The notes under the pieces: model-generated | What the model was told of the DNA's origin: nothing | The model's input: only the letters and a program-made list of their open reading frames with translations | The model's database searches: none | Position numbers and translations under genes: made by a program | Source: an uncultured Verrucomicrobiae bacterium | GTDB taxonomy: Bacteria > Verrucomicrobiota > Verrucomicrobiia > Limisphaerales > Palsa-1400 | NCBI GenBank assembly: GCA_963702845.1 | Contig: OY969763.1 | Span: forward strand, 288,001 to 352,000 | Direction of reading: 5' to 3' | Length of the DNA stretch: 64,000 nucleotides | Shown here: piece by piece, positions 1 through 64,000 of the stretch | Position numbering within the stretch: position 1 is the stretch's first letter | How the letters are laid out: each line of letters opens with the position of its first letter

Positions 1-25
1 GAATTCCCGGAAGGTAAAATTATTT

Positions 26-2251
26 ATGCGACAACCCGAACATGAACCGCACGCTAGTATCGGCTTGCCCGACATCTACTACGTGCTCTTCAGGCATAAG
101 TGGAAAATTTTGACGTTCTGCGCAATTGGGATCATCGGCGCTGTCTTGGTTTTTGTGTTGCGCCCTCCGCTTTATATTTCGGAAGCGAAATTGTTTGTGC
201 GGTATGTGCAGGACGCAAGATTGCCGGCTGGCATGGGCGAAAGTGCTCAGATCAAATCGCCGGATTCGCGCGGGGACAACATCATCAGTTCGGAAGCGGA
301 AGTGCTGACGAGCCTCGATCTGGCTTTGCAGGTGGTTGATGCAGTGGGACCCGAAAAAATTCTTTCCAAACCCGACAGTGCAAAAGGCAGGTATTTGGCA
401 GCGTTGATGGTGAGTAGAAACATCCTCGTGGACGTCCCGAAGAGGAGCGACATCTTGAAAATCACTTTTCAGCATACAAACCCCGAAGTTCCACAGCAGG
501 TATTGGAAAAGCTGGTGGCGCTCTATCTAAAAAAGCATTTCGAGATTCATCGCACCCCGGGAATGATTGATGACGCGCTCAACGCCCAAACAGATTCTGT
601 GCGCTCAAGGTTGCTGGCCACAGAAGGGGAGTTGAAAGCCCTCAAGAAAAAGGCGGGTATAGTTAACATGGAAGAAACCAAAAGTGCGAATTCCGAAGTC
701 AATGCCCATCTGCGTCAGGAGATCTTCAGCGTGGAGGCTGAGCTGGCGGAGCGCGAGGCAGCATTTACTAACATGCAGACAAGAGCGCCGGTTAAACGGA
801 CGAACAGTGTGGCTGTCGATAGCACGGTTCCGCCGGAAATCGCGAACGAATACCAGGGGGTGACTGCGAGACTGGATACGTTTCGCAGGAAAGAACAGGA
901 ATTGATCCTGCAGTTTGGCGACGAAAACATGCTGTTGAAAACCATCCGCAGTAAGATTGCTGAGAACGAAAAATATCAAAACAAGCTGCAGGTCGACTAT
1001 CCTGCGCTAACCACCAGGTTCAAATCTTCGACGGAAAGCGCGGCCGGCGTCCTCGTCGTTGATTCGTTTGTTGAACAGACGCGTATCATGGCGCTTCGGG
1101 CCAAAATTGAAACGTTGAAGTCCCAGTTGACGAATGTCACTGCCGAAGCCGCTACAATCAATGAAATTGAACCGACGATGGTGGAATTGGAACGTCGCAA
1201 ACAGTTGGAAGAGACCCAGTTCAAGTATTACTACTCCAGCTTGCAGCAGGAGCGTTTTGATAGCGGGATCGGCGAAGGTAAACAAACGAACATTAACGTG
1301 ACCGAAACAGCGACGCCGGCAGTGCGTGACACAGATAAATCGATGAAATTTGCGATCATGATTCTGTTGGGTTGTTCCGTGTTTGGTTTGGTCATCGCTT
1401 TTGTAATCGAATTTTACCTCGATCAAACGATCAAGCGGCCACACGAGGTTGAAACTCGGCTCAAGCTGCCTTTATTCCTTTCTATTCCGCACACGGCTGA
1501 GTTGCCCGGGAACGGCAATGGCCATCTCCAGCTCAAGCCCGGAGACGGTGATGAGGGTACGAAAGTGGAACTCAATGGTTCGGCTGCAATTGCTCCTTGG
1601 GACGAGGAGCACAAGCTTCGTGTTTTTTGTGAGGCCTTGCGTGACCGGTTGGTCACGTATTTCGAAGTTCGCAATTTGACGCACAAACCAAAGCTCGTTG
1701 CCGTGACCGGATGCTCGCGGGGCGCGGGCGTGACAACGCTGGCGTCGGGGCTGGCGGCGGCATTGTCGGAAACGGGTGACGGGAACGTGTTGCTCGTGGA
1801 CATGAATGTTCAGAACGGCGCGGCGCATCCGTTCTTTAAAGGTAAGCCCGGTTGCGCGCTGGCGGATGTGCTCGAAGAACAAAATCGCAACGGTGCGATG
1901 GTGAACGAAAATCTCTACGTTGCTTCTGGCGGTCGAAATACAAATGGTGACAAGTTGCCGCGCATTTTGCCCAAGCGCTTCAGCCAGCTGATGCCAAAGC
2001 TCAAAGCAAGTGATTACGACTACATCATTTTTGACATGCCGCCCGTGAGCCAGACCAGTGTGACCGCGCGTCTGTCCACGTATATGGATATGACTTTGCT
2101 CGTGCTGGAATCCGAAAAGACGGATCGCGAAGTTGTGAAACGTGCGACGGCACTGCTCGGTGAATCGAAGGCCAACGTGACCGCGATTCTGAACAAGACC
2201 CACAATTACGTTCCCCGCAAGTTGCATCAGGAGTTTTTGAGCAACGCATAA
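26..2251 (+). CDS. wzc: Wzc/GumC-like polysaccharide co-polymerase with C-terminal BY-kinase-like domain (degenerate active site)
   Basis: 741 aa: N-terminal TM, long coiled-coil periplasmic region, second TM, then a P-loop-like domain (VTGCSRGAGVTT, VLLVDMN, YIIFDMPP). Confidence 0.85.
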   Translation: MRQPEHEPHASIGLPDIYYVLFRHKWKILTFCAIGIIGAVLVFVLRPPLYISEAKLFVRYVQDARLPAGMGESAQIKSPDSRGDNIISSEAEVLTSLDLALQVVDAVGPEKILSKPDSAKGRYLAALMVSRNILVDVPKRSDILKITFQHTNPEVPQQVLEKLVALYLKKHFEIHRTPGMIDDALNAQTDSVRSRLLATEGELKALKKKAGIVNMEETKSANSEVNAHLRQEIFSVEAELAEREAAFTNMQTRAPVKRTNSVAVDSTVPPEIANEYQGVTARLDTFRRKEQELILQFGDENMLLKTIRSKIAENEKYQNKLQVDYPALTTRFKSSTESAAGVLVVDSFVEQTRIMALRAKIETLKSQLTNVTAEAATINEIEPTMVELERRKQLEETQFKYYYSSLQQERFDSGIGEGKQTNINVTETATPAVRDTDKSMKFAIMILLGCSVFGLVIAFVIEFYLDQTIKRPHEVETRLKLPLFLSIPHTAELPGNGNGHLQLKPGDGDEGTKVELNGSAAIAPWDEEHKLRVFCEALRDRLVTYFEVRNLTHKPKLVAVTGCSRGAGVTTLASGLAAALSETGDGNVLLVDMNVQNGAAHPFFKGKPGCALADVLEEQNRNGAMVNENLYVASGGRNTNGDKLPRILPKRFSQLMPKLKASDYDYIIFDMPPVSQTSVTARLSTYMDMTLLVLESEKTDREVVKRATALLGESKANVTAILNKTHNYVPRKLHQEFLSNA

Positions 2252-2260
2252 TTTCGTTTT

Positions 2261-2291
2261 ACCCGCCGGGGTGGACCGTGGCGGGTTTTTC
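2261..2291 (+). terminator. Putative intrinsic terminator after wzc
   Basis: ACCCGCC...GGCGGGT stem followed by a T run, 10 nt after the stop codon. Confidence 0.55.
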
Positions 2292-2300
2292 GTTTCGTGG

Positions 2301-2325
2301 ATCCGCCGCCTCACGTGGGCGGCAA
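2301..2325. repeat. Short palindromic REP-like element
   Basis: GCCGCC-TCACGTG-GGCGGC hairpin in the intergenic gap. Confidence 0.4.
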
Positions 2326-2339
2326 TGAATTAATCAGGA

Positions 2340-4454
2340 ATGAAGTTAAGACGACTCTATTACCACGTTAAACCGTTTCTGCCCTGGCGTCTTCGCATGG
2401 CGGCCCGAGGCGTCCTGGCGCGCAGGACGTTGAAGGCCTCCAAAGGCGTTTGGCCCATCGATCACGTTGCCGCGCGTAAGCCCGATGGCTGGCAAGGCTG
2501 GCCCAATGGTAAGCAGTTTGCGGTAGCGCTCTCGCATGACGTGGAAGGACCTAAGGGGCTGGAGCGTTGCCCTCAATTGATGGCCTTGGAAGAGGCCCGT
2601 GGTTTCCGGTCTTCTTACAACCTGATTCCTGAAGGGTCCTATTCGGTTCCCAAACAGCTCCGCGAAGACATGGTGTCGCGCGGTTTCGAAGTCGGCGTGC
2701 ACGACTTGAAGCACGATGGGAAGCTTTATACTTCGCGCTCTGTATTCCATGACAATGCCCAGCGGATCAATAAGTATTTGAAAGACTGGAACGCGGTCGG
2801 TTTTCGTTCCGGTTTCATGTACCACAATCTCGAGTGGCTGCACGATTTGGATTGTCTTTATGATGCGTCGACGTTCGATACCGATCCGTTCGAGCCGCAG
2901 CCGGACGGTGTTGAAACGATCTTTCCGTTTTGGGTCAGCGCGCCGGGGCGTAAGGGTTATGTCGAATTGCCCTACACTCTATGCCAGGACTCGACGATGT
3001 TTATTTTGTTGCGTGAACAGACGATCGATCTCTGGAAGCGCAAGGTCGATTGGGTGGCGCAGCACGGCGGGATGGTGTTGCTCGATACGCATCCCGACTA
3101 CATCAGATTTGGTGCGCAAAGTCCAAATGCACAGGGTTACCCATGCTCGTTTTACTCGGAGTTGCTCGAGTACATCTCGACGACATATCAAGGTCAGTAT
3201 TGGCATGCGTTGCCGCGGCAAGTGGCCGAGTATTGTGCGGAATTCAAACCGCAGCTGCCGGTCGGGCAGCGGCGCCGGCGAATCTGTGTCGTTTCGTTTT
3301 CGGCTTACGAGAGCGACAATCGGGTGATTCGTTATGCCGAGGCGTTGGGAAGCCGTGGAGATAAAGTGGACGTCCTTGCCGTTAAGGCCTCTTCTTCAGA
3401 TCCGGATTCCGAACGCATTGGTCATGTCAATGTCACGCGGCTGCAGGCGCGTGAGCGAAAGGATAGTCGCACTAAAATAGGCTACGCATTGCCGCTGATC
3501 CGTTTTTGGTTCTCGTCGTCATTCTGGCTCGCGAGAAAACATCTTAAGCAACGATACGACCTGATCCATATCCATAATCTTCCTGATTTTTTGGTGTTCG
3601 CGGCATGGTTTCCCAAGCTGACCGGGCGCAAAGGTCATTTTGGACATTCACGATATCGTCCCGGAATTTTTTGTGAGCAAGTTTAAGGCGGATCCGGAGG
3701 GTTCCGGGGTGAAGTTGCTCAAGCGCATTGAACGCGCTGCCGCCCGGTTCGCCGACCACGTCATTATTTCCAACCATCTCTGGCTCGACAAGTTTGTCGC
3801 ACGATCGGCGTCGCCAGAGAAATGCACGGTGCTGATCAATCACGTTGATTCGCAGTGTTTTTCCCGCGCAAGCGAACGCGAACTGACGGCAAATTTATCA
3901 TTTTGTTCCCTGGCGGTTTGCAGTGGCACCAGGGTTTGGACATTGCGATTCGCGCGTTTGCCAGGATTGCGGAGAGCGTTCCGAACGCGGAATTTCATAT
4001 CTACGGCGACGGCAGCATGCGTGAGGATTTGATTGCGCTTGCGGAAACTTTGAATTTAAACGGCCGGGTCCTCATCCGCAAACCGGTGCCGGATCCGGAC
4101 ATCGCGAAGCTGATGGCCGATGCCGACCTTGGCGTTGTGCCCAAACGGGCTGATACGTTCGGCAACGAAGCTTACAGCACCAAGATCATGGAATTCATGT
4201 CAGTCGGGGTGCCGGTCATTGTTTCGCGAACGAAGATTGACAGCTTTTATTTTGATGACAGTGTCGTGCGCTTCTTCGAATCAGGCAACGAGGAGGATCT
4301 GGCGCAGGCGATGACGGAAGCGATTTGTAAAAAGGAAATGAGGCAGAAATTCGTCACGAATGCCTTTGCATATGTGGCGCGACACAATTGGAAAACAAAG
4401 AAGGGTGAGTTTCGGCAGTTGGTGGATGGTTTAACCAGCCGCAACGGGCACTGA
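2340..4454 (+). CDS. Polysaccharide deacetylase-like domain fused to GT4 glycosyltransferase; interrupted by two compensating single-base frameshifts (about 3625 and 3855)
   Basis: SHDVE, VGVHD and GFRSG deacetylase motifs, then a GT4 N-domain continuing as ILDIHDIVPEF (ORF 3640) and a C-domain with YSTKIMEFM (ORF 3855, same frame as 2340); about 704 aa if repaired. Confidence 0.75.
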
Positions 4455-4490
4455 CCCGGTCGCTTCCTGCTGCACTGCATAATATCGGCC

Positions 4491-5339
4491 ATGCGTCTGG
4501 ATCGTGTTCTTAGCGTTTATTTTTTCCATCCGGCCGGACGGGCCGTCGTTGGAGGCCGGACGCGTGCGTTGCCCATACTGATGTATCACGGGATCAGCGA
4601 CGAACCGGAACGTGGCGCTGCTTATTACAAGGTGAACACCGCCCCGGCTGTGTTCGAGCGGCAGATGCGGTTTTTGCACGAATGCGGCTACGAAACGATT
4701 ACTTTAAGTGAAGCGGTGCGGTTGTTGAATCGACGCGAATCGCCCGGGCCGAAGCGGGTGGTCATCACCTTCGATGACGGTTATCGCAATTTCTACACGC
4801 AAGCATTTCCGGTCCTGCAGAAGTTCGGTTTCACCGCGACGATGTTCCTGCCCACTGCGTATATCGGCGCGACGCGCACCTCGTTCAAGAACATCGAATG
4901 CATGACCTGGGACGAAGTGCGGGAATTGCGCAAAGCAGGGATTGAATTTGGTTCACACACCGTGTCGCATCCGAAACTTGTCGAATTGAACTGGAACGAT
5001 GTCGAACGCGAGTTGCGCGATTCGAAGACCGAAATGGAAACACAACTGGGCGCTCGCATCACGACGTTTGCGTATCCCTTCGCGTTCCCGCAGGCGAAGC
5101 CGTTGTTCGTCCAGAAATTTGGCGATGCGCTCGTCGAGAACGGTTATCGCTGCTGTTTAACTACAGAAGTGGGCCGTGCTCGTCCGGGAGATAACGTGTA
5201 TCGCCTCAAACGTTTGCCGGTGAATACGGAAGACGATGTGAATTTATTCCGCGCAAAGCTCGAAGGTGGATATGACTGGTTGGCGTTGCCGCAAGCAATG
5301 GTCAAACGGGTCAAAAGCTTTTCAACTCAACCTGCCTGA
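4491..5339 (+). CDS. Polysaccharide deacetylase (NodB/CE4)
   Basis: ILMYH, ITFDDGY, GSHTVSHP and FAYPF motifs. Confidence 0.9.
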   Translation: MRLDRVLSVYFFHPAGRAVVGGRTRALPILMYHGISDEPERGAAYYKVNTAPAVFERQMRFLHECGYETITLSEAVRLLNRRESPGPKRVVITFDDGYRNFYTQAFPVLQKFGFTATMFLPTAYIGATRTSFKNIECMTWDEVRELRKAGIEFGSHTVSHPKLVELNWNDVERELRDSKTEMETQLGARITTFAYPFAFPQAKPLFVQKFGDALVENGYRCCLTTEVGRARPGDNVYRLKRLPVNTEDDVNLFRAKLEGGYDWLALPQAMVKRVKSFSTQPA

Positions 5340-6214
5340 TGACCAGAAATAGAATTGTCATAATTAGTCCGGTTCGCAACGAGGGCAGGCACTTGCAGGC
5401 CACCATTAGTTCAATGGTCGCGCAATCGTTGCGGCCGAAGTTGTGGGTGCTGGTGAACGATGGTTCGACGGACGAGACCGCTGCGCAAATCGACGCCGCG
5501 GCGCGTGAACATTCCTGGATCAAGACCGTTCACCGCAAGGATCGCGGGGCCCGTAAGGCAGGCGGGGGCGTGATTGAAACGTTTTACGACGGTTACCCGC
5601 TCGTTGAAAATGAGGAGTGGGACTACATCGTGAAGTTCGACGGGGACCTTTCCTTTGAGCCGGACTATTTCGAACGATGCCTCAAGCGATTTGAGGAAGA
5701 CCCGGAGCTCGGCGTAGGCGGTGGACTCATTTGTAGTCTGATCAATGGCGTGTTGGAAGAAGAGTCCAAAGGCGATCCGCTTTTTCACGTCCGCGGCGCG
5801 ACGAAGATCTATCGTCGGAAATGTTGGCGCGACATTGGTGGACTGTTGAAGTCCTCTGGCTGGGACACGTTGGATGAAGTGAAGGCCAACATGTGCGGTT
5901 GGACTTCCTGCAGCTTTCCTGAACTGAAACTGCTGCATCATCGCCAAACGGGCGCAGCTGATGGTGCTTGGAAAAACTGGGTGAAGAACGGGCGGGCAAA
6001 TTATTTTTCCGGATATCATCCATTATTCATGTTGCTGAAATGCGCCAAGCGCGTTTTCCAAAAGCCTTATGGCGTTGCCGCATTTGGACTGTTGAGTGGT
6101 TACGTTTCAGGATACATCCAGCGCTCGCCGCAGGTGCCCGACAGGGAACTGATTCGCTATTTACGCCGCCAACAGATCAACCGTCTCATGTTGCGCCAGA
6201 GTCTCTGGAGTTAG
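5339..6214 (+). CDS. Glycosyltransferase family 2
   Basis: ISPVRNE, VNDGSTD and KFDGD motifs. Confidence 0.9.
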   Translation: MTRNRIVIISPVRNEGRHLQATISSMVAQSLRPKLWVLVNDGSTDETAAQIDAAAREHSWIKTVHRKDRGARKAGGGVIETFYDGYPLVENEEWDYIVKFDGDLSFEPDYFERCLKRFEEDPELGVGGGLICSLINGVLEEESKGDPLFHVRGATKIYRRKCWRDIGGLLKSSGWDTLDEVKANMCGWTSCSFPELKLLHHRQTGAADGAWKNWVKNGRANYFSGYHPLFMLLKCAKRVFQKPYGVAAFGLLSGYVSGYIQRSPQVPDRELIRYLRRQQINRLMLRQSLWS

Positions 6215-6266
6215 ACGTCGTCGCTCGCATCCGAACCTGACGGTTCATCAGCAAACCTTTGCCGCT

Positions 6267-8093
6267 ATGGGAGATTTTGTTCTCGATTTTCGTCCGCGCC
6301 AGCAGCGGCAGCTTTCAAAGGCTGCGGCTGCGCTGACGTTCGTCGACGGAACGAAGGTTCATGTGTTCGACGAACCGGAGTTCGGACTCATTTTGACGAC
6401 TGTTGATGACCCGGCATTGTGGGCGCCATTTCGCTCGCCGGACGGAAAACTGCTCGTCGCACTGAATGGCAGGGTTGCTCTGTCCCAGAAGGAATGGGAC
6501 GCAGCAGCACGAAGGGTTGGGCCGGGTGGACTCGCCTGCAAAAATATTTACGAGCTCTATCGTTCAGGCGGCAAGTCGGCATTGCAGGAACTGAACGGAG
6601 GTTTCACTGCGTTCGTTTATGACAGGGAAGCCGGCGCATTCCATCTTGTCACCGACCGTTGCGGCATGGCTGTCGTTTATGGTCCGCAGGCGCTTGCGGG
6701 ATCGTTGGTGTTCAGTTCGCATCCGGACGCACTTGCCACGTTGCTTGGCGAGGAGCAAAACCTCGATCTGATTTCTCTTACTCAGTTTTTAATGGCTGGG
6801 CATCTAACGTTTCCATTCACCTACTACGATCGTGTGCGCGCGTTGGATTTGGGTACGATCTACACCTTTGCAGTGGATGAAAGCGGGACATCAGTGCAGT
6901 CGAAATCGAAGTACTTTGATTTCAATTTCACGATCGACGGTGCTTCCGTCGATGATCTCGCCGGCACCCTCGCGCAAGCCTTTGGGAATGCCATAAAGAA
7001 ACGAACCTTGCCGTTGTTAGGCCAATCTTTTGTCGGCCTGAGCGGCGGACTCGACTCTCGCGCGATTTTGGCGGCGGCACCCGAACGTGGTCATGTCCGC
7101 TCGTTCAACTTGTTCGATCAAAAGAATCTGGAATACCGGACCGCGAAGCGGTTGGCCAATTCCATGAGTGTTGAACTCGTTCCATTTCAACGTGATTTCG
7201 ATTACTACGCCAATACGGCAGAAGCCGGCGTGCGCATTTCCGGCGGGGTCGGTTCTATCGCCAGCAATCATTTCCTCGGGGTTCGGGACAAGCTGGCGGC
7301 CTTGGGCGCCCAAAATTTACTGACTGGCTGTTACTGCGACTATCTGCTCAAGGCGCTTGCCCTCAACACTCAAGAGCAACAGCTTTCCAGACAGGAACAG
7401 CTTTCGACCTTTAATTTTGGTTTTTACCGGCCGTTTTATTGGCTGAACGGTTCGCAACAAGAGAACGTTCGCCAGCGTTTTGAACAGATGTTTCCCGAAG
7501 GCAACAAATCAAAGTTAACCGAGGACGACTGGTTGCAAATCGAGCGGAAGCGAAGTTTTCCACTGGCGTATGAAGGCGACCTCGCCCAACGCGTGATCCC
7601 CCTGCGAACGATGCCCTGGTATCTCCCGATCGTGGACAACGAAATCATCAACACCTACCTGAAGATCCCGTCTCGTCTGAAACTCAACGGGGCGATCTTT
7701 AAAACAATGGCTCGGATTGTCTGTGGTGATGTCGCCAGCAAAATTCCCGACAGCAACTCCGGCGCGGCTCTTGATGCTGCTGGTTGGAATTATTCGATTC
7801 ACCGCTATCTCTCCGCATTGCAAAACCGGATCGCACACAAGGTCCGGCCTCGCATGGCGACTCGGGGATCCTGGCCGAACTGGGAGTACTACATCCAAAA
7901 CAGCGCGAAAATTACCCAGCTTTGGTTGCGCAAGAATGATACCGCCAGTCAGGTGTTTGTCTCATTGCTGGGTTACGACCCGACATCACGGCCTCCGGCA
8001 TCGTTCCGCGGGCGCGATGTCGAACTGTTCATGCGCTTTTTCACTTTGAAACTTTGGCTCGAACAACGCGCCGTCGGTATTGCACGAAATTGA
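6267..8093 (+). CDS. Asparagine synthetase-like ATP-dependent amide ligase, lacking the N-terminal catalytic Cys
   Basis: Ntn-like N-domain (LNGGF, VTDRCG) and LSGGLDSR PP-loop; begins MGDF rather than MCGI. Confidence 0.8.
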   Translation: MGDFVLDFRPRQQRQLSKAAAALTFVDGTKVHVFDEPEFGLILTTVDDPALWAPFRSPDGKLLVALNGRVALSQKEWDAAARRVGPGGLACKNIYELYRSGGKSALQELNGGFTAFVYDREAGAFHLVTDRCGMAVVYGPQALAGSLVFSSHPDALATLLGEEQNLDLISLTQFLMAGHLTFPFTYYDRVRALDLGTIYTFAVDESGTSVQSKSKYFDFNFTIDGASVDDLAGTLAQAFGNAIKKRTLPLLGQSFVGLSGGLDSRAILAAAPERGHVRSFNLFDQKNLEYRTAKRLANSMSVELVPFQRDFDYYANTAEAGVRISGGVGSIASNHFLGVRDKLAALGAQNLLTGCYCDYLLKALALNTQEQQLSRQEQLSTFNFGFYRPFYWLNGSQQENVRQRFEQMFPEGNKSKLTEDDWLQIERKRSFPLAYEGDLAQRVIPLRTMPWYLPIVDNEIINTYLKIPSRLKLNGAIFKTMARIVCGDVASKIPDSNSGAALDAAGWNYSIHRYLSALQNRIAHKVRPRMATRGSWPNWEYYIQNSAKITQLWLRKNDTASQVFVSLLGYDPTSRPPASFRGRDVELFMRFFTLKLWLEQRAVGIARN

Positions 8094-8098
8094 CCCCG

Positions 8099-9055
8099 AT
8101 GACACCTGACCTGTCCATTATCATCGTCAATTGGAACACGCGCGATTTGTTGGAGAATTGTTTGCGGTCGATAGAAAATTCGCGTGGTGATCATTCAATC
8201 CAGACCATCGTCGTCGACAACAACTCAGCCGATGGTTCTCGGGAAATGGTCGAAAATTTGTTTCCACAGATGCTGCTGATTAACTCCGGTGGAAACGTTG
8301 GATTTGCTCGTGCAAACAATGCCGCTCTGCCGCGAGCGACATCGCCGCTGGTTCTGTTTTTGAACCCCGATACCGAAGTTTCCAGGGCCGGCCTGGATAA
8401 GATGATTTCTTTCATGAAAGCGGACCCATCGGTGGGCGCGTTGGGCTGCAAAATCCGCAACAGTTGCGGCAGTGTCCAGCAATTGGGCATACAACGATTC
8501 CCGTCGCCCGTCGGCGAATTGATGAAGATGCTGTGCCTTTCAGAACGGACACAGCCTCGTCTGGGCCGATTGTTTCCATACCACGACCCCGAAAAATCGG
8601 GTGAAGTGAAAAAGCTTTTTGGCGCATGCCTGCTGGTGCGTCGTGCTGTGTTGGACAAGGTCGGATCGTTCGACGAGCGCTTCTTCATGTATTGCGAAGA
8701 TGTCGATCTTTGCCAGCGTATTCTCAAAGCTGGTTGGCGGCTTTATTATTTAAGCGAAGTAGAAATCTTGCACTTGGGCGGCAGCGCGAGCTCGAATGCA
8801 ACGAGCTATTTTTCCGTGCTGATGATGTGCGAATCATTGTCACAATTGATGGACAAGTATTACGGTAAGCTCGGGAGCGTGTCCTATCGCATTGCCACAT
8901 TATTGGGCGCTCAAGCCCGGCTGATGGTATGGTTTGCGTTGAGGATTTCGCGAACCGTTGGCCTGTTGCGCCGCAGTTGGTTGCCCCCAGCGACTTCAGG
9001 GAAGGTACGTGACCATCACGAAATGGTGCCTGGGGCTGCAGAAGCCGGTCGTTAA
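8099..9055 (+). CDS. Glycosyltransferase family 2 (possible +1 frameshift near 9005; true stop may be 9062)
   Basis: IIVNWN, VDNNSAD, LNPDT and FMYCEDVDL motifs; ATG 8099 chosen because it follows the upstream stop. Confidence 0.88.
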   Translation: MTPDLSIIIVNWNTRDLLENCLRSIENSRGDHSIQTIVVDNNSADGSREMVENLFPQMLLINSGGNVGFARANNAALPRATSPLVLFLNPDTEVSRAGLDKMISFMKADPSVGALGCKIRNSCGSVQQLGIQRFPSPVGELMKMLCLSERTQPRLGRLFPYHDPEKSGEVKKLFGACLLVRRAVLDKVGSFDERFFMYCEDVDLCQRILKAGWRLYYLSEVEILHLGGSASSNATSYFSVLMMCESLSQLMDKYYGKLGSVSYRIATLLGAQARLMVWFALRISRTVGLLRRSWLPPATSGKVRDHHEMVPGAAEAGR

Positions 9056-9164
9056 GCAATAGACGCAGAGGCAGGGGCAGGACGTCTGAACTCTCTGAGA
9101 ACTAGTTACAATTAGCTCGCATTCGGTAGCTCTACGGAACCATTTGCTAATCTCTGTTGTTGCA

Positions 9165-9180
9165 TGGCACTACTTCTGCT
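9165..9180 (+). promoter_or_regulatory. Putative sigma-54 (-24/-12) promoter
   Basis: TGGCAC-TACTT-CTGCT, one mismatch from TGGCAC-N5-TTGCW, 21 nt before ATG 9202. Confidence 0.55.
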
Positions 9181-9201
9181 AGTTTCAAGTTGCGGGAGCT
9201 A

Positions 9202-11817
9202 ATGCGGACGAGCCCATACACAATGAACCGACCGGCCACAGCGGCCAAGCGAACTTTGAGAAATCTTATTTATATTAGTCGTCTTTTTTGCTTGCTGCTG
9301 CTTGTTCAATTAGCCGCGACTACCGCTCCCGGCGCCGACTGGTTCTTGGACCCCGCTGCGACTGGTGCCAATAATGGCAGCAGTTGGAGCGCCGCATGGA
9401 AAAACCCGACCAACGTCAACTGGAATAGCGTGAACCCCGGTGACACCGTCTATGTCTCGGGTGGCACTACCAGCCAAGTGTATACCAACTGGCTGACCAT
9501 TGGCAAAAACGGAACTCCTGGAAATTATATTACCCTCAAAATCGGGCAGGACCCCGGTCATAACGGGAAAGCGATTTTCGACGGTTGCGCCGTAGGTATG
9601 AGTTCAACTGCGCAATGGAATGCAATTGATGGCGGCCGCTCCAGTAGCTTTGTGACGCCTACGAACCACGAGCAGGTGATCAAGGGCAGCACCGCCATCA
9701 CCAACAATATCGGTTTCGTTTGCAGAAACATCATTGGTACGAACGATAATGAATTCTCACCTTGTTGGTTGTATTTTTCTCAACCCAATAATCTTCGTGT
9801 ATCATGGGTCGAAGCCACTGGATTCACTAATAGGGTGAAATTCGATGATGGCCAGATCATCGCGGGTAATATTAATGGAGGGAATTGTACAAATATCGTA
9901 TTCCAGTATTTGTATGTCCACGATAACGGAGGTTGTCAGGTCGTGTGGGGCGGCCAACAGGCTACCAGCTTTGACAACGTGGTTTTTCAATACATTTTCA
10001 TGGACTGGAATGTGGAAGATTATTTCCGCATTAGCGGCGGCTTCAGCATTCACGATTCTGTCATTGGTCGAACTGACGGCGCGTCCGATCACACTGACTT
10101 GTTTCAGATCACAGGCAATTATTTCAAAATCTACAACAACGACATTCGCGAGTCAGAGAACTCCATTTTCCGTATCCAAAATTTAGCCGGAGCACCAACA
10201 TATACCAACGTGATGCATGACGTTTGGTTCTTTAATAACATCTTTAGTGAAAAAGAAGGGAGAGGCGCTGGCGGAACATGGGACGAGCCAGGATGTATTG
10301 TCAATTTTGACCCGCTTCACCCGGCTGGGTTGCAAGTCTACAGCAATATCATAATCGCAAACAATTTGTGGTATAATACCGTCACGAACCACATTTTCAT
10401 GCCGGGGGCGACCCCGGACGGGTTGCCTATCAATAGCACAATTTATTGGTCGAAGGGTGGCGCTACCGTGGTGACTAACGCCTACATTACGAACTGTTTA
10501 TTCGTAAATAACTTGTTCATTGATCGTCAAAAAGGCGTGAACATGGCTGCGAGCACCAAATTGATAGGAGCGGAAGGATATTGGCCCTACAGAAACGATG
10601 CTCATGGACTGCTGTTTGATTACAACGTGATGGCAAACACCAACACATATATCAGCAACGCCAGACGGTTGAGTTACATGGATGTTACTGCCGATTTGGA
10701 AGTTCACCCGTTCAAAATGAGCAACAAAACGAACTACCCGGTGTTTGTTGCCCCGTATAGCGACAACTACGAACTTCAAGCGACCACGCCGGCAGGTATC
10801 AATGACGGTTACAACATGTCCGCTTACTTTAATTTCGATGGATTAAACCGTCCTCGCAATGTCGGGGGCGCATGGGACCGCGGGCCGCTGGAATACCAGG
10901 GCGGCGGCTCGACTGGAACGCTTACGTCAGGCCTGCTCGTCTGGTTGACCTTTGATGATGATTTTTCCGATAATAAACTTGATGATTCAAGTGGCAATGG
11001 CAATCACGCCTGGAGATTTGGACGAATCGGATCATCTTACCCCACGAACTTCCCCAAACAGATTCTCAGCAGCACTACACCCGGAAGAACGAACCTGTCC
11101 AGTGGTGATTACTGCGGAAAATTCGACTGGTATCCCACCGGTTACGGTCTTTACGGTCGCGAAGGCGATTACGCGGCAATAACGAATACTGCGAGTCTCA
11201 CCAACATGGCTACGGCGACCATCATGTGCTGGGCGCGCTATTACCCGTCGCACCCTGGACTGGATTACAGTTCCGATGCCAACGAGACACTATTGAGCGC
11301 AGGAGTGTCGGCCGGGGTCGTTGGATCCTGGGGTTTCGGACGAGACAATGACAACATCTGGTTGAACAACACGCGGTTTTACGTTCTGACCAACAGTTCG
11401 ACGTGGAACTATTCCATTTTGGAATTCCCGGAGAACGGTTACAACGACGACTCGATTAATTGGACCCATTATGCAATGACGTGGAACAACGGCGTGATGG
11501 TTGCCTACATGAACGGCGTCGCTGTCAGAACCAACGATTGCAGTGCGGCCACCACCCGCCTGCAGATCGGACGGAACCCGAATGCTCCATACTCCTGGAT
11601 CGGCGTCGGTTGCGATACTCATGGCGGAACCCCGGCGCTGAACGATGAGGCACCCAATATCGAGTATCCGAACAATGGTTTTCTTAACGGCGTCATGGAT
11701 GACGTCCGAATCTACAATCGTGCTTTAAATCCCTCTGAAATCCAGAGCATCTATTCACCAGCCAGCCAGCAAGGTCAGCAAAAGCCTGTCGGTCCCACTA
11801 GATTGCGGATTCAATGA
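9202..11817 (+). CDS. Secreted right-handed beta-helix (pectin lyase-like fold) protein with C-terminal LamG/ConA-like domain
   Basis: Signal peptide; GANNGSSWSAAW and VNPGDTVYVSGG start; Asn-ladder repeats; AWDRGPLEY; LamG ending LNGVMDDVRIYNRAL; start could be 9202 or 9223. Confidence 0.75.
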   Translation: MRTSPYTMNRPATAAKRTLRNLIYISRLFCLLLLVQLAATTAPGADWFLDPAATGANNGSSWSAAWKNPTNVNWNSVNPGDTVYVSGGTTSQVYTNWLTIGKNGTPGNYITLKIGQDPGHNGKAIFDGCAVGMSSTAQWNAIDGGRSSSFVTPTNHEQVIKGSTAITNNIGFVCRNIIGTNDNEFSPCWLYFSQPNNLRVSWVEATGFTNRVKFDDGQIIAGNINGGNCTNIVFQYLYVHDNGGCQVVWGGQQATSFDNVVFQYIFMDWNVEDYFRISGGFSIHDSVIGRTDGASDHTDLFQITGNYFKIYNNDIRESENSIFRIQNLAGAPTYTNVMHDVWFFNNIFSEKEGRGAGGTWDEPGCIVNFDPLHPAGLQVYSNIIIANNLWYNTVTNHIFMPGATPDGLPINSTIYWSKGGATVVTNAYITNCLFVNNLFIDRQKGVNMAASTKLIGAEGYWPYRNDAHGLLFDYNVMANTNTYISNARRLSYMDVTADLEVHPFKMSNKTNYPVFVAPYSDNYELQATTPAGINDGYNMSAYFNFDGLNRPRNVGGAWDRGPLEYQGGGSTGTLTSGLLVWLTFDDDFSDNKLDDSSGNGNHAWRFGRIGSSYPTNFPKQILSSTTPGRTNLSSGDYCGKFDWYPTGYGLYGREGDYAAITNTASLTNMATATIMCWARYYPSHPGLDYSSDANETLLSAGVSAGVVGSWGFGRDNDNIWLNNTRFYVLTNSSTWNYSILEFPENGYNDDSINWTHYAMTWNNGVMVAYMNGVAVRTNDCSAATTRLQIGRNPNAPYSWIGVGCDTHGGTPALNDEAPNIEYPNNGFLNGVMDDVRIYNRALNPSEIQSIYSPASQQGQQKPVGPTRLRIQ

Positions 11818-11917
11818 CTTGGTTCGATCTCTCGGATCTACATTTCCGGTTCCCGTAGTTTTTCAGCAGCTGTAATAAACCTATTTCCTTTCGACGGAAA
11901 TAGCGTTCTTCGAAACG

Positions 11918-13468
11918 ATGAAAACACTGTTATACATCATGCTGATTGCAGGTTTTCTGGAGGTAACGGTTAACACGAATGCCGCGGATTGGTATGTGGA
12001 CACAAGGTGCAACGGGAACAATTCCGGTGCGGATTGGGCCAATGCCTGGACGAATCTTGCAGGCATTGCTTGGAACCGTATCAACCCGGGCGATACGATT
12101 TTCCTGTCGGGCGGTCGATATGACGAGACGCTCGTGGTGCGCAAATCCGGTTTATCCAACGCGCCGATCACGATTCGAGTGGCGCAGGAGCGCGAGCACA
12201 ATTCTCCTGTCCTGTTGAATGGAATTGGTCTCGGCGCGCAGCACTGGATCACCATAAACGGCGCCTTGAGTGATTCGTTTACCGCCCCGACAAATATCCT
12301 CGGCCTCGGCCAAATGACCAATAATATTGGAATTTTAGCGCAGAATACCAACGGCACCGCCATTTATATGACAAGCCCGAATGGCGTTCACCTTTCCTGG
12401 GTCGGCGTCCGCGCTTCACGGGGTCCTAATGGTTACGACGCGAACGGCATTCAGGCGAACATGACCAGTCGCGGTCCGACCGACAATAACGTGATCAAGT
12501 ATTGCTGGATCAACCATGTCGAGGATGACGGGATCAACTGGATTGGAAACGATCCGGCCACACACTTTGGCCATCAGGAGGTCGCCTTCTGCATTATCGA
12601 GTACGTTGGTGATGACGGTATGGAAGCGAATCACGGATTCACCATCCACGATTGCTTGCTGGGCCCTTCTAGGTTTTTGCATGGGCACCCGGATGGGATT
12701 CAAAGCGTGGGCAGCTATTGGAAAATTTATAACAACGAATTCCAGGATTTCGGTAACAGTTGGATTCGCGAGCAGGCTACTCAAACCAACCATCATGACA
12801 TCTGGATCTACAATAATTTATTTCTGAGTGGCATCCGGACGAACGAATCGTTTCTGCTCTCGAATACCGGCATTGAGGTCGTGCAATATGCCGCGTGGCT
12901 GGGTGAAGTGCCGGCCATGACCTGGAGCAACATTATCGTTGTCAATAATACATTCTTCAATGCCACCGGTGCTGTTCGCGGCGCCATCAACTGGGCCAAG
13001 CGCGACGAGGACACTCCTGGGGCATTTGTTCACAACGTTTTTCTGACCAACTGTATGTTCGTCAACAATTTGGTCGTGGATTGCGCCTACGGCGCGTCCG
13101 CTCCGTGGCAGCCGGTGAAGACCTCACGGCCGTGGGGTGCGGCCGTAAATTACGCTCCAGAGGACCTCATCTGGGATTACAATACGATTACCGGATTCAA
13201 GGCGAACGAGGCGACGCGGGTCGTCTATTCGGGTGCCGCATACTTGCGCGCCGAAATGCTGGGCGCGGGTTTGCCGTGGCAACACAACAGTAGCTTGCTG
13301 GTTCAATTCGTTGATCCGCAACATTGGGATCTGAGACTTGCTGGGTCAAATACATCCGCTGCCATCAACGGCAAAAACCTGTCGCCATTGTTTAATTACG
13401 ACATTTTGAATGCTCCGAGACTCGCGACGGGAACCTGGACCCGCGGTGCCTACGCGTTCTCACATTGA
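11918..13468 (+). CDS. Secreted beta-helix protein, paralogue of the N-terminal part of 9202..11817
   Basis: Signal peptide; NNSGADWANAW, INPGDTIFLSGG, HPDGIQ, HDIWIYNNLF and TNCMFVNNL match the upstream gene. Confidence 0.75.
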   Translation: MKTLLYIMLIAGFLEVTVNTNAADWYVDTRCNGNNSGADWANAWTNLAGIAWNRINPGDTIFLSGGRYDETLVVRKSGLSNAPITIRVAQEREHNSPVLLNGIGLGAQHWITINGALSDSFTAPTNILGLGQMTNNIGILAQNTNGTAIYMTSPNGVHLSWVGVRASRGPNGYDANGIQANMTSRGPTDNNVIKYCWINHVEDDGINWIGNDPATHFGHQEVAFCIIEYVGDDGMEANHGFTIHDCLLGPSRFLHGHPDGIQSVGSYWKIYNNEFQDFGNSWIREQATQTNHHDIWIYNNLFLSGIRTNESFLLSNTGIEVVQYAAWLGEVPAMTWSNIIVVNNTFFNATGAVRGAINWAKRDEDTPGAFVHNVFLTNCMFVNNLVVDCAYGASAPWQPVKTSRPWGAAVNYAPEDLIWDYNTITGFKANEATRVVYSGAAYLRAEMLGAGLPWQHNSSLLVQFVDPQHWDLRLAGSNTSAAINGKNLSPLFNYDILNAPRLATGTWTRGAYAFSH

Positions 13469-13488
13469 CAGGCCAGCCGGCAGAAAAC

Positions 13489-14688
13489 ATGCAAAAGCCA
13501 TTCGACAAGCCCATTTACGTCACGCGCCCTTTTCTGCCACCGCTCTCGGAATTTTCCGCGGGGCTGCAGGAAATCTGGGACAACGCCTGGCTGACCAATA
13601 ACGGACCGGTCCTTCTGCGCTATCAGAAGGAACTTTGCAAATATTTCAACTCCGACAACCTGTGCCTGTTTAACAATGGCACGCTCGCGCTCCAGATCGC
13701 CCTGCAAGGGATGCAGTTGTCGGGCGAAGTGATCACCACCCCGTTCACCTTTGTCGCAACGACGCACGCGCTTTTCTGGAACAAAATTCGCCCGGTGTTT
13801 GTCGACATCGAGCCGGATCATTACACCCTCGACCCCGAAAAGGTTGAGGCGGCGATTACCCCCTGGACGACTGCCATTCTTGCCGTCCACGTCTACGGCT
13901 ATCCTTGCAAATTGAAGGAATTGGCCGAGATCGCCCGACGGCACAACATCATGCTGCTCTACGATGCCGCGCACGCTTTCGGTGTCACCGTCGATGGAAA
14001 ATCCATCGGTCATTACGGGGATTTGAGCATGTTCAGCTTCCACGCGACGAAGCTTTACCACTCGATAGAGGGCGGCTTGCTCATGTTCTCTGACCCCGGG
14101 AACAAGAAGATTTTCGATTATCTCAAAAATTTTGGGTTCGAGAACGAACTCGAAGTCGTGATGCCGGGCACCAACGCCAAAATGAACGAGTTCCAGGCCC
14201 TCATGGGATTACAGGTGTTGCAACATCTGGGCGGGATCATTGACCGGCGCAAACACATTGATGCCGTTTATCGCGACCGTTTGCGATTTATTCCCGGCGT
14301 TCGATTTCCCGCGTTGCCGCCGGATAATATCCAGGTCAATTACGCCTATTTTCCCGTGGAAATAGATGCTGATGCTTTCGGGATGAGCCGCGATGATCTT
14401 TATGCAGCGCTCCAGCGCTACAATGTTTTCACTCGCCGCTACTTTTATCCGCTGGTCCCCGATTTTTCCTGTTACCGCACATTGTCGGTTTCGGCAAAGG
14501 ACCCGTTGACCACCGCGCGTCGCGTCGCGAAATCCATTCTCACATTGCCCATTTATGATTCGCTGCCGTTGCAACACGTGGAGCGAATTTGTGAAATGAT
14601 CGAGCATATCCGCTGCTCTAATCAACAGACCGCCAAAGCAGCAAATCAACCAATGGCCTTCGTGCCGCCTTCCGCCAAAGTCGCATAA
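13489..14688 (+). CDS. DegT/DnrJ/EryC1/StrS sugar aminotransferase (VioA-like)
   Basis: WLTNNGP, YDAAHAFG, SFHATK (PLP lysine), NAKMNE and RRYFYP motifs. Confidence 0.92.
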   Translation: MQKPFDKPIYVTRPFLPPLSEFSAGLQEIWDNAWLTNNGPVLLRYQKELCKYFNSDNLCLFNNGTLALQIALQGMQLSGEVITTPFTFVATTHALFWNKIRPVFVDIEPDHYTLDPEKVEAAITPWTTAILAVHVYGYPCKLKELAEIARRHNIMLLYDAAHAFGVTVDGKSIGHYGDLSMFSFHATKLYHSIEGGLLMFSDPGNKKIFDYLKNFGFENELEVVMPGTNAKMNEFQALMGLQVLQHLGGIIDRRKHIDAVYRDRLRFIPGVRFPALPPDNIQVNYAYFPVEIDADAFGMSRDDLYAALQRYNVFTRRYFYPLVPDFSCYRTLSVSAKDPLTTARRVAKSILTLPIYDSLPLQHVERICEMIEHIRCSNQQTAKAANQPMAFVPPSAKVA

Positions 14689-14705
14689 GCGAATGTCCGC
14701 GTTTC

Positions 14706-15365
14706 ATGCGTCCGAAAATTGCCATCTGGGGTGCGTCTGGCCATGCAATCGTCGTTGCCGATATTTTGCGGTTGCAAGGCGAATACGAAGTCGTCGGTCT
14801 GTTGGACGATACGAACCCGGCCCGTCGCGGACAACGCGTCGGCGGCGTGGAGGTGTTGGGTGGCCGGGACCAACTCGTGGTCCTGCGCAGCCACGACGTG
14901 AGGTTTCTAATCGTTGCGATCGGAAACTGCGAGGCCCGTTACAGGGTCGCGCTCGCTGCCAAAGAGCACGGTTTTGAGTTTGCGACCGCGATTCATCCCG
15001 GCGCAATCGTTGCCAGTGACGTCAAAATCGGCGAAGGCACAGTCATTGTCGCTGGCGCGGTCATCAATCCCGCAGTTCGCCTCGGTGCTCATGTCATCGT
15101 CAACACCTGCGCCAGCGTCGATCACGAATGTGTCGTTGGCGACGCGGTCCACATCGGTCCCGGTTCTCGTTTAGGTGGCTGCGTTGTTGTCGGCGATGGT
15201 GCCTGGATTGGAATCGGCGCGACAATATTTGACCGGATTGAGATCGGATGTCGGTCCATAATTGGAGGCGGCTCGGTAGTGACAAGACACGTTCCCAAAG
15301 ACGTCGTTGCTTATGGTGTTCCCGCAAAAGTTGTACGCGCATTACACGGCGAACCAAGCTCCTAG
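14706..15365 (+). CDS. Sugar N/O-acetyltransferase, NeuD/PglD family
   Basis: IWGASGHA, AIGN, VDHEC, hexapeptide repeats and GVPAK. Confidence 0.9.
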   Translation: MRPKIAIWGASGHAIVVADILRLQGEYEVVGLLDDTNPARRGQRVGGVEVLGGRDQLVVLRSHDVRFLIVAIGNCEARYRVALAAKEHGFEFATAIHPGAIVASDVKIGEGTVIVAGAVINPAVRLGAHVIVNTCASVDHECVVGDAVHIGPGSRLGGCVVVGDGAWIGIGATIFDRIEIGCRSIIGGGSVVTRHVPKDVVAYGVPAKVVRALHGEPSS

Positions 15366-15366
15366 C

Positions 15367-15522
15367 ATGGTAGTTTCGAACAAAGAAGATTTAGCTTATT
15401 TAGGATTTCTGGATGGAATCCGAGGCGGCGCTGCTCTGTGGGTTTTGGTAGCGAATCAACCGCCCACAGTTGCCACAACCAGCGCGTACGATTACGTGCC
15501 TGTAAATACCGGAAAAGATTAA
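15367..15522 (+). pseudogene. Truncated remnant of an acyltransferase-3 (OafA-like) gene
   Basis: MVVSNKEDLAYLGFLDGIRGGAALWVLV matches the LDGLRGxAAxxV start of the family, then degenerates and stops at 51 aa. Confidence 0.6.
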
Positions 15523-15524
15523 CC

Positions 15525-16970
15525 GTGTCTCTCAAACACAAAACACTGAACGCCCTTTCGTGGAGCTTGGTTCAGGAAATAGCGGGGCGCGGGTTGCAAC
15601 TTGGCGTTGGCATCCTGCTCGCGCGGCTGCTTGGCCCCAAGGAGTTTGGGCTGCTCGCAATGCTGACGATTTTCATCGCGGTTGCACAGGCGCTGGTGGA
15701 AAGCGGATTTGCTTCAGCATTGATTCAACGTAAAGAGCCCACGGAAGCCGACGAATGTTCGGTCTTCTACTTTAATTTGCTGATTGCAGGGGTGTTGGTG
15801 GCGTCACTCTATTTGGTCGCGCCGTGTATTGCGCAGTTCTACAAACAACCTCAGCTGACGGCGCTGATGCGTGCATTGTCCTGTATCCTGCTGATCAATA
15901 GCGGCTGTGTAGTTCAGAATGCGTTAATGGTACGCCGGCTCGATTTCAAGCGTCAGGCAGTGGTGGCGGTTTGCAGCCTGATCGTTTCCGGCGTTGTCGC
16001 CGTCATCATGGCATGGCGCGGATTTGGCGTGTGGAGCCTGGTGGGTCAGCAGGTGAGTGCCAGTCTCATGCGTTTAATGATGCTGTGGCAGATGAATCCA
16101 TGGCGGCCCAAATGGCTTTTCAGCACGAAGTCATTGCGCCAACTATTTGCTTTTGGTTCTGGAATGATGGCTTCGACACTGACAAGCCAGGTGTGTGACA
16201 ATCTCATGTCGTTGGTGATTGGCAGGATGTTCTCGCCGGTGATGCTCGGCTTTTACAGTCGCGCCGTGACCTTACAGGATGCCGCCTCGCAGGCCCTGGC
16301 CAGCATGGCCAATCGCGTCACTTTCCCTGTGTTTTCGCAGATTCAAGATGATCCACCGCGAATGAAGCGTGCCGTGCAAAAGGCGATGACGACCATTGCC
16401 TTTGTGCAGTTTCCGATGTTGATTGGATTGGGGGCAGTTGCCAGACCGCTTGTGCTTTTCTTGCTTACCGATAAATGGGCCCCCACCATTCCTTATCTGC
16501 AACTGCTTTGCTGCGCAGGGTTGCTTTATCCCGTGCACCTCTTGAATCTCAGCGTGCTCACTTCGATGGGCCGCTCCGACCTTTACTTCCGCCTTGGGGT
16601 GATTAAGCGCGTTTTGCAGGTTGCGGCAATGCTTGTCACTTTTAAGTGGGGCGTCCTCGTTATGGTTTGGGGGCAGGTTGTCGTCAGCTTTATTTCATTT
16701 TTTGTGAACAGTTTTTATACCAAACGGTTTATCGGTTATTCGATTCCTGAGCAGATGCGCGACCTGTTCCCGTATGCCACGGCTTCCTGTGCAATGGGTT
16801 TGGCGGTTTCGGTCGCAACCTTGCCGATTCCCGAAGGACACGCCGGGCAACTTTTCTTCAAAATCGCACTCGGGGCGATCATTTACGGGGTGCTCGGTAG
16901 CGTTTTTCCGTTCGGCGCTGTAAGGGAGCTAAAGAGTATCGTCCGCAGTCGAGCCGTTGCTGTTACCTAA
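15525..16970 (+). CDS. wzx: Polysaccharide flippase (Wzx/WzxC family)
   Basis: LARLLGPKEFG, ALIQRK, GFGVWSLVGQQ, LGFYSRA and many TM segments; GTG start 15525. Confidence 0.9.
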   Translation: MSLKHKTLNALSWSLVQEIAGRGLQLGVGILLARLLGPKEFGLLAMLTIFIAVAQALVESGFASALIQRKEPTEADECSVFYFNLLIAGVLVASLYLVAPCIAQFYKQPQLTALMRALSCILLINSGCVVQNALMVRRLDFKRQAVVAVCSLIVSGVVAVIMAWRGFGVWSLVGQQVSASLMRLMMLWQMNPWRPKWLFSTKSLRQLFAFGSGMMASTLTSQVCDNLMSLVIGRMFSPVMLGFYSRAVTLQDAASQALASMANRVTFPVFSQIQDDPPRMKRAVQKAMTTIAFVQFPMLIGLGAVARPLVLFLLTDKWAPTIPYLQLLCCAGLLYPVHLLNLSVLTSMGRSDLYFRLGVIKRVLQVAAMLVTFKWGVLVMVWGQVVVSFISFFVNSFYTKRFIGYSIPEQMRDLFPYATASCAMGLAVSVATLPIPEGHAGQLFFKIALGAIIYGVLGSVFPFGAVRELKSIVRSRAVAVT

Positions 16971-17017
16971 ATCGAGCCGTTGCTGTTACCTAAATCGAGC
17001 CGTTGCTGTTACCTAAA
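16949..17017. repeat. Perfect tandem repeat, 3 x 23 bp (TCGAGCCGTTGCTGTTACCTAAA)
   Basis: Copies at 16949, 16972 and 16995 with no spacers. Confidence 0.97.
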
Positions 17018-17019
17018 TT

Positions 17020-17766
17020 ATGCGAGAATTGCTTCAAGAGATCTACGCTACAAGGACCGTCGTTGGCCGAAGTGGCGCCATTCACAAGTTGGATAGCGAA
17101 ATTAGTCCCGAGGAAGGAAGGCTTTTATCCTCCTTGATCGCAAGCGATCCCAGTGTTGTCCGAACTTTAGAGGTTGGCTGCGCTTACGGGATGTCATCGC
17201 TTCACATTTGTAGCGCTATAAATGGCAGGAACGGCGCGCACCACACAATTATTGACCCGTTCCAAAACGAACGCTGGGATGGCACCGGGATTGCCAACCT
17301 CGAGCGCGGTGGGATGCGATTTTTTCAGCTTATCGAGGAGAAATCCGAATTTGCCCTGCCGCGCTTGTGTCTCGAAGCCGAAGAGCAGTTCGATCTTATC
17401 TTCGTTGATGGTTTCCACACCTTTGACCATACGCTGATTGATTGCTTCTATGCTACTCGCCTGTTGCGCACGGGCGGCTACCTCGTCGTTGACGACGCAA
17501 GCTGGCGTTCCGTAAATCGTTGTATCAGCTACCTGGCTAAATATCCGTGCTATAGAATACACGGCGCCGTCAGTGTCCCGAAACCGGCAACTCCTTTGCG
17601 TCGCGCAGCCAAAATCTTTCGGAAGGCCATGCCAAAATCGGTTTTCGGAAAGCTTCTGCATCCGAATCTTGTTGAACGGATTTGGACCGATTCGACCAAT
17701 TCAATGGTGGCGCTTAAGAAGGTCTGTAAAGACGAGCGTGACTGGAAGTGGTACGCCGATTTTTGA
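17020..17766 (+). CDS. Class I SAM-dependent methyltransferase (Methyltransf_24-like)
   Basis: LEVGCAYGMS, IFVDGFH and LVVDD motifs. Confidence 0.85.
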   Translation: MRELLQEIYATRTVVGRSGAIHKLDSEISPEEGRLLSSLIASDPSVVRTLEVGCAYGMSSLHICSAINGRNGAHHTIIDPFQNERWDGTGIANLERGGMRFFQLIEEKSEFALPRLCLEAEEQFDLIFVDGFHTFDHTLIDCFYATRLLRTGGYLVVDDASWRSVNRCISYLAKYPCYRIHGAVSVPKPATPLRRAAKIFRKAMPKSVFGKLLHPNLVERIWTDSTNSMVALKKVCKDERDWKWYADF

Positions 17767-17818
17767 CAATCAGAAGAACAACTGATTCTCAATCAATCCG
17801 TGCCTACGCCCTGACAAA

Positions 17819-18859
17819 ATGCAAAACCCTCGCGAATATAGCTGCGATCCGGTGGTAAGCGTTGCGATGATTACTTACAATCATCGCGCTTACATCGAGA
17901 AGGCGATCGCCAGTATTCTTGCACAGGAGGCTGATTTTAACTTTGAACTCGTGATTGGCGACGACTGCTCGACTGATGGAACACGCGAAGTCGTTTTGGA
18001 AAGCCAGCGACAGCACCCAAATCGCATCCGCGTCATCGTCTCAGAAAAGAATGTCGGCATGCACGAAAACCTTCGTCGTGTCGAACAGGCCTGCCGTGGT
18101 AAATACATCGCCTACTGCGAAGGGGACGACTTCTGGAACGATCTCACGAAACTGGCAAAACAAGTCGCGTTTCTTGAAAGCCGGCCTGGCCACGTAATGG
18201 TGCACACCCATTGTCACCGATATTTTGTCACCAAAAAACGTCTTCTCGTTAACAGTTTGAGGGTTCCCGAAGGATTAAATGATGCGAATGCATATGAAGA
18301 CATTCTGACCGGGCGTCGCACGCCGTTGACTCTTTCGGTGCTCGCACGTCGGGAAGCACTTCATACCGTTTTGCAAAACTGTCCAGAGTGTACCGACCGT
18401 AAGTGGCCGATGGGTGATACGCAACGATGGTTGGAGTTGTCCCGTTTGGGCAGTATCGGCTGCATTCATGAGCCGCTTGTTACAAAGAATGTGCTGCCGG
18501 AATCTGCAGGACAATCGATGGATCAGCAAAAATGCTTAAGGTTCTATCTCGCGGCTAGAGAATTAGAGCTCCACTATCTAAAAAAATATCCTATCGATCC
18601 TCAGTCGGAACGCCGGGCCCGGCAGCGACTGGCTCTCGTGCTGCTTCAACATGCTTGTGCCGCAAACGACCCCGTTGTGGCGCGGCAAATGTATTCGGCG
18701 TATCGAGAGCAGGGAGGAAGTTCAGGTTTGCGCGCTGCATGGTTGTTGTGGGGCAGTCATTCCAGCATGCGACGTTGCGCTGTCTCGCCGTTAATAATAC
18801 TGGAAAAGGTATGGCGACGTGCCACTCGCTTGGCGATGGCGCCGTTGCGACCTTCGTAA
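17819..18859 (+). CDS. Glycosyltransferase family 2
   Basis: MITYNH, GDDCSTDGT and CEGDDFW motifs. Confidence 0.9.
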   Translation: MQNPREYSCDPVVSVAMITYNHRAYIEKAIASILAQEADFNFELVIGDDCSTDGTREVVLESQRQHPNRIRVIVSEKNVGMHENLRRVEQACRGKYIAYCEGDDFWNDLTKLAKQVAFLESRPGHVMVHTHCHRYFVTKKRLLVNSLRVPEGLNDANAYEDILTGRRTPLTLSVLARREALHTVLQNCPECTDRKWPMGDTQRWLELSRLGSIGCIHEPLVTKNVLPESAGQSMDQQKCLRFYLAARELELHYLKKYPIDPQSERRARQRLALVLLQHACAANDPVVARQMYSAYREQGGSSGLRAAWLLWGSHSSMRRCAVSPLIILEKVWRRATRLAMAPLRPS

Positions 18860-18919
18860 AAACGCTGGTGCCGCTCAATGCGTCTGACGGCGGAAGAATA
18901 GACCAAATTTTAGTGCCCT

Positions 18920-19765
18920 ATGAATCGAATTAAAATCAGGGTTCTCATGCTCACGCACAACCGTCCGGGCTACACCGAGCTGGCCCTCTCGCGGCTCTGC
19001 GAAACCTTGCCCGATGATGCGCGCCTCACGGTTTGGGATAATGGATCGACTGGGGAGATGATTTCGCTCTTGAAAAAATTCGAACGTCACCCGCGTATCG
19101 AGCGCATCGTTTACAATCGCAAGAACGAAAAGCTTCGTGGTCCCACCAACTGGTTCTGGCAGTCCATCGGAGAAGCGGAATACGTGAGCAAGGTCGACGA
19201 TGATGGCCTGATGCCGGACAATTGGACGCAAATACTAGAACAGGCTCATCGCGATATTCCTGAAACTGGAATCCTCGGAACGTGGCGCTTTCCAGATGAA
19301 GATTATGTTGCCGATCTAGCCAGGAAAAAGATACAGACCTACGGGTCGCATCAGATTTTGCGAAACTGTTGGGTCGAGGGCTCTGGATATTTGATGAAGC
19401 GGTCGGTCATTGAACGGATCGGCCTGATCAAAGACGGCGAATCTTTCACGACATATTGTGTTCGCGCAGCCGCCGCCGGTTTTCTCAATGGCTGGTATTT
19501 TCCGTTCTTATACCAGGAACATATGGACGATCCGCGGGCGCCGCATACCGAAATGAAAACAGACGCGGACTTTCGTCGGCTTGAACCGCTAAGTGCGTCC
19601 ACCTTCAAGGTCAAATCGCGTGATGAATGGACAAACAAACTCCGACAGTTGGCGAAAAATCTACAGGCCTGCTCCTACGACCCGACCGATTATTTGGGGC
19701 CGAAGGCATGGGTGAAGCAACGCATGTGTAGAGTGCTGCGCAAGCCATACGCCCCACGTGCTTAA
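18920..19765 (+). CDS. Glycosyltransferase family 2-like
   Basis: LTHNRP, WDNGS and KVDDD motifs. Confidence 0.8.
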   Translation: MNRIKIRVLMLTHNRPGYTELALSRLCETLPDDARLTVWDNGSTGEMISLLKKFERHPRIERIVYNRKNEKLRGPTNWFWQSIGEAEYVSKVDDDGLMPDNWTQILEQAHRDIPETGILGTWRFPDEDYVADLARKKIQTYGSHQILRNCWVEGSGYLMKRSVIERIGLIKDGESFTTYCVRAAAAGFLNGWYFPFLYQEHMDDPRAPHTEMKTDADFRRLEPLSASTFKVKSRDEWTNKLRQLAKNLQACSYDPTDYLGPKAWVKQRMCRVLRKPYAPRA

Positions 19766-19790
19766 AGACTAAACGTCTCCTTTAACATCT

Positions 19791-21629
19791 GTGTCCGATT
19801 TCCTCCTAAGCTTCGACTCTGCGCCACAACAGGCACCATTGCTTCGCCTGTTGCAGCAGCCATATGGCGATCATCCGCCGGTTGGGCGCGTGTTGCCCTT
19901 GAAAATGGGTGGCGCGCTCGGAGTTCTCGAAGACAAAATCGCGCATGGACGCAACCTTCTTTCTCGCGGGACCCTCACGCTCGCCTGGGTCGGGGACCTT
20001 GTCTCGCCTCCGGGCCACAGCCTCGAAAAAGCGTTCAGTCGTTTGGCTCCAGCAGCTCGTCCCGAAGAATTGAAGGAGATGCTGCGGAACTCCGGTCTCC
20101 TCGAGTCGTTGGGCGGCGCATTCGCTGCTGTCCTCGCCAGTGACGAGTGTGTTGCTCTCATCACTGATCCACTTGGTAGTGTTCAGGTTTATATCGGCTC
20201 AACGCCGGATGGAAAAATTGTTGCCGCGGGCACTCACGCGGACCTCGTTGCGGCTGTGACCGGTGTCGACTCGATCGATCCCGCTTCGGTTTGCGATTTC
20301 ATGAACGCCGGCATCGCCTGTTGCCCGCACACCATTCACCGGCACGTGCGTGAACTCGCGCCTGGAACCGTTGCGCTGTTCAGTCGCCAACCTGACCATG
20401 CGATTCGCTGTGAGGAATTTCAATATTGGGTTCCGCCTTCCGAGCTCACTGGACGGATCGATCAGGAAGAACTTACCCGGGAGTTTGTCGCTCGTTGGAA
20501 AAATGCGGTCCATGCTCGCTGCGATGGTAACCTGCTCGGCATTCAATTGAGCGGTGGTCTGGATTCGCGCATGGTCATGGCAACGATTCCGCGCGAGAAA
20601 ACCGCCATCGGATTAACCCTTTGCGACCAGATCAACCGCGAGGCCCGCATCGCCCGCACTGTAGCTCAATGTTATAACCGCGAATGGCGAACCCTTCAGC
20701 GTGACCCGGAATATTTGGGCCGGACCGCCCTGGATTCGATTCGTCTCATGGGCTGCGAGGGCGAATGGCAACATGCGCACTGCCTCGGGTTCGCCGAATC
20801 GATTCGTAGCATGGGGGTCGACACCGTGTTCAGCGGCCTCTACATGGACAATAATTTCAAAGGATATTACGCAAAGGACATCGTGCGCATCGGTCGCCTC
20901 GGCGGCTTGCTCCCGGCGGTATACAAATCCGTTTCACTGGATTACATCGATCAAATCAGCCCGTTTTGCCGCGAAAAAGTTAAAACAGATTTCTTGGACG
21001 AGTCTCTGGCGCGACGCAAACGATTTTATGCCGGGCACTTCGCTCGGAACCGTTCGAGTCAATGGGAATGGCTGGATGGCTACCCCAATTCACAAGCCAG
21101 CGACAATACCGGTTGGGTCGCTGAACGGCGCGTCATGCGTTTGCGCCTGCCAGTCATGGATCGACCGCTCGTAGAACTGGCCTTCCAAATCCCGGCGACA
21201 ATGAAAGCCGACGGACAGTTCTTCGAAAAGGCTGTGGCCCGCGCGCTCGGGCCGGGGTGTCGCATCCCCAATGCGAACGACGGTGTCCGTCCCGGCAGTG
21301 GCCACTGGTCGCGCCTGGCCCAACGGACAATTCGCAAACTCCAAAACAAAAAGCGGAATACGTTGGCGCGTTTGGGTGCCAAAGTTGAAGTGCCGCACTC
21401 GTGGCACGATTTCCAGACCTACTGGCGTGAAAGCGCCACCCTCGACCAATTGCGCCGCGACCACGGTCACAATTTGCAGGACTTTCTAGAAGTATTTAAA
21501 CACGACCCTTTACCACAGCTTCACGACAAGAATCTTAATTGCCAGTTTGGCTATCGTTTTCTGCAATTGGCCGTGTGGCGTTCTGTTATGAAACAATACC
21601 GTGCCGTCGCTGCGGGTCGCTCTCTTTAA
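19791..21629 (+). CDS. Second asparagine synthetase-like amide ligase, lacking the N-terminal Cys
   Basis: LGGAFA, ITDPLG and LSGGLDSR; begins MSDF; shares IPxxNxG and SWxxW/F segments with 6267..8093. Confidence 0.8.
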   Translation: MSDFLLSFDSAPQQAPLLRLLQQPYGDHPPVGRVLPLKMGGALGVLEDKIAHGRNLLSRGTLTLAWVGDLVSPPGHSLEKAFSRLAPAARPEELKEMLRNSGLLESLGGAFAAVLASDECVALITDPLGSVQVYIGSTPDGKIVAAGTHADLVAAVTGVDSIDPASVCDFMNAGIACCPHTIHRHVRELAPGTVALFSRQPDHAIRCEEFQYWVPPSELTGRIDQEELTREFVARWKNAVHARCDGNLLGIQLSGGLDSRMVMATIPREKTAIGLTLCDQINREARIARTVAQCYNREWRTLQRDPEYLGRTALDSIRLMGCEGEWQHAHCLGFAESIRSMGVDTVFSGLYMDNNFKGYYAKDIVRIGRLGGLLPAVYKSVSLDYIDQISPFCREKVKTDFLDESLARRKRFYAGHFARNRSSQWEWLDGYPNSQASDNTGWVAERRVMRLRLPVMDRPLVELAFQIPATMKADGQFFEKAVARALGPGCRIPNANDGVRPGSGHWSRLAQRTIRKLQNKKRNTLARLGAKVEVPHSWHDFQTYWRESATLDQLRRDHGHNLQDFLEVFKHDPLPQLHDKNLNCQFGYRFLQLAVWRSVMKQYRAVAAGRSL

Positions 21630-21635
21630 TCAACC

Positions 21636-22340
21636 GTGAAAAATCCCTCGCAGAACTCCAAAACGGACGTCTATTACAATCGCGATCGTCCTTCAATCCA
21701 GGCGCTGGTCAAAACCGGACCGAACCGCGTTTTAGACCTCGGCTGTGGTTCCGGCGCTGTCGGAAAACGTCTGAAAGAGCAGGGGAAAACTGCTGAATTG
21801 ATCGGCGTTGAACTGTTCGAGGATGCCGCCGCTCAAGCTTCGCGTGTGTATGACAAAGTATTTACCGGCGACATAGAAATTCTCGATCTGCCGTATCAGG
21901 CACACTTCGACTACATCATCTGCGGCGATATTCTCGAACATCTCAAAGACCCATATTCGGTCGTTCGCCGTATTGCCGGCTGGTTAAAACCAGATGGCCA
22001 GTTCATCTGCAGTCTGCCGAATGTTAGACATTGGCCAGTAACTGCGAACCTGATCTTTCGGGGTGCCTGGGACTACCGTGATGCGGGCGTCATGGATCGC
22101 ACACACCTTCGGTTCTTCACCCGCCGTTCGTGCTTTGCCATGTTGCAGGACGCTGGATTCGAGGTCATTCAAAGTCGAATGCTCATTTTTGGTAGAAAGT
22201 ATCAACTTCTCAATGGTTTGACCTTTAACCTGTTTGACGAATTTCTCGGTTCGCAAATCGTCGCTCTGGCTAAAAAACATCCGGCATCAAACGTCAACCG
22301 ATTCGAAAAAAGCGTAACACCTGGAAACCCAAGGGCCTGA
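21636..22340 (+). CDS. Class I SAM-dependent methyltransferase (Methyltransf_23-like)
   Basis: VLDLGCGSG, DILEHL, SLPNV and DRTHLRFFT motifs. Confidence 0.88.
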   Translation: MKNPSQNSKTDVYYNRDRPSIQALVKTGPNRVLDLGCGSGAVGKRLKEQGKTAELIGVELFEDAAAQASRVYDKVFTGDIEILDLPYQAHFDYIICGDILEHLKDPYSVVRRIAGWLKPDGQFICSLPNVRHWPVTANLIFRGAWDYRDAGVMDRTHLRFFTRRSCFAMLQDAGFEVIQSRMLIFGRKYQLLNGLTFNLFDEFLGSQIVALAKKHPASNVNRFEKSVTPGNPRA

Positions 22341-22403
22341 CCGGTCAGGCCTGCGATTGGTTTCTTTCGTAACCTGAAACAGTAACATCATTCGAGGTTA
22401 GTT

Positions 22404-24137
22404 ATGCATAAGTCCTTATCAATAACGCTTGTTGGTTTCGCATTGTCTGTGTCGACGATGTTCGGCGCCGCTCCGGAAATCCTCTCGTCCAGCCCAGCCA
22501 TTGGTTTCATCTGGACGAACCCGGTTTCGGGCAATTTGTCCATCATTGAGCAGCGCACCAATCTCTCCACGGGCGCTTGGACGCCGTTTTTCTACGACAC
22601 TGGGAGTAACGGCCTCCGCACGACTGCAGCTCCGATCTCGCCGTCAAACACGGCATTCTATCGCATCGGCGTTCAGACGAACATCCCCGACCCTTCCCTG
22701 ATCATGCACCTGCCTTTCGACAACGCATTCTCAAATGGCGTCGTGCTCGACATCTCCGGACATGGCAACAATGGATTACGATACGGCAAACCCTGCTGCC
22801 CCACTAACTGGCCAACGTCTACCGTTGGCCCCGATGGCAGCCAGGCGGCGGAGTTCCATTGGTACATTGACGGTTGGGGGCTCTACGGAAAATCAGGGGA
22901 CTATGTGGGTATCCCTTACTCGCCATCTTTCACCAATCTTACACAGGCGACCATTTGCGCATGGGTGCATTATTACACCGCGATGTATAATGACATCAAC
23001 AATGACCATAACGACAGCATTCTCGATACCGGCCAGGATGTGGCCGGCACTTTCAATCTTGGGCGTGCCTATTCGGATCATACCTCATTCAACACCTATG
23101 TTGGCCCAGGCAACCAGGTGCAAATAATCGACTTTCCGGATGTCGCGCCCACTGGTGACACCGGCGGCTGGCATTATTACTCCATCACGTTTAGCAACGG
23201 ACTCGTAAAAGGATATTTCGACGGCAAGCTATTTCAGACCACCAGTGTCCCCGTAGCCGCACTGACAATGGCAGGATATTATATCGGTATTGCCGGATGG
23301 ACCTTCAACGGAACTCCACAAATGGATTTGTCAGTGGATGAGTATCCAAATAATGCCTGGATTAACGGGGCTGTCGATGACGTGCGCATTTACAATCGCG
23401 CTTTGGATGATGCTGAAATCAACGCGTTATACATAAGCTTCGATAAGGCAACGCCATCCCCTCCGTTTAACGTTACAGCTTCGCCGGCCTCCAGCAGTCA
23501 GGTGGTTCTTCATTGGTCGTCGGACAGCGGTACGTTCCCGATTGCAGGATACGTCTTACGCCGCAACGGCACTGTTATTGGCACTTCGCCCAACGCGATG
23601 TTTTTCGATAGTGGCCTCGCCGCTCAATCGACTAATTCTTATACAGTGCAGTGCTTCGACGTTGGCGGGCACTATTCTACCGAGTCTGAGATTGTGACAA
23701 CCACCACGTTTCCAAGTGGCGTCGACATTGTCCTTGATGATGCGGACCTGGCTCCCTGGGTCACTAAGGTCGGAGCATGGAACGTCTATGCCACCCAGCC
23801 CGGCTATTACGGCAGTGGATTTCTAAGCAGTGACAAGGTTGCTGGAAAGACTATCACCATTCGACCTCCTTTGCCGGAAAGTGGAACATACAGCGTTTAC
23901 ATGCGCTATCCTGGTACATCCAGTATCGGCAGTGTGCTTTCCAGCGCAGTTCCAGTCGACATCGTGCATGGTGGAACAACTAATACAGTGATCGTCAACG
24001 AACAGAGTGGATTCGGAATATGGAAGTTGCTTGGCCAGTTTCAATTGTCCGCGGGCACAAACGACTTCGTCCAGCTACGAACCGACGGAACCGACGGTTA
24101 TTACGTTTTTGCAGACGCATTTCTGTTTATCAAATGA
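22404..24137 (+). CDS. Secreted LamG + fibronectin type III + golvesin/Xly-CBD-like protein
   Basis: Signal peptide; LamG ending INGAVDDVRIYNRAL; FN3 (PSPPFNVTA...YTVQCFD); C-terminal GTYSVY...WKLLGQF...ADAFLF. Confidence 0.72.
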   Translation: MHKSLSITLVGFALSVSTMFGAAPEILSSSPAIGFIWTNPVSGNLSIIEQRTNLSTGAWTPFFYDTGSNGLRTTAAPISPSNTAFYRIGVQTNIPDPSLIMHLPFDNAFSNGVVLDISGHGNNGLRYGKPCCPTNWPTSTVGPDGSQAAEFHWYIDGWGLYGKSGDYVGIPYSPSFTNLTQATICAWVHYYTAMYNDINNDHNDSILDTGQDVAGTFNLGRAYSDHTSFNTYVGPGNQVQIIDFPDVAPTGDTGGWHYYSITFSNGLVKGYFDGKLFQTTSVPVAALTMAGYYIGIAGWTFNGTPQMDLSVDEYPNNAWINGAVDDVRIYNRALDDAEINALYISFDKATPSPPFNVTASPASSSQVVLHWSSDSGTFPIAGYVLRRNGTVIGTSPNAMFFDSGLAAQSTNSYTVQCFDVGGHYSTESEIVTTTTFPSGVDIVLDDADLAPWVTKVGAWNVYATQPGYYGSGFLSSDKVAGKTITIRPPLPESGTYSVYMRYPGTSSIGSVLSSAVPVDIVHGGTTNTVIVNEQSGFGIWKLLGQFQLSAGTNDFVQLRTDGTDGYYVFADAFLFIK

Positions 24138-24194
24138 GGAAAATCATCTCGGCCCCTCTGCTGATGCCCTTCGCGCGGCATCCCCGTTTTATCC

Positions 24195-25592
24195 GTGGCT
24201 ATTAACATTGTCATCATCTGCTTCGTCGCGCTCGCGGTTCAGTTTTTCCTCCGGCGGGACTTTGACAAGGGTGTGGCGGCAGCCGTTTTCTTTTTGGTTC
24301 TTTTGCCGCGCGAGATCGGTATCCCATTGCCCGGTGCGTTGCCCGAACTAACAGGTCATCGGGTCGTTCTTTTGGTATTCCTGTTTAATGTGATGCCGCG
24401 CTTGCGTTGGGCGAACCTGGCGCCGGTTTCATCGATCGTCCTGTTGCTCTGCCTTGAAGGCGCATGCCGATTGCTTTCGACCTTCACTGCAGTGGATGCG
24501 GCCGCGAGTATAAAAACGGTGATCGACTATTGGATTGAGACGGTCTTGTTCGTCGTGATCATGCTAAGCGTTTTGAAGGAGCGCCGGACGATCCAATTCG
24601 TCGCCTGGAGCAGCCTCTTCGCCTTGGTGATCATCGCCGCATTAGGAACGATCGAGAAATACACTGGAAGAAATCTCGTCGCAGAAATCGTTCCTGACAT
24701 GGTCAAGCAGTCTGATGGTGTCTCCGCTACGTTTCGGCACCGGATTCTTTTCGGCTACGCGATGGCGATGGGATTTCCGATTGCCTTGGCCTTGCGAAAT
24801 ACTGGCGAGGGGCGGTGGAAGCGCTGGTTGCCTAAGATCGGGGTTCTTCTGTTGCTCGCTGCCTCTTATTATAGCGGAAGTCGCGGCCCTTGGGTCGGTT
24901 GCGCGTTGGGCGGTATAGTGTTGGCGTTCACCGCAGGCCGATCAATGCGACGGAAACTTACCTTTCTCGCCATCATCGGGGTTCTGTTGCTAGCCAGTCG
25001 ACCAGGTGTTTACGATACGATTTCAAGTCTTTGGGGTCAGAGCTTTGACGAGAACACCGTCAAAGGAAAGTCCACCGATTATCGTCGTCTGTTATGGCAC
25101 ATCGCCTACGAAGAATTGACCAAATCGGCCGATCACGCAGTGTTCGGGTACGGAGGGCACAGCACGGAACTGTTGGACGTAAGTGCCTACTTCGATGCCG
25201 GAGCGGGAGGGACCACTGAGGGATTAGGCCATACTAGCTGGGACAGCCAATTGGCCTCCGATTTCATGCAATTTGGATTCCTCGGGTTTGGAGTTGAGCT
25301 GCTCCTTTATTTTGCGATTTTCAAAGTCTTTCGCCGTGCCTGTCTTAATGTTAGGGACGGGCCTGATCGAGAATTTATCGGCGCATGTTGCGCCGTCGCA
25401 GTCATCTTCTTTTGGGCGATGACAACGGTGGCCATCTTTAATCCGCAATTATACTTCTTATTTTGGGTATTCGTTGCGATTGCCGCCCGCTTTTACACCG
25501 CAACTGACGATACTGAAGATAACATCAGCGATTTTTCCGAGACTGATCCGATAAAACCAGTGTTTAGCACCGCGGCCTTGCATGCGGAATAG
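24195..25592 (+). CDS. O-antigen ligase/polymerase (Wzy_C) family membrane protein
   Basis: Many TM segments; ATFRHRILFG, SGSRGPW, YRRLLW and VFGYG motifs; position in a Wzx locus. Confidence 0.8.
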   Translation: MAINIVIICFVALAVQFFLRRDFDKGVAAAVFFLVLLPREIGIPLPGALPELTGHRVVLLVFLFNVMPRLRWANLAPVSSIVLLLCLEGACRLLSTFTAVDAAASIKTVIDYWIETVLFVVIMLSVLKERRTIQFVAWSSLFALVIIAALGTIEKYTGRNLVAEIVPDMVKQSDGVSATFRHRILFGYAMAMGFPIALALRNTGEGRWKRWLPKIGVLLLLAASYYSGSRGPWVGCALGGIVLAFTAGRSMRRKLTFLAIIGVLLLASRPGVYDTISSLWGQSFDENTVKGKSTDYRRLLWHIAYEELTKSADHAVFGYGGHSTELLDVSAYFDAGAGGTTEGLGHTSWDSQLASDFMQFGFLGFGVELLLYFAIFKVFRRACLNVRDGPDREFIGACCAVAVIFFWAMTTVAIFNPQLYFLFWVFVAIAARFYTATDDTEDNISDFSETDPIKPVFSTAALHAE

Positions 25593-25613
25593 AACCACCT
25601 CCCAAACTAGCCT

Positions 25614-26894
25614 ATGACAACGAACAGTTTGATATTTGATCGCCGCGAATCCGAAGTCCGTTCCTACTGTCGCGCCTTCCCGGCCGTTTTCAACAAAGCG
25701 CAAGGCGCTTTCCTCTACGACGAAGCCGGCACTCGCTACCTGGACTTCTTCGCCGGTGCCGGGACGCTCAATTACGGCCACAATAATCCTGCAATCAAAA
25801 AAGCCGTCATCGACTACCTCGAGCGTGACGGCATTGTCCATGCACTCGATTTGTGGACCGGCGCGAAACGTGCCCTTCTCGAAGCATTCGAGACCAACAT
25901 CCTCAATCCACGTAATCTCGATTATAAGATCCAGTTCACAGGCCCCACCGGCACCAATGCCGTTGAAGCCGCTCTCAAGCTTGCGCGCAAAGCAAAGAAT
26001 CGCTCCAACATCGTCGCCTTCACCAACGGTTACCATGGCCTTTCCGGAAACGCGCTTTCCACCACCGGCAATCGCCACTTCCGCACGGAAGCATTCGTTA
26101 ACCGGCTCGACGTTTCGTTCCTGCCTTTTGACGGCTATTGCGGTGACGGCTTCGATTCGTTGAAATATTTCCAACGGTTGATCGAGGACAACAGTAGCGG
26201 CCTCGATCTCCCTGCCGCTGTCATCCTCGAAACCATCCAGGCCGAAGGCGGAATCAATATTGCCCGCAAAGAGTGGCTCCAGGGCCTCGAAGCGCTCTGC
26301 CGCAAACACGATATTCTGTTGATCGTCGACGACATCCAGGTTGGCAACGGTCGCACGGGCGATTTCTTCAGCTTCGAATTCGCCGGCATCCGTCCCGACC
26401 TCGTCACGGTCTCAAAAGCCATCGGCGGCTTGGGTCTTCCGATGTCACTTGTCTTGATCAACCCAAAGATCGATCTCTGGAAACCAGCGGAGCACACCGG
26501 CACCTTCCGGGGAAATAACCTCGCTTTCGTCGCCGCCACCGCGGCATTGCAGTATTGGCAAAACAACGAATTTTCCAACGAGATAAAGCGCAAAGGAGAG
26601 CTGTTGCGCTCCTTGCTCGAAGCCGTCAAAGACAAATTCCCGTCACTCGATTGCAAAGTGCGCGGACGCGGCCTCATTTACGGCCTCGAAATCCCGCAGC
26701 CCGGCTTCGCCAAATTGGTTTCCCGCGAAGCGTTCCAGCGAAAGCTTATTATCGAGCTGGCAGGTGCCGACGATCAAGTGGTGAAATTCCTCCCGCCGCT
26801 GATAACTGACGATCAATCCCTGCGCGATGGCGTGCAGATCGTTGATCAAAGTATTGCTGCAATCCTCAAGGGTGCGATTAAAGCCGGTGGTTGA
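25614..26894 (+). CDS. ectB: Diaminobutyrate--2-oxoglutarate transaminase
   Basis: ESEVRSYCR, DFFAGAGTLNYGHN, GPTGTNAVEAALKLARK, VDDIQVGNGRTG and EHTGTFRGNN motifs. Confidence 0.93.
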   Translation: MTTNSLIFDRRESEVRSYCRAFPAVFNKAQGAFLYDEAGTRYLDFFAGAGTLNYGHNNPAIKKAVIDYLERDGIVHALDLWTGAKRALLEAFETNILNPRNLDYKIQFTGPTGTNAVEAALKLARKAKNRSNIVAFTNGYHGLSGNALSTTGNRHFRTEAFVNRLDVSFLPFDGYCGDGFDSLKYFQRLIEDNSSGLDLPAAVILETIQAEGGINIARKEWLQGLEALCRKHDILLIVDDIQVGNGRTGDFFSFEFAGIRPDLVTVSKAIGGLGLPMSLVLINPKIDLWKPAEHTGTFRGNNLAFVAATAALQYWQNNEFSNEIKRKGELLRSLLEAVKDKFPSLDCKVRGRGLIYGLEIPQPGFAKLVSREAFQRKLIIELAGADDQVVKFLPPLITDDQSLRDGVQIVDQSIAAILKGAIKAGG

Positions 26895-27006
26895 TTGGAA
26901 TGGATTTGGGCCGATGCAATGACGTGGATCCAACGCCCGGACACTTGACTCTGCCGCTTCACAGGCCCAGCATCCTCAAAAATGAGACATTGTGAAAGCA
27001 ATTCTC

Positions 27007-27046
27007 CCTTAATCGCGCCAGTGTCAAAAGCAATTTCCTATCAGTA
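27007..27046. repeat. 40-bp direct repeat, copy 1 (left of methyltransferase)
   Basis: CCTTAATCGCGCCAGTGTCAAAAGCAATTTCCTATCAGTA; 36/40 identical to 27870..27909. Confidence 0.9.
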
Positions 27047-27079
27047 AAGAATCTTGGGACGTTTACGAGTGCAACTTCT

Positions 27080-27799
27080 ATGAATTCCGTCGAATTAAAC
27101 GCCCCGCCGCATGCCGTTGCAAATGCGCCCTGGATGCGCCGCATTCGATCGTCGCGATGGGTGGCGGCGGCCGTAAAGGCTGTGCGGCTCATTGCGACTG
27201 GCAAGACGCGTCTTTTAATCGCCGTGCCATGCTACCGTCTATGGTGGCAACTGCGCGGCTTGGATTTTGGCGTTGTGTCGATCGAGGACTTAGGACTCGC
27301 GGCGGACCGTGCCAGCCAGCACATGGACGGCGGCGGACCGCTCTTGGCCGATTTACTTCGTCAATTGAACATCTCGGCGGACGACACGGTGCTCGACCTG
27401 GGTTCCGGCAAAGGGGGCGCGATGGCCACGCTGGCTCAGTTCCCGTTTCAGCAAGTGGACGGCGTTGAGATTTGCCTGCCATTGGCCGAGGCAGCGCGGC
27501 GCAATTTGGCGAAACTGAAACTGACCAACTGCCGCGTAATTGCGGCCGACGCGACAACGCTGACGGACCTCGAACGCTACACCTACATCTTTATGTATAA
27601 CCCGTTTCCGGAGCCGGTTCTGCGGACCGTGCTGGCCAATATTGTCGCGTCGTTGCGCCGCGCGCCGCGCCGGATGCGGCTCATTTACAGCAACCCGCTC
27701 TGCGAAAAAGAAATTCTGGCCTCCGGCAGCTTCAAGAAAGCGCTGGTGTATCAGCCCTATCCGGAGTATCAGATCGCCGTTTACGACCACGAGCGGTGA
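27080..27799 (+). CDS. Class I SAM-dependent methyltransferase
   Basis: VLDLGSGKG, GVE, ADAT, YNPF and YSNP motifs. Confidence 0.85.
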   Translation: MNSVELNAPPHAVANAPWMRRIRSSRWVAAAVKAVRLIATGKTRLLIAVPCYRLWWQLRGLDFGVVSIEDLGLAADRASQHMDGGGPLLADLLRQLNISADDTVLDLGSGKGGAMATLAQFPFQQVDGVEICLPLAEAARRNLAKLKLTNCRVIAADATTLTDLERYTYIFMYNPFPEPVLRTVLANIVASLRRAPRRMRLIYSNPLCEKEILASGSFKKALVYQPYPEYQIAVYDHER

Positions 27800-27869
27800 C
27801 GCACGGATAGTAACCGCGTCTACTGCTTATCGGTTGGCGCGGCGTCTGCCCCATCGGCCTGCTTCGCGT

Positions 27870-27909
27870 CCTTAACCGCGCCAGCGTCAAAAGTAATTTC
27901 CAATCAGTA
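27870..27909. repeat. 40-bp direct repeat, copy 2 (right of methyltransferase)
   Basis: CCTTAACCGCGCCAGCGTCAAAAGTAATTTCCAATCAGTA. Confidence 0.9.
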
Positions 27910-27956
27910 TCAGCAACTAATTTCCGCGTCGAAGCCCATTCTTACGTAACTCCCCC

Positions 27957-28820
27957 ATGATCTCGCTGTGGCAGCCAATGACCGTTGCAGAATTCGCTGA
28001 TTTTGAGCGCATTCTTGACCCGCAAATCATCAGTGCCAATGGCAACCACTGGCGACGAGTTCGCCCGTTCTTCTTTCGCCCCATATTGCCTTATCGCGAA
28101 TATTCGGCGAATTCGCTGCGACCACCCTGGCAATGCACTATCGGCGGCTTCCAACACGCATTGCCAACAGAGACCGGTTCCAATTCCATTCTTGCTTGCC
28201 TGCTCTTCCAGGACGTGCCGATCTATTCACTCAATTCGTTGGATTACAATCGCAAGCGCCAGGTCAAAATCGCCGCGAAGAATTTTACGATCCGGCCCAT
28301 GACCGATGTTGCCGAGTTCAAGAACAAAGCTTATCCCGTCTATCTGTCGTTTTATCAACGGACGCAATACCAGTACGGCGCTGACCGGTGCGCGCGCCCT
28401 TTCTTTGAAAAGTGGGCCGACTCGCTTTTTGCCGCGCCCAAAGCGTTGGTTCTGGGCGCATGGAAAGATGACTGCCTCGGCGGCGTCAGCATCAGTCAAC
28501 TGGTGGAAGATACCCTGCATTATTCCACCTTCTTTTGTGACGAAGAATCGTTGCGTTTGAATGTGTCCGATTTGATGCTGCATTTCATTCGTGAAAACAT
28601 CGCCGGGTATCCGGGCGTAACTTCTGTATTCGCTGGAATGTACAAAGGCGGCAATGGCCTCGATTCCTTTTACCTCCTTAGAGGCGGCAAGCTCGTCCGC
28701 AAACCAGCCGCACTGCATCTTAGTCCAATGGCCAAAGTATGTTTGCAGTATTTGCTCTCTCGGCAGTACGCCTTACTTCAAGGCAAACCCGAAAATGTTG
28801 CCGCCCAAGGCGCGGCGTAA
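27957..28820 (+). CDS. Hypothetical protein, probably GNAT/FemAB-like acyltransferase fold
   Basis: LNSLDYNRKRQVKIA, RPFFEK, SDLMLHFI and GLDSFYLLRG resemble the Acetyltransf_6/FemAB pattern; weak. Confidence 0.5.
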   Translation: MISLWQPMTVAEFADFERILDPQIISANGNHWRRVRPFFFRPILPYREYSANSLRPPWQCTIGGFQHALPTETGSNSILACLLFQDVPIYSLNSLDYNRKRQVKIAAKNFTIRPMTDVAEFKNKAYPVYLSFYQRTQYQYGADRCARPFFEKWADSLFAAPKALVLGAWKDDCLGGVSISQLVEDTLHYSTFFCDEESLRLNVSDLMLHFIRENIAGYPGVTSVFAGMYKGGNGLDSFYLLRGGKLVRKPAALHLSPMAKVCLQYLLSRQYALLQGKPENVAAQGAA

Positions 28821-28900
28821 ATTGCGGGCCTGTGTCGGTTACGCTGTTGACACACCCACCACTTAATCACACCCAATCCTCAACCCGCTAAGTGCCGTTA

Positions 28901-30040
28901 ATGGCTACAATCGTTATCGCTGCCGATCTTTGCCCGATCGGAAATAATCGCCCTCTTTTCGAGACGGGTGATGCCAGAGCCCTGTTCAACGATCTGCTCG
29001 GCGAACTCGAGAATGCGGATCTCTCCATCGCAAACCTCGAATGTCCGCTGATCGAAAAAGAATCTCCAATAGCAAAAACCGGTCCGACCTTCGGCGCGCC
29101 TCCGAGCTGTATCGACGCGATCAAAAACGGCGGCATTGATCTTCTGTGCCTTGCCAATAATCACATTCTTGACCACGGTGCCGAAGGTCTGATGACGACG
29201 TTGCATGCCTGTAGTGGTGCTGGCGTTTCGGTTGTCGGCGCGGGTCGGAACCTGGTTGAAGCTCAGCAGTTGTTCATTCGCGACATCGACGGTGTTCGCG
29301 TCGCAGTCATCGCCATGGCTGAACACGAATTCTCCATTGCCGGTTCCGACACTGCTGGCGCTAATCCGCTCGACTTGATCGACTTTGTCAGGACCGTCCA
29401 AGCGAAACGAAATCAGTTCGATTTCCTGATCGTGCTGCTTCACGGCGGGGACGAATTCCACGTGCCCAGTCCAGGCTTGCGCAAAACCTGTCATTTTCTC
29501 GCTGAAATGGGTGCCAACGCCATCATCGTCCAGCATTCCCATTGCTTGGGTGGAATCGAAGAATATCAAGGTTCTCATATCGTTTATGGTCAGGGCGCTC
29601 TCGTCATGGACGAAGAACTTTACCGTTCTCGCGCGTCCTTCCACGAAGGTTTTCTGGTTAAGTTCCGTGTCGCGCGTTCGCAAAATCCTGCGCAAGCCGT
29701 TTCACATACGCTCGAGATTATCCCTTTTCACCAGTCAGACCCGGAGATCGGCGCGCATCGGTTGACCGGTGAACGTGAACGCGTTCTACGTCAATCGCTT
29801 GAACAAAAATCCAAAATGGTGTGCGACGATGCTTCCGTCGAAGCACAGTGGCTGCGCTTTTGTGAGGCACGAAAAAACAGTTATTTGAGCAGTCTTCTTG
29901 GACATGGCCGTTTTCTCCGTCGCTTAAATTTTAGAGGTTGGCTGACAAAGCTTTACGGCCGAAGGCTCCTCGGGGCACGCAATGTTGCTATCTGTGAGAC
30001 ACATCGTGAAGTTCTCGAAACAATCATGCGCCGCAAATAA
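28901..30040 (+). CDS. CapA (PGA_cap) family metallophosphoesterase-like protein
   Basis: ANLECP, LANNHILDHG, LHGGDE and HSH motifs. Confidence 0.88.
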   Translation: MATIVIAADLCPIGNNRPLFETGDARALFNDLLGELENADLSIANLECPLIEKESPIAKTGPTFGAPPSCIDAIKNGGIDLLCLANNHILDHGAEGLMTTLHACSGAGVSVVGAGRNLVEAQQLFIRDIDGVRVAVIAMAEHEFSIAGSDTAGANPLDLIDFVRTVQAKRNQFDFLIVLLHGGDEFHVPSPGLRKTCHFLAEMGANAIIVQHSHCLGGIEEYQGSHIVYGQGALVMDEELYRSRASFHEGFLVKFRVARSQNPAQAVSHTLEIIPFHQSDPEIGAHRLTGERERVLRQSLEQKSKMVCDDASVEAQWLRFCEARKNSYLSSLLGHGRFLRRLNFRGWLTKLYGRRLLGARNVAICETHREVLETIMRRK

Positions 30041-30157
30041 TGCTCTTGGTCCAAAACGACCGTGCTAAACGAAAATTGTAACACCCCCTCTCCGCGTTCT
30101 CGTCCGTCGTTGAAAGAGAAGATGCGCGAAAGCAGTCATCCGCGGCAAAGCAATAAC

Positions 30158-30859
30158 ATGCTGGAAACGACACCGCGCACTCACAGCACTCGTGCTTGCT
30201 TCGGTTTGTTAATGCGTCAGGAGCGTTGGGGATTTTCAGGGCGTGGACGACTGATTCTCGTGATTCTTTTCGTCGCCGGATTCATCGCAGCCGTTCTGCG
30301 CGTGCATCCGTTTTTAGCCGTCACTCAACGGACTGATACAGACATTCTGGTTGTGGAAGGTTGGATAAACCAGTTTACCACACGCACTGCGGCAAAGGAG
30401 TTCAACACCGGTTCGTACCATCGCCTGTTTACTACTGGCGGCCCGGTTAAGGGCAGTGGTGGTTACATCAATGATCAAGAAACCGTCGCCAGTGTGACCG
30501 CTGGTTTCTTGCGCCAGGCGGGAGTTCGCACGGATGCCGTGCAGATGGTGCCCTCTCACGTCATCGGTCGTGATCGTACTTACAGCTCCGCCGTGGCGTT
30601 GCGCGACTGGTTCCGTGATCATAATATGTCCGTGCGCAATTTTAACGTGCTGACCGAGGACGCGCACGCGCGACGAACCCGGATGCTGTTTCAGGAAGCG
30701 TTCGGCAAGGATGTCAAAGTGGGAATCATATCTGTGCCCAGCCCCGATTACGATGCGGCCCACTGGTGGCGTTATAGCGAGGGCGTCCGGGAGGTCCTCG
30801 ATGAGACGATCGCGTACATTTACGCAAAGTTTTTCTTTTGGCCTGAGACTCCTCACTAA
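30158..30859 (+). CDS. YdcF/ElyC (DUF218) family protein
   Basis: TM anchor, LVVEGW, TTGG, DRTYSSA and HARRTR motifs; start uncertain (30062-30212). Confidence 0.75.
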   Translation: MLETTPRTHSTRACFGLLMRQERWGFSGRGRLILVILFVAGFIAAVLRVHPFLAVTQRTDTDILVVEGWINQFTTRTAAKEFNTGSYHRLFTTGGPVKGSGGYINDQETVASVTAGFLRQAGVRTDAVQMVPSHVIGRDRTYSSAVALRDWFRDHNMSVRNFNVLTEDAHARRTRMLFQEAFGKDVKVGIISVPSPDYDAAHWWRYSEGVREVLDETIAYIYAKFFFWPETPH

Positions 30860-30925
30860 ATGCCGTTCAATTTCTAGCTTCCGACTCGTAGCTCCCACTG
30901 CTGGCTCCGTAGGTTTTTTTGGCCC

Positions 30926-30988
30926 TCGACCTTCGACAATCGACTCTCGACCGCTGTCCCTTTCGCATGTTTCGCGTATTTCGCGGTT
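30926..30988. repeat. Short tandem repeats (TCGACnn x4; TTTCGCnnn x3)
   Basis: 7-bp period at 30926-30951 and 9-bp period at 30961-30988. Confidence 0.7.
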
Positions 30989-31033
30989 AACACGTTTTGT
31001 TTTCCACCTTGAATTTGCCCATTCGAATTTTAC

Positions 31034-31062
31034 TTGAAAATCTTTCCAGAAATTCGCATTCT
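31034..31062 (+). promoter_or_regulatory. Putative sigma-70 promoter for the downstream structured RNA
   Basis: TTGAAA-17 nt-CATTCT; predicted +1 near 31069 coincides with the first hairpin. Confidence 0.4.
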
Positions 31063-31068
31063 TTCTCT

Positions 31069-31172
31069 GTCAATCAACTCTGCGGTGCAGGGTGGGGTTG
31101 ACCGGCCAACTCATTCCGGTGGAATGCCAGCGCCCCCGCCACTTCGGGCCTTTCTCGGTGAGAGAGGGTTTT
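31069..31172 (+). ncRNA. Candidate small structured RNA with three C(GGU)G-capped hairpins
   Basis: Stems at 31069-31102, 31112-31126 and 31149-31167, each with a GGT loop; ends in TTTT. Confidence 0.5.
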
Positions 31173-31365
31173 AAGCGATGCGCCAGAGCGCGACGCTCAT
31201 ATACTCATATATCTCAAAGAATCCTAAGAATCCGTCAGCGAACTGTTGTCGTTCGCTGACATAACGTGCCGGCGTTTGTCCCGGTTGGAAAGGTCCGTAT
31301 TATGGAAATCCAGGAAATAAACTGCGCCGCTGGACGTTCCGGTCAGTGGCTAAAACTCCGCAAGT

Positions 31366-31893
31366 GGTCAAATTCGGTAAAGAAACGGTAAACTTTACCG
31401 GTCGTGAATCCGGCAGAGGTAAAACTTCGGTAAAGAAAAGGTAAACTTTTGCCGCCTTTCGTAAAATGAACGCGGTCCAAACGAAAAAACGTACAGAAAA
31501 TGTACAGAAAAGTTCAGTTTTCGATCCACGCCTGAAAAACCGTGAAAAAGGTAACCGGAGGTAATCAGAAGTAATCGGAGGTAATCTCATGATGCAATCT
31601 CACGGTCACGTTTGGTCATCTTTGGTCATCGGAGGTAATCTCATTATGCCGCAATTCGAAATCCGCAACGGGTATGAAACTGCACCGTTTCTGCATCATT
31701 TCTGCCTCGCTTTCCCTAATATTACCGGTTTCCAAAGTGCCAATACTCCGCCTTATGACCGCGTTCAAACCCGAAAAAATCTTTTCAATGACCTGAAATG
31801 ACTTTTAATGACCTTTAGCGACGTTTCACGGTCCGAAATCCGCAATCCTGTGCCGGCGGTAAAGTTCGGTAAAGAAACGGTAAACTTTTTACC
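31366..31893. repeat. Field of 10-11-bp-period repeat blocks, including a 24-mer present three times
   Basis: TTCGGTAAAGAAA(C/A)GGTAAACTTT at 31373, 31426 and 31865; GTACAGAAAA, GGTAATC, GGTCATC, CTGCA and AATGAC blocks between them. Confidence 0.85.
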
Positions 31894-31895
31894 AG

Positions 31896-31923
31896 GTAGG
31901 GCGTGCTCTCCGAGCGCGCCGCG
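31896..31923. repeat. GTAG-type REP-like palindrome
   Basis: GTAG followed by GGCGTGCTC-TCC-GAGCGCGCC; a similar element lies near 53302-53329. Confidence 0.55.
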
Positions 31924-32118
31924 GTCAATTGTTTTGGAGTTTGAGATTTGGTGCTTCTCGGTTCGTGGCAGCGACCTCGCAACCAATTTGTTCATTTGTC
32001 GAGCTTGGAGCTTTCTGCTGTCTCATACACAACGTGCTCAAATTAGGTTGTTTGAAGCCCCCATTTCTACCATAATTCCCGTATAGTCCGGCAACGTGTC
32101 TGCACACAACCAACTGAC

Positions 32119-33348
32119 ATGAACAAAAACCTATTTGCATTACTCTGCGTTCTGTCTTTGCCTTTGGCACTACCCGCACAACCTGTCCTCGCTCCTACTC
32201 CGGCAGTACCGGTATCGCCGCAATTCCTCACGGATTTACAGAGTGGACCTTTTCCTGAAACCGCTAATTCGGTTTTGATGACGATGTTAGGGCTCGCACC
32301 TTATCAGGTTGGACCGGTTGCGATCCATCCGCATGCAGTCTATCGGTTGATGTATAGTACCGGATTGCAGGATCAGCCCGGACATCCGCAATCGTCGGTG
32401 ATCAACGAAATCACGCCTGGATTGCTACTTGCGATTGGTACCCACTGGTCAGTGGATTATAGCCCGAGCTGGACCGTCTACTCGAACGAACATTTCCAAA
32501 ATAGTCTTGGCCAGTCGCTTCGGCTTTCGGGCGGAGCAAGTTATCGTGACTGGCTCTTTACCCTCAATCATAGCTATCAGGCTTCGTCGACTACACAGAC
32601 CGAAACGGCTCAGCAGACCGATGAGGAAGTGCACGACACGAAAATCACGGCCAATTACCAGTTTAACAGCAGCTTTTCTATAGAGTTGGAGGCCGCACAG
32701 AACATCAGGTTGGCCAGCGGCTTCAGTAGCTCGTATAATTGGTCAACTATGGACTGGCTCAATTATGACCTCGGTGCGCGGTTTCAATTTGGGCTGGGAG
32801 CTGGTTTTGGGTACGATGAAGTCCCGAGCAGCGTGAACATGTCGTCCGAGCAATTACAGGGTCGCCTTAGTTGGCGGACATCGGATAAAATTTCACTCCA
32901 AATCAACGGCGGGGCGGAGGATCGCCAGTTTCTCGGTTCGAATGTTCCGGATCTGATTAGTCCCACATTTGGCGTAGGCCTGTCATATCAACCTCTTCGA
33001 TATACCAGTCTTTCGCTGAACGCAAACCGCTCCATAACGCCATCTCTTTTCCAGGAGCAGGCCACCGAATACACCATATTCAGTGCAACCGTGACGCAAC
33101 GTCTGCTCAAACATTTCACTGCCAGCGTAACTGGCGCATATAATAATGCGCAGTACATCGCCACCTCACAAGCGGTGAGCGCGGGTCGAACCGATAACTA
33201 TTATTCAATCAATACCCGGCTCAGTTGGGTCTTGTTGAAACAGTTCTCCATGTCATTGTTTTACTATTACAGTTCTAACTCGTCGACAAGCGCCGGGTTT
33301 GGCTATTCGAGCAGTCAGACAGGATTTGAAGTCGGCTATCGTCTATAG
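32119..33348 (+). CDS. Outer-membrane beta-barrel protein (BBP2-like, EPS/exosortase-associated)
   Basis: Signal peptide, alternating Tyr/Ser/Thr beta-strands and terminal FEVGYRL beta-signal. Confidence 0.8.
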   Translation: MNKNLFALLCVLSLPLALPAQPVLAPTPAVPVSPQFLTDLQSGPFPETANSVLMTMLGLAPYQVGPVAIHPHAVYRLMYSTGLQDQPGHPQSSVINEITPGLLLAIGTHWSVDYSPSWTVYSNEHFQNSLGQSLRLSGGASYRDWLFTLNHSYQASSTTQTETAQQTDEEVHDTKITANYQFNSSFSIELEAAQNIRLASGFSSSYNWSTMDWLNYDLGARFQFGLGAGFGYDEVPSSVNMSSEQLQGRLSWRTSDKISLQINGGAEDRQFLGSNVPDLISPTFGVGLSYQPLRYTSLSLNANRSITPSLFQEQATEYTIFSATVTQRLLKHFTASVTGAYNNAQYIATSQAVSAGRTDNYYSINTRLSWVLLKQFSMSLFYYYSSNSSTSAGFGYSSSQTGFEVGYRL

Positions 33349-33370
33349 TTGACCATTTACGGATTCATCA

Positions 33371-34309
33371 ATGCAGCAATTGCAATCAAGTCGGGCAGTC
33401 CAAACCTCCAGTGCACACAGCCGCACTATCGTGCGTCGTTGGCTGATTGCGTTTTTGGTTGCCGCAGCTATTTTTTATCGTCCCTGTCGCGAACTCGTGC
33501 GCTTCGCTGCGCATAGCGAGCTCTACTCGCACATCTTCTTAATCCCGGTCATCTGCTTTTATCTCGTTTGGATAAACCGACGAACGACGCCGGTTGGAAA
33601 ATCGTCGTTCGTTGCCGCACTGCTCGCCTACATTCCGGCACTGATTCTTGTCGGATTGTACTTTGGACATCCTGCGGCCGGCTTCTGGCACGTGAAGAGC
33701 AATTACCTGTCGGCGATGATGGTCGCGATGGTCCTGATGTGCATCGGTAACTTGTTTGTTTTGCTCGGGAAAGATTTCGTTCGCGCCGCCTTGTTTCCGA
33801 CCTTGTTTTTAATGCTCATGGCCCCGTTTCCCGAGGGGGTTTTGAACGACATCGAGACTTTCTTTCAACATTCATCCGCCTGGACGGCTGGCGTTATGTT
33901 CGATATCACCGGCACAACCGTCCTGCACAATGGCCTTTTCTTTCAATTGCCCGGAATCACTTTGCAAGTCGCACAGGAATGCAGCGGCATTCACTCCAGC
34001 CTTGTCCTGATGCTCACTGCCTTGATCGCCGGGTATTTCTTTTTCCCGTCGTATCGCTTTCGCGTGTTGCTGGTGCTGTTTATCATCCCGCTCGGCATTG
34101 TTCGTAATGCCTTCCGCATCTTCGTTATCGGCCAGCTTTGCTCGCATGTCAGTCCCGACATGATTCACTCCTACATTCACCATCATGGCGGCCCGATCTT
34201 CTTCGCTTTATCGCTGGTTCCCTTCTTCATTTTATTGCATTATTTGCGAAAGATTGAATCCCGGAAGATTCAAGCGCCTCAGGCAAACGTCAGCGTTGTC
34301 GGTCAATAG
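33371..34309 (+). CDS. Exosortase (probably the VPDSG-CTERM-specific XrtC type)
   Basis: About 8 TM segments; YSHIFLIP; catalytic Cys/Arg/His in VAQECSGIHS, RNAFRI and IHHHGG. Confidence 0.9.
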   Translation: MQQLQSSRAVQTSSAHSRTIVRRWLIAFLVAAAIFYRPCRELVRFAAHSELYSHIFLIPVICFYLVWINRRTTPVGKSSFVAALLAYIPALILVGLYFGHPAAGFWHVKSNYLSAMMVAMVLMCIGNLFVLLGKDFVRAALFPTLFLMLMAPFPEGVLNDIETFFQHSSAWTAGVMFDITGTTVLHNGLFFQLPGITLQVAQECSGIHSSLVLMLTALIAGYFFFPSYRFRVLLVLFIIPLGIVRNAFRIFVIGQLCSHVSPDMIHSYIHHHGGPIFFALSLVPFFILLHYLRKIESRKIQAPQANVSVVGQ

Positions 34310-34316
34310 AATCCAT

Positions 34317-37300
34317 ATGCTTACACTGCGTCACATTTCATTGATTCTCGTTGCAACCACGGCCTTGCTCGCCGGCTGCTCGAAGGAAGCAAAAATCGCG
34401 CGATATCGCCAACGCGCCAATAAAGATTTCACCGCTGGCCAATATGCCCAGGCCGAGGTCGAATACATGAACCTGCTCCGGTCCAACCCGAGCGATCCCG
34501 TCGCGATTCGCCAGCTTGGCTTCGTGTTTTTTGAGCAGGGCCGCCTGCCGCAAGCGCTGCAGTTCCTCATCAAGGCTCACGAACTGGAACCGGATAACAT
34601 TGAAACTTCCGGCAAACTCGGCAGCGCCTACATAGCCGCACAACAATACAAATTGGCCGAACAAATCGCGCTTCACACGTTGGAGAAGGAACCCGCCAAC
34701 GAAAGCGCTCTGATGCTCCTGGCTGACACCGCGGACGCTGGTGAAAAGCTCAAAAACCTGCGTGCTCGCGTCACTGGCCTTCAGGCGTCGAACCCTGATC
34801 TTGCCGCGTTCCACATTGTCCTCGGTGAACTCTCGCTTCGTGAACGAAACCTGACGAACGCCCTGTCGGAATTGCAAAAAGCCGTTGCTCTCCAGCCCAC
34901 CAATGCCCTTGCACAACTCGCGCTTGGGAATGTTTACGAGATGCAAAAGGACCAGGCGAATGCCGACAAAGCGCTCAAAGCCGCTGCTGACAATTCGCCA
35001 TGGCGTTCAGCCACGAAGCTGAGGTATGCCGATTTCAAAGTGCAATCCGGCAAAGTCGACGAAGGCAAAGCCATCATTAACGAAATGATCAAGCAAGCGC
35101 CAGATTACATCCCTGCATATGCCTCGATGATGAATCTATCGTTCAGCGCTCGTGACTACGACGAATGCGCAGCGTGGGTCGAAAAAATTCACACTCGCGA
35201 CCCGATGAACTTCGAAGCTCTTATCACCAGCGGTCGTCTCAAGCTGGCCAAAGGCGACTTCGACCACGCCATCGAAGTACTGGAAAAGACTGCCAACATC
35301 TACGAACGGGCACCGTTGGTTCACCACACTCTCGCGCTCGCCTATCTCGGCAAAGGCGATTTCAGCAAAACAATGCTCAACCTTAATCACGCCATTTCTG
35401 CTAATCCTGATTACGTCCCCTCGATCATGGTGGTCGCTGAGATCAATCTAACCAAAGGCGATTTTGCCAACGCAACCTCGGCCCTGTTGCAATTAATTCA
35501 ACACCATCCCGAATTGGAGAATCCTTACCTCCTGCTCGCGCAAGCCTATCTCATGCAGCGCCAGTACGATGAAGCCGCTGTTCAGTATCGCCGCGTCATC
35601 GAACTTTTCCCCAACGTCCCGGAGCCATACTACTATCTCGGGACTGTTCTCGCCGTTGAAAAGAAAAACGCGGAGGCACGTCAGGCTTTCGAGAAAGCTC
35701 TGGAAGTTTCTCCAACCTATCTTCTCGCCCTCGAACAGCTCGTCGATTTGGATATCAAGGAGAAAAATTATTCCGCCGCAATCGATCGTGTGAACAAACA
35801 ATCGGATCCGCAAAAACCATCCGCGCTGATCAACATGTTGCTGGCGAAAGTTCACTCTTCTCAAAACGATACGGCCAGTGCTGAAAAGGATTTGCTCAAA
35901 GCCATCGAACTCGCTCCGGAAAACAACAAGCCTTACATCCTCATTTCCGAATTGTACGTGCAGACGCACAAGCAACAGGAAGCGCTTGATCGCCTCAACA
36001 AATTCGTCGCCAAGACAAACGATGTCGCGGCCCTCATGCAAATCGGCGTCATCCAGCAGATGATGACCAACTTTACCGCTGCCCGTGACACTTACGAAAA
36101 ACTGCTCACCGTCCGTCCCAAATTCAGTCTCGCGTTGAACAATCTGGCCTATCTTTATTGCGAACATCTCAACGATTTGGATAAAGCCCAAAAGCTCGCC
36201 GAGACCGCGCGCGAGGTCATGCATGACGATCCTGCAACCGCCGACACGCTTGGTTGGGTTGCTTACAAACGTGGTGACTACGCACGTGCCCGCGCGCTCA
36301 TCGGTGAAAGCGCGCAACGGCTGAGCAACGAAGCCGAAATCCAATATCACCTCGGCCTGACCCACTACATGCTGGGCGAGGAACCCGCGGCTCGTGCTGC
36401 GCTCGACCACGTCGTTCAATCCACTTCCGCCAAAAAGGAACAGAAACTCGACGCGCAACAACATCTTGCTGTCCTCGACGGCACCGATGCTTCCGGTAAA
36501 CCGCTCTCGCGCGAAAGCCTCGAAAAACTTTCTGCGGAAAATCCCGATGACCCTGTTGTCCTGGCTCACCTCGCGGCTCTTTACGAAAGCGAAGGCTCCA
36601 ATGATAAAGCGATTGCACTCTACCAACGCGCGATCAAAACGAATCGCAAGAACACCACTGTTCTGCTCAAGCTCGCCCAGTATTACGCGCACGCCGGCAA
36701 CGACGCAGCGCAGGCGATCGCTCTCGCTAAGGAAGCCCACAACATTGCTCCCTACGACGTGCAAATAAATCGTCTCCTCGGCCGTCTGGCTTACGACGCC
36801 GGTGACTATTCGTGGTCGGTCAGTCTCTTGCAACAAGCGGCCCGTAACACTGCCCCGAACGGCGATCTCTTCTACGACCTCGCCTGGGCTTACTACAACG
36901 TCGGCAATCTGACGGAAGCGGAAAGCGCGATGCGCAGTGCTCTCCAAACCGGCACCGCCTCCAAAGACGACGCCACTCGCTTCCTCGCATTGATCGAGGC
37001 CTACAATAATCCGAGCCGCAATTCGAACGTCGACGCTTCTGACGCGAAATACGTCCCTGCGTTGATGGTCACTGCCGCGCGTCAACAACAGCAAGGCAAG
37101 TCCGATCAAGCCAAACCGGTGCTCGAACAGGTCCTCGCCAAAAATCCGCTGTTCGTTCCCGCGTCCCGTGATCTTGCGGTCCTGTTGACGCACGAAAATA
37201 GCGATGATGCCAAAGCTTACGCGCTCGGCGTCAAAGCACGCGAAGCATTCCCTGATGACGCCGATGTCTCCCGTGCCCTCGGCATTCTCTCCTACCGCAA

Positions 37301-37508
37301 AGGCGAATACCGCCGGGCTATCGAGTTGCTGAAAGAGAGCCAGCAAAAGCGTGCCGAAGACGGCGAACTGTTCTTCTACCTCGGCATGGCCCACTACAAA
37401 CTGAACCAGGCGCCCGATGCCAAATCAGAACTTCAGCGCGCCTTGCAATGGAAAGTTGAAACTAAACTTTCCGCGGAAGCCACCCGCGTTCTCGCCGAGT
37501 TGAAGTAA
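34317..37508 (+). CDS. Large TPR lipoprotein (PrsT-like)
   Basis: Lipobox LLAGC after ATG 34317; many TPRs; ALNNLAYL...DTLGWV motif. Confidence 0.85.
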   Translation: MLTLRHISLILVATTALLAGCSKEAKIARYRQRANKDFTAGQYAQAEVEYMNLLRSNPSDPVAIRQLGFVFFEQGRLPQALQFLIKAHELEPDNIETSGKLGSAYIAAQQYKLAEQIALHTLEKEPANESALMLLADTADAGEKLKNLRARVTGLQASNPDLAAFHIVLGELSLRERNLTNALSELQKAVALQPTNALAQLALGNVYEMQKDQANADKALKAAADNSPWRSATKLRYADFKVQSGKVDEGKAIINEMIKQAPDYIPAYASMMNLSFSARDYDECAAWVEKIHTRDPMNFEALITSGRLKLAKGDFDHAIEVLEKTANIYERAPLVHHTLALAYLGKGDFSKTMLNLNHAISANPDYVPSIMVVAEINLTKGDFANATSALLQLIQHHPELENPYLLLAQAYLMQRQYDEAAVQYRRVIELFPNVPEPYYYLGTVLAVEKKNAEARQAFEKALEVSPTYLLALEQLVDLDIKEKNYSAAIDRVNKQSDPQKPSALINMLLAKVHSSQNDTASAEKDLLKAIELAPENNKPYILISELYVQTHKQQEALDRLNKFVAKTNDVAALMQIGVIQQMMTNFTAARDTYEKLLTVRPKFSLALNNLAYLYCEHLNDLDKAQKLAETAREVMHDDPATADTLGWVAYKRGDYARARALIGESAQRLSNEAEIQYHLGLTHYMLGEEPAARAALDHVVQSTSAKKEQKLDAQQHLAVLDGTDASGKPLSRESLEKLSAENPDDPVVLAHLAALYESEGSNDKAIALYQRAIKTNRKNTTVLLKLAQYYAHAGNDAAQAIALAKEAHNIAPYDVQINRLLGRLAYDAGDYSWSVSLLQQAARNTAPNGDLFYDLAWAYYNVGNLTEAESAMRSALQTGTASKDDATRFLALIEAYNNPSRNSNVDASDAKYVPALMVTAARQQQQGKSDQAKPVLEQVLAKNPLFVPASRDLAVLLTHENSDDAKAYALGVKAREAFPDDADVSRALGILSYRKGEYRRAIELLKESQQKRAEDGELFFYLGMAHYKLNQAPDAKSELQRALQWKVETKLSAEATRVLAELK

Positions 37509-37544
37509 ACAACGCAGCGGCGAACTGTCTCAGCTTTTTTTCTC

Positions 37545-37582
37545 CCTCTCCTCCTCAGGAGGAGGGCAGGGGAGAGGAGGCC
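37545..37582. repeat. Purine/pyrimidine-biased palindromic intergenic element
   Basis: CCCTCTCCTCCT-C-AGGAGGAGGG followed by GGGGAGAGGAGG. Confidence 0.5.
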
Positions 37583-37661
37583 TTCTCTTCGTGCTTCCCC
37601 TTCTTCGTTCTTCGCTCTTTCCCCCTTTTGAGTTTTTCCTCACCCGCCTGTATATTAGGGC

Positions 37662-38438
37662 GTGGTCGAAATCATCGCGCACCGTGGGGCTTCTTTTGAT
37701 GCGCCCGAAAATACTCTGGCCGCCTTCCGTCTGGCTTTCGAACAGAAAGCCGACGCCATCGAACTCGATGTCCAACTCAGTCGCGATGGCCGGATTGTCG
37801 TCATTCACGATTTTACGACGCATCGCATCGGCGGCGTCGACAAAGCAATCCGCGAGCAAGACCTCTGCGATCTCAAGCTCCTGGACGTCGGCCGCTGGAA
37901 AGACCTGCGCTGGATGAGCGAACGGATTCCGACCCTGCGCGAGTCTTTGCAAACCGTCCCGCCCGGAAAACGCGTTTTTATCGAGATAAAATCAAGCGCC
38001 GAAATTATTCCTGAACTCGAACGCGTCATCGGCACTTCCGGTTTGCGCACCGAACAGGTCGTCATCATCGGTTTTGATTTCGACACCATTGTCAAAGCCA
38101 AGAAATGGATGCCGCAATACGAATGCGCCTGGCTCATCGGTTTCAAACCGGACGCCCGACGTCCTGATCCCGAAGTGCTCTGCCAGGAAATTATCCAACG
38201 AGCGCACTGCGCCGGCCTCGATGGTTTAGACCTAAATCACACCGGGCCGATCACGTCGGAGTTTATGCAGAATATCCGTGCGGCCGGCCTGAAGGCTTAT
38301 GGCTGGACCATCGACAATGTCGAGTCCGCGCGAAAGATGATCGATCTTGGCGTCAACGGCATCGCCACGAATCGCCCCGCCTGGCTGCGTGAACAATTGT
38401 CTTCGTTCGCAGTCCCCGCTTCAGCCAGTCGCGCGTAA
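37662..38438 (+). CDS. Glycerophosphodiester phosphodiesterase
   Basis: IIAHRGA, PENT, IELDV, IHD, IEIK and IATNRP motifs. Confidence 0.92.
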   Translation: MVEIIAHRGASFDAPENTLAAFRLAFEQKADAIELDVQLSRDGRIVVIHDFTTHRIGGVDKAIREQDLCDLKLLDVGRWKDLRWMSERIPTLRESLQTVPPGKRVFIEIKSSAEIIPELERVIGTSGLRTEQVVIIGFDFDTIVKAKKWMPQYECAWLIGFKPDARRPDPEVLCQEIIQRAHCAGLDGLDLNHTGPITSEFMQNIRAAGLKAYGWTIDNVESARKMIDLGVNGIATNRPAWLREQLSSFAVPASASRA

Positions 38439-38454
38439 GATTTTCAGCGCGCTT

Positions 38455-39777
38455 TTAGCTGACCGCTTCCAGCACCGGCGGTTTCAGTTTCTTGTCTTGC
38501 GGATGTGCTCCGACTTCCCCGCGGTACTTCGTATCGCGACTAAACTTCAACGCCGCTTCCCGACTCTCTTCCCCATCGGCCGCCGTCGCCACTGCCGGCA
38601 ACGAATAATTTCCGTCCGGTAACGAAAAGCGAAAACTAAACGTCCCGTCCGGTCGCAATTTGATTTTCCTGTCGCCAATCGTCACGGTCGCATCCGGCTC
38701 AGTCGCGCCGTAAACAATCAGCTCGGCGTTTACGTTGAACCAAAAACTGCGGCGCTTCTCCATTCCGCCCATCGGACTGGACCAGCTCGCGCCCATCGAA
38801 CTCGGCAAGGAAACGAGCGCACCGCTCCAGGAAGATGATTCGCCTCCCAATTGGCGTCGCACCAGCTCGGTGATTTCCAACGAACCGATCCACACGCGTC
38901 GCATCTTGTCGATCGAAACGACCGAGGCCAGCGCCTTTTCCTGTTCCGGACTCCACGTGCCGTAAACTTCCTTCGGCAAATTGGCAAAACCTTGCGCGCG
39001 CATTTGCTGCAATGCTTCAATCAGCGGCACATTTTCCATCACCGCCGCTTTGACGAGTGCGAGCAGTTGTTCGAACGGCACATCAGGCGGGAGAGTGGCA
39101 AATCGAACGGAAGTGTCGTCCGCCAAACTATCTGGCGGTGTGAAGGTCGCGCTCGATTTCGAAATGATGACCCATCTGCCCTGAGAATCTTCGTAACCCA
39201 ATTCGGCGAGATACTTCGCTCCCGCTTCCGGCACTGGAATGAACCAATTGCGCGATTCGGGATGCACGTGAATCTGCGATAGCGGCTCGCCTGAAATCTC
39301 GTTTTTGAACACGCGCAATTGCAGATGTCCATCGGCCGACTGCGCATTGTATTCCTTCAACTGTTCACTGGTCAGGTCCCACGTGGCGTAGACCCAATGC
39401 GGATCGCGCGCGGTGATGAACAGGCGTTTTGTGCCGTAAGCTTCCGGCAACGATTCGCCGACTCCGGCGAAATGTTGTGCCGGCGGCGTCGGTCCCAACG
39501 AATAGCGTTGTCCTGGTCCGCTGACGGGCGGCGCACTCGGCGCATCGCCTTCCAACAAAATCGGCGGGATCTTTAAAGTTGTTTTGCGGGTCTTCTTCGG
39601 CGCGGCTTTTTCAGAGGCTTTCTCTGAACCTGCCTTGGGTTTCGATGCCGCTGAGCGTGGGCTCGCACTGGGCTTACGTTTCTTGGCCGCAGCCGCGGGT
39701 TTCGCCTTAACTTCGGGCTTAGTGGCTTTGGGTTTGGTCGCGCGTGAACGCGAGCCGCCGGAATTCTTTGGTTTCAT
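38455..39777 (-). CDS. DUF4912 domain protein with Lys/Ala/Pro-rich N-terminus
   Basis: LPEAYG..RLFITARDPHWVYATWD, NAELIVYGATEPDA and DGTFSFRF motifs. Confidence 0.8.
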   Translation of the reverse strand: MKPKNSGGSRSRATKPKATKPEVKAKPAAAAKKRKPSASPRSAASKPKAGSEKASEKAAPKKTRKTTLKIPPILLEGDAPSAPPVSGPGQRYSLGPTPPAQHFAGVGESLPEAYGTKRLFITARDPHWVYATWDLTSEQLKEYNAQSADGHLQLRVFKNEISGEPLSQIHVHPESRNWFIPVPEAGAKYLAELGYEDSQGRWVIISKSSATFTPPDSLADDTSVRFATLPPDVPFEQLLALVKAAVMENVPLIEALQQMRAQGFANLPKEVYGTWSPEQEKALASVVSIDKMRRVWIGSLEITELVRRQLGGESSSWSGALVSLPSSMGASWSSPMGGMEKRRSFWFNVNAELIVYGATEPDATVTIGDRKIKLRPDGTFSFRFSLPDGNYSLPAVATAADGEESREAALKFSRDTKYRGEVGAHPQDKKLKPPVLEAVS

Positions 39778-40104
39778 AAAAAATTGTGCAGGGGGGCACA
39801 ACCACGGTTCCTGCCGGAAACTATGGACGGCTGGCGCGATGACGTCAAGAGGGTGGTGGAGGGGGAATCGTGAGTCGGTGAGTCGGTAAGTGGGTGAGTC
39901 TGACAAATGTGTAACGTGTTGGTGCGCGTTTCGTTGAGGCATGTTGATCGCACCATTATCGGGAGCCTATACGGTTTTGGGTGTTGCGATGGCAGGGGCT
40001 TGGCCATCAATACGCTTGACTGTCTACTGGCAAGTGTTGACACTTGTCTCACCCTGGCTTCGAGTCCCAACCCGGCAACTGCAATTTCGTTGATAAGGAA
40101 TTTT

Positions 40105-43100
40105 ATGAGAAATAGTTGGTTCGTCTCAATTCTCTCTTGTGTGGCTGGGTTTGCATTGTTGATGCCCCAAGGCGGGCGCGCCGATTGCCCAACGTTCACG
40201 GTCGGGCCCTCCAATTTGCCGGTTGCGGTAGTCGGCATGAGCTATCTTCAGCCGACGGCGAATCGGACCTGGACGAGCGCCAGTTCAATGGTTAGCCCCC
40301 GCCAATTCCCGATCGGGAGCGTGTTGAATGATGGCCGGGTTTTTGTGTGCAACGGTTTTTGGGCGTCAGGGGATTATGCGAATTGCGAGATTTATAATCC
40401 GACGAACGGGGAATGGACGTCGACGCAGCCGATGATCCAAAGTGTCCGCGAGCGTGGCGGCGGTTTTTCGGCGACGGTTTTGCAAAATGGCAAGGTGTTG
40501 GTTTTTGGCGGGGACGAATCGTTCGGCACGAGTGATGCGACGGAAATTTATGATCCGGCAACGGACAGTTGGGAATCGGCTCCGACGCCTGCCGCCGCAG
40601 TGCGGTGGTCTCACACAGCTACGTTGTTGCAAAGCGGTAACGTTCTTGTGACCGGCGGACAGGACCTCAACAGCAGTGAGGGCAACCTGTTGCAAACAGC
40701 GTGGATTTTTAATCCTACAACTGAGAGCTGGACGCAAACGGGTTCGATGCATGTCGGGCGCGCGTTTCATCACGCGACGCTTTTGTTGGATGGCCAGGTG
40801 TTGATCACGGATGATGGCGGTGTGGCGGAATTGTTCAATCCGTCAACCGGTAATTTCGTTCTGACGGATGCACCGTCTGAGGTAACGGGCACGTGCGTAA
40901 CATTGCTGCAAAACGGAAATGTTCTGGCCTGCGGCGGCGCGAACGACGGGGGGCGGGCGGCGATTTTTGATTGGACGACCAAGACCTGGCGAGAGACGGC
41001 TCGGTTGCACTACCCACGATGGAACCATAGTGCGACGTTGCTTGCCGATGGCCGGGTGATGGTTTTTGGCGGGACGGACGAGACCAACGGTGTTGTGCAC
41101 GCTTGCGAAATGTTTGACCCGGCGACGGAGTTGTGGACGGTGGTCGATTCATCATCGCTCAATGGCGGCACGGTCGTTTCGCTGAACGACGGAACGGTGC
41201 TCGCCTTTGGCGACGGCTCAAACGACGCGCAGCTGTTCGGGGCCGTCGCGGTAAGCGCGATTGGCAATGCGACGCCTGTAACATATCAGGTTACGGATGG
41301 GTCGTTGCCTCGCGGGGTGACGTTGACGAAGACAGGCATATTGGTCGGGAGTGCATTCCAGATCGGAGACTTCACTTTTACGATTACTGGAACAGATGGT
41401 TCAGGGTGCACAGGCGATGGCACGGTGTCGATTAAAGTGAAAGCGGCCGGGGCGATCACGTTGAGCGATCTGACGCAAAATTATGATGGGAATCCGAAAT
41501 CCGTTTCGTTCACTACGGTTCCGGCGGGTTTGAATGTGCAGGTGTCTTACAACGGTTCAAATACGCCACCAACGGAAACCGGGACTTACAACGTAGTGGC
41601 AATTATCGACGACCCTGTTTACGCCGGCATGGCATCGGCGAAGTTTTCGATTAATTGCGGAGCGGATCTGGCGCATGTGATTCCGTTGCCTGCTGTTTAC
41701 TTTGGCAGCAATTTTTCGATTACACTTGGCGGTGTGATGGAGGGTGGGCACACATCCGTCCAACGCGAGCGGCACACGGTGACGATATTGCAGGATGGAC
41801 GTTTCCTTGCGGTAGGCGGCTCACATGTTTGGTACGAAGATTCAGAGAGCCTGCAGACGGCCGAGGTTTGTGATCCAAACACCGCCCTATGGACGACTGT
41901 TGCTCCCCCGTTGGCGCAACGTGGGGATCATTGCGCAGCGTTGCTGAACGATGGTCGGGTGCTGATCGCCGGCGGCAGAACGGCGCTTTTTTATCATTGG
42001 TGGCTGCAGACGGCTGAAATTTATGACCCCATTTCAAACAAGTGGACCGCTGTTAACAGGTTGATGCTGACGAATCACCCGGCCGGGACGGCCACTACTT
42101 TGCCGAATGGAAAAGTTTTGGTTGCTGGCGGAGGAACGTCCGAGTTGTTTGATCCTGCGACTGGTTCGTGGGGAACGTTAACGCCGATGAATGCTCCACG
42201 GGCACCTCAATCCAGTCCGTGGACGGGAGAACCGCCGATCAGCCCAAATACCGCGATTTTGTTACCGAACGGCAAAGCAATGGTCATCGGGTACGGTTCG
42301 GCGGAAATTTATGATCCGGCCGCGAACACCTGGATGCTCACAAGCGCAATGCATTCGACGTCGAGTGGTGGAGCGATGCTTCTTCCGAACGGAACGGTGT
42401 TGGTTGTGGCCGGTGCTGTGACAGAAATTTATGACCCGGCGACGGATGTTTGGACGCAGAAAACCACGCAGCCGTTTTTGCGCGATAAGCCGACATTAAC
42501 GATGCTGCCGAGCGGAAAAGTTTTGGTTGAAGGATGGGGTGGTGTTTCCGATCAACTGGAGTTTTATGACCCCTCAACAGATACATGGACCGGCGGTGAA
42601 CGTGAAATTCCGTGGCGCTGGAACAGCATTGCGGAGCTTTTGCCGTCGGGCGCGGTGCTTTTCATCGGTGGCCAGACCTATCAGGCAGAACAAGTTCCTT
42701 GCTCAATGTATGTGCCGATCGAAGGCGTTGGTCCATTCAGTTACTGGGCGTCGGTGCCAAGCGGGATGACGTTGGCCACCGATGGCGGTGGGCCAGCGAA
42801 CTATTCAATCACTGGATTGGCGCAGTCGATCGGAAGCACGATCATTCCCGTAACGGTAACGGATTGGAATGGATTGCGGACTTGTCTGACCTTTAAATTT
42901 ACCACGCTGCCAAGCGGGTCGTCGGCTGATACGACGTCGCCAAGCGTTGCGATTACAAATCCGAAATCCAGCAGCGCAACTGTCTCGACCGAATTCATCA
43001 ACATTACTGGCACTGCGGTTGACACGGGTGGTTCAGTGAACACCGGGGTCGCGATGGTGCTGTATTCGTTCAACGGTGGAGCGACACAGGTTGCTTCCAC

Positions 43101-44478
43101 GACCAATAATTTCACGAATTGGTACACCGGCGTTTTACTGAATGTCGGCGCGAATACGTTCACGGCTCAAAGCTTCGATTATCGTGGGAACGCATCGCCC
43201 GTTGTCACCTGCACGATCAATTACCAATGGTATGCGCCCCTATCTGTCCTGACGAGCGGCCTCGGCACGGTGTCGATTCGTAACGGAACGCGATTGGCAG
43301 GAGAGCACGCCTATTCCATCAAAGCGACGCCCGGCAGACAGCACATGTTCTCGAACTGGGTGGATAATGCCACCGGGCTGCCTCTGACGTCATCAGCGCA
43401 ATGCACGTTTGTGATGAAGCGTAATCTGACGCTGTTGGCAAACTTTGTTCCTAATCCAATCGCGGTGAACAAACTCAATGGCAGTTACAACGGTCTTTTC
43501 TTCGAAACGAATGGCATCGCGGAAAAGAGCGCGGGGGCCATTTACAATCTGGCGGTGAAAGCAAATAGCACGTATAGCGGAAAATTGTATTTGGCCGGCG
43601 GTATTTATTCATTGGCGGGAACGTTTGACGTCTCCGGAAGCGATTCACAAACGATCACGCGCGGGGCGGGTGCGGTGAATGTTGCTCTGCACATGGATTG
43701 GAGCACGGATAGCAAACAAATCACCGGCACGGTGTCTTGCGTTAGCGAGAATTGGACGGCGCCGCTGGTTGCCGACCAAGCGGTATTTGGGTTGGGAAAT
43801 CCATATTCGGCGCATCGCTGCACGATGGCGCTCGCGCCTGCCCCGGATGCGCCGACAAATTCGCCATCGGGTTATGGATATGGAGTGATCAACATTCCAG
43901 CCAACGGGATAGTTCAATTGTCCGGAAAACTCGCCGACGGCACATCATTCGCGCAGAAGGTCCCACTTTCGAAGGACGGTAATGCGGCGGTCTATTGCGA
44001 TTTATATAATCATCGAGGGCTCATTGCCGGTCGGCTTTCTTATGCTTCCGGTCGTCCGATGGGCTCATTGACCTGGGTTGCGCCAGCAAACGTAGTTCCG
44101 GGTTATTCGGCCGGTTTCAACAAAACCACCGACGTCATCGGATCAATTTACACGCCGCAATCACCGGCTCTGAATTTGCCGACAGCAACTCTCAACATAG
44201 CTGGCGGCTTTGGCGGTGAAGCGCCACTTCAGTTCAAAGTCATCGTGAATAACAACAACACGATAACAAAAGACACTTCGTCAAAAGCGAACGGGTTCAA
44301 CTCGACGAATTCGGTTAGTGGAAATATCCAGACTTCGACAGGATTGATTACGCTCAAATACCTTCCGACGGGCGCGTCGCAAAGCCGCAACGTTTTCGGA
44401 GTGGCGCTGCCCAATACCAATTGCGCTTATGGTGCATTTGCGACGCCGTCGGGAAGCGGGTCGGTCAGCTTACATTGA
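40105..44478 (+). CDS. Large secreted protein: two Kelch propellers, putative Ig (He_PIG) domains, MBG-like and Ig-like domains
   Basis: Signal peptide from ATG 40105; repeated HTATLL.DGRVL.GG and EIYDPAT..W; GSLPRGVTL Ig; YDGNPK MBG-like. Confidence 0.8.
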   Translation: MRNSWFVSILSCVAGFALLMPQGGRADCPTFTVGPSNLPVAVVGMSYLQPTANRTWTSASSMVSPRQFPIGSVLNDGRVFVCNGFWASGDYANCEIYNPTNGEWTSTQPMIQSVRERGGGFSATVLQNGKVLVFGGDESFGTSDATEIYDPATDSWESAPTPAAAVRWSHTATLLQSGNVLVTGGQDLNSSEGNLLQTAWIFNPTTESWTQTGSMHVGRAFHHATLLLDGQVLITDDGGVAELFNPSTGNFVLTDAPSEVTGTCVTLLQNGNVLACGGANDGGRAAIFDWTTKTWRETARLHYPRWNHSATLLADGRVMVFGGTDETNGVVHACEMFDPATELWTVVDSSSLNGGTVVSLNDGTVLAFGDGSNDAQLFGAVAVSAIGNATPVTYQVTDGSLPRGVTLTKTGILVGSAFQIGDFTFTITGTDGSGCTGDGTVSIKVKAAGAITLSDLTQNYDGNPKSVSFTTVPAGLNVQVSYNGSNTPPTETGTYNVVAIIDDPVYAGMASAKFSINCGADLAHVIPLPAVYFGSNFSITLGGVMEGGHTSVQRERHTVTILQDGRFLAVGGSHVWYEDSESLQTAEVCDPNTALWTTVAPPLAQRGDHCAALLNDGRVLIAGGRTALFYHWWLQTAEIYDPISNKWTAVNRLMLTNHPAGTATTLPNGKVLVAGGGTSELFDPATGSWGTLTPMNAPRAPQSSPWTGEPPISPNTAILLPNGKAMVIGYGSAEIYDPAANTWMLTSAMHSTSSGGAMLLPNGTVLVVAGAVTEIYDPATDVWTQKTTQPFLRDKPTLTMLPSGKVLVEGWGGVSDQLEFYDPSTDTWTGGEREIPWRWNSIAELLPSGAVLFIGGQTYQAEQVPCSMYVPIEGVGPFSYWASVPSGMTLATDGGGPANYSITGLAQSIGSTIIPVTVTDWNGLRTCLTFKFTTLPSGSSADTTSPSVAITNPKSSSATVSTEFINITGTAVDTGGSVNTGVAMVLYSFNGGATQVASTTNNFTNWYTGVLLNVGANTFTAQSFDYRGNASPVVTCTINYQWYAPLSVLTSGLGTVSIRNGTRLAGEHAYSIKATPGRQHMFSNWVDNATGLPLTSSAQCTFVMKRNLTLLANFVPNPIAVNKLNGSYNGLFFETNGIAEKSAGAIYNLAVKANSTYSGKLYLAGGIYSLAGTFDVSGSDSQTITRGAGAVNVALHMDWSTDSKQITGTVSCVSENWTAPLVADQAVFGLGNPYSAHRCTMALAPAPDAPTNSPSGYGYGVINIPANGIVQLSGKLADGTSFAQKVPLSKDGNAAVYCDLYNHRGLIAGRLSYASGRPMGSLTWVAPANVVPGYSAGFNKTTDVIGSIYTPQSPALNLPTATLNIAGGFGGEAPLQFKVIVNNNNTITKDTSSKANGFNSTNSVSGNIQTSTGLITLKYLPTGASQSRNVFGVALPNTNCAYGAFATPSGSGSVSLH

Positions 44479-44548
44479 CCAATAGAGCACTGGTTCCTGG
44501 GGCAGTGTTTGGCTATCGTTGGCGCGTTGTGGGTAAGCCGATTCTAAC

Positions 44549-46588
44549 ATGAAATTTAGTCGCAAATATTTGGGCCGTTTGTGTGGCTTCGGTCTTTGGC
44601 TGCGAGTTTTGGTTTTGCTCGCTGTTGTTCTGGCACTCCCCGGGACGGTGGCAGCGACGCCCGCGATTATTCCGCTTCCGCAGGTGATGCAGGTGCAGCC
44701 GGGGACTTTTACGCTTTGTCCGTCTCAGTTAACAATAGTTGGACTGTCGCCGGCACTGACGAAAATTCTGGTTGAGCCGCAATTGCGGCATGAAGGCGAG
44801 TATTTGGCGGCGCAGTTGTTGAGGTCTACCGGGTTTAGATTTGAAGTTTCTACGAACACTGCGTTAGCTGTACAAACTACGATTCTGCTGACGAGCAGCA
44901 CTGTTACCAATTTGGGAACGGAGGGATACGAGTTGACGGTGGATACGAATGCGGTCGTGATTCGTGGACAGTCGGCGGGTGTTTTCTACGGGATTCAAAC
45001 ACTGTTGCAATTGTTGCCGCCGCAAATTTATTCACAGCGTCCAGTCACAAACATTGCGTGGACGGCGCCGTGCATTTACATCCAGGACGTGCCGCGATTT
45101 TCGTGGCGTGGGTGGATGGTGGATTCAGCACGTCATTTTTTCACCAAAGACGAGATCAAACACTTTCTCGATTCGATGGCGATGCACAAGCTGAACACGT
45201 TTCACTGGCATCTGGACGATGATACGGCCTGGCGGATTGAGATTAAAAAGTGGCCGCTGTTGACGCAGGTCGGTGCATGGCGCAACGGTGTGGATTTTGG
45301 ATTGAATCCACGGTCGTCGACTGCTTTCAACGATGCGGGTAAGTACGGCGGTTTTTACACTCAGGACGACATTCGCGAGATTGTAAGTTATGCAACACAG
45401 CGGCACATCACCGTCGTGCCGGAGATCGAAATGCCGGGACATTCGCTCGCGGCTTTGACGGCCTATCCGCAGTTCGGATGCGGTTGTGCTAGTTGTCAGA
45501 ATGGGCCGTATGGAAATCTCGACGTGGTTAACTCCAATGGCAGCGGCGTGTTTTGTCCCGCGCGACCGGAAACGTTGTTGTTTCTTCAGGATATTCTCAG
45601 TGAAGTGATGGACCTGTTTCCTGGGCAATACATTCATATCGGCGGAGATGAAGTGACGTTCTACAATTGGGCCAGACATCAATTGGACATCGACCTCGGC
45701 AACAGCCTTGGCATCGGGACGACGCAGAAGTATCAGGCGTATTTTGCACAACGTATCGCGAACTTCGCTGCTACCAAAGGGCGGACGATCATTGGTTGGA
45801 GTGAACTGATGAATGGTGGTTTTGTCACGAACGCGGTTTTGATGGACTGGCTTACCGGGAGTTCGAGCAGGGCGACGTTTGCAGCGACGAACGGCGGCAA
45901 AGCGGTGATGACGCCCACGAGCGCTTGTTATATTAATTTTCTGGAGACCTCCTCGACCGGTCAGTGGGTTTCGGAACCACCGTGGCAATCCGGCACTGTA
46001 TCGTTGTCGACCGCGTATGCCCTGAATCCAATTCCGGCTTCGCTCCCGGCTGCCTATACTAACAACATTCTCGGCGCACAGGGAAATTGCTGGGCCGAAT
46101 ATATACCTTCACGCGTGGACATGGAGTTTCGGGCTTTTCCACGGTTGTGTGCATTGGCAGAGGTGAATTGGACTGCGTCGGCGCTGAAGAACTACATGGA
46201 CTTTACCAATCGCCTCGTGCTCCATGAGCAACGGCTGGATTACGCAGGTTTTAGTTACAATCCGCATGCCGATCCATCTGTGATCGCCAGTTGGTCGAGC
46301 GCGCCATTGAGTTATTCTCCAATCGATTGGGACATCACTAGCAGCATCAGTGCGGGCGATTTTGTTACCAGCTTTAAAACCACCTCTGGCAGTTCGATGG
46401 CCATCCAGTCGGTCGCGCTATTGGAGAATGGGCTGCAAATTGATTCGCAGACCAACAGTGGCACTCCGACCTACATCTTCCGCGTCCCCGGTGTGCGACG
46501 TGGCGCAACTTACACGCTGCGTGGTTCGGTTCAGGCGGCCACGACGAATTCGATTGGGCTTATCTACCACCCGACAAAATGGAACTGA
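44549..46588 (+). CDS. Beta-N-acetylhexosaminidase (GH20), secreted
   Basis: PRFSWRG, DSARHFF, HWHLDDD, PEIEMPGH and HIGGDEV (catalytic DE) motifs. Confidence 0.93.
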   Translation: MKFSRKYLGRLCGFGLWLRVLVLLAVVLALPGTVAATPAIIPLPQVMQVQPGTFTLCPSQLTIVGLSPALTKILVEPQLRHEGEYLAAQLLRSTGFRFEVSTNTALAVQTTILLTSSTVTNLGTEGYELTVDTNAVVIRGQSAGVFYGIQTLLQLLPPQIYSQRPVTNIAWTAPCIYIQDVPRFSWRGWMVDSARHFFTKDEIKHFLDSMAMHKLNTFHWHLDDDTAWRIEIKKWPLLTQVGAWRNGVDFGLNPRSSTAFNDAGKYGGFYTQDDIREIVSYATQRHITVVPEIEMPGHSLAALTAYPQFGCGCASCQNGPYGNLDVVNSNGSGVFCPARPETLLFLQDILSEVMDLFPGQYIHIGGDEVTFYNWARHQLDIDLGNSLGIGTTQKYQAYFAQRIANFAATKGRTIIGWSELMNGGFVTNAVLMDWLTGSSSRATFAATNGGKAVMTPTSACYINFLETSSTGQWVSEPPWQSGTVSLSTAYALNPIPASLPAAYTNNILGAQGNCWAEYIPSRVDMEFRAFPRLCALAEVNWTASALKNYMDFTNRLVLHEQRLDYAGFSYNPHADPSVIASWSSAPLSYSPIDWDITSSISAGDFVTSFKTTSGSSMAIQSVALLENGLQIDSQTNSGTPTYIFRVPGVRRGATYTLRGSVQAATTNSIGLIYHPTKWN

Positions 46589-47868
46589 ACCCTTCAAAAG
46601 CATTCATGTTGGTGTCGCTGATTTGCGGCGCTGTTGCATTTGGCGGGCGCGCTCAGTCCGTGCAACTTTCTTCGCTGGCCGGTAGACCACTGCCGGGCGC
46701 GGTCGATGCGCTGAGTGACGATGCGCAATTTAATTGTCCAACCGGAATCGCCGTTGGCACCGACGGCACTATCTTTGTTGCCGACACTCAAAACAGCACC
46801 ATTCGAAAAGTCACCAACGACGGCACGGTGACGACGTTCGCTGGTCTGGCTGGTGCGGTTGGCAGTGTCGACGGCACTGGAACCAACGCACAATTCAACG
46901 CGCCGCAGGGTGTTGCTGTGGACAGCGCCGGTTTCGTTTACGTGGCCGACACGGGGAATTCGACGATCCGCAAAATCAGTTCCTCCGGCGTAGTGAGCAC
47001 GCTTTCTGGCGTCGCAGGTTATCCCAATCCATTTGATGGCATCGGAACAAACGCCCAATTCAATCATCCGCAAGCGCTGGCTATCGACAGTGCCGGACAA
47101 ATTTACGTTGCAGATACATGGAACTACACCATCAGAAAAATCGTAGCCAACGGAACGGTAACCACCCTTGCCGGGCGCGCCGGCTATTCGGGAAGTGTGG
47201 ATGGAGCGACCAACCGGGCGCGGTTCAACGGGCCTACTGGCATCGCTGTCGATAACACTGGCACTGTTTTTGTGACTGAGTTCTGGAGTCACACAATACG
47301 GCAAATCAGTGCGGCGGGCGCTGTGACGACAATCGTCGGAAAGGCAGGTAGTTGGGGTGACAGCGACGGAGTCAATGACAGCGCGCGTTTTTTCCAGACG
47401 ACCGCGATTGTTTCAGCGGGCAGCGGAAATCTTTTCGTTCTCGATTCCGGCAATCAAACTCTTCGCCAACTCACTCTTAACGGTACCAACTGGAACGTTG
47501 CAACGGTTGCGGGTGTTTCCGGACTCGCTGGAAATTTAGACGGCACCGGGGCCTCTGCGCAGATGTATTTTGCGGCGGGGTTGGCGATCGACAGCAACGG
47601 TTTGCTGTATCTCGCCGACACCGGAAACAACACGATCCGCATCAGCTCCTTCGTTCCGCCGCAAATCCACGCGAACCAAACCGCTAGCGCAGTTTCGCTC
47701 TCATGGCGGACGTCAGCTCCAAATTATTCAATTGAATCAACCTCGAACGTGACTGATTCGACTTCGTGGACGTCGGTCTTTGGGCCTGCGGTAGTAGCGG
47801 GCGACAGAATTATTGTAACAAACTCGCCAGCTTCAACGCCGGCCTTCTACCGCCTCCGCGCAAACTAA
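46579..47868 (+). CDS. Secreted NHL-repeat protein with C-terminal ...FYRL domain
   Basis: Six FNxPxGIAVD...VADTxNxTIRK repeats; C-terminal SLSW...SW...AFYRLRAN. Confidence 0.88.
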   Translation: MELNPSKAFMLVSLICGAVAFGGRAQSVQLSSLAGRPLPGAVDALSDDAQFNCPTGIAVGTDGTIFVADTQNSTIRKVTNDGTVTTFAGLAGAVGSVDGTGTNAQFNAPQGVAVDSAGFVYVADTGNSTIRKISSSGVVSTLSGVAGYPNPFDGIGTNAQFNHPQALAIDSAGQIYVADTWNYTIRKIVANGTVTTLAGRAGYSGSVDGATNRARFNGPTGIAVDNTGTVFVTEFWSHTIRQISAAGAVTTIVGKAGSWGDSDGVNDSARFFQTTAIVSAGSGNLFVLDSGNQTLRQLTLNGTNWNVATVAGVSGLAGNLDGTGASAQMYFAAGLAIDSNGLLYLADTGNNTIRISSFVPPQIHANQTASAVSLSWRTSAPNYSIESTSNVTDSTSWTSVFGPAVVAGDRIIVTNSPASTPAFYRLRAN

Positions 47869-47889
47869 ATCGGACCGGCATCGCGATGC

Positions 47890-49585
47890 CTATTTCGGTT
47901 GCAGCTTTGTCAACTTGACGGGTTCCGTCCAGAGTTTCGGACCTTTACCATCGCGTGCGATGTAAATGTTTTTCAACCAATTGGCGTTGTCGGTTTTTTC
48001 GAAGTCGGTGCGGTAATGGGCGCCGCGGCTGTCTTCGCGGGCCAAGGCGCTGCGGGCGATCAGCTCGGAAGAGAGGAGCATGTTGCGCATGTCGAGCGCT
48101 TGTTGCCACGTGAGATTGAATTCGCGATTGCCGGTCACGGCGACGGCTTCGTTGCGTTCGTTCAAGGCGCGAATTTCTTCGATGCCTTTGGACAGGTCTG
48201 GGCCATTTCGCACAATGCCGACTTTTTCCCAGGTAACTTTGCCAAGTTCATCGCGCAATGGCCACGGGCTCTCGCCTTTGCGATTCAAAAATTTTTCGGA
48301 CTCGGCAATCGTCGACGCGACCTGATCTTTTTGCGGTTCGGCGAAATCGTTTTCTTTTACCCAATCGGAAACCGAATCACCAACGCGCGCTCCGTAAACG
48401 GTCGATTCGGCTACACCATTGCCGCCGAGTCGATTCGCGCCATGCACACCGCTTGAGTCTTCACCCGCGGCGAATAACCCAATCAAGTTTGTGAAGCCGT
48501 CGCGATTGATTCGGACACCGCCCATGTTGAAGTGCGCGGTCGGGCAAACTTCCACGCGTTCGCGCGCCAAATCGTATCCGATGCGCAAACAGCGATCGCG
48601 CATACCCACAAAGTTTTTCTCCACGAATTCCGCGCCGAGATGCGTCACATCGATCAGCACCGCGCCATTTTCGGTGCCGCGTCCGGCCATGATTTCCATG
48701 AAGCCGGCACGTGAAACGCGATCGCGCGTCGACCGCTCTTGTTTTTCCGGGTCGTAGCGCTGCCATGTAGCGCTCGCCTTTGCCGTTGAACAAATGCGCG
48801 CCCGCACCGCGCAAACCTTCTTCGAGCAAAGCGCCATTGAGCCGCGAGCCTGGCACGACGAGTCCGGTCGGATGAAATTGGACCATTTCCATGTCCATTA
48901 GATGCGCGCCGGCGCGATACGCCATGGCTGGCCCGTCAGAACTTTTTTCCTGCGCACAGGCGGCACGTTGATACATCAGCGGACCCGCGCCGGTCGCGAG
49001 AATGACCGCTTTGGCTTTCACCACGATGTAAGTGCCGGTTTCGATTTCGAGCAACACCGCGCCGATGACACGTTTGCCATCGGCTGACGTCAACAACTCC
49101 AACCCACGGGTCGATTGCAAACAGGGGATGCCCGCCGCCATCACTTGATCGCGCAAACGCGACATAATTTCGATGCCGGTCAAATCACCAACGTGGACGG
49201 TGCGATCGAAACTTTGCCCCGCAAAAGCTTTCTGGTGAATCTGTCCATCGGCGGCGCGATCGAACATACAACCGATGCGATTTTCCAACTCGCGAACGAC
49301 CTTCGGCGCGTCTTGCACGAGGTGCCACGCGAGGTCCTGGTCGTTGATATAGCCGCCGCCTTTGACCGTGTCCTCGAAATGCGCCTGGACCGAGTCCTTG
49401 GGATTGAGCGCGACATTATAGCCGCCTTGCACCATGCGCGTGCAGCCGCTTTTGCCGAGCATCCCCTTGCTCACGAGCAAAATATCCTGACGCGGATCGC
49501 GCCAACGGGCGTGCAGCGCTGCCATGAGGCCGGCGCCGCCTGTGCCAAGGATGAGGATGTCAGTCGAGAGTTGCTGGGCGGTCAT
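47890..49585 (-). CDS. FAD-binding oxidoreductase, SdhA/FrdA/NadB family; +1 frameshift near 48763
   Basis: GTGGAG, MEMVQFHPT, EGLRGAG, then RYDP...STRD, AHFNMGG, GVHGANRLGGN and DSRGAHYR in the second frame. Confidence 0.85.
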
Positions 49586-49714
49586 AATAAACTGGGCGCG
49601 GTAGGTTACGAAGAAGCAGGGGAAGAGAGAAGTTAGAAGTTAGGAGCTAGAAGTTAGAGCGGATCGGCGAAAATTTTGATTTCAACCGCTCGCAAATCGT
49701 TTAGTTTCCCCGCC

Positions 49715-50017
49715 ATGTTTTCGCACGTTGTCATCTTTTGGACTGATCCCAAGAATCCGAACGCCGCCGACGAACTCATCGCCGGCATGGAAAAATATTT
49801 GCGCCCGATTCCGGGTGCATTGCAAATGCACGTCGGCAAAATGGTGACGAGCCCTCGGCCGGTGGTGGAACAATCGTATCAAGTTGCACTCAACCTCATC
49901 TTCGCCAACAAAAAGGCTCAGGACGACTATCAGGTGCATCCGATGCACGTGGAGTTCGTCAACGGCGTCTTCAAGAAAACCTGCCAGCGCGTTGTCGTTT
50001 ACGATTTCGAAGGTTAA
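49715..50017 (+). CDS. Dabb (stress-responsive A/B barrel) protein
   Basis: MFSHVVIF, YQVHPMH and VVVYDFE motifs. Confidence 0.85.
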   Translation: MFSHVVIFWTDPKNPNAADELIAGMEKYLRPIPGALQMHVGKMVTSPRPVVEQSYQVALNLIFANKKAQDDYQVHPMHVEFVNGVFKKTCQRVVVYDFEG

Positions 50018-50095
50018 GAGAGCAGGGCGGGTCACGCGCGCCGTTCCTTGATTCTACTTGGCATTCCGTGGGTTTGAATTAAAACATGCGCAGGC

Positions 50096-51357
50096 ATGAA
50101 TACGGTCACTTCCCTCAAGACAATCAAAGCCAACGTTCAACCCCTGGTTGAAGCCGCACTTGCAGAATCCGGCGGTCTTTTGCGACTCGCCCCGTGCTGG
50201 GTGCCGCGCTCCTTTCTCCAGCCCGGCAAGCGCCTCAAGCTGCATCCCGATGACCTTTACGCGTTCGGCTTGAACCGCGGCGGCATCGACGAGCGCTGGT
50301 TCGCCTCCACCACGCCCGCCGCCAACGAAAATCGCACGCCCGACGAAGGCTTGAGCTATGTCGTCGTCGGCAAACAACGCTTCACCCTGCAAGAAGCCGT
50401 TGCCGAATGCGGCGAAGACATCATCGGCTCAGCCATTTGGAAGAAATACAAAAAATGGCCGGTCTATTCGAAGTTCTTCGACAACATGGGCCCGATTCCC
50501 GCATCACATGCATCAAAGCGCCAAGCAGGCCGCGTTGCTTGGTCTGGAAGGCAAACCGGAATCTTATTATTTCCCGCCGCAACACAACAACGTCGGCAAC
50601 AATTTCCCCTACACCTTCATGGGCCTCGAGCCCGGCACGACCAAAGCCCAGGTCCGCCGCTGCCTCGAAAACTGGAACAAAGGCGACAACGGCATTCTCG
50701 ACCTCAGCCGCGCCTATCGCCTGAAACCCGGCACTGGCTGGCTGATTCCGCCGTGCATTCTTCACGCGCCCGGTTCGCTTTGCACTTACGAGCCGCAATG
50801 GGGCAGTGACGTGTTCGGCATGTATCAATCGCTCGTCGAAGGCCGCGAAGTTCCGTGGTCGTTGCTCGTGAAAGACATGCCCCCGAAAAACCACAAAGAT
50901 CTCGATTTCCTCGTCGACCAGCTCGATTGGGAAGGCAACACCGACGAAAATTTCAAAGACAATCACTACCTCGAGCCCATCCCGGTCGCCGACACCAAGA
51001 AGGAAGGCTACATGGATCGCTGGATCGTTTACGGCAAAGTTGCCGGCGAACAATTGTTCACCGCCAAGGAACTGACGATCGAGCCCGGTGCAAAATGCAC
51101 CATCAAAGACAGCGGCGCCTACGGCCTGATCTACTGTCCAAGGCAAAGGCAAAATGAACCGATTCAACCTCGATTGCCCGAAGCTGATCCGCTTCCACGA
51201 AATGACCGAGGACGAAGTGTTCTGCACCGAAGCCGCCGCCAAAGCGGGTGTCGTTTTCGAGAACACGAGCAGAGTCGAACCGCTGGTTGTGTTGCGTTAC
51301 TTCGGCCCGGAGGTGAACCCGCATGCTCCAAGCGTGGGCGCTTACAAAAGACGTTGA
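50096..51357 (+). CDS. Conserved hypothetical cupin-like protein (mannose-6-phosphate isomerase-like); two +1 frameshifts (about 50500 and 51130)
   Basis: KFFDNMGPI|PHHMHQ, GKPESYY, ILHAPGS and YEPQ; three ORFs join into one about 420-aa reading. Confidence 0.65.
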
Positions 51358-51383
51358 TTACTGCATCGCGGCGCGTGAGCCCG

Positions 51384-52106
51384 TTATGAAGCGGGTGTCT
51401 CTGCAGCAGGAGCCTCAGGTGCAGCTGGCGCAGCATCCGGGTTCGGCGCTTGGCCTTGCACATCGGTCAATGTCATTTGCTCCGTAGGTTCCGGAGGCGC
51501 AGTCGCTAATCCGGGCTCTGCTGTAACGAGTGCTTCCGGTTTGGTCACTGGGATGCGGCGCAGTTCGTCGGCGGCTGGCAAATCTTCCAAACTGCGCAAA
51601 CCGAAATATTCGAGAAACAATTGCGTGGTGCCGTACGTCATCGGACGTCCGACAACTTCTGCACGGCCAACTTGCTCTACCAATCCACGTTCCAGCAATG
51701 TCTGCATCACGCCGTCCACAGCCACGCCGCGGACTTGTTCGATTTCTGTGCGCGTAATCGGCTGGCGATACGCAATGATGGCCAAAGTCTCCAAAGAAGG
51801 CTGAGTCAGGCGTGGCGGGCGGCTCTTCTGTCCGAGCAGGGCCAATAACCATGGCGCAAATTCCGGTTGCGTCACGAACTGCCACGCCCCGGCCACACAC
51901 GCCAAACGATAACTGCGCGCCGCCGTCTCGTGCTCTTTCTGAAGCTCCTCTAGCGCCGCCACTAGGTCGGGTTCCTTCACCTTGGCCCACGGCTTCGCTT
52001 CCGGGCTGCCTTCAGCGGCGGTGGCGAGAAGGTCGCGCAGCTCTTTTGGGCTGAGCGGCTTTTGCGCCGAGAACAGGATCGATTCGAGGATGAACTTCAG
52101 GTCCAT
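51384..52106 (-). CDS. scpB: SMC-Scp complex subunit ScpB
   Basis: LESILF, LETLAIIAYRQPITR, RGV and GRPMTYGTT..FLEYFGL motifs. Confidence 0.96.
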   Translation of the reverse strand: MDLKFILESILFSAQKPLSPKELRDLLATAAEGSPEAKPWAKVKEPDLVAALEELQKEHETAARSYRLACVAGAWQFVTQPEFAPWLLALLGQKSRPPRLTQPSLETLAIIAYRQPITRTEIEQVRGVAVDGVMQTLLERGLVEQVGRAEVVGRPMTYGTTQLFLEYFGLRSLEDLPAADELRRIPVTKPEALVTAEPGLATAPPEPTEQMTLTDVQGQAPNPDAAPAAPEAPAAETPAS

Positions 52107-52115
52107 GATAAAAAA

Positions 52116-52907
52116 TCAGTTTTGGGCTTCCACAGGTGTATCGGAAGCCGTTGTAGGAGCAGGTTGCTCGGGCGCTTTCGCAATATCAATTTCGCCGAAA
52201 TCTTCCGATTGGATGCACAACAGTTTCTTCATGCGGATCATTTCTAGCAATGCCAGAAACGTGCAAACAACTTCCGCCCGGCTGGTCGCAACTTCAAAAA
52301 GCTCAGAAAACTTCACCCGTTCGCGGGTGGCAGTCAGTTCATGCAAAAATTCAATCTTCTGGCTGACGCTCCACTTGTCTTCGAAAATCTCGCGCAACTC
52401 TTCCCGTTGCGAAACCCGTTTCAGGACGGAATTGACCGCGTTAATCAGGTCAAACAACGTCGCTTCCGCCTTCTTCGGCGCGTAACCATTGCCGGCCTGC
52501 AATTCTCCGAGGTCCGGCTTAATCGGCAAACGTGGGAAAATACTTTCCTGGTCGATCTCGCGCTGTTGCAGTTGCGCGGCGGCGTCTTTGAATTTTTTGT
52601 ATTCAACGAGCTGCCGGATCAGTTCCCAGCGCGGATCTTCCTCGTCCTCTTCCTCGCCAGCGGCAACCTGCTGTTCCTTCGGAAGCAGCTCGCGGCTTTT
52701 GATATACATGAGCGTCGCAGCCATCACGAGGAATTCACCCGCGAATTCCAAGTCAAGCAAACGCATCACGTCTAAATACTCGATGAATTGGGTGGCCAGC
52801 TTGGTGAGATTGACCTCATAGATGTCCACCTCTTCTTTTTTGATGAGATAGAGAAGGAGATCGAGCGGCCCTTCGAAGACCTCGAACTGAACTTTATACT
52901 CCGCCAT
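52116..52907 (-). CDS. scpA: Segregation and condensation protein ScpA
   Basis: FEGPLDLLLYLI, EFLVMAATL, KSRELLP and FLALLEM motifs. Confidence 0.96.
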   Translation of the reverse strand: MAEYKVQFEVFEGPLDLLLYLIKKEEVDIYEVNLTKLATQFIEYLDVMRLLDLEFAGEFLVMAATLMYIKSRELLPKEQQVAAGEEEDEEDPRWELIRQLVEYKKFKDAAAQLQQREIDQESIFPRLPIKPDLGELQAGNGYAPKKAEATLFDLINAVNSVLKRVSQREELREIFEDKWSVSQKIEFLHELTATRERVKFSELFEVATSRAEVVCTFLALLEMIRMKKLLCIQSEDFGEIDIAKAPEQPAPTTASDTPVEAQN

Positions 52908-53092
52908 GCACTTTGGTTATGTGCGGCGACTTTAGCGTTTGAGCGCAAGCTTTAGCAATGAAGAAGTCGATAGAAAATCGCGCGTTTGGTTGACGAAAGT
53001 TCGAAGTAAGTCGCGCGTTCGAGCTATAACTCTCTGGTAACTCGACTGAAGCATTTGTTTGACTTAGAGCATCAAAAGAAACGGTTTCGACG

Positions 53093-53120
53093 TTGACTTT
53101 AACGGCCAAGTAACTACTAT
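53093..53120 (+). promoter_or_regulatory. Putative sigma-70 promoter, divergent from scpA
   Basis: TTGACT-16 nt-TACTAT. Confidence 0.55.
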
Positions 53121-53126
53121 CGTCAT

Positions 53127-53247
53127 TGGATTTTGATTCGGGTAGCGGTACGTTTCTTCAGCGGGGTTCCCCACCCCCACCTCCTTGGCGTCTGTTGCCC
53201 GAATCTCTCTTTAGCCCCGGTAGAAATACCGGGGCTGTTTTGTTTTT
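53127..53247 (+). ncRNA. Candidate sRNA: long stem with C-rich, anti-SD-containing loop plus terminator
   Basis: 53135-53154 pairs with 53187-53205; loop contains CCCCACCCCCACCTCCTT; promoter upstream and terminator downstream. Confidence 0.6.
53213..53247 (+). terminator. Intrinsic terminator
   Basis: AGCCCCGGTA-GAAA-TACCGGGGCT followed by GTTTTGTTTTT. Confidence 0.85.
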
Positions 53248-53342
53248 ACCGCTGCTGTCCGAGGCTACTATTAACCCCGATGTCGCGATAAAGTTTCGGA
53301 GGTGGGGCGCGTCGCTCCGCGCGCGCCGCCCGTGATCGAAGC

Positions 53343-55850
53343 CTACCGAACCACTGCCAACTGATTAGTGCGAATCCACCCGGTATGATGGGCCGCATCA
53401 GCGACTTGGAGCCAGTTGTCTTTGGAATCGACCACCAGCAATTCGGCTCCATCCCGGACGGTGAAGGCGCTTTGGGATTCGTCGAAGGGCCCGCGCCGAA
53501 CAACCGCTTCGGCTGTGGTGATCACACCGGATTTGGTTTGGGCGTTCGTATAATCGAAATAGAAGCATACCGCGAGACAGGCGGTTACCAGACCCAACGC
53601 GAATGTCGGTGCCTTCAACACTTTGCGGGTAGCTGGCCAATGTTGTTGGGTCGCCATGACGATAAAAAACACGCCGAGACTCACGCTGGCCGCGACAGTC
53701 CACTCGTTGACCGAAATATGGTTCATCCAACGCGTCCAACGGTTACCGGGCAGGGCAGGGATGTAATTGGCGACGTGATTGCGCGCGAACTGCAAATTGG
53801 CGCGGATATCCGGATCACGCGGCGCGAGTTGTTCGGCTTTCCGATAAGCGACGATGGCGCGACCGACCTGACCTGCCTTAAACCACGCGTTGCCGGCATT
53901 GAAGTAGAGCGCGGGCGAAACCACGCCGACTTGGATCAAATTGTCATAAGCTGCGGCCGACTCAGTGAATTTGCCCTGTTCATAAAGACGATTGGCCTGG
54001 CTGAATATGCTTTCGAGGTCCTGCGCATTCGCTCCGAGCACCGACGCAAGCAGCACAAGCGCGATGGCAGCCGTGGCCGTGCGCGATTTGTTTACTGGCT
54101 TGGCTTCAATGTTTTGCAGAACCCCTAGTGTCGCCTTGAGCTTGTCGATAACCGACTGCAACTCAGCCGAGCTTTGCTGGCGGGCGTAACGGTATTGATT
54201 GCACAACTGGAACAACTCCTGGACCTGCGCCGATTGCTCGCTGCTCAGAGGCAAGTCAGTGACGACTGACTCCGTAATCGCCGAAGCGGGCACATCAAGG
54301 CGTTCGCCGATTTGTTCCTGTAACAGGCGGAAAACCGTCGCATAAAATTCGGCGGGCTTGTTCGCCTGGGCATGCTGTGAAAGCTCGGCCAATCCGGCGT
54401 CAATCTTGCGCGCCACTTCCCGTTGCCGCAGCAGACGCGGATTGTTGGCGATCTTCTCTTTACGCTGACGCCACGCGAACGCGAAAATAAACGCCAGCGC
54501 CGGCACCGCTTGCGCGGCGATGAAGACGGGTTTTTGGATAAGCAGGTGCGTCCCACGAGTGACTGTGCCCAGCGACTGCTTGATATGCACAATTTCCTGC
54601 GCGTTCGACTGCTGCTGGTCCGATGGCGGGCTCGTTTGCACGATCGTCGGTTGCGGCGTGGCGGCGGTCGGACGCACCACGACCGGTAGCGGCGCATGTT
54701 CCAACGTGCGAAACGCGCGTGCATTCGGGTCGAAGAAACTGAAGGTCAGTCCGGGGATCTCTTTGACATCGGCGTTCTCCGGCGTGATGACCTGCTCGAA
54801 ATACTTCGAACCATCAATCTGCATCTGGTCGCGTGTCTCGACCTTTGCCGTCGGCGGATACAACTTGAACTCGCGCCAATCCGCTGTCGTCGGCGCCGAT
54901 GGAATCGAGACCGTATCCCAACTGCCTTGCCCCGCGATGCGGATCTTCAAAGTAATCGGGTCACCCACAGCAACATTCGTCGGCCCGGCCTGATATTGCG
55001 CCAGTGTGAAATTCCCAACCGCACCGGTAAAGTTCGCCGGAGCATTCTTAGTGGGGAGGGGCAAAACGTTCACGTCAACCGTATCGCTTTGCACCGTCAC
55101 CGGACGCGCCTGGGCGAAACCGAAAAAGTCCGGGTTGCCGGTGATTAGATTCATGCTCCAATTTGCCGGCCCAAGTGTGAGCGGACCGATGCGCGTGGCG
55201 CGGACCGGCACGCGAAACGTGAGCAAATTATAGATATTCGCGCCAATCGTCACGCGCGGCGCTTGCTGACGATAATCCGGCACCTCACCCACCATGAAGC
55301 CTTCGCTAGCGAGCACTGGCTTTTGAACTTCACGCGCGCTCTGCACGTAGCATTGCAGTTCGACCGGAACGACTTCGCCGACGTAAAACTCCTTCTTCGG
55401 AATGACGAGCCGGACGAAGACTGGTTCAGTTCCCGCCGGTTTGACGATGCTGCCGGCCCTTTCCACCTTCAGCTTCAACGGCTGACTCGCCACCGGGCGG
55501 CCGTCAATGTCGGATTGAATGGCCGGAATAGTGAACTCGCCCACCTTTTGCGGTTTGAGTTCAAACGTGTAAGTGGCCGTCATTTGCGGCACGCCATTGA
55601 TGAGGCTGATGTTTTGGCTCGTGCCGGTTGAGCCGTATTCGATATCCGGAATCGGCGGAGCAGTTGGTTGATTACGCGGAGTTCCGCCTTCGAAAGTCAG
55701 CGACAGCGTGACCGCTTCGCCCAAGCTGATCGTTTCGCGGTCGAGGCTTGCGGAAAAATTCGGCGCAGCCGCGGCCATTAAGGGCATCAGGCAAAGCAAA
55801 CCCCACGCAGGCAAGAACCTGCGTATTACGGAGAATAATCTGTTTATCAT
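53343..55850 (-). CDS. BatD family protein fused to a BatE-like TPR/SH3 module
   Basis: Signal peptide; SQNISLING, YVGEVV and FTGAVG BatD features; then YFNAGNAWFK...DIRANL TPR and a C-terminal SH3-like region (W...GWI). Confidence 0.8.
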   Translation of the reverse strand: MINRLFSVIRRFLPAWGLLCLMPLMAAAAPNFSASLDRETISLGEAVTLSLTFEGGTPRNQPTAPPIPDIEYGSTGTSQNISLINGVPQMTATYTFELKPQKVGEFTIPAIQSDIDGRPVASQPLKLKVERAGSIVKPAGTEPVFVRLVIPKKEFYVGEVVPVELQCYVQSAREVQKPVLASEGFMVGEVPDYRQQAPRVTIGANIYNLLTFRVPVRATRIGPLTLGPANWSMNLITGNPDFFGFAQARPVTVQSDTVDVNVLPLPTKNAPANFTGAVGNFTLAQYQAGPTNVAVGDPITLKIRIAGQGSWDTVSIPSAPTTADWREFKLYPPTAKVETRDQMQIDGSKYFEQVITPENADVKEIPGLTFSFFDPNARAFRTLEHAPLPVVVRPTAATPQPTIVQTSPPSDQQQSNAQEIVHIKQSLGTVTRGTHLLIQKPVFIAAQAVPALAFIFAFAWRQRKEKIANNPRLLRQREVARKIDAGLAELSQHAQANKPAEFYATVFRLLQEQIGERLDVPASAITESVVTDLPLSSEQSAQVQELFQLCNQYRYARQQSSAELQSVIDKLKATLGVLQNIEAKPVNKSRTATAAIALVLLASVLGANAQDLESIFSQANRLYEQGKFTESAAAYDNLIQVGVVSPALYFNAGNAWFKAGQVGRAIVAYRKAEQLAPRDPDIRANLQFARNHVANYIPALPGNRWTRWMNHISVNEWTVAASVSLGVFFIVMATQQHWPATRKVLKAPTFALGLVTACLAVCFYFDYTNAQTKSGVITTAEAVVRRGPFDESQSAFTVRDGAELLVVDSKDNWLQVADAAHHTGWIRTNQLAVVR

Positions 55851-55928
55851 CGTTTGCTGCACGGGTAGATAGACAAATAAGTTTCGTGATTGTTCACCCC
55901 GGAAGCAAGCTTCGAGGCGCTCGTTTTC

Positions 55929-56041
55929 GGAATGCGGACGTCCTCGCCCGCAGCAACGTAAAATGCCAACGACAGCGCACGAATTAACCCCGGCGGTGGC
56001 CTGCAAGACTGGCATCGCTGCGGACGAGGAAGTTTGCACCC
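55929..56041. repeat. Inverted pair of GCGGACGAGGACGTCC-type repeats
   Basis: 55929-55954 is the approximate reverse complement of 56017-56041; a third copy lies at about 60134-60156. Confidence 0.6.
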
Positions 56042-56127
56042 GATTTTTGCGCTCCACGGATTGCTCCTACCCCGCAACCGAGCTTGCTTTGGACCGCATC
56101 ATACTTACGAAACGCGCCGAACCAATC

Positions 56128-56682
56128 TTACAACCCCTGTTTCTGCAGGAAAATACCACGATCAAGCTTCGCGAAAAATTCCTGGTAGACTTTCCCGTCG
56201 ACGATTGGGCCGGCCTGCGTGTTGAGGGCGGGCGTGCCGTAGTATCCGTAGAAGCCGCCAACCGTTGTAATCACCCGTTGCAGACCAATGCGCACTTTTA
56301 TACCGGAGGTAACGGGCGTGATGTTTGCCGTCGCTTCAATTTTCGCGGTGCCACCATTCACCCGAAGGCCAGCGGCTCCCGGGAAAAAGTTGCCAGTGAC
56401 GTTGAACAGCAAATCGCTCGTCCCGGTGATGGTCTTGGTCGCGTGCAGAATTCCCATTTCAATGTGCGCGTAATCGACGATGAACCCGTCGTCCTGCAAA
56501 ACATTGAGCACGGTTTTCAACATCGATTTGGGATCCTGCAACGCGTAGCTGCGGGTTTGGATGGCGCGCAGCTCTGTCGGCGGCAACGCCGCAGCATCTG
56601 GGGAGTTGAAGGTGGAAACGCAACCGCTTGCCGCGATGGCGGCGAGCAACAGCGCCACCTTCCACGTGTGGGAAAGTTTCAT
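56128..56682 (-). CDS. Hypothetical lipoprotein
   Basis: Lipobox ASGC; ELRAIQTRSY...VLQDDGF; YQEFFAKLD. Confidence 0.7.
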   Translation of the reverse strand: MKLSHTWKVALLLAAIAASGCVSTFNSPDAAALPPTELRAIQTRSYALQDPKSMLKTVLNVLQDDGFIVDYAHIEMGILHATKTITGTSDLLFNVTGNFFPGAAGLRVNGGTAKIEATANITPVTSGIKVRIGLQRVITTVGGFYGYYGTPALNTQAGPIVDGKVYQEFFAKLDRGIFLQKQGL

Positions 56683-56691
56683 GGGCGCGCC

Positions 56692-57174
56692 TTAGAAGCG
56701 GGTGGAGTTGTAGGCGACGGATTCGACTTTGTGATCGGGCGCGAACTTGATGATCACCGTCAAGGTGCGCTGGGTGATGCTGGCTGCGGCGGCGGATTTG
56801 GAATAGGAGCCAGCGAGGTGTCCGGAAATCGGGCCGTGATCAATCGGAGGGAAGTTATAACTGCCAGGATTATTCAGTTCGTTGCCCGCCAATGTCGCGG
56901 CGATGTTGCCATTGTCCTGGGAAAAGGAAGCTTCCGAGGCGATTTTGTCGTAAATCCACGTCTCGCGTTGTTCGTTGTCGCCGGTGACGATGTTCGGCGA
57001 GCCGAGTGCGGCAGCGACGTCGGCGGCGGATACGCCGGGTTTGACGCTTTTCTGGACAATACCGAGCGTCAAAGCGCGGTCATTGGCGGAGCTGAGTTGT
57101 TGCGCGTGTTGCGCGGCCGTCATGCATCCGGCGAGAACAGCGCAGAGGGGGAGCACTAACAGGAGTTGTTTCAT
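56692..57174 (-). CDS. Hypothetical lipoprotein, SmpA/BamE-like fold
   Basis: Lipobox LAGC; GVSAADVAAALGSPN...ETWIYD; TLTVIIKF. Confidence 0.65.
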   Translation of the reverse strand: MKQLLLVLPLCAVLAGCMTAAQHAQQLSSANDRALTLGIVQKSVKPGVSAADVAAALGSPNIVTGDNEQRETWIYDKIASEASFSQDNGNIAATLAGNELNNPGSYNFPPIDHGPISGHLAGSYSKSAAAASITQRTLTVIIKFAPDHKVESVAYNSTRF

Positions 57175-57324
57175 TGGTTGAATGTTTGGTTGTTTGAGAC
57201 TGAATTTGGTGCGCGCGATATTGCCATGGCGTGCGAAACCGTCAAGTTGAACGTGACGCCGTTTGATTATGGTCAACTGCGCAATGTCTTGAACTGGTGA
57301 ACGGCCAGACCGTAATACTCTGCG

Positions 57325-59112
57325 ATGCGCACTGCTGCTCTCCGCAAACTCATTGGGATTTCACTCGGACTCGTTGTCGCATTCGGATGCGAGCGCGTGT
57401 TCAGTGCGCAAGCGGCAACGAACGCAATCAAACAGTGCGAGGTGCGATATTTTGATTTTCCTGCCGTGTCAGTGACGAACACCGCGCCGGGCCGTTGGTT
57501 TGTGGATTTCGGGCAGGACGCGTTTGGATATTTATCGGTGCGTGGCGGAGCCGGATTCGCGGGAAGCAACGTCGTTGTGCGGTTTGGCGAGATGCGCAAA
57601 GGAAATGCGGTCGAGACGAAGCCGCAGGGTCTGGTGCGCTACGGGACCAACGCGTTCGCGTTCCAAAGCGACAAGGCCATCTACGACATTCACCCGCCGC
57701 ATATAGGTGGAGCCGTGAATCCGCCGACGAACTTCGGTTCGGTGATGCCGTTTCGATATGTCGAGCTGCGGAATTTTCCGGGAACACTCACGAATACGGA
57801 TATTGTGCAGCACAGATTGGCTGCGGATTTTGATACGAACGCGGCGCGGTTTGAGAGCTCGAGTGAAGCGCTGAATTCGATTTGGAATCTCTGCCGCAAT
57901 TCAATGCAGTGGCTGACATTTGACGGCGTTTACATCGATGGCGATCGCGAACGCAAACCATACGAGGCCGATGCCTACATTCAACAGCTCAGCACTTACG
58001 CGGTGCAAAACGATTTCAAAATGCCGCGCTGCTCGTTTGAGTATCTGGTCGCGCATCCAACGTGGCCAACGGAATGGAGTTTCCACATGGTCTTCATAGC
58101 GTGGGCTGATTACATGCAGACGGGAAACAAGGATTTGTTGCTCAAGTATTACGACGTGCTGAAGAAGAAGTGCCTGCTCAATCACGCGCGCGCTGATGGA
58201 TTGATTCGTGGCAACGGAAAGAATGATGTCATCGATTGGCCACCGGCCGACCGCGACGGCTACGACATGAAACTGGAATACAAAGCGGTGGTGAACGCGT
58301 TTTATTACCGCTGCATGGTCATCATGGAGCAAGTGGCGCGAGTGACTGGCCACAACAAAGACGCAGGGGATTTCAAGCATTGCGCGGCCAACGTGTACAA
58401 AAGTTTCGACAAAGTGTTTTGGAACGAGGGTAGCTACGTCGATGGCGAAGGTTCGATGCATTCGTCGGCGCATGCGAATTTTTTCCCACTCGCATTCGGG
58501 TTGGTGCCACAGGAAAAGCGCCCGGCTGTGCTCAAGTTTCTGCACGGTCGCACCGAAGCGAATGGCGGGATGGTGCCGAGTGTTTATGGTGCGCAATATT
58601 TGTTGGAGGCGCTTTTTGAAAATGACGACACGGACACGGCGTTAGGTCTGATCACGACGAACAGCCCACGCAGTTGGCTGAACATGATGAACGCGGGTTC
58701 GACGCTCACGACGGAAGCGTGGAGTTTTGCCGATAAGGCGAACCAGGATTGGAACCACGCATGGGGCTCGGCGCCGGGAAATTTAACCGCGCGTTATGTG
58801 CTAGGCGTGCGGCCGTTAAAGCCGGGCTTTAGCGAAGTGGTCATTCAACCGCGGCTCGGCACGACGTTGCAATTTGTGAAGGGAACTGTTCCGACGATTC
58901 GCGGGCCGATTGAGATTAGCGTGCGAGAACACGACGGCGACATGGATGTGTCGTTGAAAATTCCGGCGAGCGTGACTGCGACTGTGGTGCTGCCGACTAC
59001 GAACAAGGAAGTCGTTCTAGATGGCAAAATAGTTTCCGGCAGCAGATCAAATCAGTGGCTGGTGCTTAAAAATGTCGGCGCGGGATCACACGACGTTCGC
59101 GCCAAACGTTAA
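57325..59112 (+). CDS. Alpha-L-rhamnosidase (GH78), secreted
   Basis: VDFGQ, FRYVE, IDGDRER, IDWP, TTEAW and NHAWG motifs. Confidence 0.85.
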   Translation: MRTAALRKLIGISLGLVVAFGCERVFSAQAATNAIKQCEVRYFDFPAVSVTNTAPGRWFVDFGQDAFGYLSVRGGAGFAGSNVVVRFGEMRKGNAVETKPQGLVRYGTNAFAFQSDKAIYDIHPPHIGGAVNPPTNFGSVMPFRYVELRNFPGTLTNTDIVQHRLAADFDTNAARFESSSEALNSIWNLCRNSMQWLTFDGVYIDGDRERKPYEADAYIQQLSTYAVQNDFKMPRCSFEYLVAHPTWPTEWSFHMVFIAWADYMQTGNKDLLLKYYDVLKKKCLLNHARADGLIRGNGKNDVIDWPPADRDGYDMKLEYKAVVNAFYYRCMVIMEQVARVTGHNKDAGDFKHCAANVYKSFDKVFWNEGSYVDGEGSMHSSAHANFFPLAFGLVPQEKRPAVLKFLHGRTEANGGMVPSVYGAQYLLEALFENDDTDTALGLITTNSPRSWLNMMNAGSTLTTEAWSFADKANQDWNHAWGSAPGNLTARYVLGVRPLKPGFSEVVIQPRLGTTLQFVKGTVPTIRGPIEISVREHDGDMDVSLKIPASVTATVVLPTTNKEVVLDGKIVSGSRSNQWLVLKNVGAGSHDVRAKR

Positions 59113-59120
59113 AGCTGCCG

Positions 59121-59645
59121 TTACTTTTCAACGATACTCTTGAGTGACGCGAGGCCTTTGGCGAAATCTTTGCCGCACATGTCTTCGCAGTTCATGAAAA
59201 GGCCGAAGATTTTGAAAGCAGTGTTGGTTTTGCCGGTCATGGTCCATTTGACGTCCGTTTGAGAGGCTTCTGGGTCGAAACGGAACTCGGCCATGTTCGT
59301 GGCGGCGAAGGGACGGAAGAATTCGAGTTTAAAGCGGATGAAAGTGCTCGGGCGATTGTCGGTGATCGTCATGCGGCCAGCGCCGACTTTTTTGTTTCCT
59401 TCCCATGACATGATCGCGCCAGGCCCAGCGACCGGGCCTTCGAAGTTGTATTTGCAAGTGGGGTCGAGTTTGGCCCAGGGCGACCAGGCGTCCCATTGGT
59501 GCAGATCGTTGACGTGCGGGAAAATTTTTTCTGGTAGAGCGGAGATTTTTGTCGAGCGACAGACGGCAAATTCATCAGGCACACCGGCAATGATGACGAT
59601 GAAGAGAATCGCGATGATGACGAGAGCGAGGATGATCGGGAGCAT
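59121..59645 (-). CDS. SRPBCC family protein
   Basis: WDAWSPW, WEGNKKVGAG, LEFFRPF and GKDFAKGLASLK motifs. Confidence 0.88.
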   Translation of the reverse strand: MLPIILALVIIAILFIVIIAGVPDEFAVCRSTKISALPEKIFPHVNDLHQWDAWSPWAKLDPTCKYNFEGPVAGPGAIMSWEGNKKVGAGRMTITDNRPSTFIRFKLEFFRPFAATNMAEFRFDPEASQTDVKWTMTGKTNTAFKIFGLFMNCEDMCGKDFAKGLASLKSIVEK

Positions 59646-59675
59646 GGCGGAAAAAAGTTAGGAATTAGAATGTTT

Positions 59676-60062
59676 TTAGTTGAGCAACTCAGCGAATTTG
59701 GCGCGGGCGGTCCATAACAAGAACAGCGCGAGGACGATGACGACAATGAGCATGGGGTTCAGAAAACTTTGAGGACCCGCAATAAACGCGCTGTTAGCGA
59801 TGATGTTCACGATGATCGGTCCAAGAATGAGGAGGCCGATGTTACGCAGGCGCGGGATCATGACGAGGATGCCGCCGACAAGTTCGAAAACTTTGACGAA
59901 TGTGAAATAGCCGGTTGGTCCGAATGCGGCCATGAAGTGAGCGATAGGTGTGCCTTCCTGGAGTGTCGGCATCGGAACGAGATGGAGCAGGAACGGAATG
60001 CTCGCGGCGAGAAAACAGAGGCCGAGCAAAATTCCGGCGATGTTCGGGAGAATTTTTTTCAT
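59676..60062 (-). CDS. DoxX-like membrane protein
   Basis: 4 TM segments; TGY...VKVFELVGG and LGPIIVNI. Confidence 0.75.
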   Translation of the reverse strand: MKKILPNIAGILLGLCFLAASIPFLLHLVPMPTLQEGTPIAHFMAAFGPTGYFTFVKVFELVGGILVMIPRLRNIGLLILGPIIVNIIANSAFIAGPQSFLNPMLIVVIVLALFLLWTARAKFAELLN

Positions 60063-60157
60063 GGATGCGTGGGGATTATAGCGATGCATTGAGTCAACTC
60101 AAGGCCGCTGTCATCGTTGCACTTTTCCGGCGTACGGACGAGGACGTCCACGCCCCG

Positions 60158-61582
60158 CTAGTTGTGCGGTTGACCGATCCAATATTGCCGGGCGTGTGCG
60201 AAACAAGCGGTTCCGATTTGGCGACCGAGAACGCGCGAGTTGAGATCGCCTTGTTCAAAGTGGATGCCACCATAACGACGCGACATGCCGGCTTCATCGG
60301 CAGCGTCGGAAAAGGTTGCCCATGACAATTTCAGAATTTGCGCAGGCACCGCGCCCGGTTCTACTTTCGAGGAACCTGCAGCAATCGTAACGGAGTAGTT
60401 GAAAACATCGCTGCCGGTGAATTCTTTTAATACTTCGGCTCCCGCGGCGCTAAACGCGCTGTGCCCAGAGCAGTATTCAGCGAAAGCCGGTGTGACGACG
60501 GTGAGTGGTTGATAGGGAATCCAATCTTCGCCATTGATGACTTTAGCGCCCTGATAGGGGCCGGCCCAGACGCGGATTTTTTTGCCTTTTTTGAGGAAGC
60601 GAATGGCGGTGATGGGACGCTCGGAATCGTAAACACGTTTGCATTCCCAAACGGCGATGCTGGCATCAAGCATGGCGTTGCCGAGTGCGAAAAACAGTTT
60701 TACATCGTCATCGATCGACATGTGATCGCGTTTTGAAATGACTTGCGCGAAGAGGTTCCAGTGGCCGGGCGGGAGTTCGGAATTCGGACCATCGGCCCAA
60801 TATTCGGCGATCATTTTTGTGCGGTCATCAAGCTTTTCGCTCAGGTGAATGAGCGCTTCGGCCTGGGCGATGTATTGGCCGTTCGGAAATCGAATCGGCT
60901 CTTCCGGGCGAAGTGCAGAGCCGTTCGGCATGGCAAATGGAAAGACGTTTGACCAAAACGGCGCGACGAATTTTTGGATGGTATAGCCGCCGTGGCCGTC
61001 GGAAACGGCCAAGGGTTGCCAGCGATTTGGATCGATGATTTGGTCGGGAGTGTTGATTGGAGCGTAGCCGGTGTAATCGGAATAGGCGCCCGCATGAAGG
61101 TCGCCGAGTTGATTTGCGCCATCGTGATGCCGGAATTGGAGGACAGCGGCTGCGGCGACATTGCCAATTCCAGTGGGCGTGCTGGTGTCGGTCGTCGTGT
61201 CGTTCGGATCGAAACCCATGCTTTGCATGAGTGAATCGGCCATCGGTTTTTGCGTCGGAAATAAATCCACCATGGCGCGGTACGCTGCGTAGCTGATGGC
61301 TTTTTGTTTGTTCGCTTCAGTGCGTTCACTCGCGGGACGACGGAGCGTTGCGCCGAGACGCGTGCCGGCGGCATTCGCGTCATACGCGGTCCAGGCTTCG
61401 TATTCGCAGGTTTGAACGATGGCCAACATGCGCGCGACCATCGGCGGACCGGGTTTGGTGACGCGGATGGCCTGGAGCGTGGCGTCGTTCCAATCGGTGA
61501 CGAGGGAATCGGCGAAGGTGTGTGCAGCAAAAGAGAAGACCACAGACGCAAGCAGGGCCTTGAACGAAATCCTGAGTTTCAT
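60158..61582 (-). CDS. Vanadium-dependent haloperoxidase/PAP2-family secreted protein
   Basis: Signal peptide; KRVYDSERP, YCSGHS and SRRYGGIHF vanadate/phosphate-binding motifs. Confidence 0.85.
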   Translation of the reverse strand: MKLRISFKALLASVVFSFAAHTFADSLVTDWNDATLQAIRVTKPGPPMVARMLAIVQTCEYEAWTAYDANAAGTRLGATLRRPASERTEANKQKAISYAAYRAMVDLFPTQKPMADSLMQSMGFDPNDTTTDTSTPTGIGNVAAAAVLQFRHHDGANQLGDLHAGAYSDYTGYAPINTPDQIIDPNRWQPLAVSDGHGGYTIQKFVAPFWSNVFPFAMPNGSALRPEEPIRFPNGQYIAQAEALIHLSEKLDDRTKMIAEYWADGPNSELPPGHWNLFAQVISKRDHMSIDDDVKLFFALGNAMLDASIAVWECKRVYDSERPITAIRFLKKGKKIRVWAGPYQGAKVINGEDWIPYQPLTVVTPAFAEYCSGHSAFSAAGAEVLKEFTGSDVFNYSVTIAAGSSKVEPGAVPAQILKLSWATFSDAADEAGMSRRYGGIHFEQGDLNSRVLGRQIGTACFAHARQYWIGQPHN

Positions 61583-61730
61583 GAATTGGTTTATCTGACA
61601 ACCGAAGCTCAACGGGATGTCGAGGTGGAGTGTGGGAGTTCCAAAAAAAGCAGTCGAGCAGCTTCGGATCAGAGTGGGCCTGTTTGATGCGTCAGGTTTT
61701 CCTGTAAGTTAAACGGCTCGTTCTAAATCG

Positions 61731-61759
61731 TTGACCACATCCGCGGTCGCTCATATAAA
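61731..61759 (+). promoter_or_regulatory. Putative sigma-70 promoter
   Basis: TTGACC-17 nt-TATAAA, 10 nt before ATG 61770. Confidence 0.55.
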
Positions 61760-61769
61760 CAGCGACACC

Positions 61770-62447
61770 ATGCGTTCAAGATTTTTTGGTCCCGCGTTCA
61801 TCGCGTTGTTGTCGTCAACCCTCATTGCCAGTGCCGCGCCGAAATGGACGGTTCTTTTCGACGGCAAAAATGCCGATCAATGGCGCGGATATCATCGCGA
61901 CGGATTTCCGAGTGATTGTTGGGTGATTGAAAACGGCACATTGCGCACCTTGCCGGGCAAACCCGGTCCGGTCGACCTGATCACGAAAGAAAATTACACT
62001 GATTTTGAACTGGAGCTGGAATGGAAGGTTACGCCCGCGGCGAACAGTGGAGTCATTTATCGCGCGTCGGAAGAATTTGATCACTCTTGGAAAACGGGCA
62101 CCGAATATCAAGTGCTGGACGACGAAAAGAACGGCGACGGCAAAGATCCCAAACGGAGCGCTGGATCGTTATACGCTCTTATTGCCCCGACGAACAAACA
62201 CCTCAAGCCGGTCGGCGACTGGAACAAGGCGCGAATTGTTTTCCATAAGAACCACGTCGAACATTGGCTCAACGGCAAGAAGGTCGTCGAATACACCTGG
62301 GGAAGCCCTGAGCTGAAGGATTTGATCGCCAACAGTAAATTTAGCAGCATGCCGAAGTTTGCGACCGAATCGACCGGTCACATCTGCCTGCAACACCATG
62401 GCGGCGATGTGTCGTTCCGCAAAATTCGTATTCGCAAGCTCGACTGA
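61770..62447 (+). CDS. DUF1080 (3-keto-disaccharide hydrolase family) secreted protein
   Basis: LFDGK, FELELEWK, NSGV, EYQVLD, GSLY and LQHHG motifs. Confidence 0.9.
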   Translation: MRSRFFGPAFIALLSSTLIASAAPKWTVLFDGKNADQWRGYHRDGFPSDCWVIENGTLRTLPGKPGPVDLITKENYTDFELELEWKVTPAANSGVIYRASEEFDHSWKTGTEYQVLDDEKNGDGKDPKRSAGSLYALIAPTNKHLKPVGDWNKARIVFHKNHVEHWLNGKKVVEYTWGSPELKDLIANSKFSSMPKFATESTGHICLQHHGGDVSFRKIRIRKLD

Positions 62448-62498
62448 GATCCGAATTGGAAAAAAAGCGCCGAATTCAAAGTTTAAAATAAATTTGTA

Positions 62499-63233
62499 AT
62501 GAAACGTCATTTGTTGGTGCTTGGGGCTTTGATCTTATCTGGTGCTTGCAGCCTGGTGTTTGGAGCTTCTGAGCCGAACACGTTGACGGACGCTGAGAAA
62601 TCCGCCGGCTGGAAACTTCTGTTCGCCGGCAGGACCTTCGACGGTTGGCGCTCCTTTCACTCCCCCAACATTCATTCGAACTGGGTTGTATCCGATGAGT
62701 GCTTGCATCACATCCCAAAGGACAAAGGCGGACACGACTTAATCAGTGACGCCATGTTTGGCGATTTTGAATTGGAGTGGGATTGGAAAATTGCGCCGAA
62801 AGCGAACAGCGGCGTGAAATATTTCATTACCGACGACGGCAAACAACCGCTAGGCTTCGAATACCAGATGATCGATGATGAACATTGGGACCCGAAACAT
62901 TCGTTACATCAGACGATGAAGGGGACGGGCTCCCTCTACGATATGTTGCCGCCTAAGGGTGTGCACACCTCGCCAGTTGGCGAATTCAATCATTCGCGTA
63001 TTGTAGTTTCAGGTAATCACATTGAGCATTGGCTCAACGGAGAAAAGGTGGTTCAGACCGACCTAGGAAGTACCACGTTGAAATCCGCAATCGCCCGAAG
63101 CAAGTTCAAGGACGTGCCCCGATTCGGTGAATACAAAAGAGGGCACATCTTATTACAGGACCATGGCGATGAGGTATGGTTCAGAAGTTTGAAGATTCGA
63201 ACGACTGGGCAAGCAGTGAGAAAAAGTGAATAA
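62499..63233 (+). CDS. DUF1080 secreted protein, tandem paralogue
   Basis: NTLTDAEK..GWKLLF, NSGVKY, EYQMID and LQDHG motifs. Confidence 0.9.
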   Translation: MKRHLLVLGALILSGACSLVFGASEPNTLTDAEKSAGWKLLFAGRTFDGWRSFHSPNIHSNWVVSDECLHHIPKDKGGHDLISDAMFGDFELEWDWKIAPKANSGVKYFITDDGKQPLGFEYQMIDDEHWDPKHSLHQTMKGTGSLYDMLPPKGVHTSPVGEFNHSRIVVSGNHIEHWLNGEKVVQTDLGSTTLKSAIARSKFKDVPRFGEYKRGHILLQDHGDEVWFRSLKIRTTGQAVRKSE

Positions 63234-63660
63234 GTCGAAAAAGTCTATGGCAAGACAGGATCGAGTGCAGTTCAGCTCTGAAGAAACGCCGGAATTTAAC
63301 AATCCGTTTGCGAATCTGCAGATTGATCGGTTGCCGCTGGGCGAACCCGATAAGCAACAACCATTGGAGCCATCAGAGCAATCGCGTGCGGAGGCTATCT
63401 TTTCGGCGGGTTTGAAACTCGGGCGCGTCGTGCTGCGGCGTGAAACGGCGCATCGCGGTGGAAAAGTGGTGGTTGTGATCGATCAATTCGCGCCGAACAT
63501 CAGCGCTAAACAAATCCAGGCGCTCGCCAAAAAGCTCCGTAGCGCGTGTGGATGTGGTGGGACGACCAAGGAGCGAAGCATTGAACTACAAGGGAATCAC
63601 GTGGAAAAAATCCGCCAATTGCTCGAGCAGGAAGGTTTTCGAGTCGCTGGGGTGAGGTAA
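63226..63660 (+). CDS. yciH: Translation initiation factor SUI1/YciH
   Basis: RGGKVV, LRSACGCGGT and IELQG motifs. Confidence 0.85.
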   Translation: MNKSKKSMARQDRVQFSSEETPEFNNPFANLQIDRLPLGEPDKQQPLEPSEQSRAEAIFSAGLKLGRVVLRRETAHRGGKVVVVIDQFAPNISAKQIQALAKKLRSACGCGGTTKERSIELQGNHVEKIRQLLEQEGFRVAGVR

Positions 63661-63712
63661 TCGCCTCTCGATTTAGTTAGAGCAGGGTCAGGTCTGCTGC
63701 TACGCTGTTCGG

Positions 63713-64000
63713 GTGCAGCAGTTGCTGAACATCATCCACGAAGACGCTGATCTATTGGTCGTTAATAAACCCTCCGATCTCGTCTGCCATCCGACCAAAG
63801 GTGATGAATATTCCAGTTTGATCTCTCGCGTGCGACTCTATCTTGGGCCGGACGTGTCGTGTCATTTGGTGAATCGGCTCGATCGCGAGACCAGCGGAGT
63901 GACTTTTCTGGCGAAGAGTTCTGCGGTGGCAGGCCAGCTTGGGAAACTTTGGGAAGCGCGCGCGGTGGAGAAAGAATATTTAGCGATCGTTCACGGAACT
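63713..64000 (+). CDS. RluA-family pseudouridine synthase, partial (runs off the window; not in the ORF track)
   Basis: Manual translation: IIHEDADLLVVNKPSDLVCHP...VNRLDRETSG...KEYLAIVHG. Confidence 0.9.
   Translation, partial: MQQLLNIIHEDADLLVVNKPSDLVCHPTKGDEYSSLISRVRLYLGPDVSCHLVNRLDRETSGVTFLAKSSAVAGQLGKLWEARAVEKEYLAIVHGT

Follow-up and report, generated by a model that had tools for sequence, protein, structure and literature searches.

Predicted amide ligation of diaminobutyrate to a glycan by an AsnB-fold enzyme lacking glutaminase residues in an uncultured Verrucomicrobiae bacterium

The analyzed DNA, a stretch of 64,000 nucleotides that we call the window, carries an exopolysaccharide (EPS) locus of the Wzx/Wzy type in which a GT2 glycosyltransferase (18920..19765), an AsnB-like ligase (19791..21629) and the transaminase EctB (25614..26894) likely amide-link L-2,4-diaminobutyrate (DAB) to the repeat unit, with the ligase adenylating a glycan carboxylate. 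We assign this reading, which draws on sequence relationships and on analogy to characterized systems, a probability of about 0.6. These and all features given with coordinates below are encoded on the + strand.

An orphan EctB in a polysaccharide locus

The product of ectB scores 639 bits against the TIGR02407 profile (curated cut-off 552) and matches DAB transaminases in the PDB at E-values of 6e-147 to 6e-155. This family membership gives strong reason to regard it as the enzyme that would transaminate aspartate semialdehyde to DAB. An earlier note on this DNA had described the gene as an orphan placed directly behind the polymerase gene, which is borne out: the wzy-like ORF ends at 25592, and ectB, the only copy returned by a profile search of the source genome, starts at 25614 after a gap of 21 nt. 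The same note had proposed an EctB phylogeny, and in our quick tree, on which the clade assignment rests, the eight EctBs from glycan loci do group as a clade of their own beside the ectoine EctBs (SH-aLRT 99), with L026, which adjoins NRPS-like genes, as their nearest neighbour. Among the 124 columns conserved in 50 EctBs of ectABC operons, 110 are fully kept in all eight, and Lys268 (VSK), by inference the PLP lysine, is not among the deviating columns.

The source assembly, a single contig that is 89.8% complete, was searched as a whole. Profile searches found neither ectA nor ectC in it, while the same ectC profile matched in an ectABC genome, and no siderophore synthetase of the NIS type (IucA/IucC) was found in this genome. 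PF00282 matched in two of five genomes; the match in the source genome is its sole group II decarboxylase, a glutamate decarboxylase, and the other lies in G382. What the earlier note had stated for the window, namely that ectA, ectC, a siderophore synthetase and a DAB decarboxylase are missing, thus agrees with these searches of the whole source assembly, which also returned no ectA or ectC outside the window, a possibility that the note had raised. ectC was likewise not found by profile search in seven genomes (the source, G000, and G382, G180, G070, G056, G384 and G402), nor was ectA above the cut-off in the first five of these; the genomes were 67–99% complete, and the positive control G419 gave matches for both genes. 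Since no such route was found in the genomes searched, the siderophore search covering the source genome, we rejected ectoine, siderophore and diaminopropane routes for ectB. If the reading proposed here is true, it cautions against taking a lone ectB as a sign of ectoine synthesis.

A Cys-less AsnB-fold protein

The ORF at 19791 begins with GTG, and its product has the N-terminus MSDF, keeps the SGGLDS motif and has no Cys2. The presence of SGGLDS and the absence of Cys2 also characterize its paralog at 6267..8093 (MGDF type), in agreement with the earlier description of both proteins. An overlooked upstream start supplying the cysteine was ruled out, because relatives begin at the same alignment column. 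Cys2 occurs in 2 of 120 homologs of the 19791 protein and in 0/116 full-length representatives, MSDF opens 89 of the 120, and SGGxDS is present in all of them, SG-LYM-D aligning with SG-EGS-D through the downstream Asp. The glutaminase motif of class II AsnB, NGEIYN, is found in none of the 120 homologs and none of the 116 full-length representatives, and is present in the genome's own AsnB. A fold was predicted for the 19791 protein only (pLDDT 94.7), and Foldseek returned beta-lactam synthetase, TsnB9, CarA and AsnB as its closest matches (E 1e-16 to 1e-18, TM 0.5–0.64). By this model, 19791 encodes a predicted AsnB-fold protein of the adenylating type that combines an Ntn with a PP-loop domain and has lost the glutaminase residues. 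The two ligases score 54 and 63 bits with TIGR03108 (cut-off 817) and 28 and 25 with the lasso cyclase profile NF033535 (cut-off 525).

In a tree of the ligases, a branch with a support of 100 separates nine ectB-linked proteins from nine without ectB in their flanks. Invariant residues next to the ATP/Mg motif and in a likely substrate helix distinguish the two groups; Asp438, for example, is present in 33/33 ligases of the ectB side and 3/45 of the other side, and it occurs in the 6267 type as well. Three ligases of the ectB-side clade lie on contigs of 8.8, 7.1 and 3.4 kb that carry no ectB, and one ligase without ectB (L149) has a carboxyethyl-ornithine-synthase-like gene upstream instead. 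A plasmid search returned distant relatives only (<30%).

Distribution defines a three-gene module

Our main sample comprised 401 genomes of the order, of which 22 carry Cys-less ligases and 379 do not. ectB is present in 6/6 genomes with a 19791-type ligase as compared to 0/16 with the 6267 type only, so that the co-occurrence of ectB and Cys-less AsnB in other genomes, which the earlier note had suggested searching for, was indeed found. ectB was first searched for at E 1e-120, and 19 genomes were re-searched at a loose threshold, which recovered a fragment in G384. Orthologs of the GT2 adjoining the ligase (PF00535, Atlas GT2) are present in 6/6 other ectB genomes versus 0/16 without ectB. 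As ligase and GT2 thus split with ectB, the module consists of GT2(18920), ligase(19791) and ectB and not of all four genes first named. It is found in G384 alone among four genomes of its genus that share the locus backbone, and in G382 alone among three such genomes of its family. Although the genes have been rearranged, G000, G180, G070, G382, L139 and L142 each have all three of the module on one contig; in G056, G384 and G402 they lie on separate short contigs. A second aspartokinase is encoded near ectB in G382 and G384, and these extra copies are 64% identical to each other and 42–45% to the housekeeping copies. Neither the GT2 nor the extra aspartokinase had been picked up in the earlier note.

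Pairwise identities of EctB and ligase are not correlated (Spearman 0.18, p 0.36, 28 pairs). Since the glycan EctBs form one clade in one order, the co-occurrence partly reflects one inherited block, and lamG and the wzy-like gene described below accompany it as well. A sample of the phylum yielded the 19791 type in 2/401 genomes, both already known from the order. Carriers are thus few, and none seems to have been cultured. In a sample of the Lysinibacillus family, 3/151 genomes carry ectB beside vioA and a set of two to three ATP-grasp ligases, which is an independent recruitment of ectB to glycan loci. ATP-grasp domains had no match among the 44 ORFs of the window scanned with Pfam.

The proposed DAB pathway of the earlier note had also included the 6267 ligase and a GNAT/Fem-like protein (27957..28820, Atlas features); a conserved orphan ectB with a Cys-less AsnB in EPS loci is retained from it, and these two members are not. 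The 6267 protein is about 25% identical to 19791, has Gly where PdmN-type ligases have Ser or Ala, and was rejected as a DAB-specific part because ectB is missing from 16 of the 22 genomes that have its type; it rather belongs to the wider backbone of the locus. The 27957 protein has no Pfam or NCBIfam match, a BLAST comparison with a TIGR03019-like protein showed no similarity, its GNAT-like label stems from Atlas features, where 10–14% of the members of its neighbours are GNAT, and its single-sequence structure model (pLDDT 33) is too low for use. Its gene, present in 2/6 other ectB genomes and 8/16 without ectB, does not track ectB and was likewise rejected. A CapA/MslH-like protein (28892..30040; PF09587 over the cut-off, NF038314 56 versus 700, PDB match at E 4e-14) follows the Cys-less-ligase backbone, with 18/22 ligase genomes compared to 2/379 others, and this distribution led us to reject it as a DAB-specific part, too.

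Other genes of the locus

ectB mostly adjoins a gene for a Wzy_C-family polymerase/ligase-like membrane protein (24195..25592, PF04932), which is present in 8/8 glycan-clade ectB loci of the tree. A likely secreted LamG/Fn3/Golvesin-domain protein (22404..24137, Pfam) travels with ectB and is encoded near it in six loci (L011, G180, G070, L139, L142 and G384). The locus further encodes a Wzx flippase (15438..16970, PF13440) and an accessory SAM methyltransferase (21636..22340, Pfam), and downstream of it lies an XrtC-like exosortase (33371..34309; PF09721 over the cut-off, TIGR04151 247.6 below its cut-off of 300). The two deacetylases named previously correspond to two deacetylase-like genes, one of which fuses a deacetylase with a GT4 and is interrupted by frameshifts. 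No nucleotide-sugar dehydrogenase was found in the window, and three homologs are encoded elsewhere in the genome. A promoter and terminator scan of the locus remained at chance level.

Proposed pathway and alternative explanations

By known chemistry, aspartokinase and Asd yield aspartate semialdehyde, to which the extra aspartokinase near ectB in two relatives could contribute. EctB, judged by its family, would transaminate this product to DAB. Because of its fold, its lost glutaminase residues and its co-occurrence with ectB, 19791 is the candidate to adenylate a glycan carboxylate, probably of a uronic acid, at the expense of ATP, and an amine of DAB would then displace AMP. The GT2 may add the acidic sugar destined for amidation or the next sugar, and the zwitterionic amidated repeat would be flipped and subsequently polymerized. 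The 6267 paralog likely serves a separate amidation with a different amine.

The opposite polarity, in which DAB or N-blocked DAB is the acyl donor and its carboxyl forms an amide with the 4-amino sugar that VioA makes, or with a deacetylated amino sugar, appears unlikely to us. The window does encode a VioA-like sugar aminotransferase and a VioB-like acetyltransferase (13465..15365, Pfam/NCBIfam profiles), vioA orthologs (67% or more) are enriched in ectB genomes (4/6 others versus 1/16 without ectB), amino-acylated Qui4N is common, and the Lysinibacillus loci combine ectB, vioA and ATP-grasp ligases. However, vioA is not obligatory, as no ortholog was found in G382, a 94% complete genome that has its locus on a single contig and keeps ectB, ligase, GT2 and aspartokinase; the adjacent VioB acetyl/formyl transferase would cap the 4-amine, and on chemical grounds a free DAB adenylate would be expected to collapse into a five-membered lactam. 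Somewhat less probable is that DAB is first N-methylated or N-acylated by neighbouring methyltransferases or the GNAT and ligated as a derivative, or that the amide is modified later. Although a methyltransferase gene stands between those of the ligase and EctB in the source locus, G180 and L139, and other methyltransferases are found in other loci, no single methyltransferase or acyltransferase is common to all ectB loci examined, and the GNAT-like gene does not follow ectB.

We give a similarly small chance to ectB being a passenger of a transferred block that serves metabolism or a small molecule, with the Cys-less proteins using free ammonia or common amino acids. The single origin of the clade beside NRPS-linked L026, the uncorrelated EctB and ligase distances, and the related ligases that operate without ectB are in line with this idea. 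On the other hand, ectB was kept although the loci were rearranged and identities are down to about 70% for EctB and 50% for the ligase, no ectoine, DAB-decarboxylase or, in the source genome, siderophore route was found in the carriers searched, and a dedicated aspartokinase as well as the independent recruitment of ectB to glycan loci in Lysinibacillus argue against it. A very improbable reading makes the locus a small non-ribosomal assembly line, in which the two AsnB-fold ligases, with the CapA/MslH-like protein as an epimerase, would equip the Wzy polymer with side chains or bridges of peptides that contain DAB and are partly D-configured, resulting in a peptidoglycan-like, cross-linkable sheath in Verrucomicrobiota. 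Cross-linking of polysaccharide chains by both ligases through both amines of DAB, as the earlier note had considered, found no support and seems very improbable as well: DAB is a diamine and the 6267 type is also present in all six module genomes, but that type is mostly found without ectB, and both ligases have no sequence ahead of the enzyme domain and require ATP, which would place their action in the cytoplasm, on individual repeats prior to polymerization. Amidation of a glycan carboxylate by the amine of DAB is the reading that we prefer.

Discussion

If true, the amidation of a glycan carboxylate with DAB would add a cationic substituent to bacterial glycan chemistry and give a function to an unnamed AsnB-fold branch annotated as 'asparagine synthase-related'. 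Glycan tailoring would have taken up EctB on two or more occasions, with ligases of different folds, and a testable rule would follow, namely that an amine-making gene next to a Cys-less AsnB predicts the ligase substrate. The rarity of the carriers and their apparent lack of cultivation limit the reach of the finding; the enzymes are amenable to in vitro assay. In the literature searched, to which most subscription carbohydrate journals do not belong, we found neither DAB as a glycan substituent nor ectB in a glycan cluster.

AsnB itself keeps a working glutaminase. The 19791 model shares the two-domain fold and the PP-loop with AsnB (1ct9), beta-lactam synthetase (1mbz), CarA (1q15) and TsnB9 (7ylz) at 13–17% identity, and the substrates of those enzymes differ. 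Like the XrtA/PEP-CTERM amidotransferase of TIGR03108, it is AsnB-like and encoded in an exosortase EPS locus, here in a Cys-less form. The glycan-locus EctBs belong to the same family as those of ectoine operons (about 60% identity), but form their own clade, are embedded in a glycan operon and were found without ectA and ectC. As near ectB in G382 and G384, a specialised aspartokinase, Ask_ect, at times accompanies EctB in ectoine operons (PMC6915088). AsnB homologs with Ser or Ala in place of the N-terminal Cys, PdmN of pradimicin biosynthesis and TLN-05220, are described to join amino acids to carboxylates, D-Ala or D-Ser in the case of the Ser-type PdmN (10.1101/2025.10.30.685158). With its MSDF start, 19791 shares the N-terminal Ser with PdmN, to which we liken it by description; these homologs act on polyketides.

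The C. jejuni enzyme Cj1438 is an ATP-grasp enzyme. The predicted DAB amide would fall into the product class of the uronic acid amides described with Lys, Orn, Ser, Thr, Ala, Gly, Glu and carboxyethyl-Lys, for instance in E. coli K40 and through V. cholerae VpsH, with the Lys and Orn amides as closest homologues; DAB is not among them in the review text and table rows consulted, and VpsH, as described there, resembles acyl-CoA ligases, unlike the AsnB-fold 19791 (PMC10609480, PMC13463779). In the HS:2 capsule of C. jejuni, the PLP enzymes Cj1436 and Cj1437 provide a locally made amine with which the amidoligase Cj1438 amidates GlcA under release of ADP, in a module that also includes Cj1435 (PMC11800397). 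As far as that description goes, both systems share the logic of a PLP enzyme within the locus that makes, or here would make, an amine and an ATP-dependent ligase that amidates a sugar carboxylate, and the GT2 that is physically tied to the C. jejuni ligase is comparable to the GT2 beside 19791; the module proposed here differs in its AsnB-fold ligase, in DAB as the predicted amine and in Wzx/Wzy instead of ABC-transporter assembly.

An orphan EctB and two Cys-less AsnB-like proteins in an exopolysaccharide locus

The window locus is of the Wzx/Wzy exopolysaccharide type and runs on a single strand from wzc at 26 to a DUF218 gene at 30859, 3′ of which lie a beta-barrel gene, an exosortase gene and a TPR protein gene. 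It continues upstream of the window (G000:C1:282311-287996, G000 being the window's own genome), where genes resemble a NusG/RfaH-type regulator and a priming sugar transferase, besides DegT aminotransferase-like and FemAB-like genes, the only two there with a BLAST match. As described in the earlier note, ectB (25614) starts 21 nt past the wzy-like gene, and its product passes the EctB equivalog cut-off. The reported absence of ectA, ectC and siderophore synthetase genes extends to the whole genome (one contig, 89.8% complete), in which we found no ectA, ectC or IucA/IucC; the ectA and ectC profiles did match an ectABC genome used as positive control. The sole group II decarboxylase of G000 is a glutamate decarboxylase, in line with the stated lack of a decarboxylase for L-2,4-diaminobutyrate (DAB).

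Both AsnB-like proteins indeed lack Cys2, starting with MGDF (6267) and MSDF (19791), while a canonical AsnB starting with MCGI is encoded elsewhere in G000. The closest named protein to 19791 (94% identical) carries the source label Limisphaerales; among 120 homologs, Cys2 is present in two and the glutaminase motif in none. The modelled fold of 19791 (pLDDT 94.7) is AsnB-like and matches beta-lactam synthetase, TsnB9, CarA and AsnB at 13–17% identity.

Several further features of the locus were observed. A deacetylase-like/GT4 fusion at 2340-4454 is broken across three frames and forms one ORF of 713–779 aa in G382 and G070; the split is possibly an assembly error, since a FAD-binding gene at 47890-49585 is likewise split. 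Three large, probably secreted proteins (9157-13468 and 22404-24137) are conserved within these loci, two with LamG or Fn3 domains and one without a Pfam match, and are possible polysaccharide lyases, hydrolases or lectins. The 1.26 kb at 30860-32118 lack a long ORF and hold short repeated motifs, e.g. GGTAAAGAAACGGTAAACTTT. A second copy of the GNAT-like gene 27957 (39%) adjoins a FemAB-like gene at G000:C1:1540775-1542681.

ectB is linked to one of the two ligase types

In a sample of 401 genomes from the order, a search at E 1e-120 detected ectB in six, with a glycan locus of the window kind in G000, G056, G070, G180 and G382 and NRPS-like genes in G023. Cys-less ligases occur in 22 of the 401 (up to three candidates scored per genome), and best-match typing assigned the 19791 type to six, all with the 6267 type too, and the 6267 type only to 16. 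All six 19791-type genomes have ectB, that of G384 being a contig-end fragment found by a looser search, which in the 16 others returned just other aminotransferases (26–37% identical). G402, of the same genus but outside the sample, also has both genes. The GT2 gene 18920 follows this pattern, being present in 6/6 other ectB genomes versus 0/16 without ectB, compared with 4/6 versus 1/16 for the vioA ortholog, 6/6 versus 13/16 for the CapA-like gene and 2/6 versus 8/16 for the GNAT-like gene. Fisher values overstate this co-occurrence because kin genomes are not independent; more telling are the contrasts within groups, with the module in one of four backbone genomes of genus g30 and one of three of family f11. 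From these gene counts, the module consists of GT2, ligase and ectB; the backbone on which it sits is wider, with the 6267 ligase and the CapA-like gene as its markers. Hence, the co-location of ectB with a Cys-less AsnB recurs in other genomes, and their association is real and conserved but narrower than the four-gene DAB pathway originally proposed: ectB and the 19791 ligase stand, whereas the 6267 ligase (in 16 genomes without ectB) and the GNAT-like gene drop out.

Gene order varies around the module: GT2, ligase, MTase, lamG, wzy, ectB in G000; GT2, ligase, MTase, ectB, lamG, wzy in G180 (L139 is nearly identical and not an independent case); lamG, GT2, ligase, wzy, ectB, aspartokinase in G382; GT2, ligase, vioA, vioB-formyltransferase, wzx, MTase, GT2, lamG, ectB, wzy in G070; and GT2, ligase, flippase, FkbM MTase, wzy, FrhB-like, pyruvyl transferase, ectB, lamG in locus L142. 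lamG and the window-type wzy also travel with ectB. In G070, a VioB-like acetyltransferase is fused to an N-formyltransferase (L100:9674-11137).

In a quick tree of 87 EctB rows, eight Verrucomicrobiota glycan-locus EctBs form a clade (SH-aLRT 99) among ectABC enzymes. The EctB of a Lysinibacillus locus (L075; order wzx, ectB, two ATP-grasp genes, then vioA) is separate from it, and the Lysinibacillus-family ectB is an independent recruitment. This arrangement is also present in G952 and G891, making 3 of 151 genomes in that family sample, and ectC was not found in genomes carrying it. In the polysaccharide loci L075:6955-17896, L261 and L262, ectB and wzx are accompanied by vioA, rml genes and two or three ATP-grasp ligases.

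In the ligase tree, nine ectB-linked sequences and nine without ectB in flanks of 5–22 kb are separated by a branch with support 100 (six short loci unlabelled; partial loci L151, L154 and L161 left out, as was L148, which nearly duplicates L146). EctB distances show no correlation with those of the ligases. Twenty-one positions are conserved on the ectB side and not on the other, several of them clustering after the SG-x3-D motif and at 429–440, a helix that we take to be substrate-binding from AsnB and beta-lactam synthetase. Directly upstream of a ligase without ectB, L149 carries a gene (5739-6713) matching carboxyethyl-ornithine synthase (33.7%), and L155 an AlaDH/PNT-family gene (1-753) one gene further away. 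Both ligases belong to a single subclade, consistent with amine-specific subfamilies. A plasmid-borne capsule locus of E. coli also encodes a carboxyethyl-ornithine synthase (L219:11968-13083); none of its genes is annotated as AsnB, and two are hypothetical.

Putative joining of DAB to a glycan carboxylate

Building on the observed genes, folds, loss of glutaminase residues, linkage and clades, we consider it somewhat probable (about 60%) that 19791 joins a glycan carboxylate to a DAB amine; the enzyme would adenylate the carboxylate, with DAB as the nucleophile. We favour DAB in the role of the amine because no vioA was found in G382, which retains the module, and because a free DAB adenylate should lactamise. 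Action on glycans is supported by fusions of 19791-type ligases to a GT4 glycosyltransferase (L146:9986-13234, P0092, P0107, P0115). Ser-type AsnB homologs ligate amino acids (bioRxiv 10.1101/2025.10.30.685158), and a locally made amine amidates a uronate after the latter's transfer to the chain (PMC11800397). Regarding the acceptor source, the window contains no dehydrogenase gene; one elsewhere in G000 is 73.6% identical to a dehydrogenase flanking the G180 locus, and the G056 and L142 loci have pyruvyl-transferase genes.

The chemistry of EctB is known, and ectoine operons often include an aspartokinase (PMC6915088). Since a second aspartokinase likewise adjoins ectB in G382 and G384, this points to DAB synthesis rather than to breakdown or a sugar substrate. 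The CapA/MslH-like protein (28892-30040) has close orthologs in 18 of the 22 Cys-less-ligase genomes versus 2 of 379 others; because MslH epimerises a C-terminal residue, the window protein could by analogy act as an epimerase on an amino acid joined to the glycan by an amide bond.

Comparison with known systems

The ligase belongs neither to the glutamine amidotransferases nor to TIGR03108, and the orphan-ectB module is not part of the ectoine pathway. DAB as a glycan substituent was not found in the literature searched, which covered few carbohydrate journals. The proposed mode of action is like that of the C. jejuni glucuronamide module (PMC11800397), and the predicted DAB amide would be the lower homologue of the known lysine and ornithine uronamides (PMC10609480).

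Follow-up and report, generated by a model that had tools for sequence, protein, structure and literature searches.

A structured leader RNA with repeated C(NGN)G loops in one Verrucomicrobia order and its likeness to a hairpin pair in a prophage scaffold gene

RESULTS

Organization of the element and its neighbors

The element lies within the window, the whole 64,000-nucleotide stretch of DNA that was analyzed, and between two sets of genes that are outside it: upstream, a DUF218 gene (30062..30859) at the end of a polysaccharide cluster and, downstream, a BBP2 beta-barrel gene and an exosortase gene (32119..34309). The parts of the element and these neighbors are on the plus strand except for the remnant repeats at the 3' end, to which no strand was assigned. 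A sigma70 promoter was predicted at 31034..31062, with a -35 sequence of TTGAAA (31034-31039), a 17-nt spacer and a -10 sequence of CATTCT (31057-31062), and the predicted +1 at 31069 is the first nucleotide of hairpin P1 (31069..31102), a bulged helix of 14 bp with a C(GGU)G loop at 31084-31086 and a G-C apical pair. P2 (31104..31134) consists of a 3-bp base, an internal loop and P2b (31112..31126), which has a C(GGU)G loop at 31118-31120 and a C-G apical pair. The short hairpin P3 (31135..31148) has a variable loop that is not conserved and provided an internal control, while P4 (31149..31167) has 8 bp, a C(GGU)G loop at 31157-31159 and the sequence GTTTT 3' of the stem. On folding, P1, P2b and P4 each formed with a C(GGU)G triloop and P3 did not, such that the promoter-like site and the three C(GGU)G hairpins of the original prediction were confirmed by both sequence and folding. 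The three hairpins are therefore real, but that description had missed the closing helix of P2, P3 and three more hairpins that extend up to the ribosome-binding site (RBS) and the ATG. These further hairpins, predicted from folding as P5 (31174-31197), P6 (31234-31260) and P7 (31268-31285), form the 3' half of the leader together with an A-rich linker between P5 and P6. This 3' half (31174..31285) had 83 to 85% identity to intact paralogues; covariation was counted for the core helices only.

A Shine-Dalgarno region (31287-31296) precedes an ATG start codon at 31302 and a helix-turn-helix (HTH) gene stub (31302..31391), a 29-codon remnant frame in which homology to the intact paralogue stops at 31316. 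ORF2, the second gene of intact copies, is absent. Remnant repeats (31366..31890) of a GGTAAAG type and with 10- to 11-bp phasing are common to the intact modules, and the match at a period of 10 to 11 was 0.58 versus 0.33 to 0.42 at control lags. Folding energy alone was unexceptional for the window element (z = -0.54). Folded as DNA the element reached -18 kcal/mol versus -42 kcal/mol as RNA, and P2 was lost in DNA. Short dispersed repeats that are common to many relatives, and include a GTAGG-headed REP-like palindrome, were observed at 30920-31006 and 31888-31915. Within the polysaccharide cluster, positions 25614-26894 encode a diaminobutyrate transaminase (EctB-like, above the cut-off).

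The promoter was below the threshold of the consensus promoter scanner and absent from its output, but is supported by the recurrence of its position in homologues. Of 19 lineages, 15 had a TTG at -37..-34 (1.4 in shuffles) and 13 had a YAnnnT at -14..-11 (2.8 in shuffles), in each case at a fixed offset from P1, which upheld the placing of +1 at the start of the first hairpin. Transcription of the window element is thus predicted to start at 31069. Nine sequencing runs had shares of at most 0.09, and the lone RNA run, which had no coverage of the element or of the leader of the intact paralogue, was uninformative.

The element had been proposed to be an RNA of ~100 nt, either an sRNA or an attenuator, ending at the TTTT and linked to the exopolysaccharide (EPS) and exosortase operons. 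Neither part of this proposal was supported. A U-tract 3' of P4 was present in only 3 of 20 lineages, no intrinsic terminator was called by the scanner in the window element, and the conserved unit continues to an RBS and an HTH gene. None of 20 orthologous BBP2/exosortase loci, scanned with 1.5-kb flanks that perhaps covered most exosortase upstream regions only in part, carried the element, and in a genome of the same genus the upstream gene and BBP2 were ~115 nt apart. These results indicated that the window element is an insertion and not an exosortase leader.

Copies, homologues and covariation

In this genome, 15 of the 26 listed BLAST matches, at E < 1e-4, were whole or partial copies, with 11 of the 15 clustering between 3.12 and 3.26 Mb. 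The eleven whole or partial copies of this cluster (C1:3125000-3261000) were on the minus strand below ~3.18 Mb and on the plus strand above. Clusters of at least three C(GGN)G hairpins occurred seven times in the 6-Mb genome, all of them in this leader family. The possibility that hairpins with CGGTG loops are a common genome-wide DNA repeat was not borne out, as only 47 of 22,342 hairpin sites were of this type, ranking 37th among triloops and showing no enrichment.

A covariance model was built from six homologues, none of which was from this genome. The model recovered the window element exactly at 31069-31172 with 87 bits and detected 10 copies in this genome at E <= 0.001. Leader RNAs were found with this model in 15 of 36 HTH-positive genomes, after removal of one false match (a hit in G127, at L198, that is a REP-like repeat), and in 6 of 150 sampled genomes of the order, five of these six being HTH positive. 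There were no leader RNAs in 150 other genomes of the phylum, where 26 candidates were scored in each genome. When 185,579 species were scanned for the pattern, 64 matches were obtained, of which sixteen exceeded 35 bits in the covariance model; 15 of these were titled Verrucomicrobia or Limisphaerales and one Bifidobacteriaceae. The latter record (L128), in which a long-type RNA occurs with an HTH gene of 73% identity, is probably a mislabelled bin. The leader RNA was thus found in a single Verrucomicrobia order only. In viral_contigs there was no HTH relative, and the one RNA pattern match failed the covariance model, while 15 prophage stretches did not contain the full leader RNA. Rfam 15 gave no match in the window, and the best match on an intact copy (E = 0.99) was below the gathering cut-off.

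Covarying homologues were detected for both forms of the RNA. In the short type, 18 of 36 pairs had changed on both sides, none of 500 shuffles was as good and slid controls collapsed; for P1, 8 of 14 pairs had changes on both sides. The long type, which has a three-way junction, four capped hairpins and two C(GGN)G hairpins at the P2 position, had both-side changes in 20 of 54 pairs. Orphan copies without genes retained most of the pairing (274 Watson-Crick plus 55 G-U of 338 cells). Overall, positions 31069-31172 are the four-helix core of a structured leader of 200 to 350 nt. A GAA/AGUA internal loop, which we take to resemble the bulged-G motif, was present in 12 of 29 short copies and absent in the lineage of the window. 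A candidate conserved leader peptide 3' of P4 was rejected by eye.

A P4-like motif was present in 18 of 43 HTH upstream regions (one gene at a contig start was dropped). As P4 had served to find homologues, its conservation is partly selected, and hence the loop tally was limited to P1 and P2. All 48 of these unselected loops, from 19 lineages, were C-N-G-N-G: GGU in 21, GGG in 19, GGC in 4, CGC in 2 and GGA and CGA in one each. The leader loop consensus is C(NGN)G. Stems of the 19 lineages contained 67 G-U and 1 A-C combinations; the P4 loop of L086 was left out of the lineage loop and stem tally. The repeated loops look like binding sites for one protein, in agreement with the original prediction, but the GGU specificity ascribed to that protein did not hold.

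The gene unit headed by the leader

Intact copies contain, in order, a promoter, the RNA, the HTH gene (ORF1), repeats and ORF2. Two such copies, at 2.55 and 3.26 Mb, had P5 to P7, a GAAAG(G) RBS, an HTH gene of 136 aa, short repeats and ORF2. Similarity between the window copy and the copy at 2.55 Mb extends over positions 31067 to 31316, after which both genes are lost and the repeats persist; HTH-gene stubs like that of the window were also found in other genomes. The unit is ~2 kb in size. No integrase, transposase or replication genes were detected in the unit among nine neighborhoods (37 chosen ORFs scanned), and the flanks had IS3-type genes beside one of the nine and chromosomal genes beside the others.

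The HTH gene was found in 35 of 401 genomes of the order. In most copies the RNA directly precedes the HTH gene or stub, and over half of the HTH units were without a leader RNA. Short, long and no-RNA states were interleaved on the HTH tree, with 8 changes among 32 genes, and the paralogues were mosaic, with an identity of 0.51 just 5' of +1 versus 0.82 just 3' (8 copies). HTH genes without the RNA had no excess of upstream DNA repeats (p = 0.16), leaving unsupported the idea that the RNA had replaced repeat arrays. A second HTH subfamily (123 aa, 33% identical) was observed at C1:812791, 877386, 1163814, 1556891 and 2104811, with one copy behind an RNA and the others behind 10-bp repeats.

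ORF1 matched HTH_23 in 30 of 32 cases, mostly below the cut-off, and Terminase_5 in 10 of 32 (best E = 2e-5). Its structural model consisted of an HTH and a helical hairpin (pLDDT 83). In a fold search, Sf6 gp1 ranked second to fourth at weak E values of 0.3 to 0.6 and there was nothing at E <= 0.001 in PDB or BFVD; a sequence search of PDB was empty, and the ORF1 and ORF2 folds otherwise matched generic helical hairpins only (Z <= 8.5). Comparison of ORF1 with the small terminase (TerS) of the prophages gave an hhalign value of 11%, and matches in the ESM Atlas were Verrucomicrobia HTH clusters, with TerS-named clusters further down. The likeness of ORF1 to TerS, judged from sequence and modeled fold, is weak.

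For ORF2 there was no match in Pfam, PHROG or the ESM Atlas. This protein (e.g., L029:2117-2944) has an Arg-rich N-terminal helix, with Arg every 3 to 4 residues and a 4-residue periodicity, and two LxxxYG motifs. Over the C-terminal 70 columns, comparison with prophage TerS gave an hhalign value of 96% (E = 2e-9), and the ORF2 profile matched the ORF at the TerS position in all five prophages of this genome, two of these ORFs being confirmed as phrog_6299. These profile comparisons indicated that the C terminus of ORF2 is homologous to the small terminase of the resident prophages. Two further matches to the shared profile of ORF2 and the TerS tail were located outside the five prophages, at C1:3858011-3858262 and 5404433-5405638, both on the minus strand. 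At L070:2312-3085, an HTH gene without the RNA has a full TerS (phrog_6299) directly 3', an arrangement that is possibly ancestral.

Complementarity between P4 and the Shine-Dalgarno region

The end of P3 and the 5' strand of P4 (31146-31155) can form 10 bp with the Shine-Dalgarno region at 31287-31296. In the window this anti-Shine-Dalgarno (anti-SD) duplex had an energy of -16.6 kcal/mol, and only 1 of 600 random ORF starts was as good. The duplex had a median of -11.9 kcal/mol across 20 lineages, whereas in 17 HTH genes lacking the RNA the median was -5.1 kcal/mol (p = 1e-4). A duplex of -9 kcal/mol or better was found in 15 of the 20 lineages; the other five had no good match (-3.3 to -7.9 kcal/mol) though P4 was retained. 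A comparison of pairing with own versus other RBSs was not significant (p = 0.33). The difference between alternative folds of the whole leader was +3.8 kcal/mol in the window and ranged from -8.5 to +7 kcal/mol in copies with the match, most copies having a difference of only a few kcal/mol.

A hairpin pair in the scaffold gene of resident prophages

Prophage-like regions occur five times in this genome; they are related and contain TerS, TerL, portal, scaffold and capsid genes. Nine C(GGN)G hairpin pairs outside the leader family were detected in the genome, of which four were at one place in the scaffold gene. This site, a covarying C(GGN)G pair in C1:143570-144367 and four paralogues (and also in L215-L245 and L258-L277), is in a Gly-rich linker near the 3' end of the gene and ~170 to 200 nt ahead of the capsid gene. 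The pair was present in 32 of 51 scaffold genes versus 0.3 expected. In a set of 31 genes that holds one discovery copy, 23 had the pair versus 0.18 from synonymous shuffles, and it was found in 9 of 20 further genes (51 to 69% identity) versus 0.1 expected. In the 26 genes that remained of the 31 after removal of five with indels, 28 cells had both-side changes versus 10. The stems of the pair contained 69 G-U and no A-C combinations, while fourfold third positions elsewhere in the scaffold gene were only 42% identical. An excess of C(GGN)G hairpins was seen in the scaffold gene (63 versus 10.2) and was absent in MCP (10 versus 8.0) and portal (7 versus 6.7) genes.

Loops of the scaffold pair were GGU in 34, GGG in 14 and GGC in 1, such that leader and scaffold pair share the same spectrum of GGU > GGG > GGC. 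The apical pairs also agreed: G-C in 18 of 19 leader P1 hairpins and 21 of 21 phage A hairpins and C-G in 9 of 9 short-type P2b hairpins and 20 of 21 phage B hairpins. Spacing of the tandem hairpins in the long-type leader (22 to 23 nt) was close to that of the phage pair (21 nt), unlike the 34 to 35 nt between P1 and P2b of the short type.

The scaffold gene was present in 53 of 400 other genomes of the order, comprising 21 of 34 HTH-positive genomes versus 32 of 366 others, a comparison in which kin are not independent. Genomes rich in RNA copies were also rich in scaffold genes (RNA/scaffold counts of 10/5, 7/4, 4/6 and 3/5), and only 8 of 14 RNA-positive genomes, which are drafts, had a scaffold gene. 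RNA-positive genomes had dual phage sites no more often (5 of 7) than the other two groups (6 of 11, and 18 of 22 for HTH-negative genomes). The phage pair mostly occurs in genomes without a match to the HTH gene and hence the phage site cannot depend on the HTH protein of the unit, which makes a phage or host protein a more likely ligand of the phage pair than one of the unit's own. One scaffold relative was found in viral_contigs.

Single C(GGN)G hairpins, nearly all Watson-Crick, were also observed in the prophages of this genome, on one strand (40 versus 8). Ten of these single hairpins have a tail (A(T/C)(C/T)CA) and are on the prophage sense strand, mostly within genes (C1:128536, 129212, 1707983, 1709643, 1709895, 1711498, 1719252, 2246234, 4293100 and 4824485); they are possible priming or operator sites. 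The tailed sites did not recur in eight other phage regions, several of which have no replication module. A prophage-like region (L214:2357-8261) has HTH_17, AEP PrimPol-like, AAA_25, TerS and TerL genes and five relatives in the genome, and may be a capsid-forming satellite.

DISCUSSION

Comparison with known systems

The leader lacks the tested defining features of Csr/Rsm RNAs, attenuators and satellites. As with CsrB and RsmZ, one loop motif is carried on unrelated stems, and the leader too could titrate a protein. Csr/Rsm sites are, however, A(N)GGAX hexa- or pentaloops (PMC4005645), whereas the leader has NGN triloops closed by C-G, of which one in 48 was GGA, and it heads a gene unit. 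An independent transcript with an intrinsic terminator was not apparent from the U-tracts or the scanner, this genome (90% complete) had no match to CsrA (PF02599), and it had no three-loop clusters outside the leader family. The likeness to Csr/Rsm RNAs that had been drawn from the repeated loops was accordingly not supported.

Similar in gene order are Aca1 and Aca2, which have a structured 5' UTR right after the start site of an HTH-encoding operon in a mobile context (PMC13551039); with respect to gene order only, the leader likewise is a structured UTR before an HTH-encoding operon. The Aca motif described there is a single hairpin of ~20 nt in the 5' UTR, with a DNA operator in the promoter and a position ahead of acr genes, whereas the leader has 4 to 5 helices, 3 to 4 equal loops, a length of 200 to 350 nt and an anti-SD, and its hairpins are matched by a site in a phage gene. 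The ssiA and ssiB sites of RSF1010 have a single hairpin (nt 7 to 27) within a site of 40 nt that is recognized 5' of the stem (PMC8567376); they share with the present hairpins a strand-specific hairpin near an AEP primase system and differ in that the leader is part of a multi-helix unit with an RBS and a predicted promoter. Phage satellites are whole elements with integrase and replication genes, unlike the ~2-kb unit, which contains neither an integrase nor a transposase. The proposed likeness is that of a small parasite equipped with a terminase-directed protein and with a copy of a phage signal. Satellites of the SaPI/PICI type interfere with packaging. In PLE, with Gpi, GpsA and GpsB, packaging interference goes together with mimicry of the DNA pac site (PMC11417361), and this is the nearest logic, although at the level of DNA; here the object of mimicry would be a pair of RNA-type hairpins within the scaffold gene. 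Autoregulation of the P22 scaffolding protein, in which a head-assembly protein reportedly controls expression at the scaffold gene, is a precedent of principle and is not known to involve a mimic RNA. IRE-like loops, phi29 pRNA and type III toxin-antitoxin RNAs are further conceivable parallels; the leader RNA is missing in over half of the HTH units.

Candidate ligands of the leader

The occurrence of the same capped hairpins in the leader and in the prophage scaffold gene suggests that the leader binds a phage protein by mimicry of the scaffold-gene double hairpin and that this binding gates translation of the unit, an explanation that we put forward tentatively and at a little under even chances. 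In the resting state, the 5' strand of P4 would occlude the Shine-Dalgarno region of the HTH gene. During the late phase of a prophage, a protein that binds the scaffold mRNA hairpins, with the scaffold or capsid protein as first candidates, would also bind P1, P2b and P4 of the leader. The bound protein would keep P4 folded, free the Shine-Dalgarno region and turn on translation of the unit, and the TerS-tailed ORF2, once made, may interfere with or redirect packaging.

Several observations weigh against such gating by a phage protein. The RNA is dispensable for the gene pair, being present in fewer than half of HTH-positive genomes; a quarter of the lineages have no good anti-SD match, and own RBSs were not significantly better than others; many RNA-positive genomes have no scaffold gene, and dual sites are no commoner in these genomes; and the short-type spacing departs from that of the phage pair. 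What the leader and the phage site have in common amounts to just 7 nt and a stem, for which a host factor or plain stability could account. Furthermore, the loops within one molecule were concordant in 46 of 87 pairs versus 32.6 by permutation (p = 0.002, kin included), independently of local GC content (rho = 0.02), and this concordance fits a cognate partner equally well.

Such a cognate partner could be the unit's own HTH protein, with dual DNA and RNA binding like that of Aca1 and Aca2, or the Arg-rich helix of ORF2, the phage pair then being a second target or convergent. The concordance of loops, the Arg residues at every 3 to 4 positions of the ORF2 N terminus, the immediate 5' position of the RNA in most copies and the Aca precedent (PMC13551039) are all in keeping with autoregulation, but RNA types have been swapped over the HTH tree, most HTH-negative genomes with the scaffold gene have the dual phage site and HTH genes without the RNA show no excess of DNA repeats upstream; we consider this explanation unlikely, though not negligibly so. 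Reading of the hairpins by a host factor or RNA polymerase, in the prophage late operon and the unit alike, would draw on the promoter-proximal position of the leader, the location of the phage pair ahead of the capsid gene and the AT-rich repeats 3' of the HTH gene. Either antitermination or mRNA protection could be the outcome, and we assume a likeness of the leader hairpins to put, nut and EAR elements. This reading is less probable again, as the host genome has no other three-loop clusters, the phage pair is deep in a late gene rather than behind a promoter and the anti-SD match is left unexplained.

The hairpins might also have no ligand: C(GGN)G would then serve only to stabilize the stem or to resist nucleases, and translation would be timed by the folding kinetics of the leader. 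Free variation of the third loop base and two near-isoenergetic folds fit this idea; the variable P3 loop in the same molecule and the agreement with the phage pair in loop spectrum and in apical pairs and their order do not, and we rate it as improbable. Slightly more improbable still is a role as ssDNA priming or origin signals for a prophage primase (ssiA-like), a role that would account for the spread of copies as well. Here the evidence consists of an AEP PrimPol-like protein (a weak match, E = 0.001) beside an AAA_25 ATPase in a prophage, the priming by RepB' beside a hairpin (PMC8567376) and the single hairpins on one prophage strand, ten with a shared 3' tail, a strand bias that is also obtainable from G-T wobble. 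Such signals fit poorly with the coincidence of +1 and P1, the GAA/AGUA loop of short copies, the anti-SD match, the loss of P2 in DNA and the failure of the tailed sites to recur in other phage regions. A stand-alone titrating sRNA or attenuator of ~100 nt for the EPS and exosortase operons is largely refuted and has a very low probability: the promoter, repeated loops and TTTT of the window copy, the pairing kept by orphan copies and the polysaccharide-type setting of 2 of 7 fetched neighborhoods are outweighed by the empty orthologous loci, the rarity of the U-tract, the RBS and HTH stub on the 3' side and the lack of a CsrA match.

Implications

Taken to its full extent, the explanation by a phage protein would describe a ~2-kb non-autonomous parasite or defence unit that senses lytic development: its leader would mimic the scaffold operator, bind a head-assembly protein, flip the anti-SD and release a TerS-tailed jammer or hijacker of packaging, with gene-less copies as decoy RNAs. 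As a whole this scheme is doubtful. A gene-less copy such as that of the window may act as a decoy, and for the window copy a decoy role toward the phage protein could be the only one, or the copy could be decaying.

A search of the literature on the motif and the phage site produced no description within sources other than subscription journals and supplements, whose motif catalogues could hold one. Within searchable sources two features are new: an RNA family for which Rfam 15 has no entry and, in the scaffold gene of a widespread family of Verrucomicrobia prophages, a conserved double hairpin of RNA type. Because the motif is shared, the ligand could be tested for directly among a few proteins. 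Phage sensors known so far are mostly proteins, and the mimicry described for satellites is that of DNA pac sites (PMC11417361). If the proposal is true, it would offer a template for protein-gated translation switches, and a leader that copies a phage mRNA site in order to time a terminase-directed protein would represent a new sensing logic.
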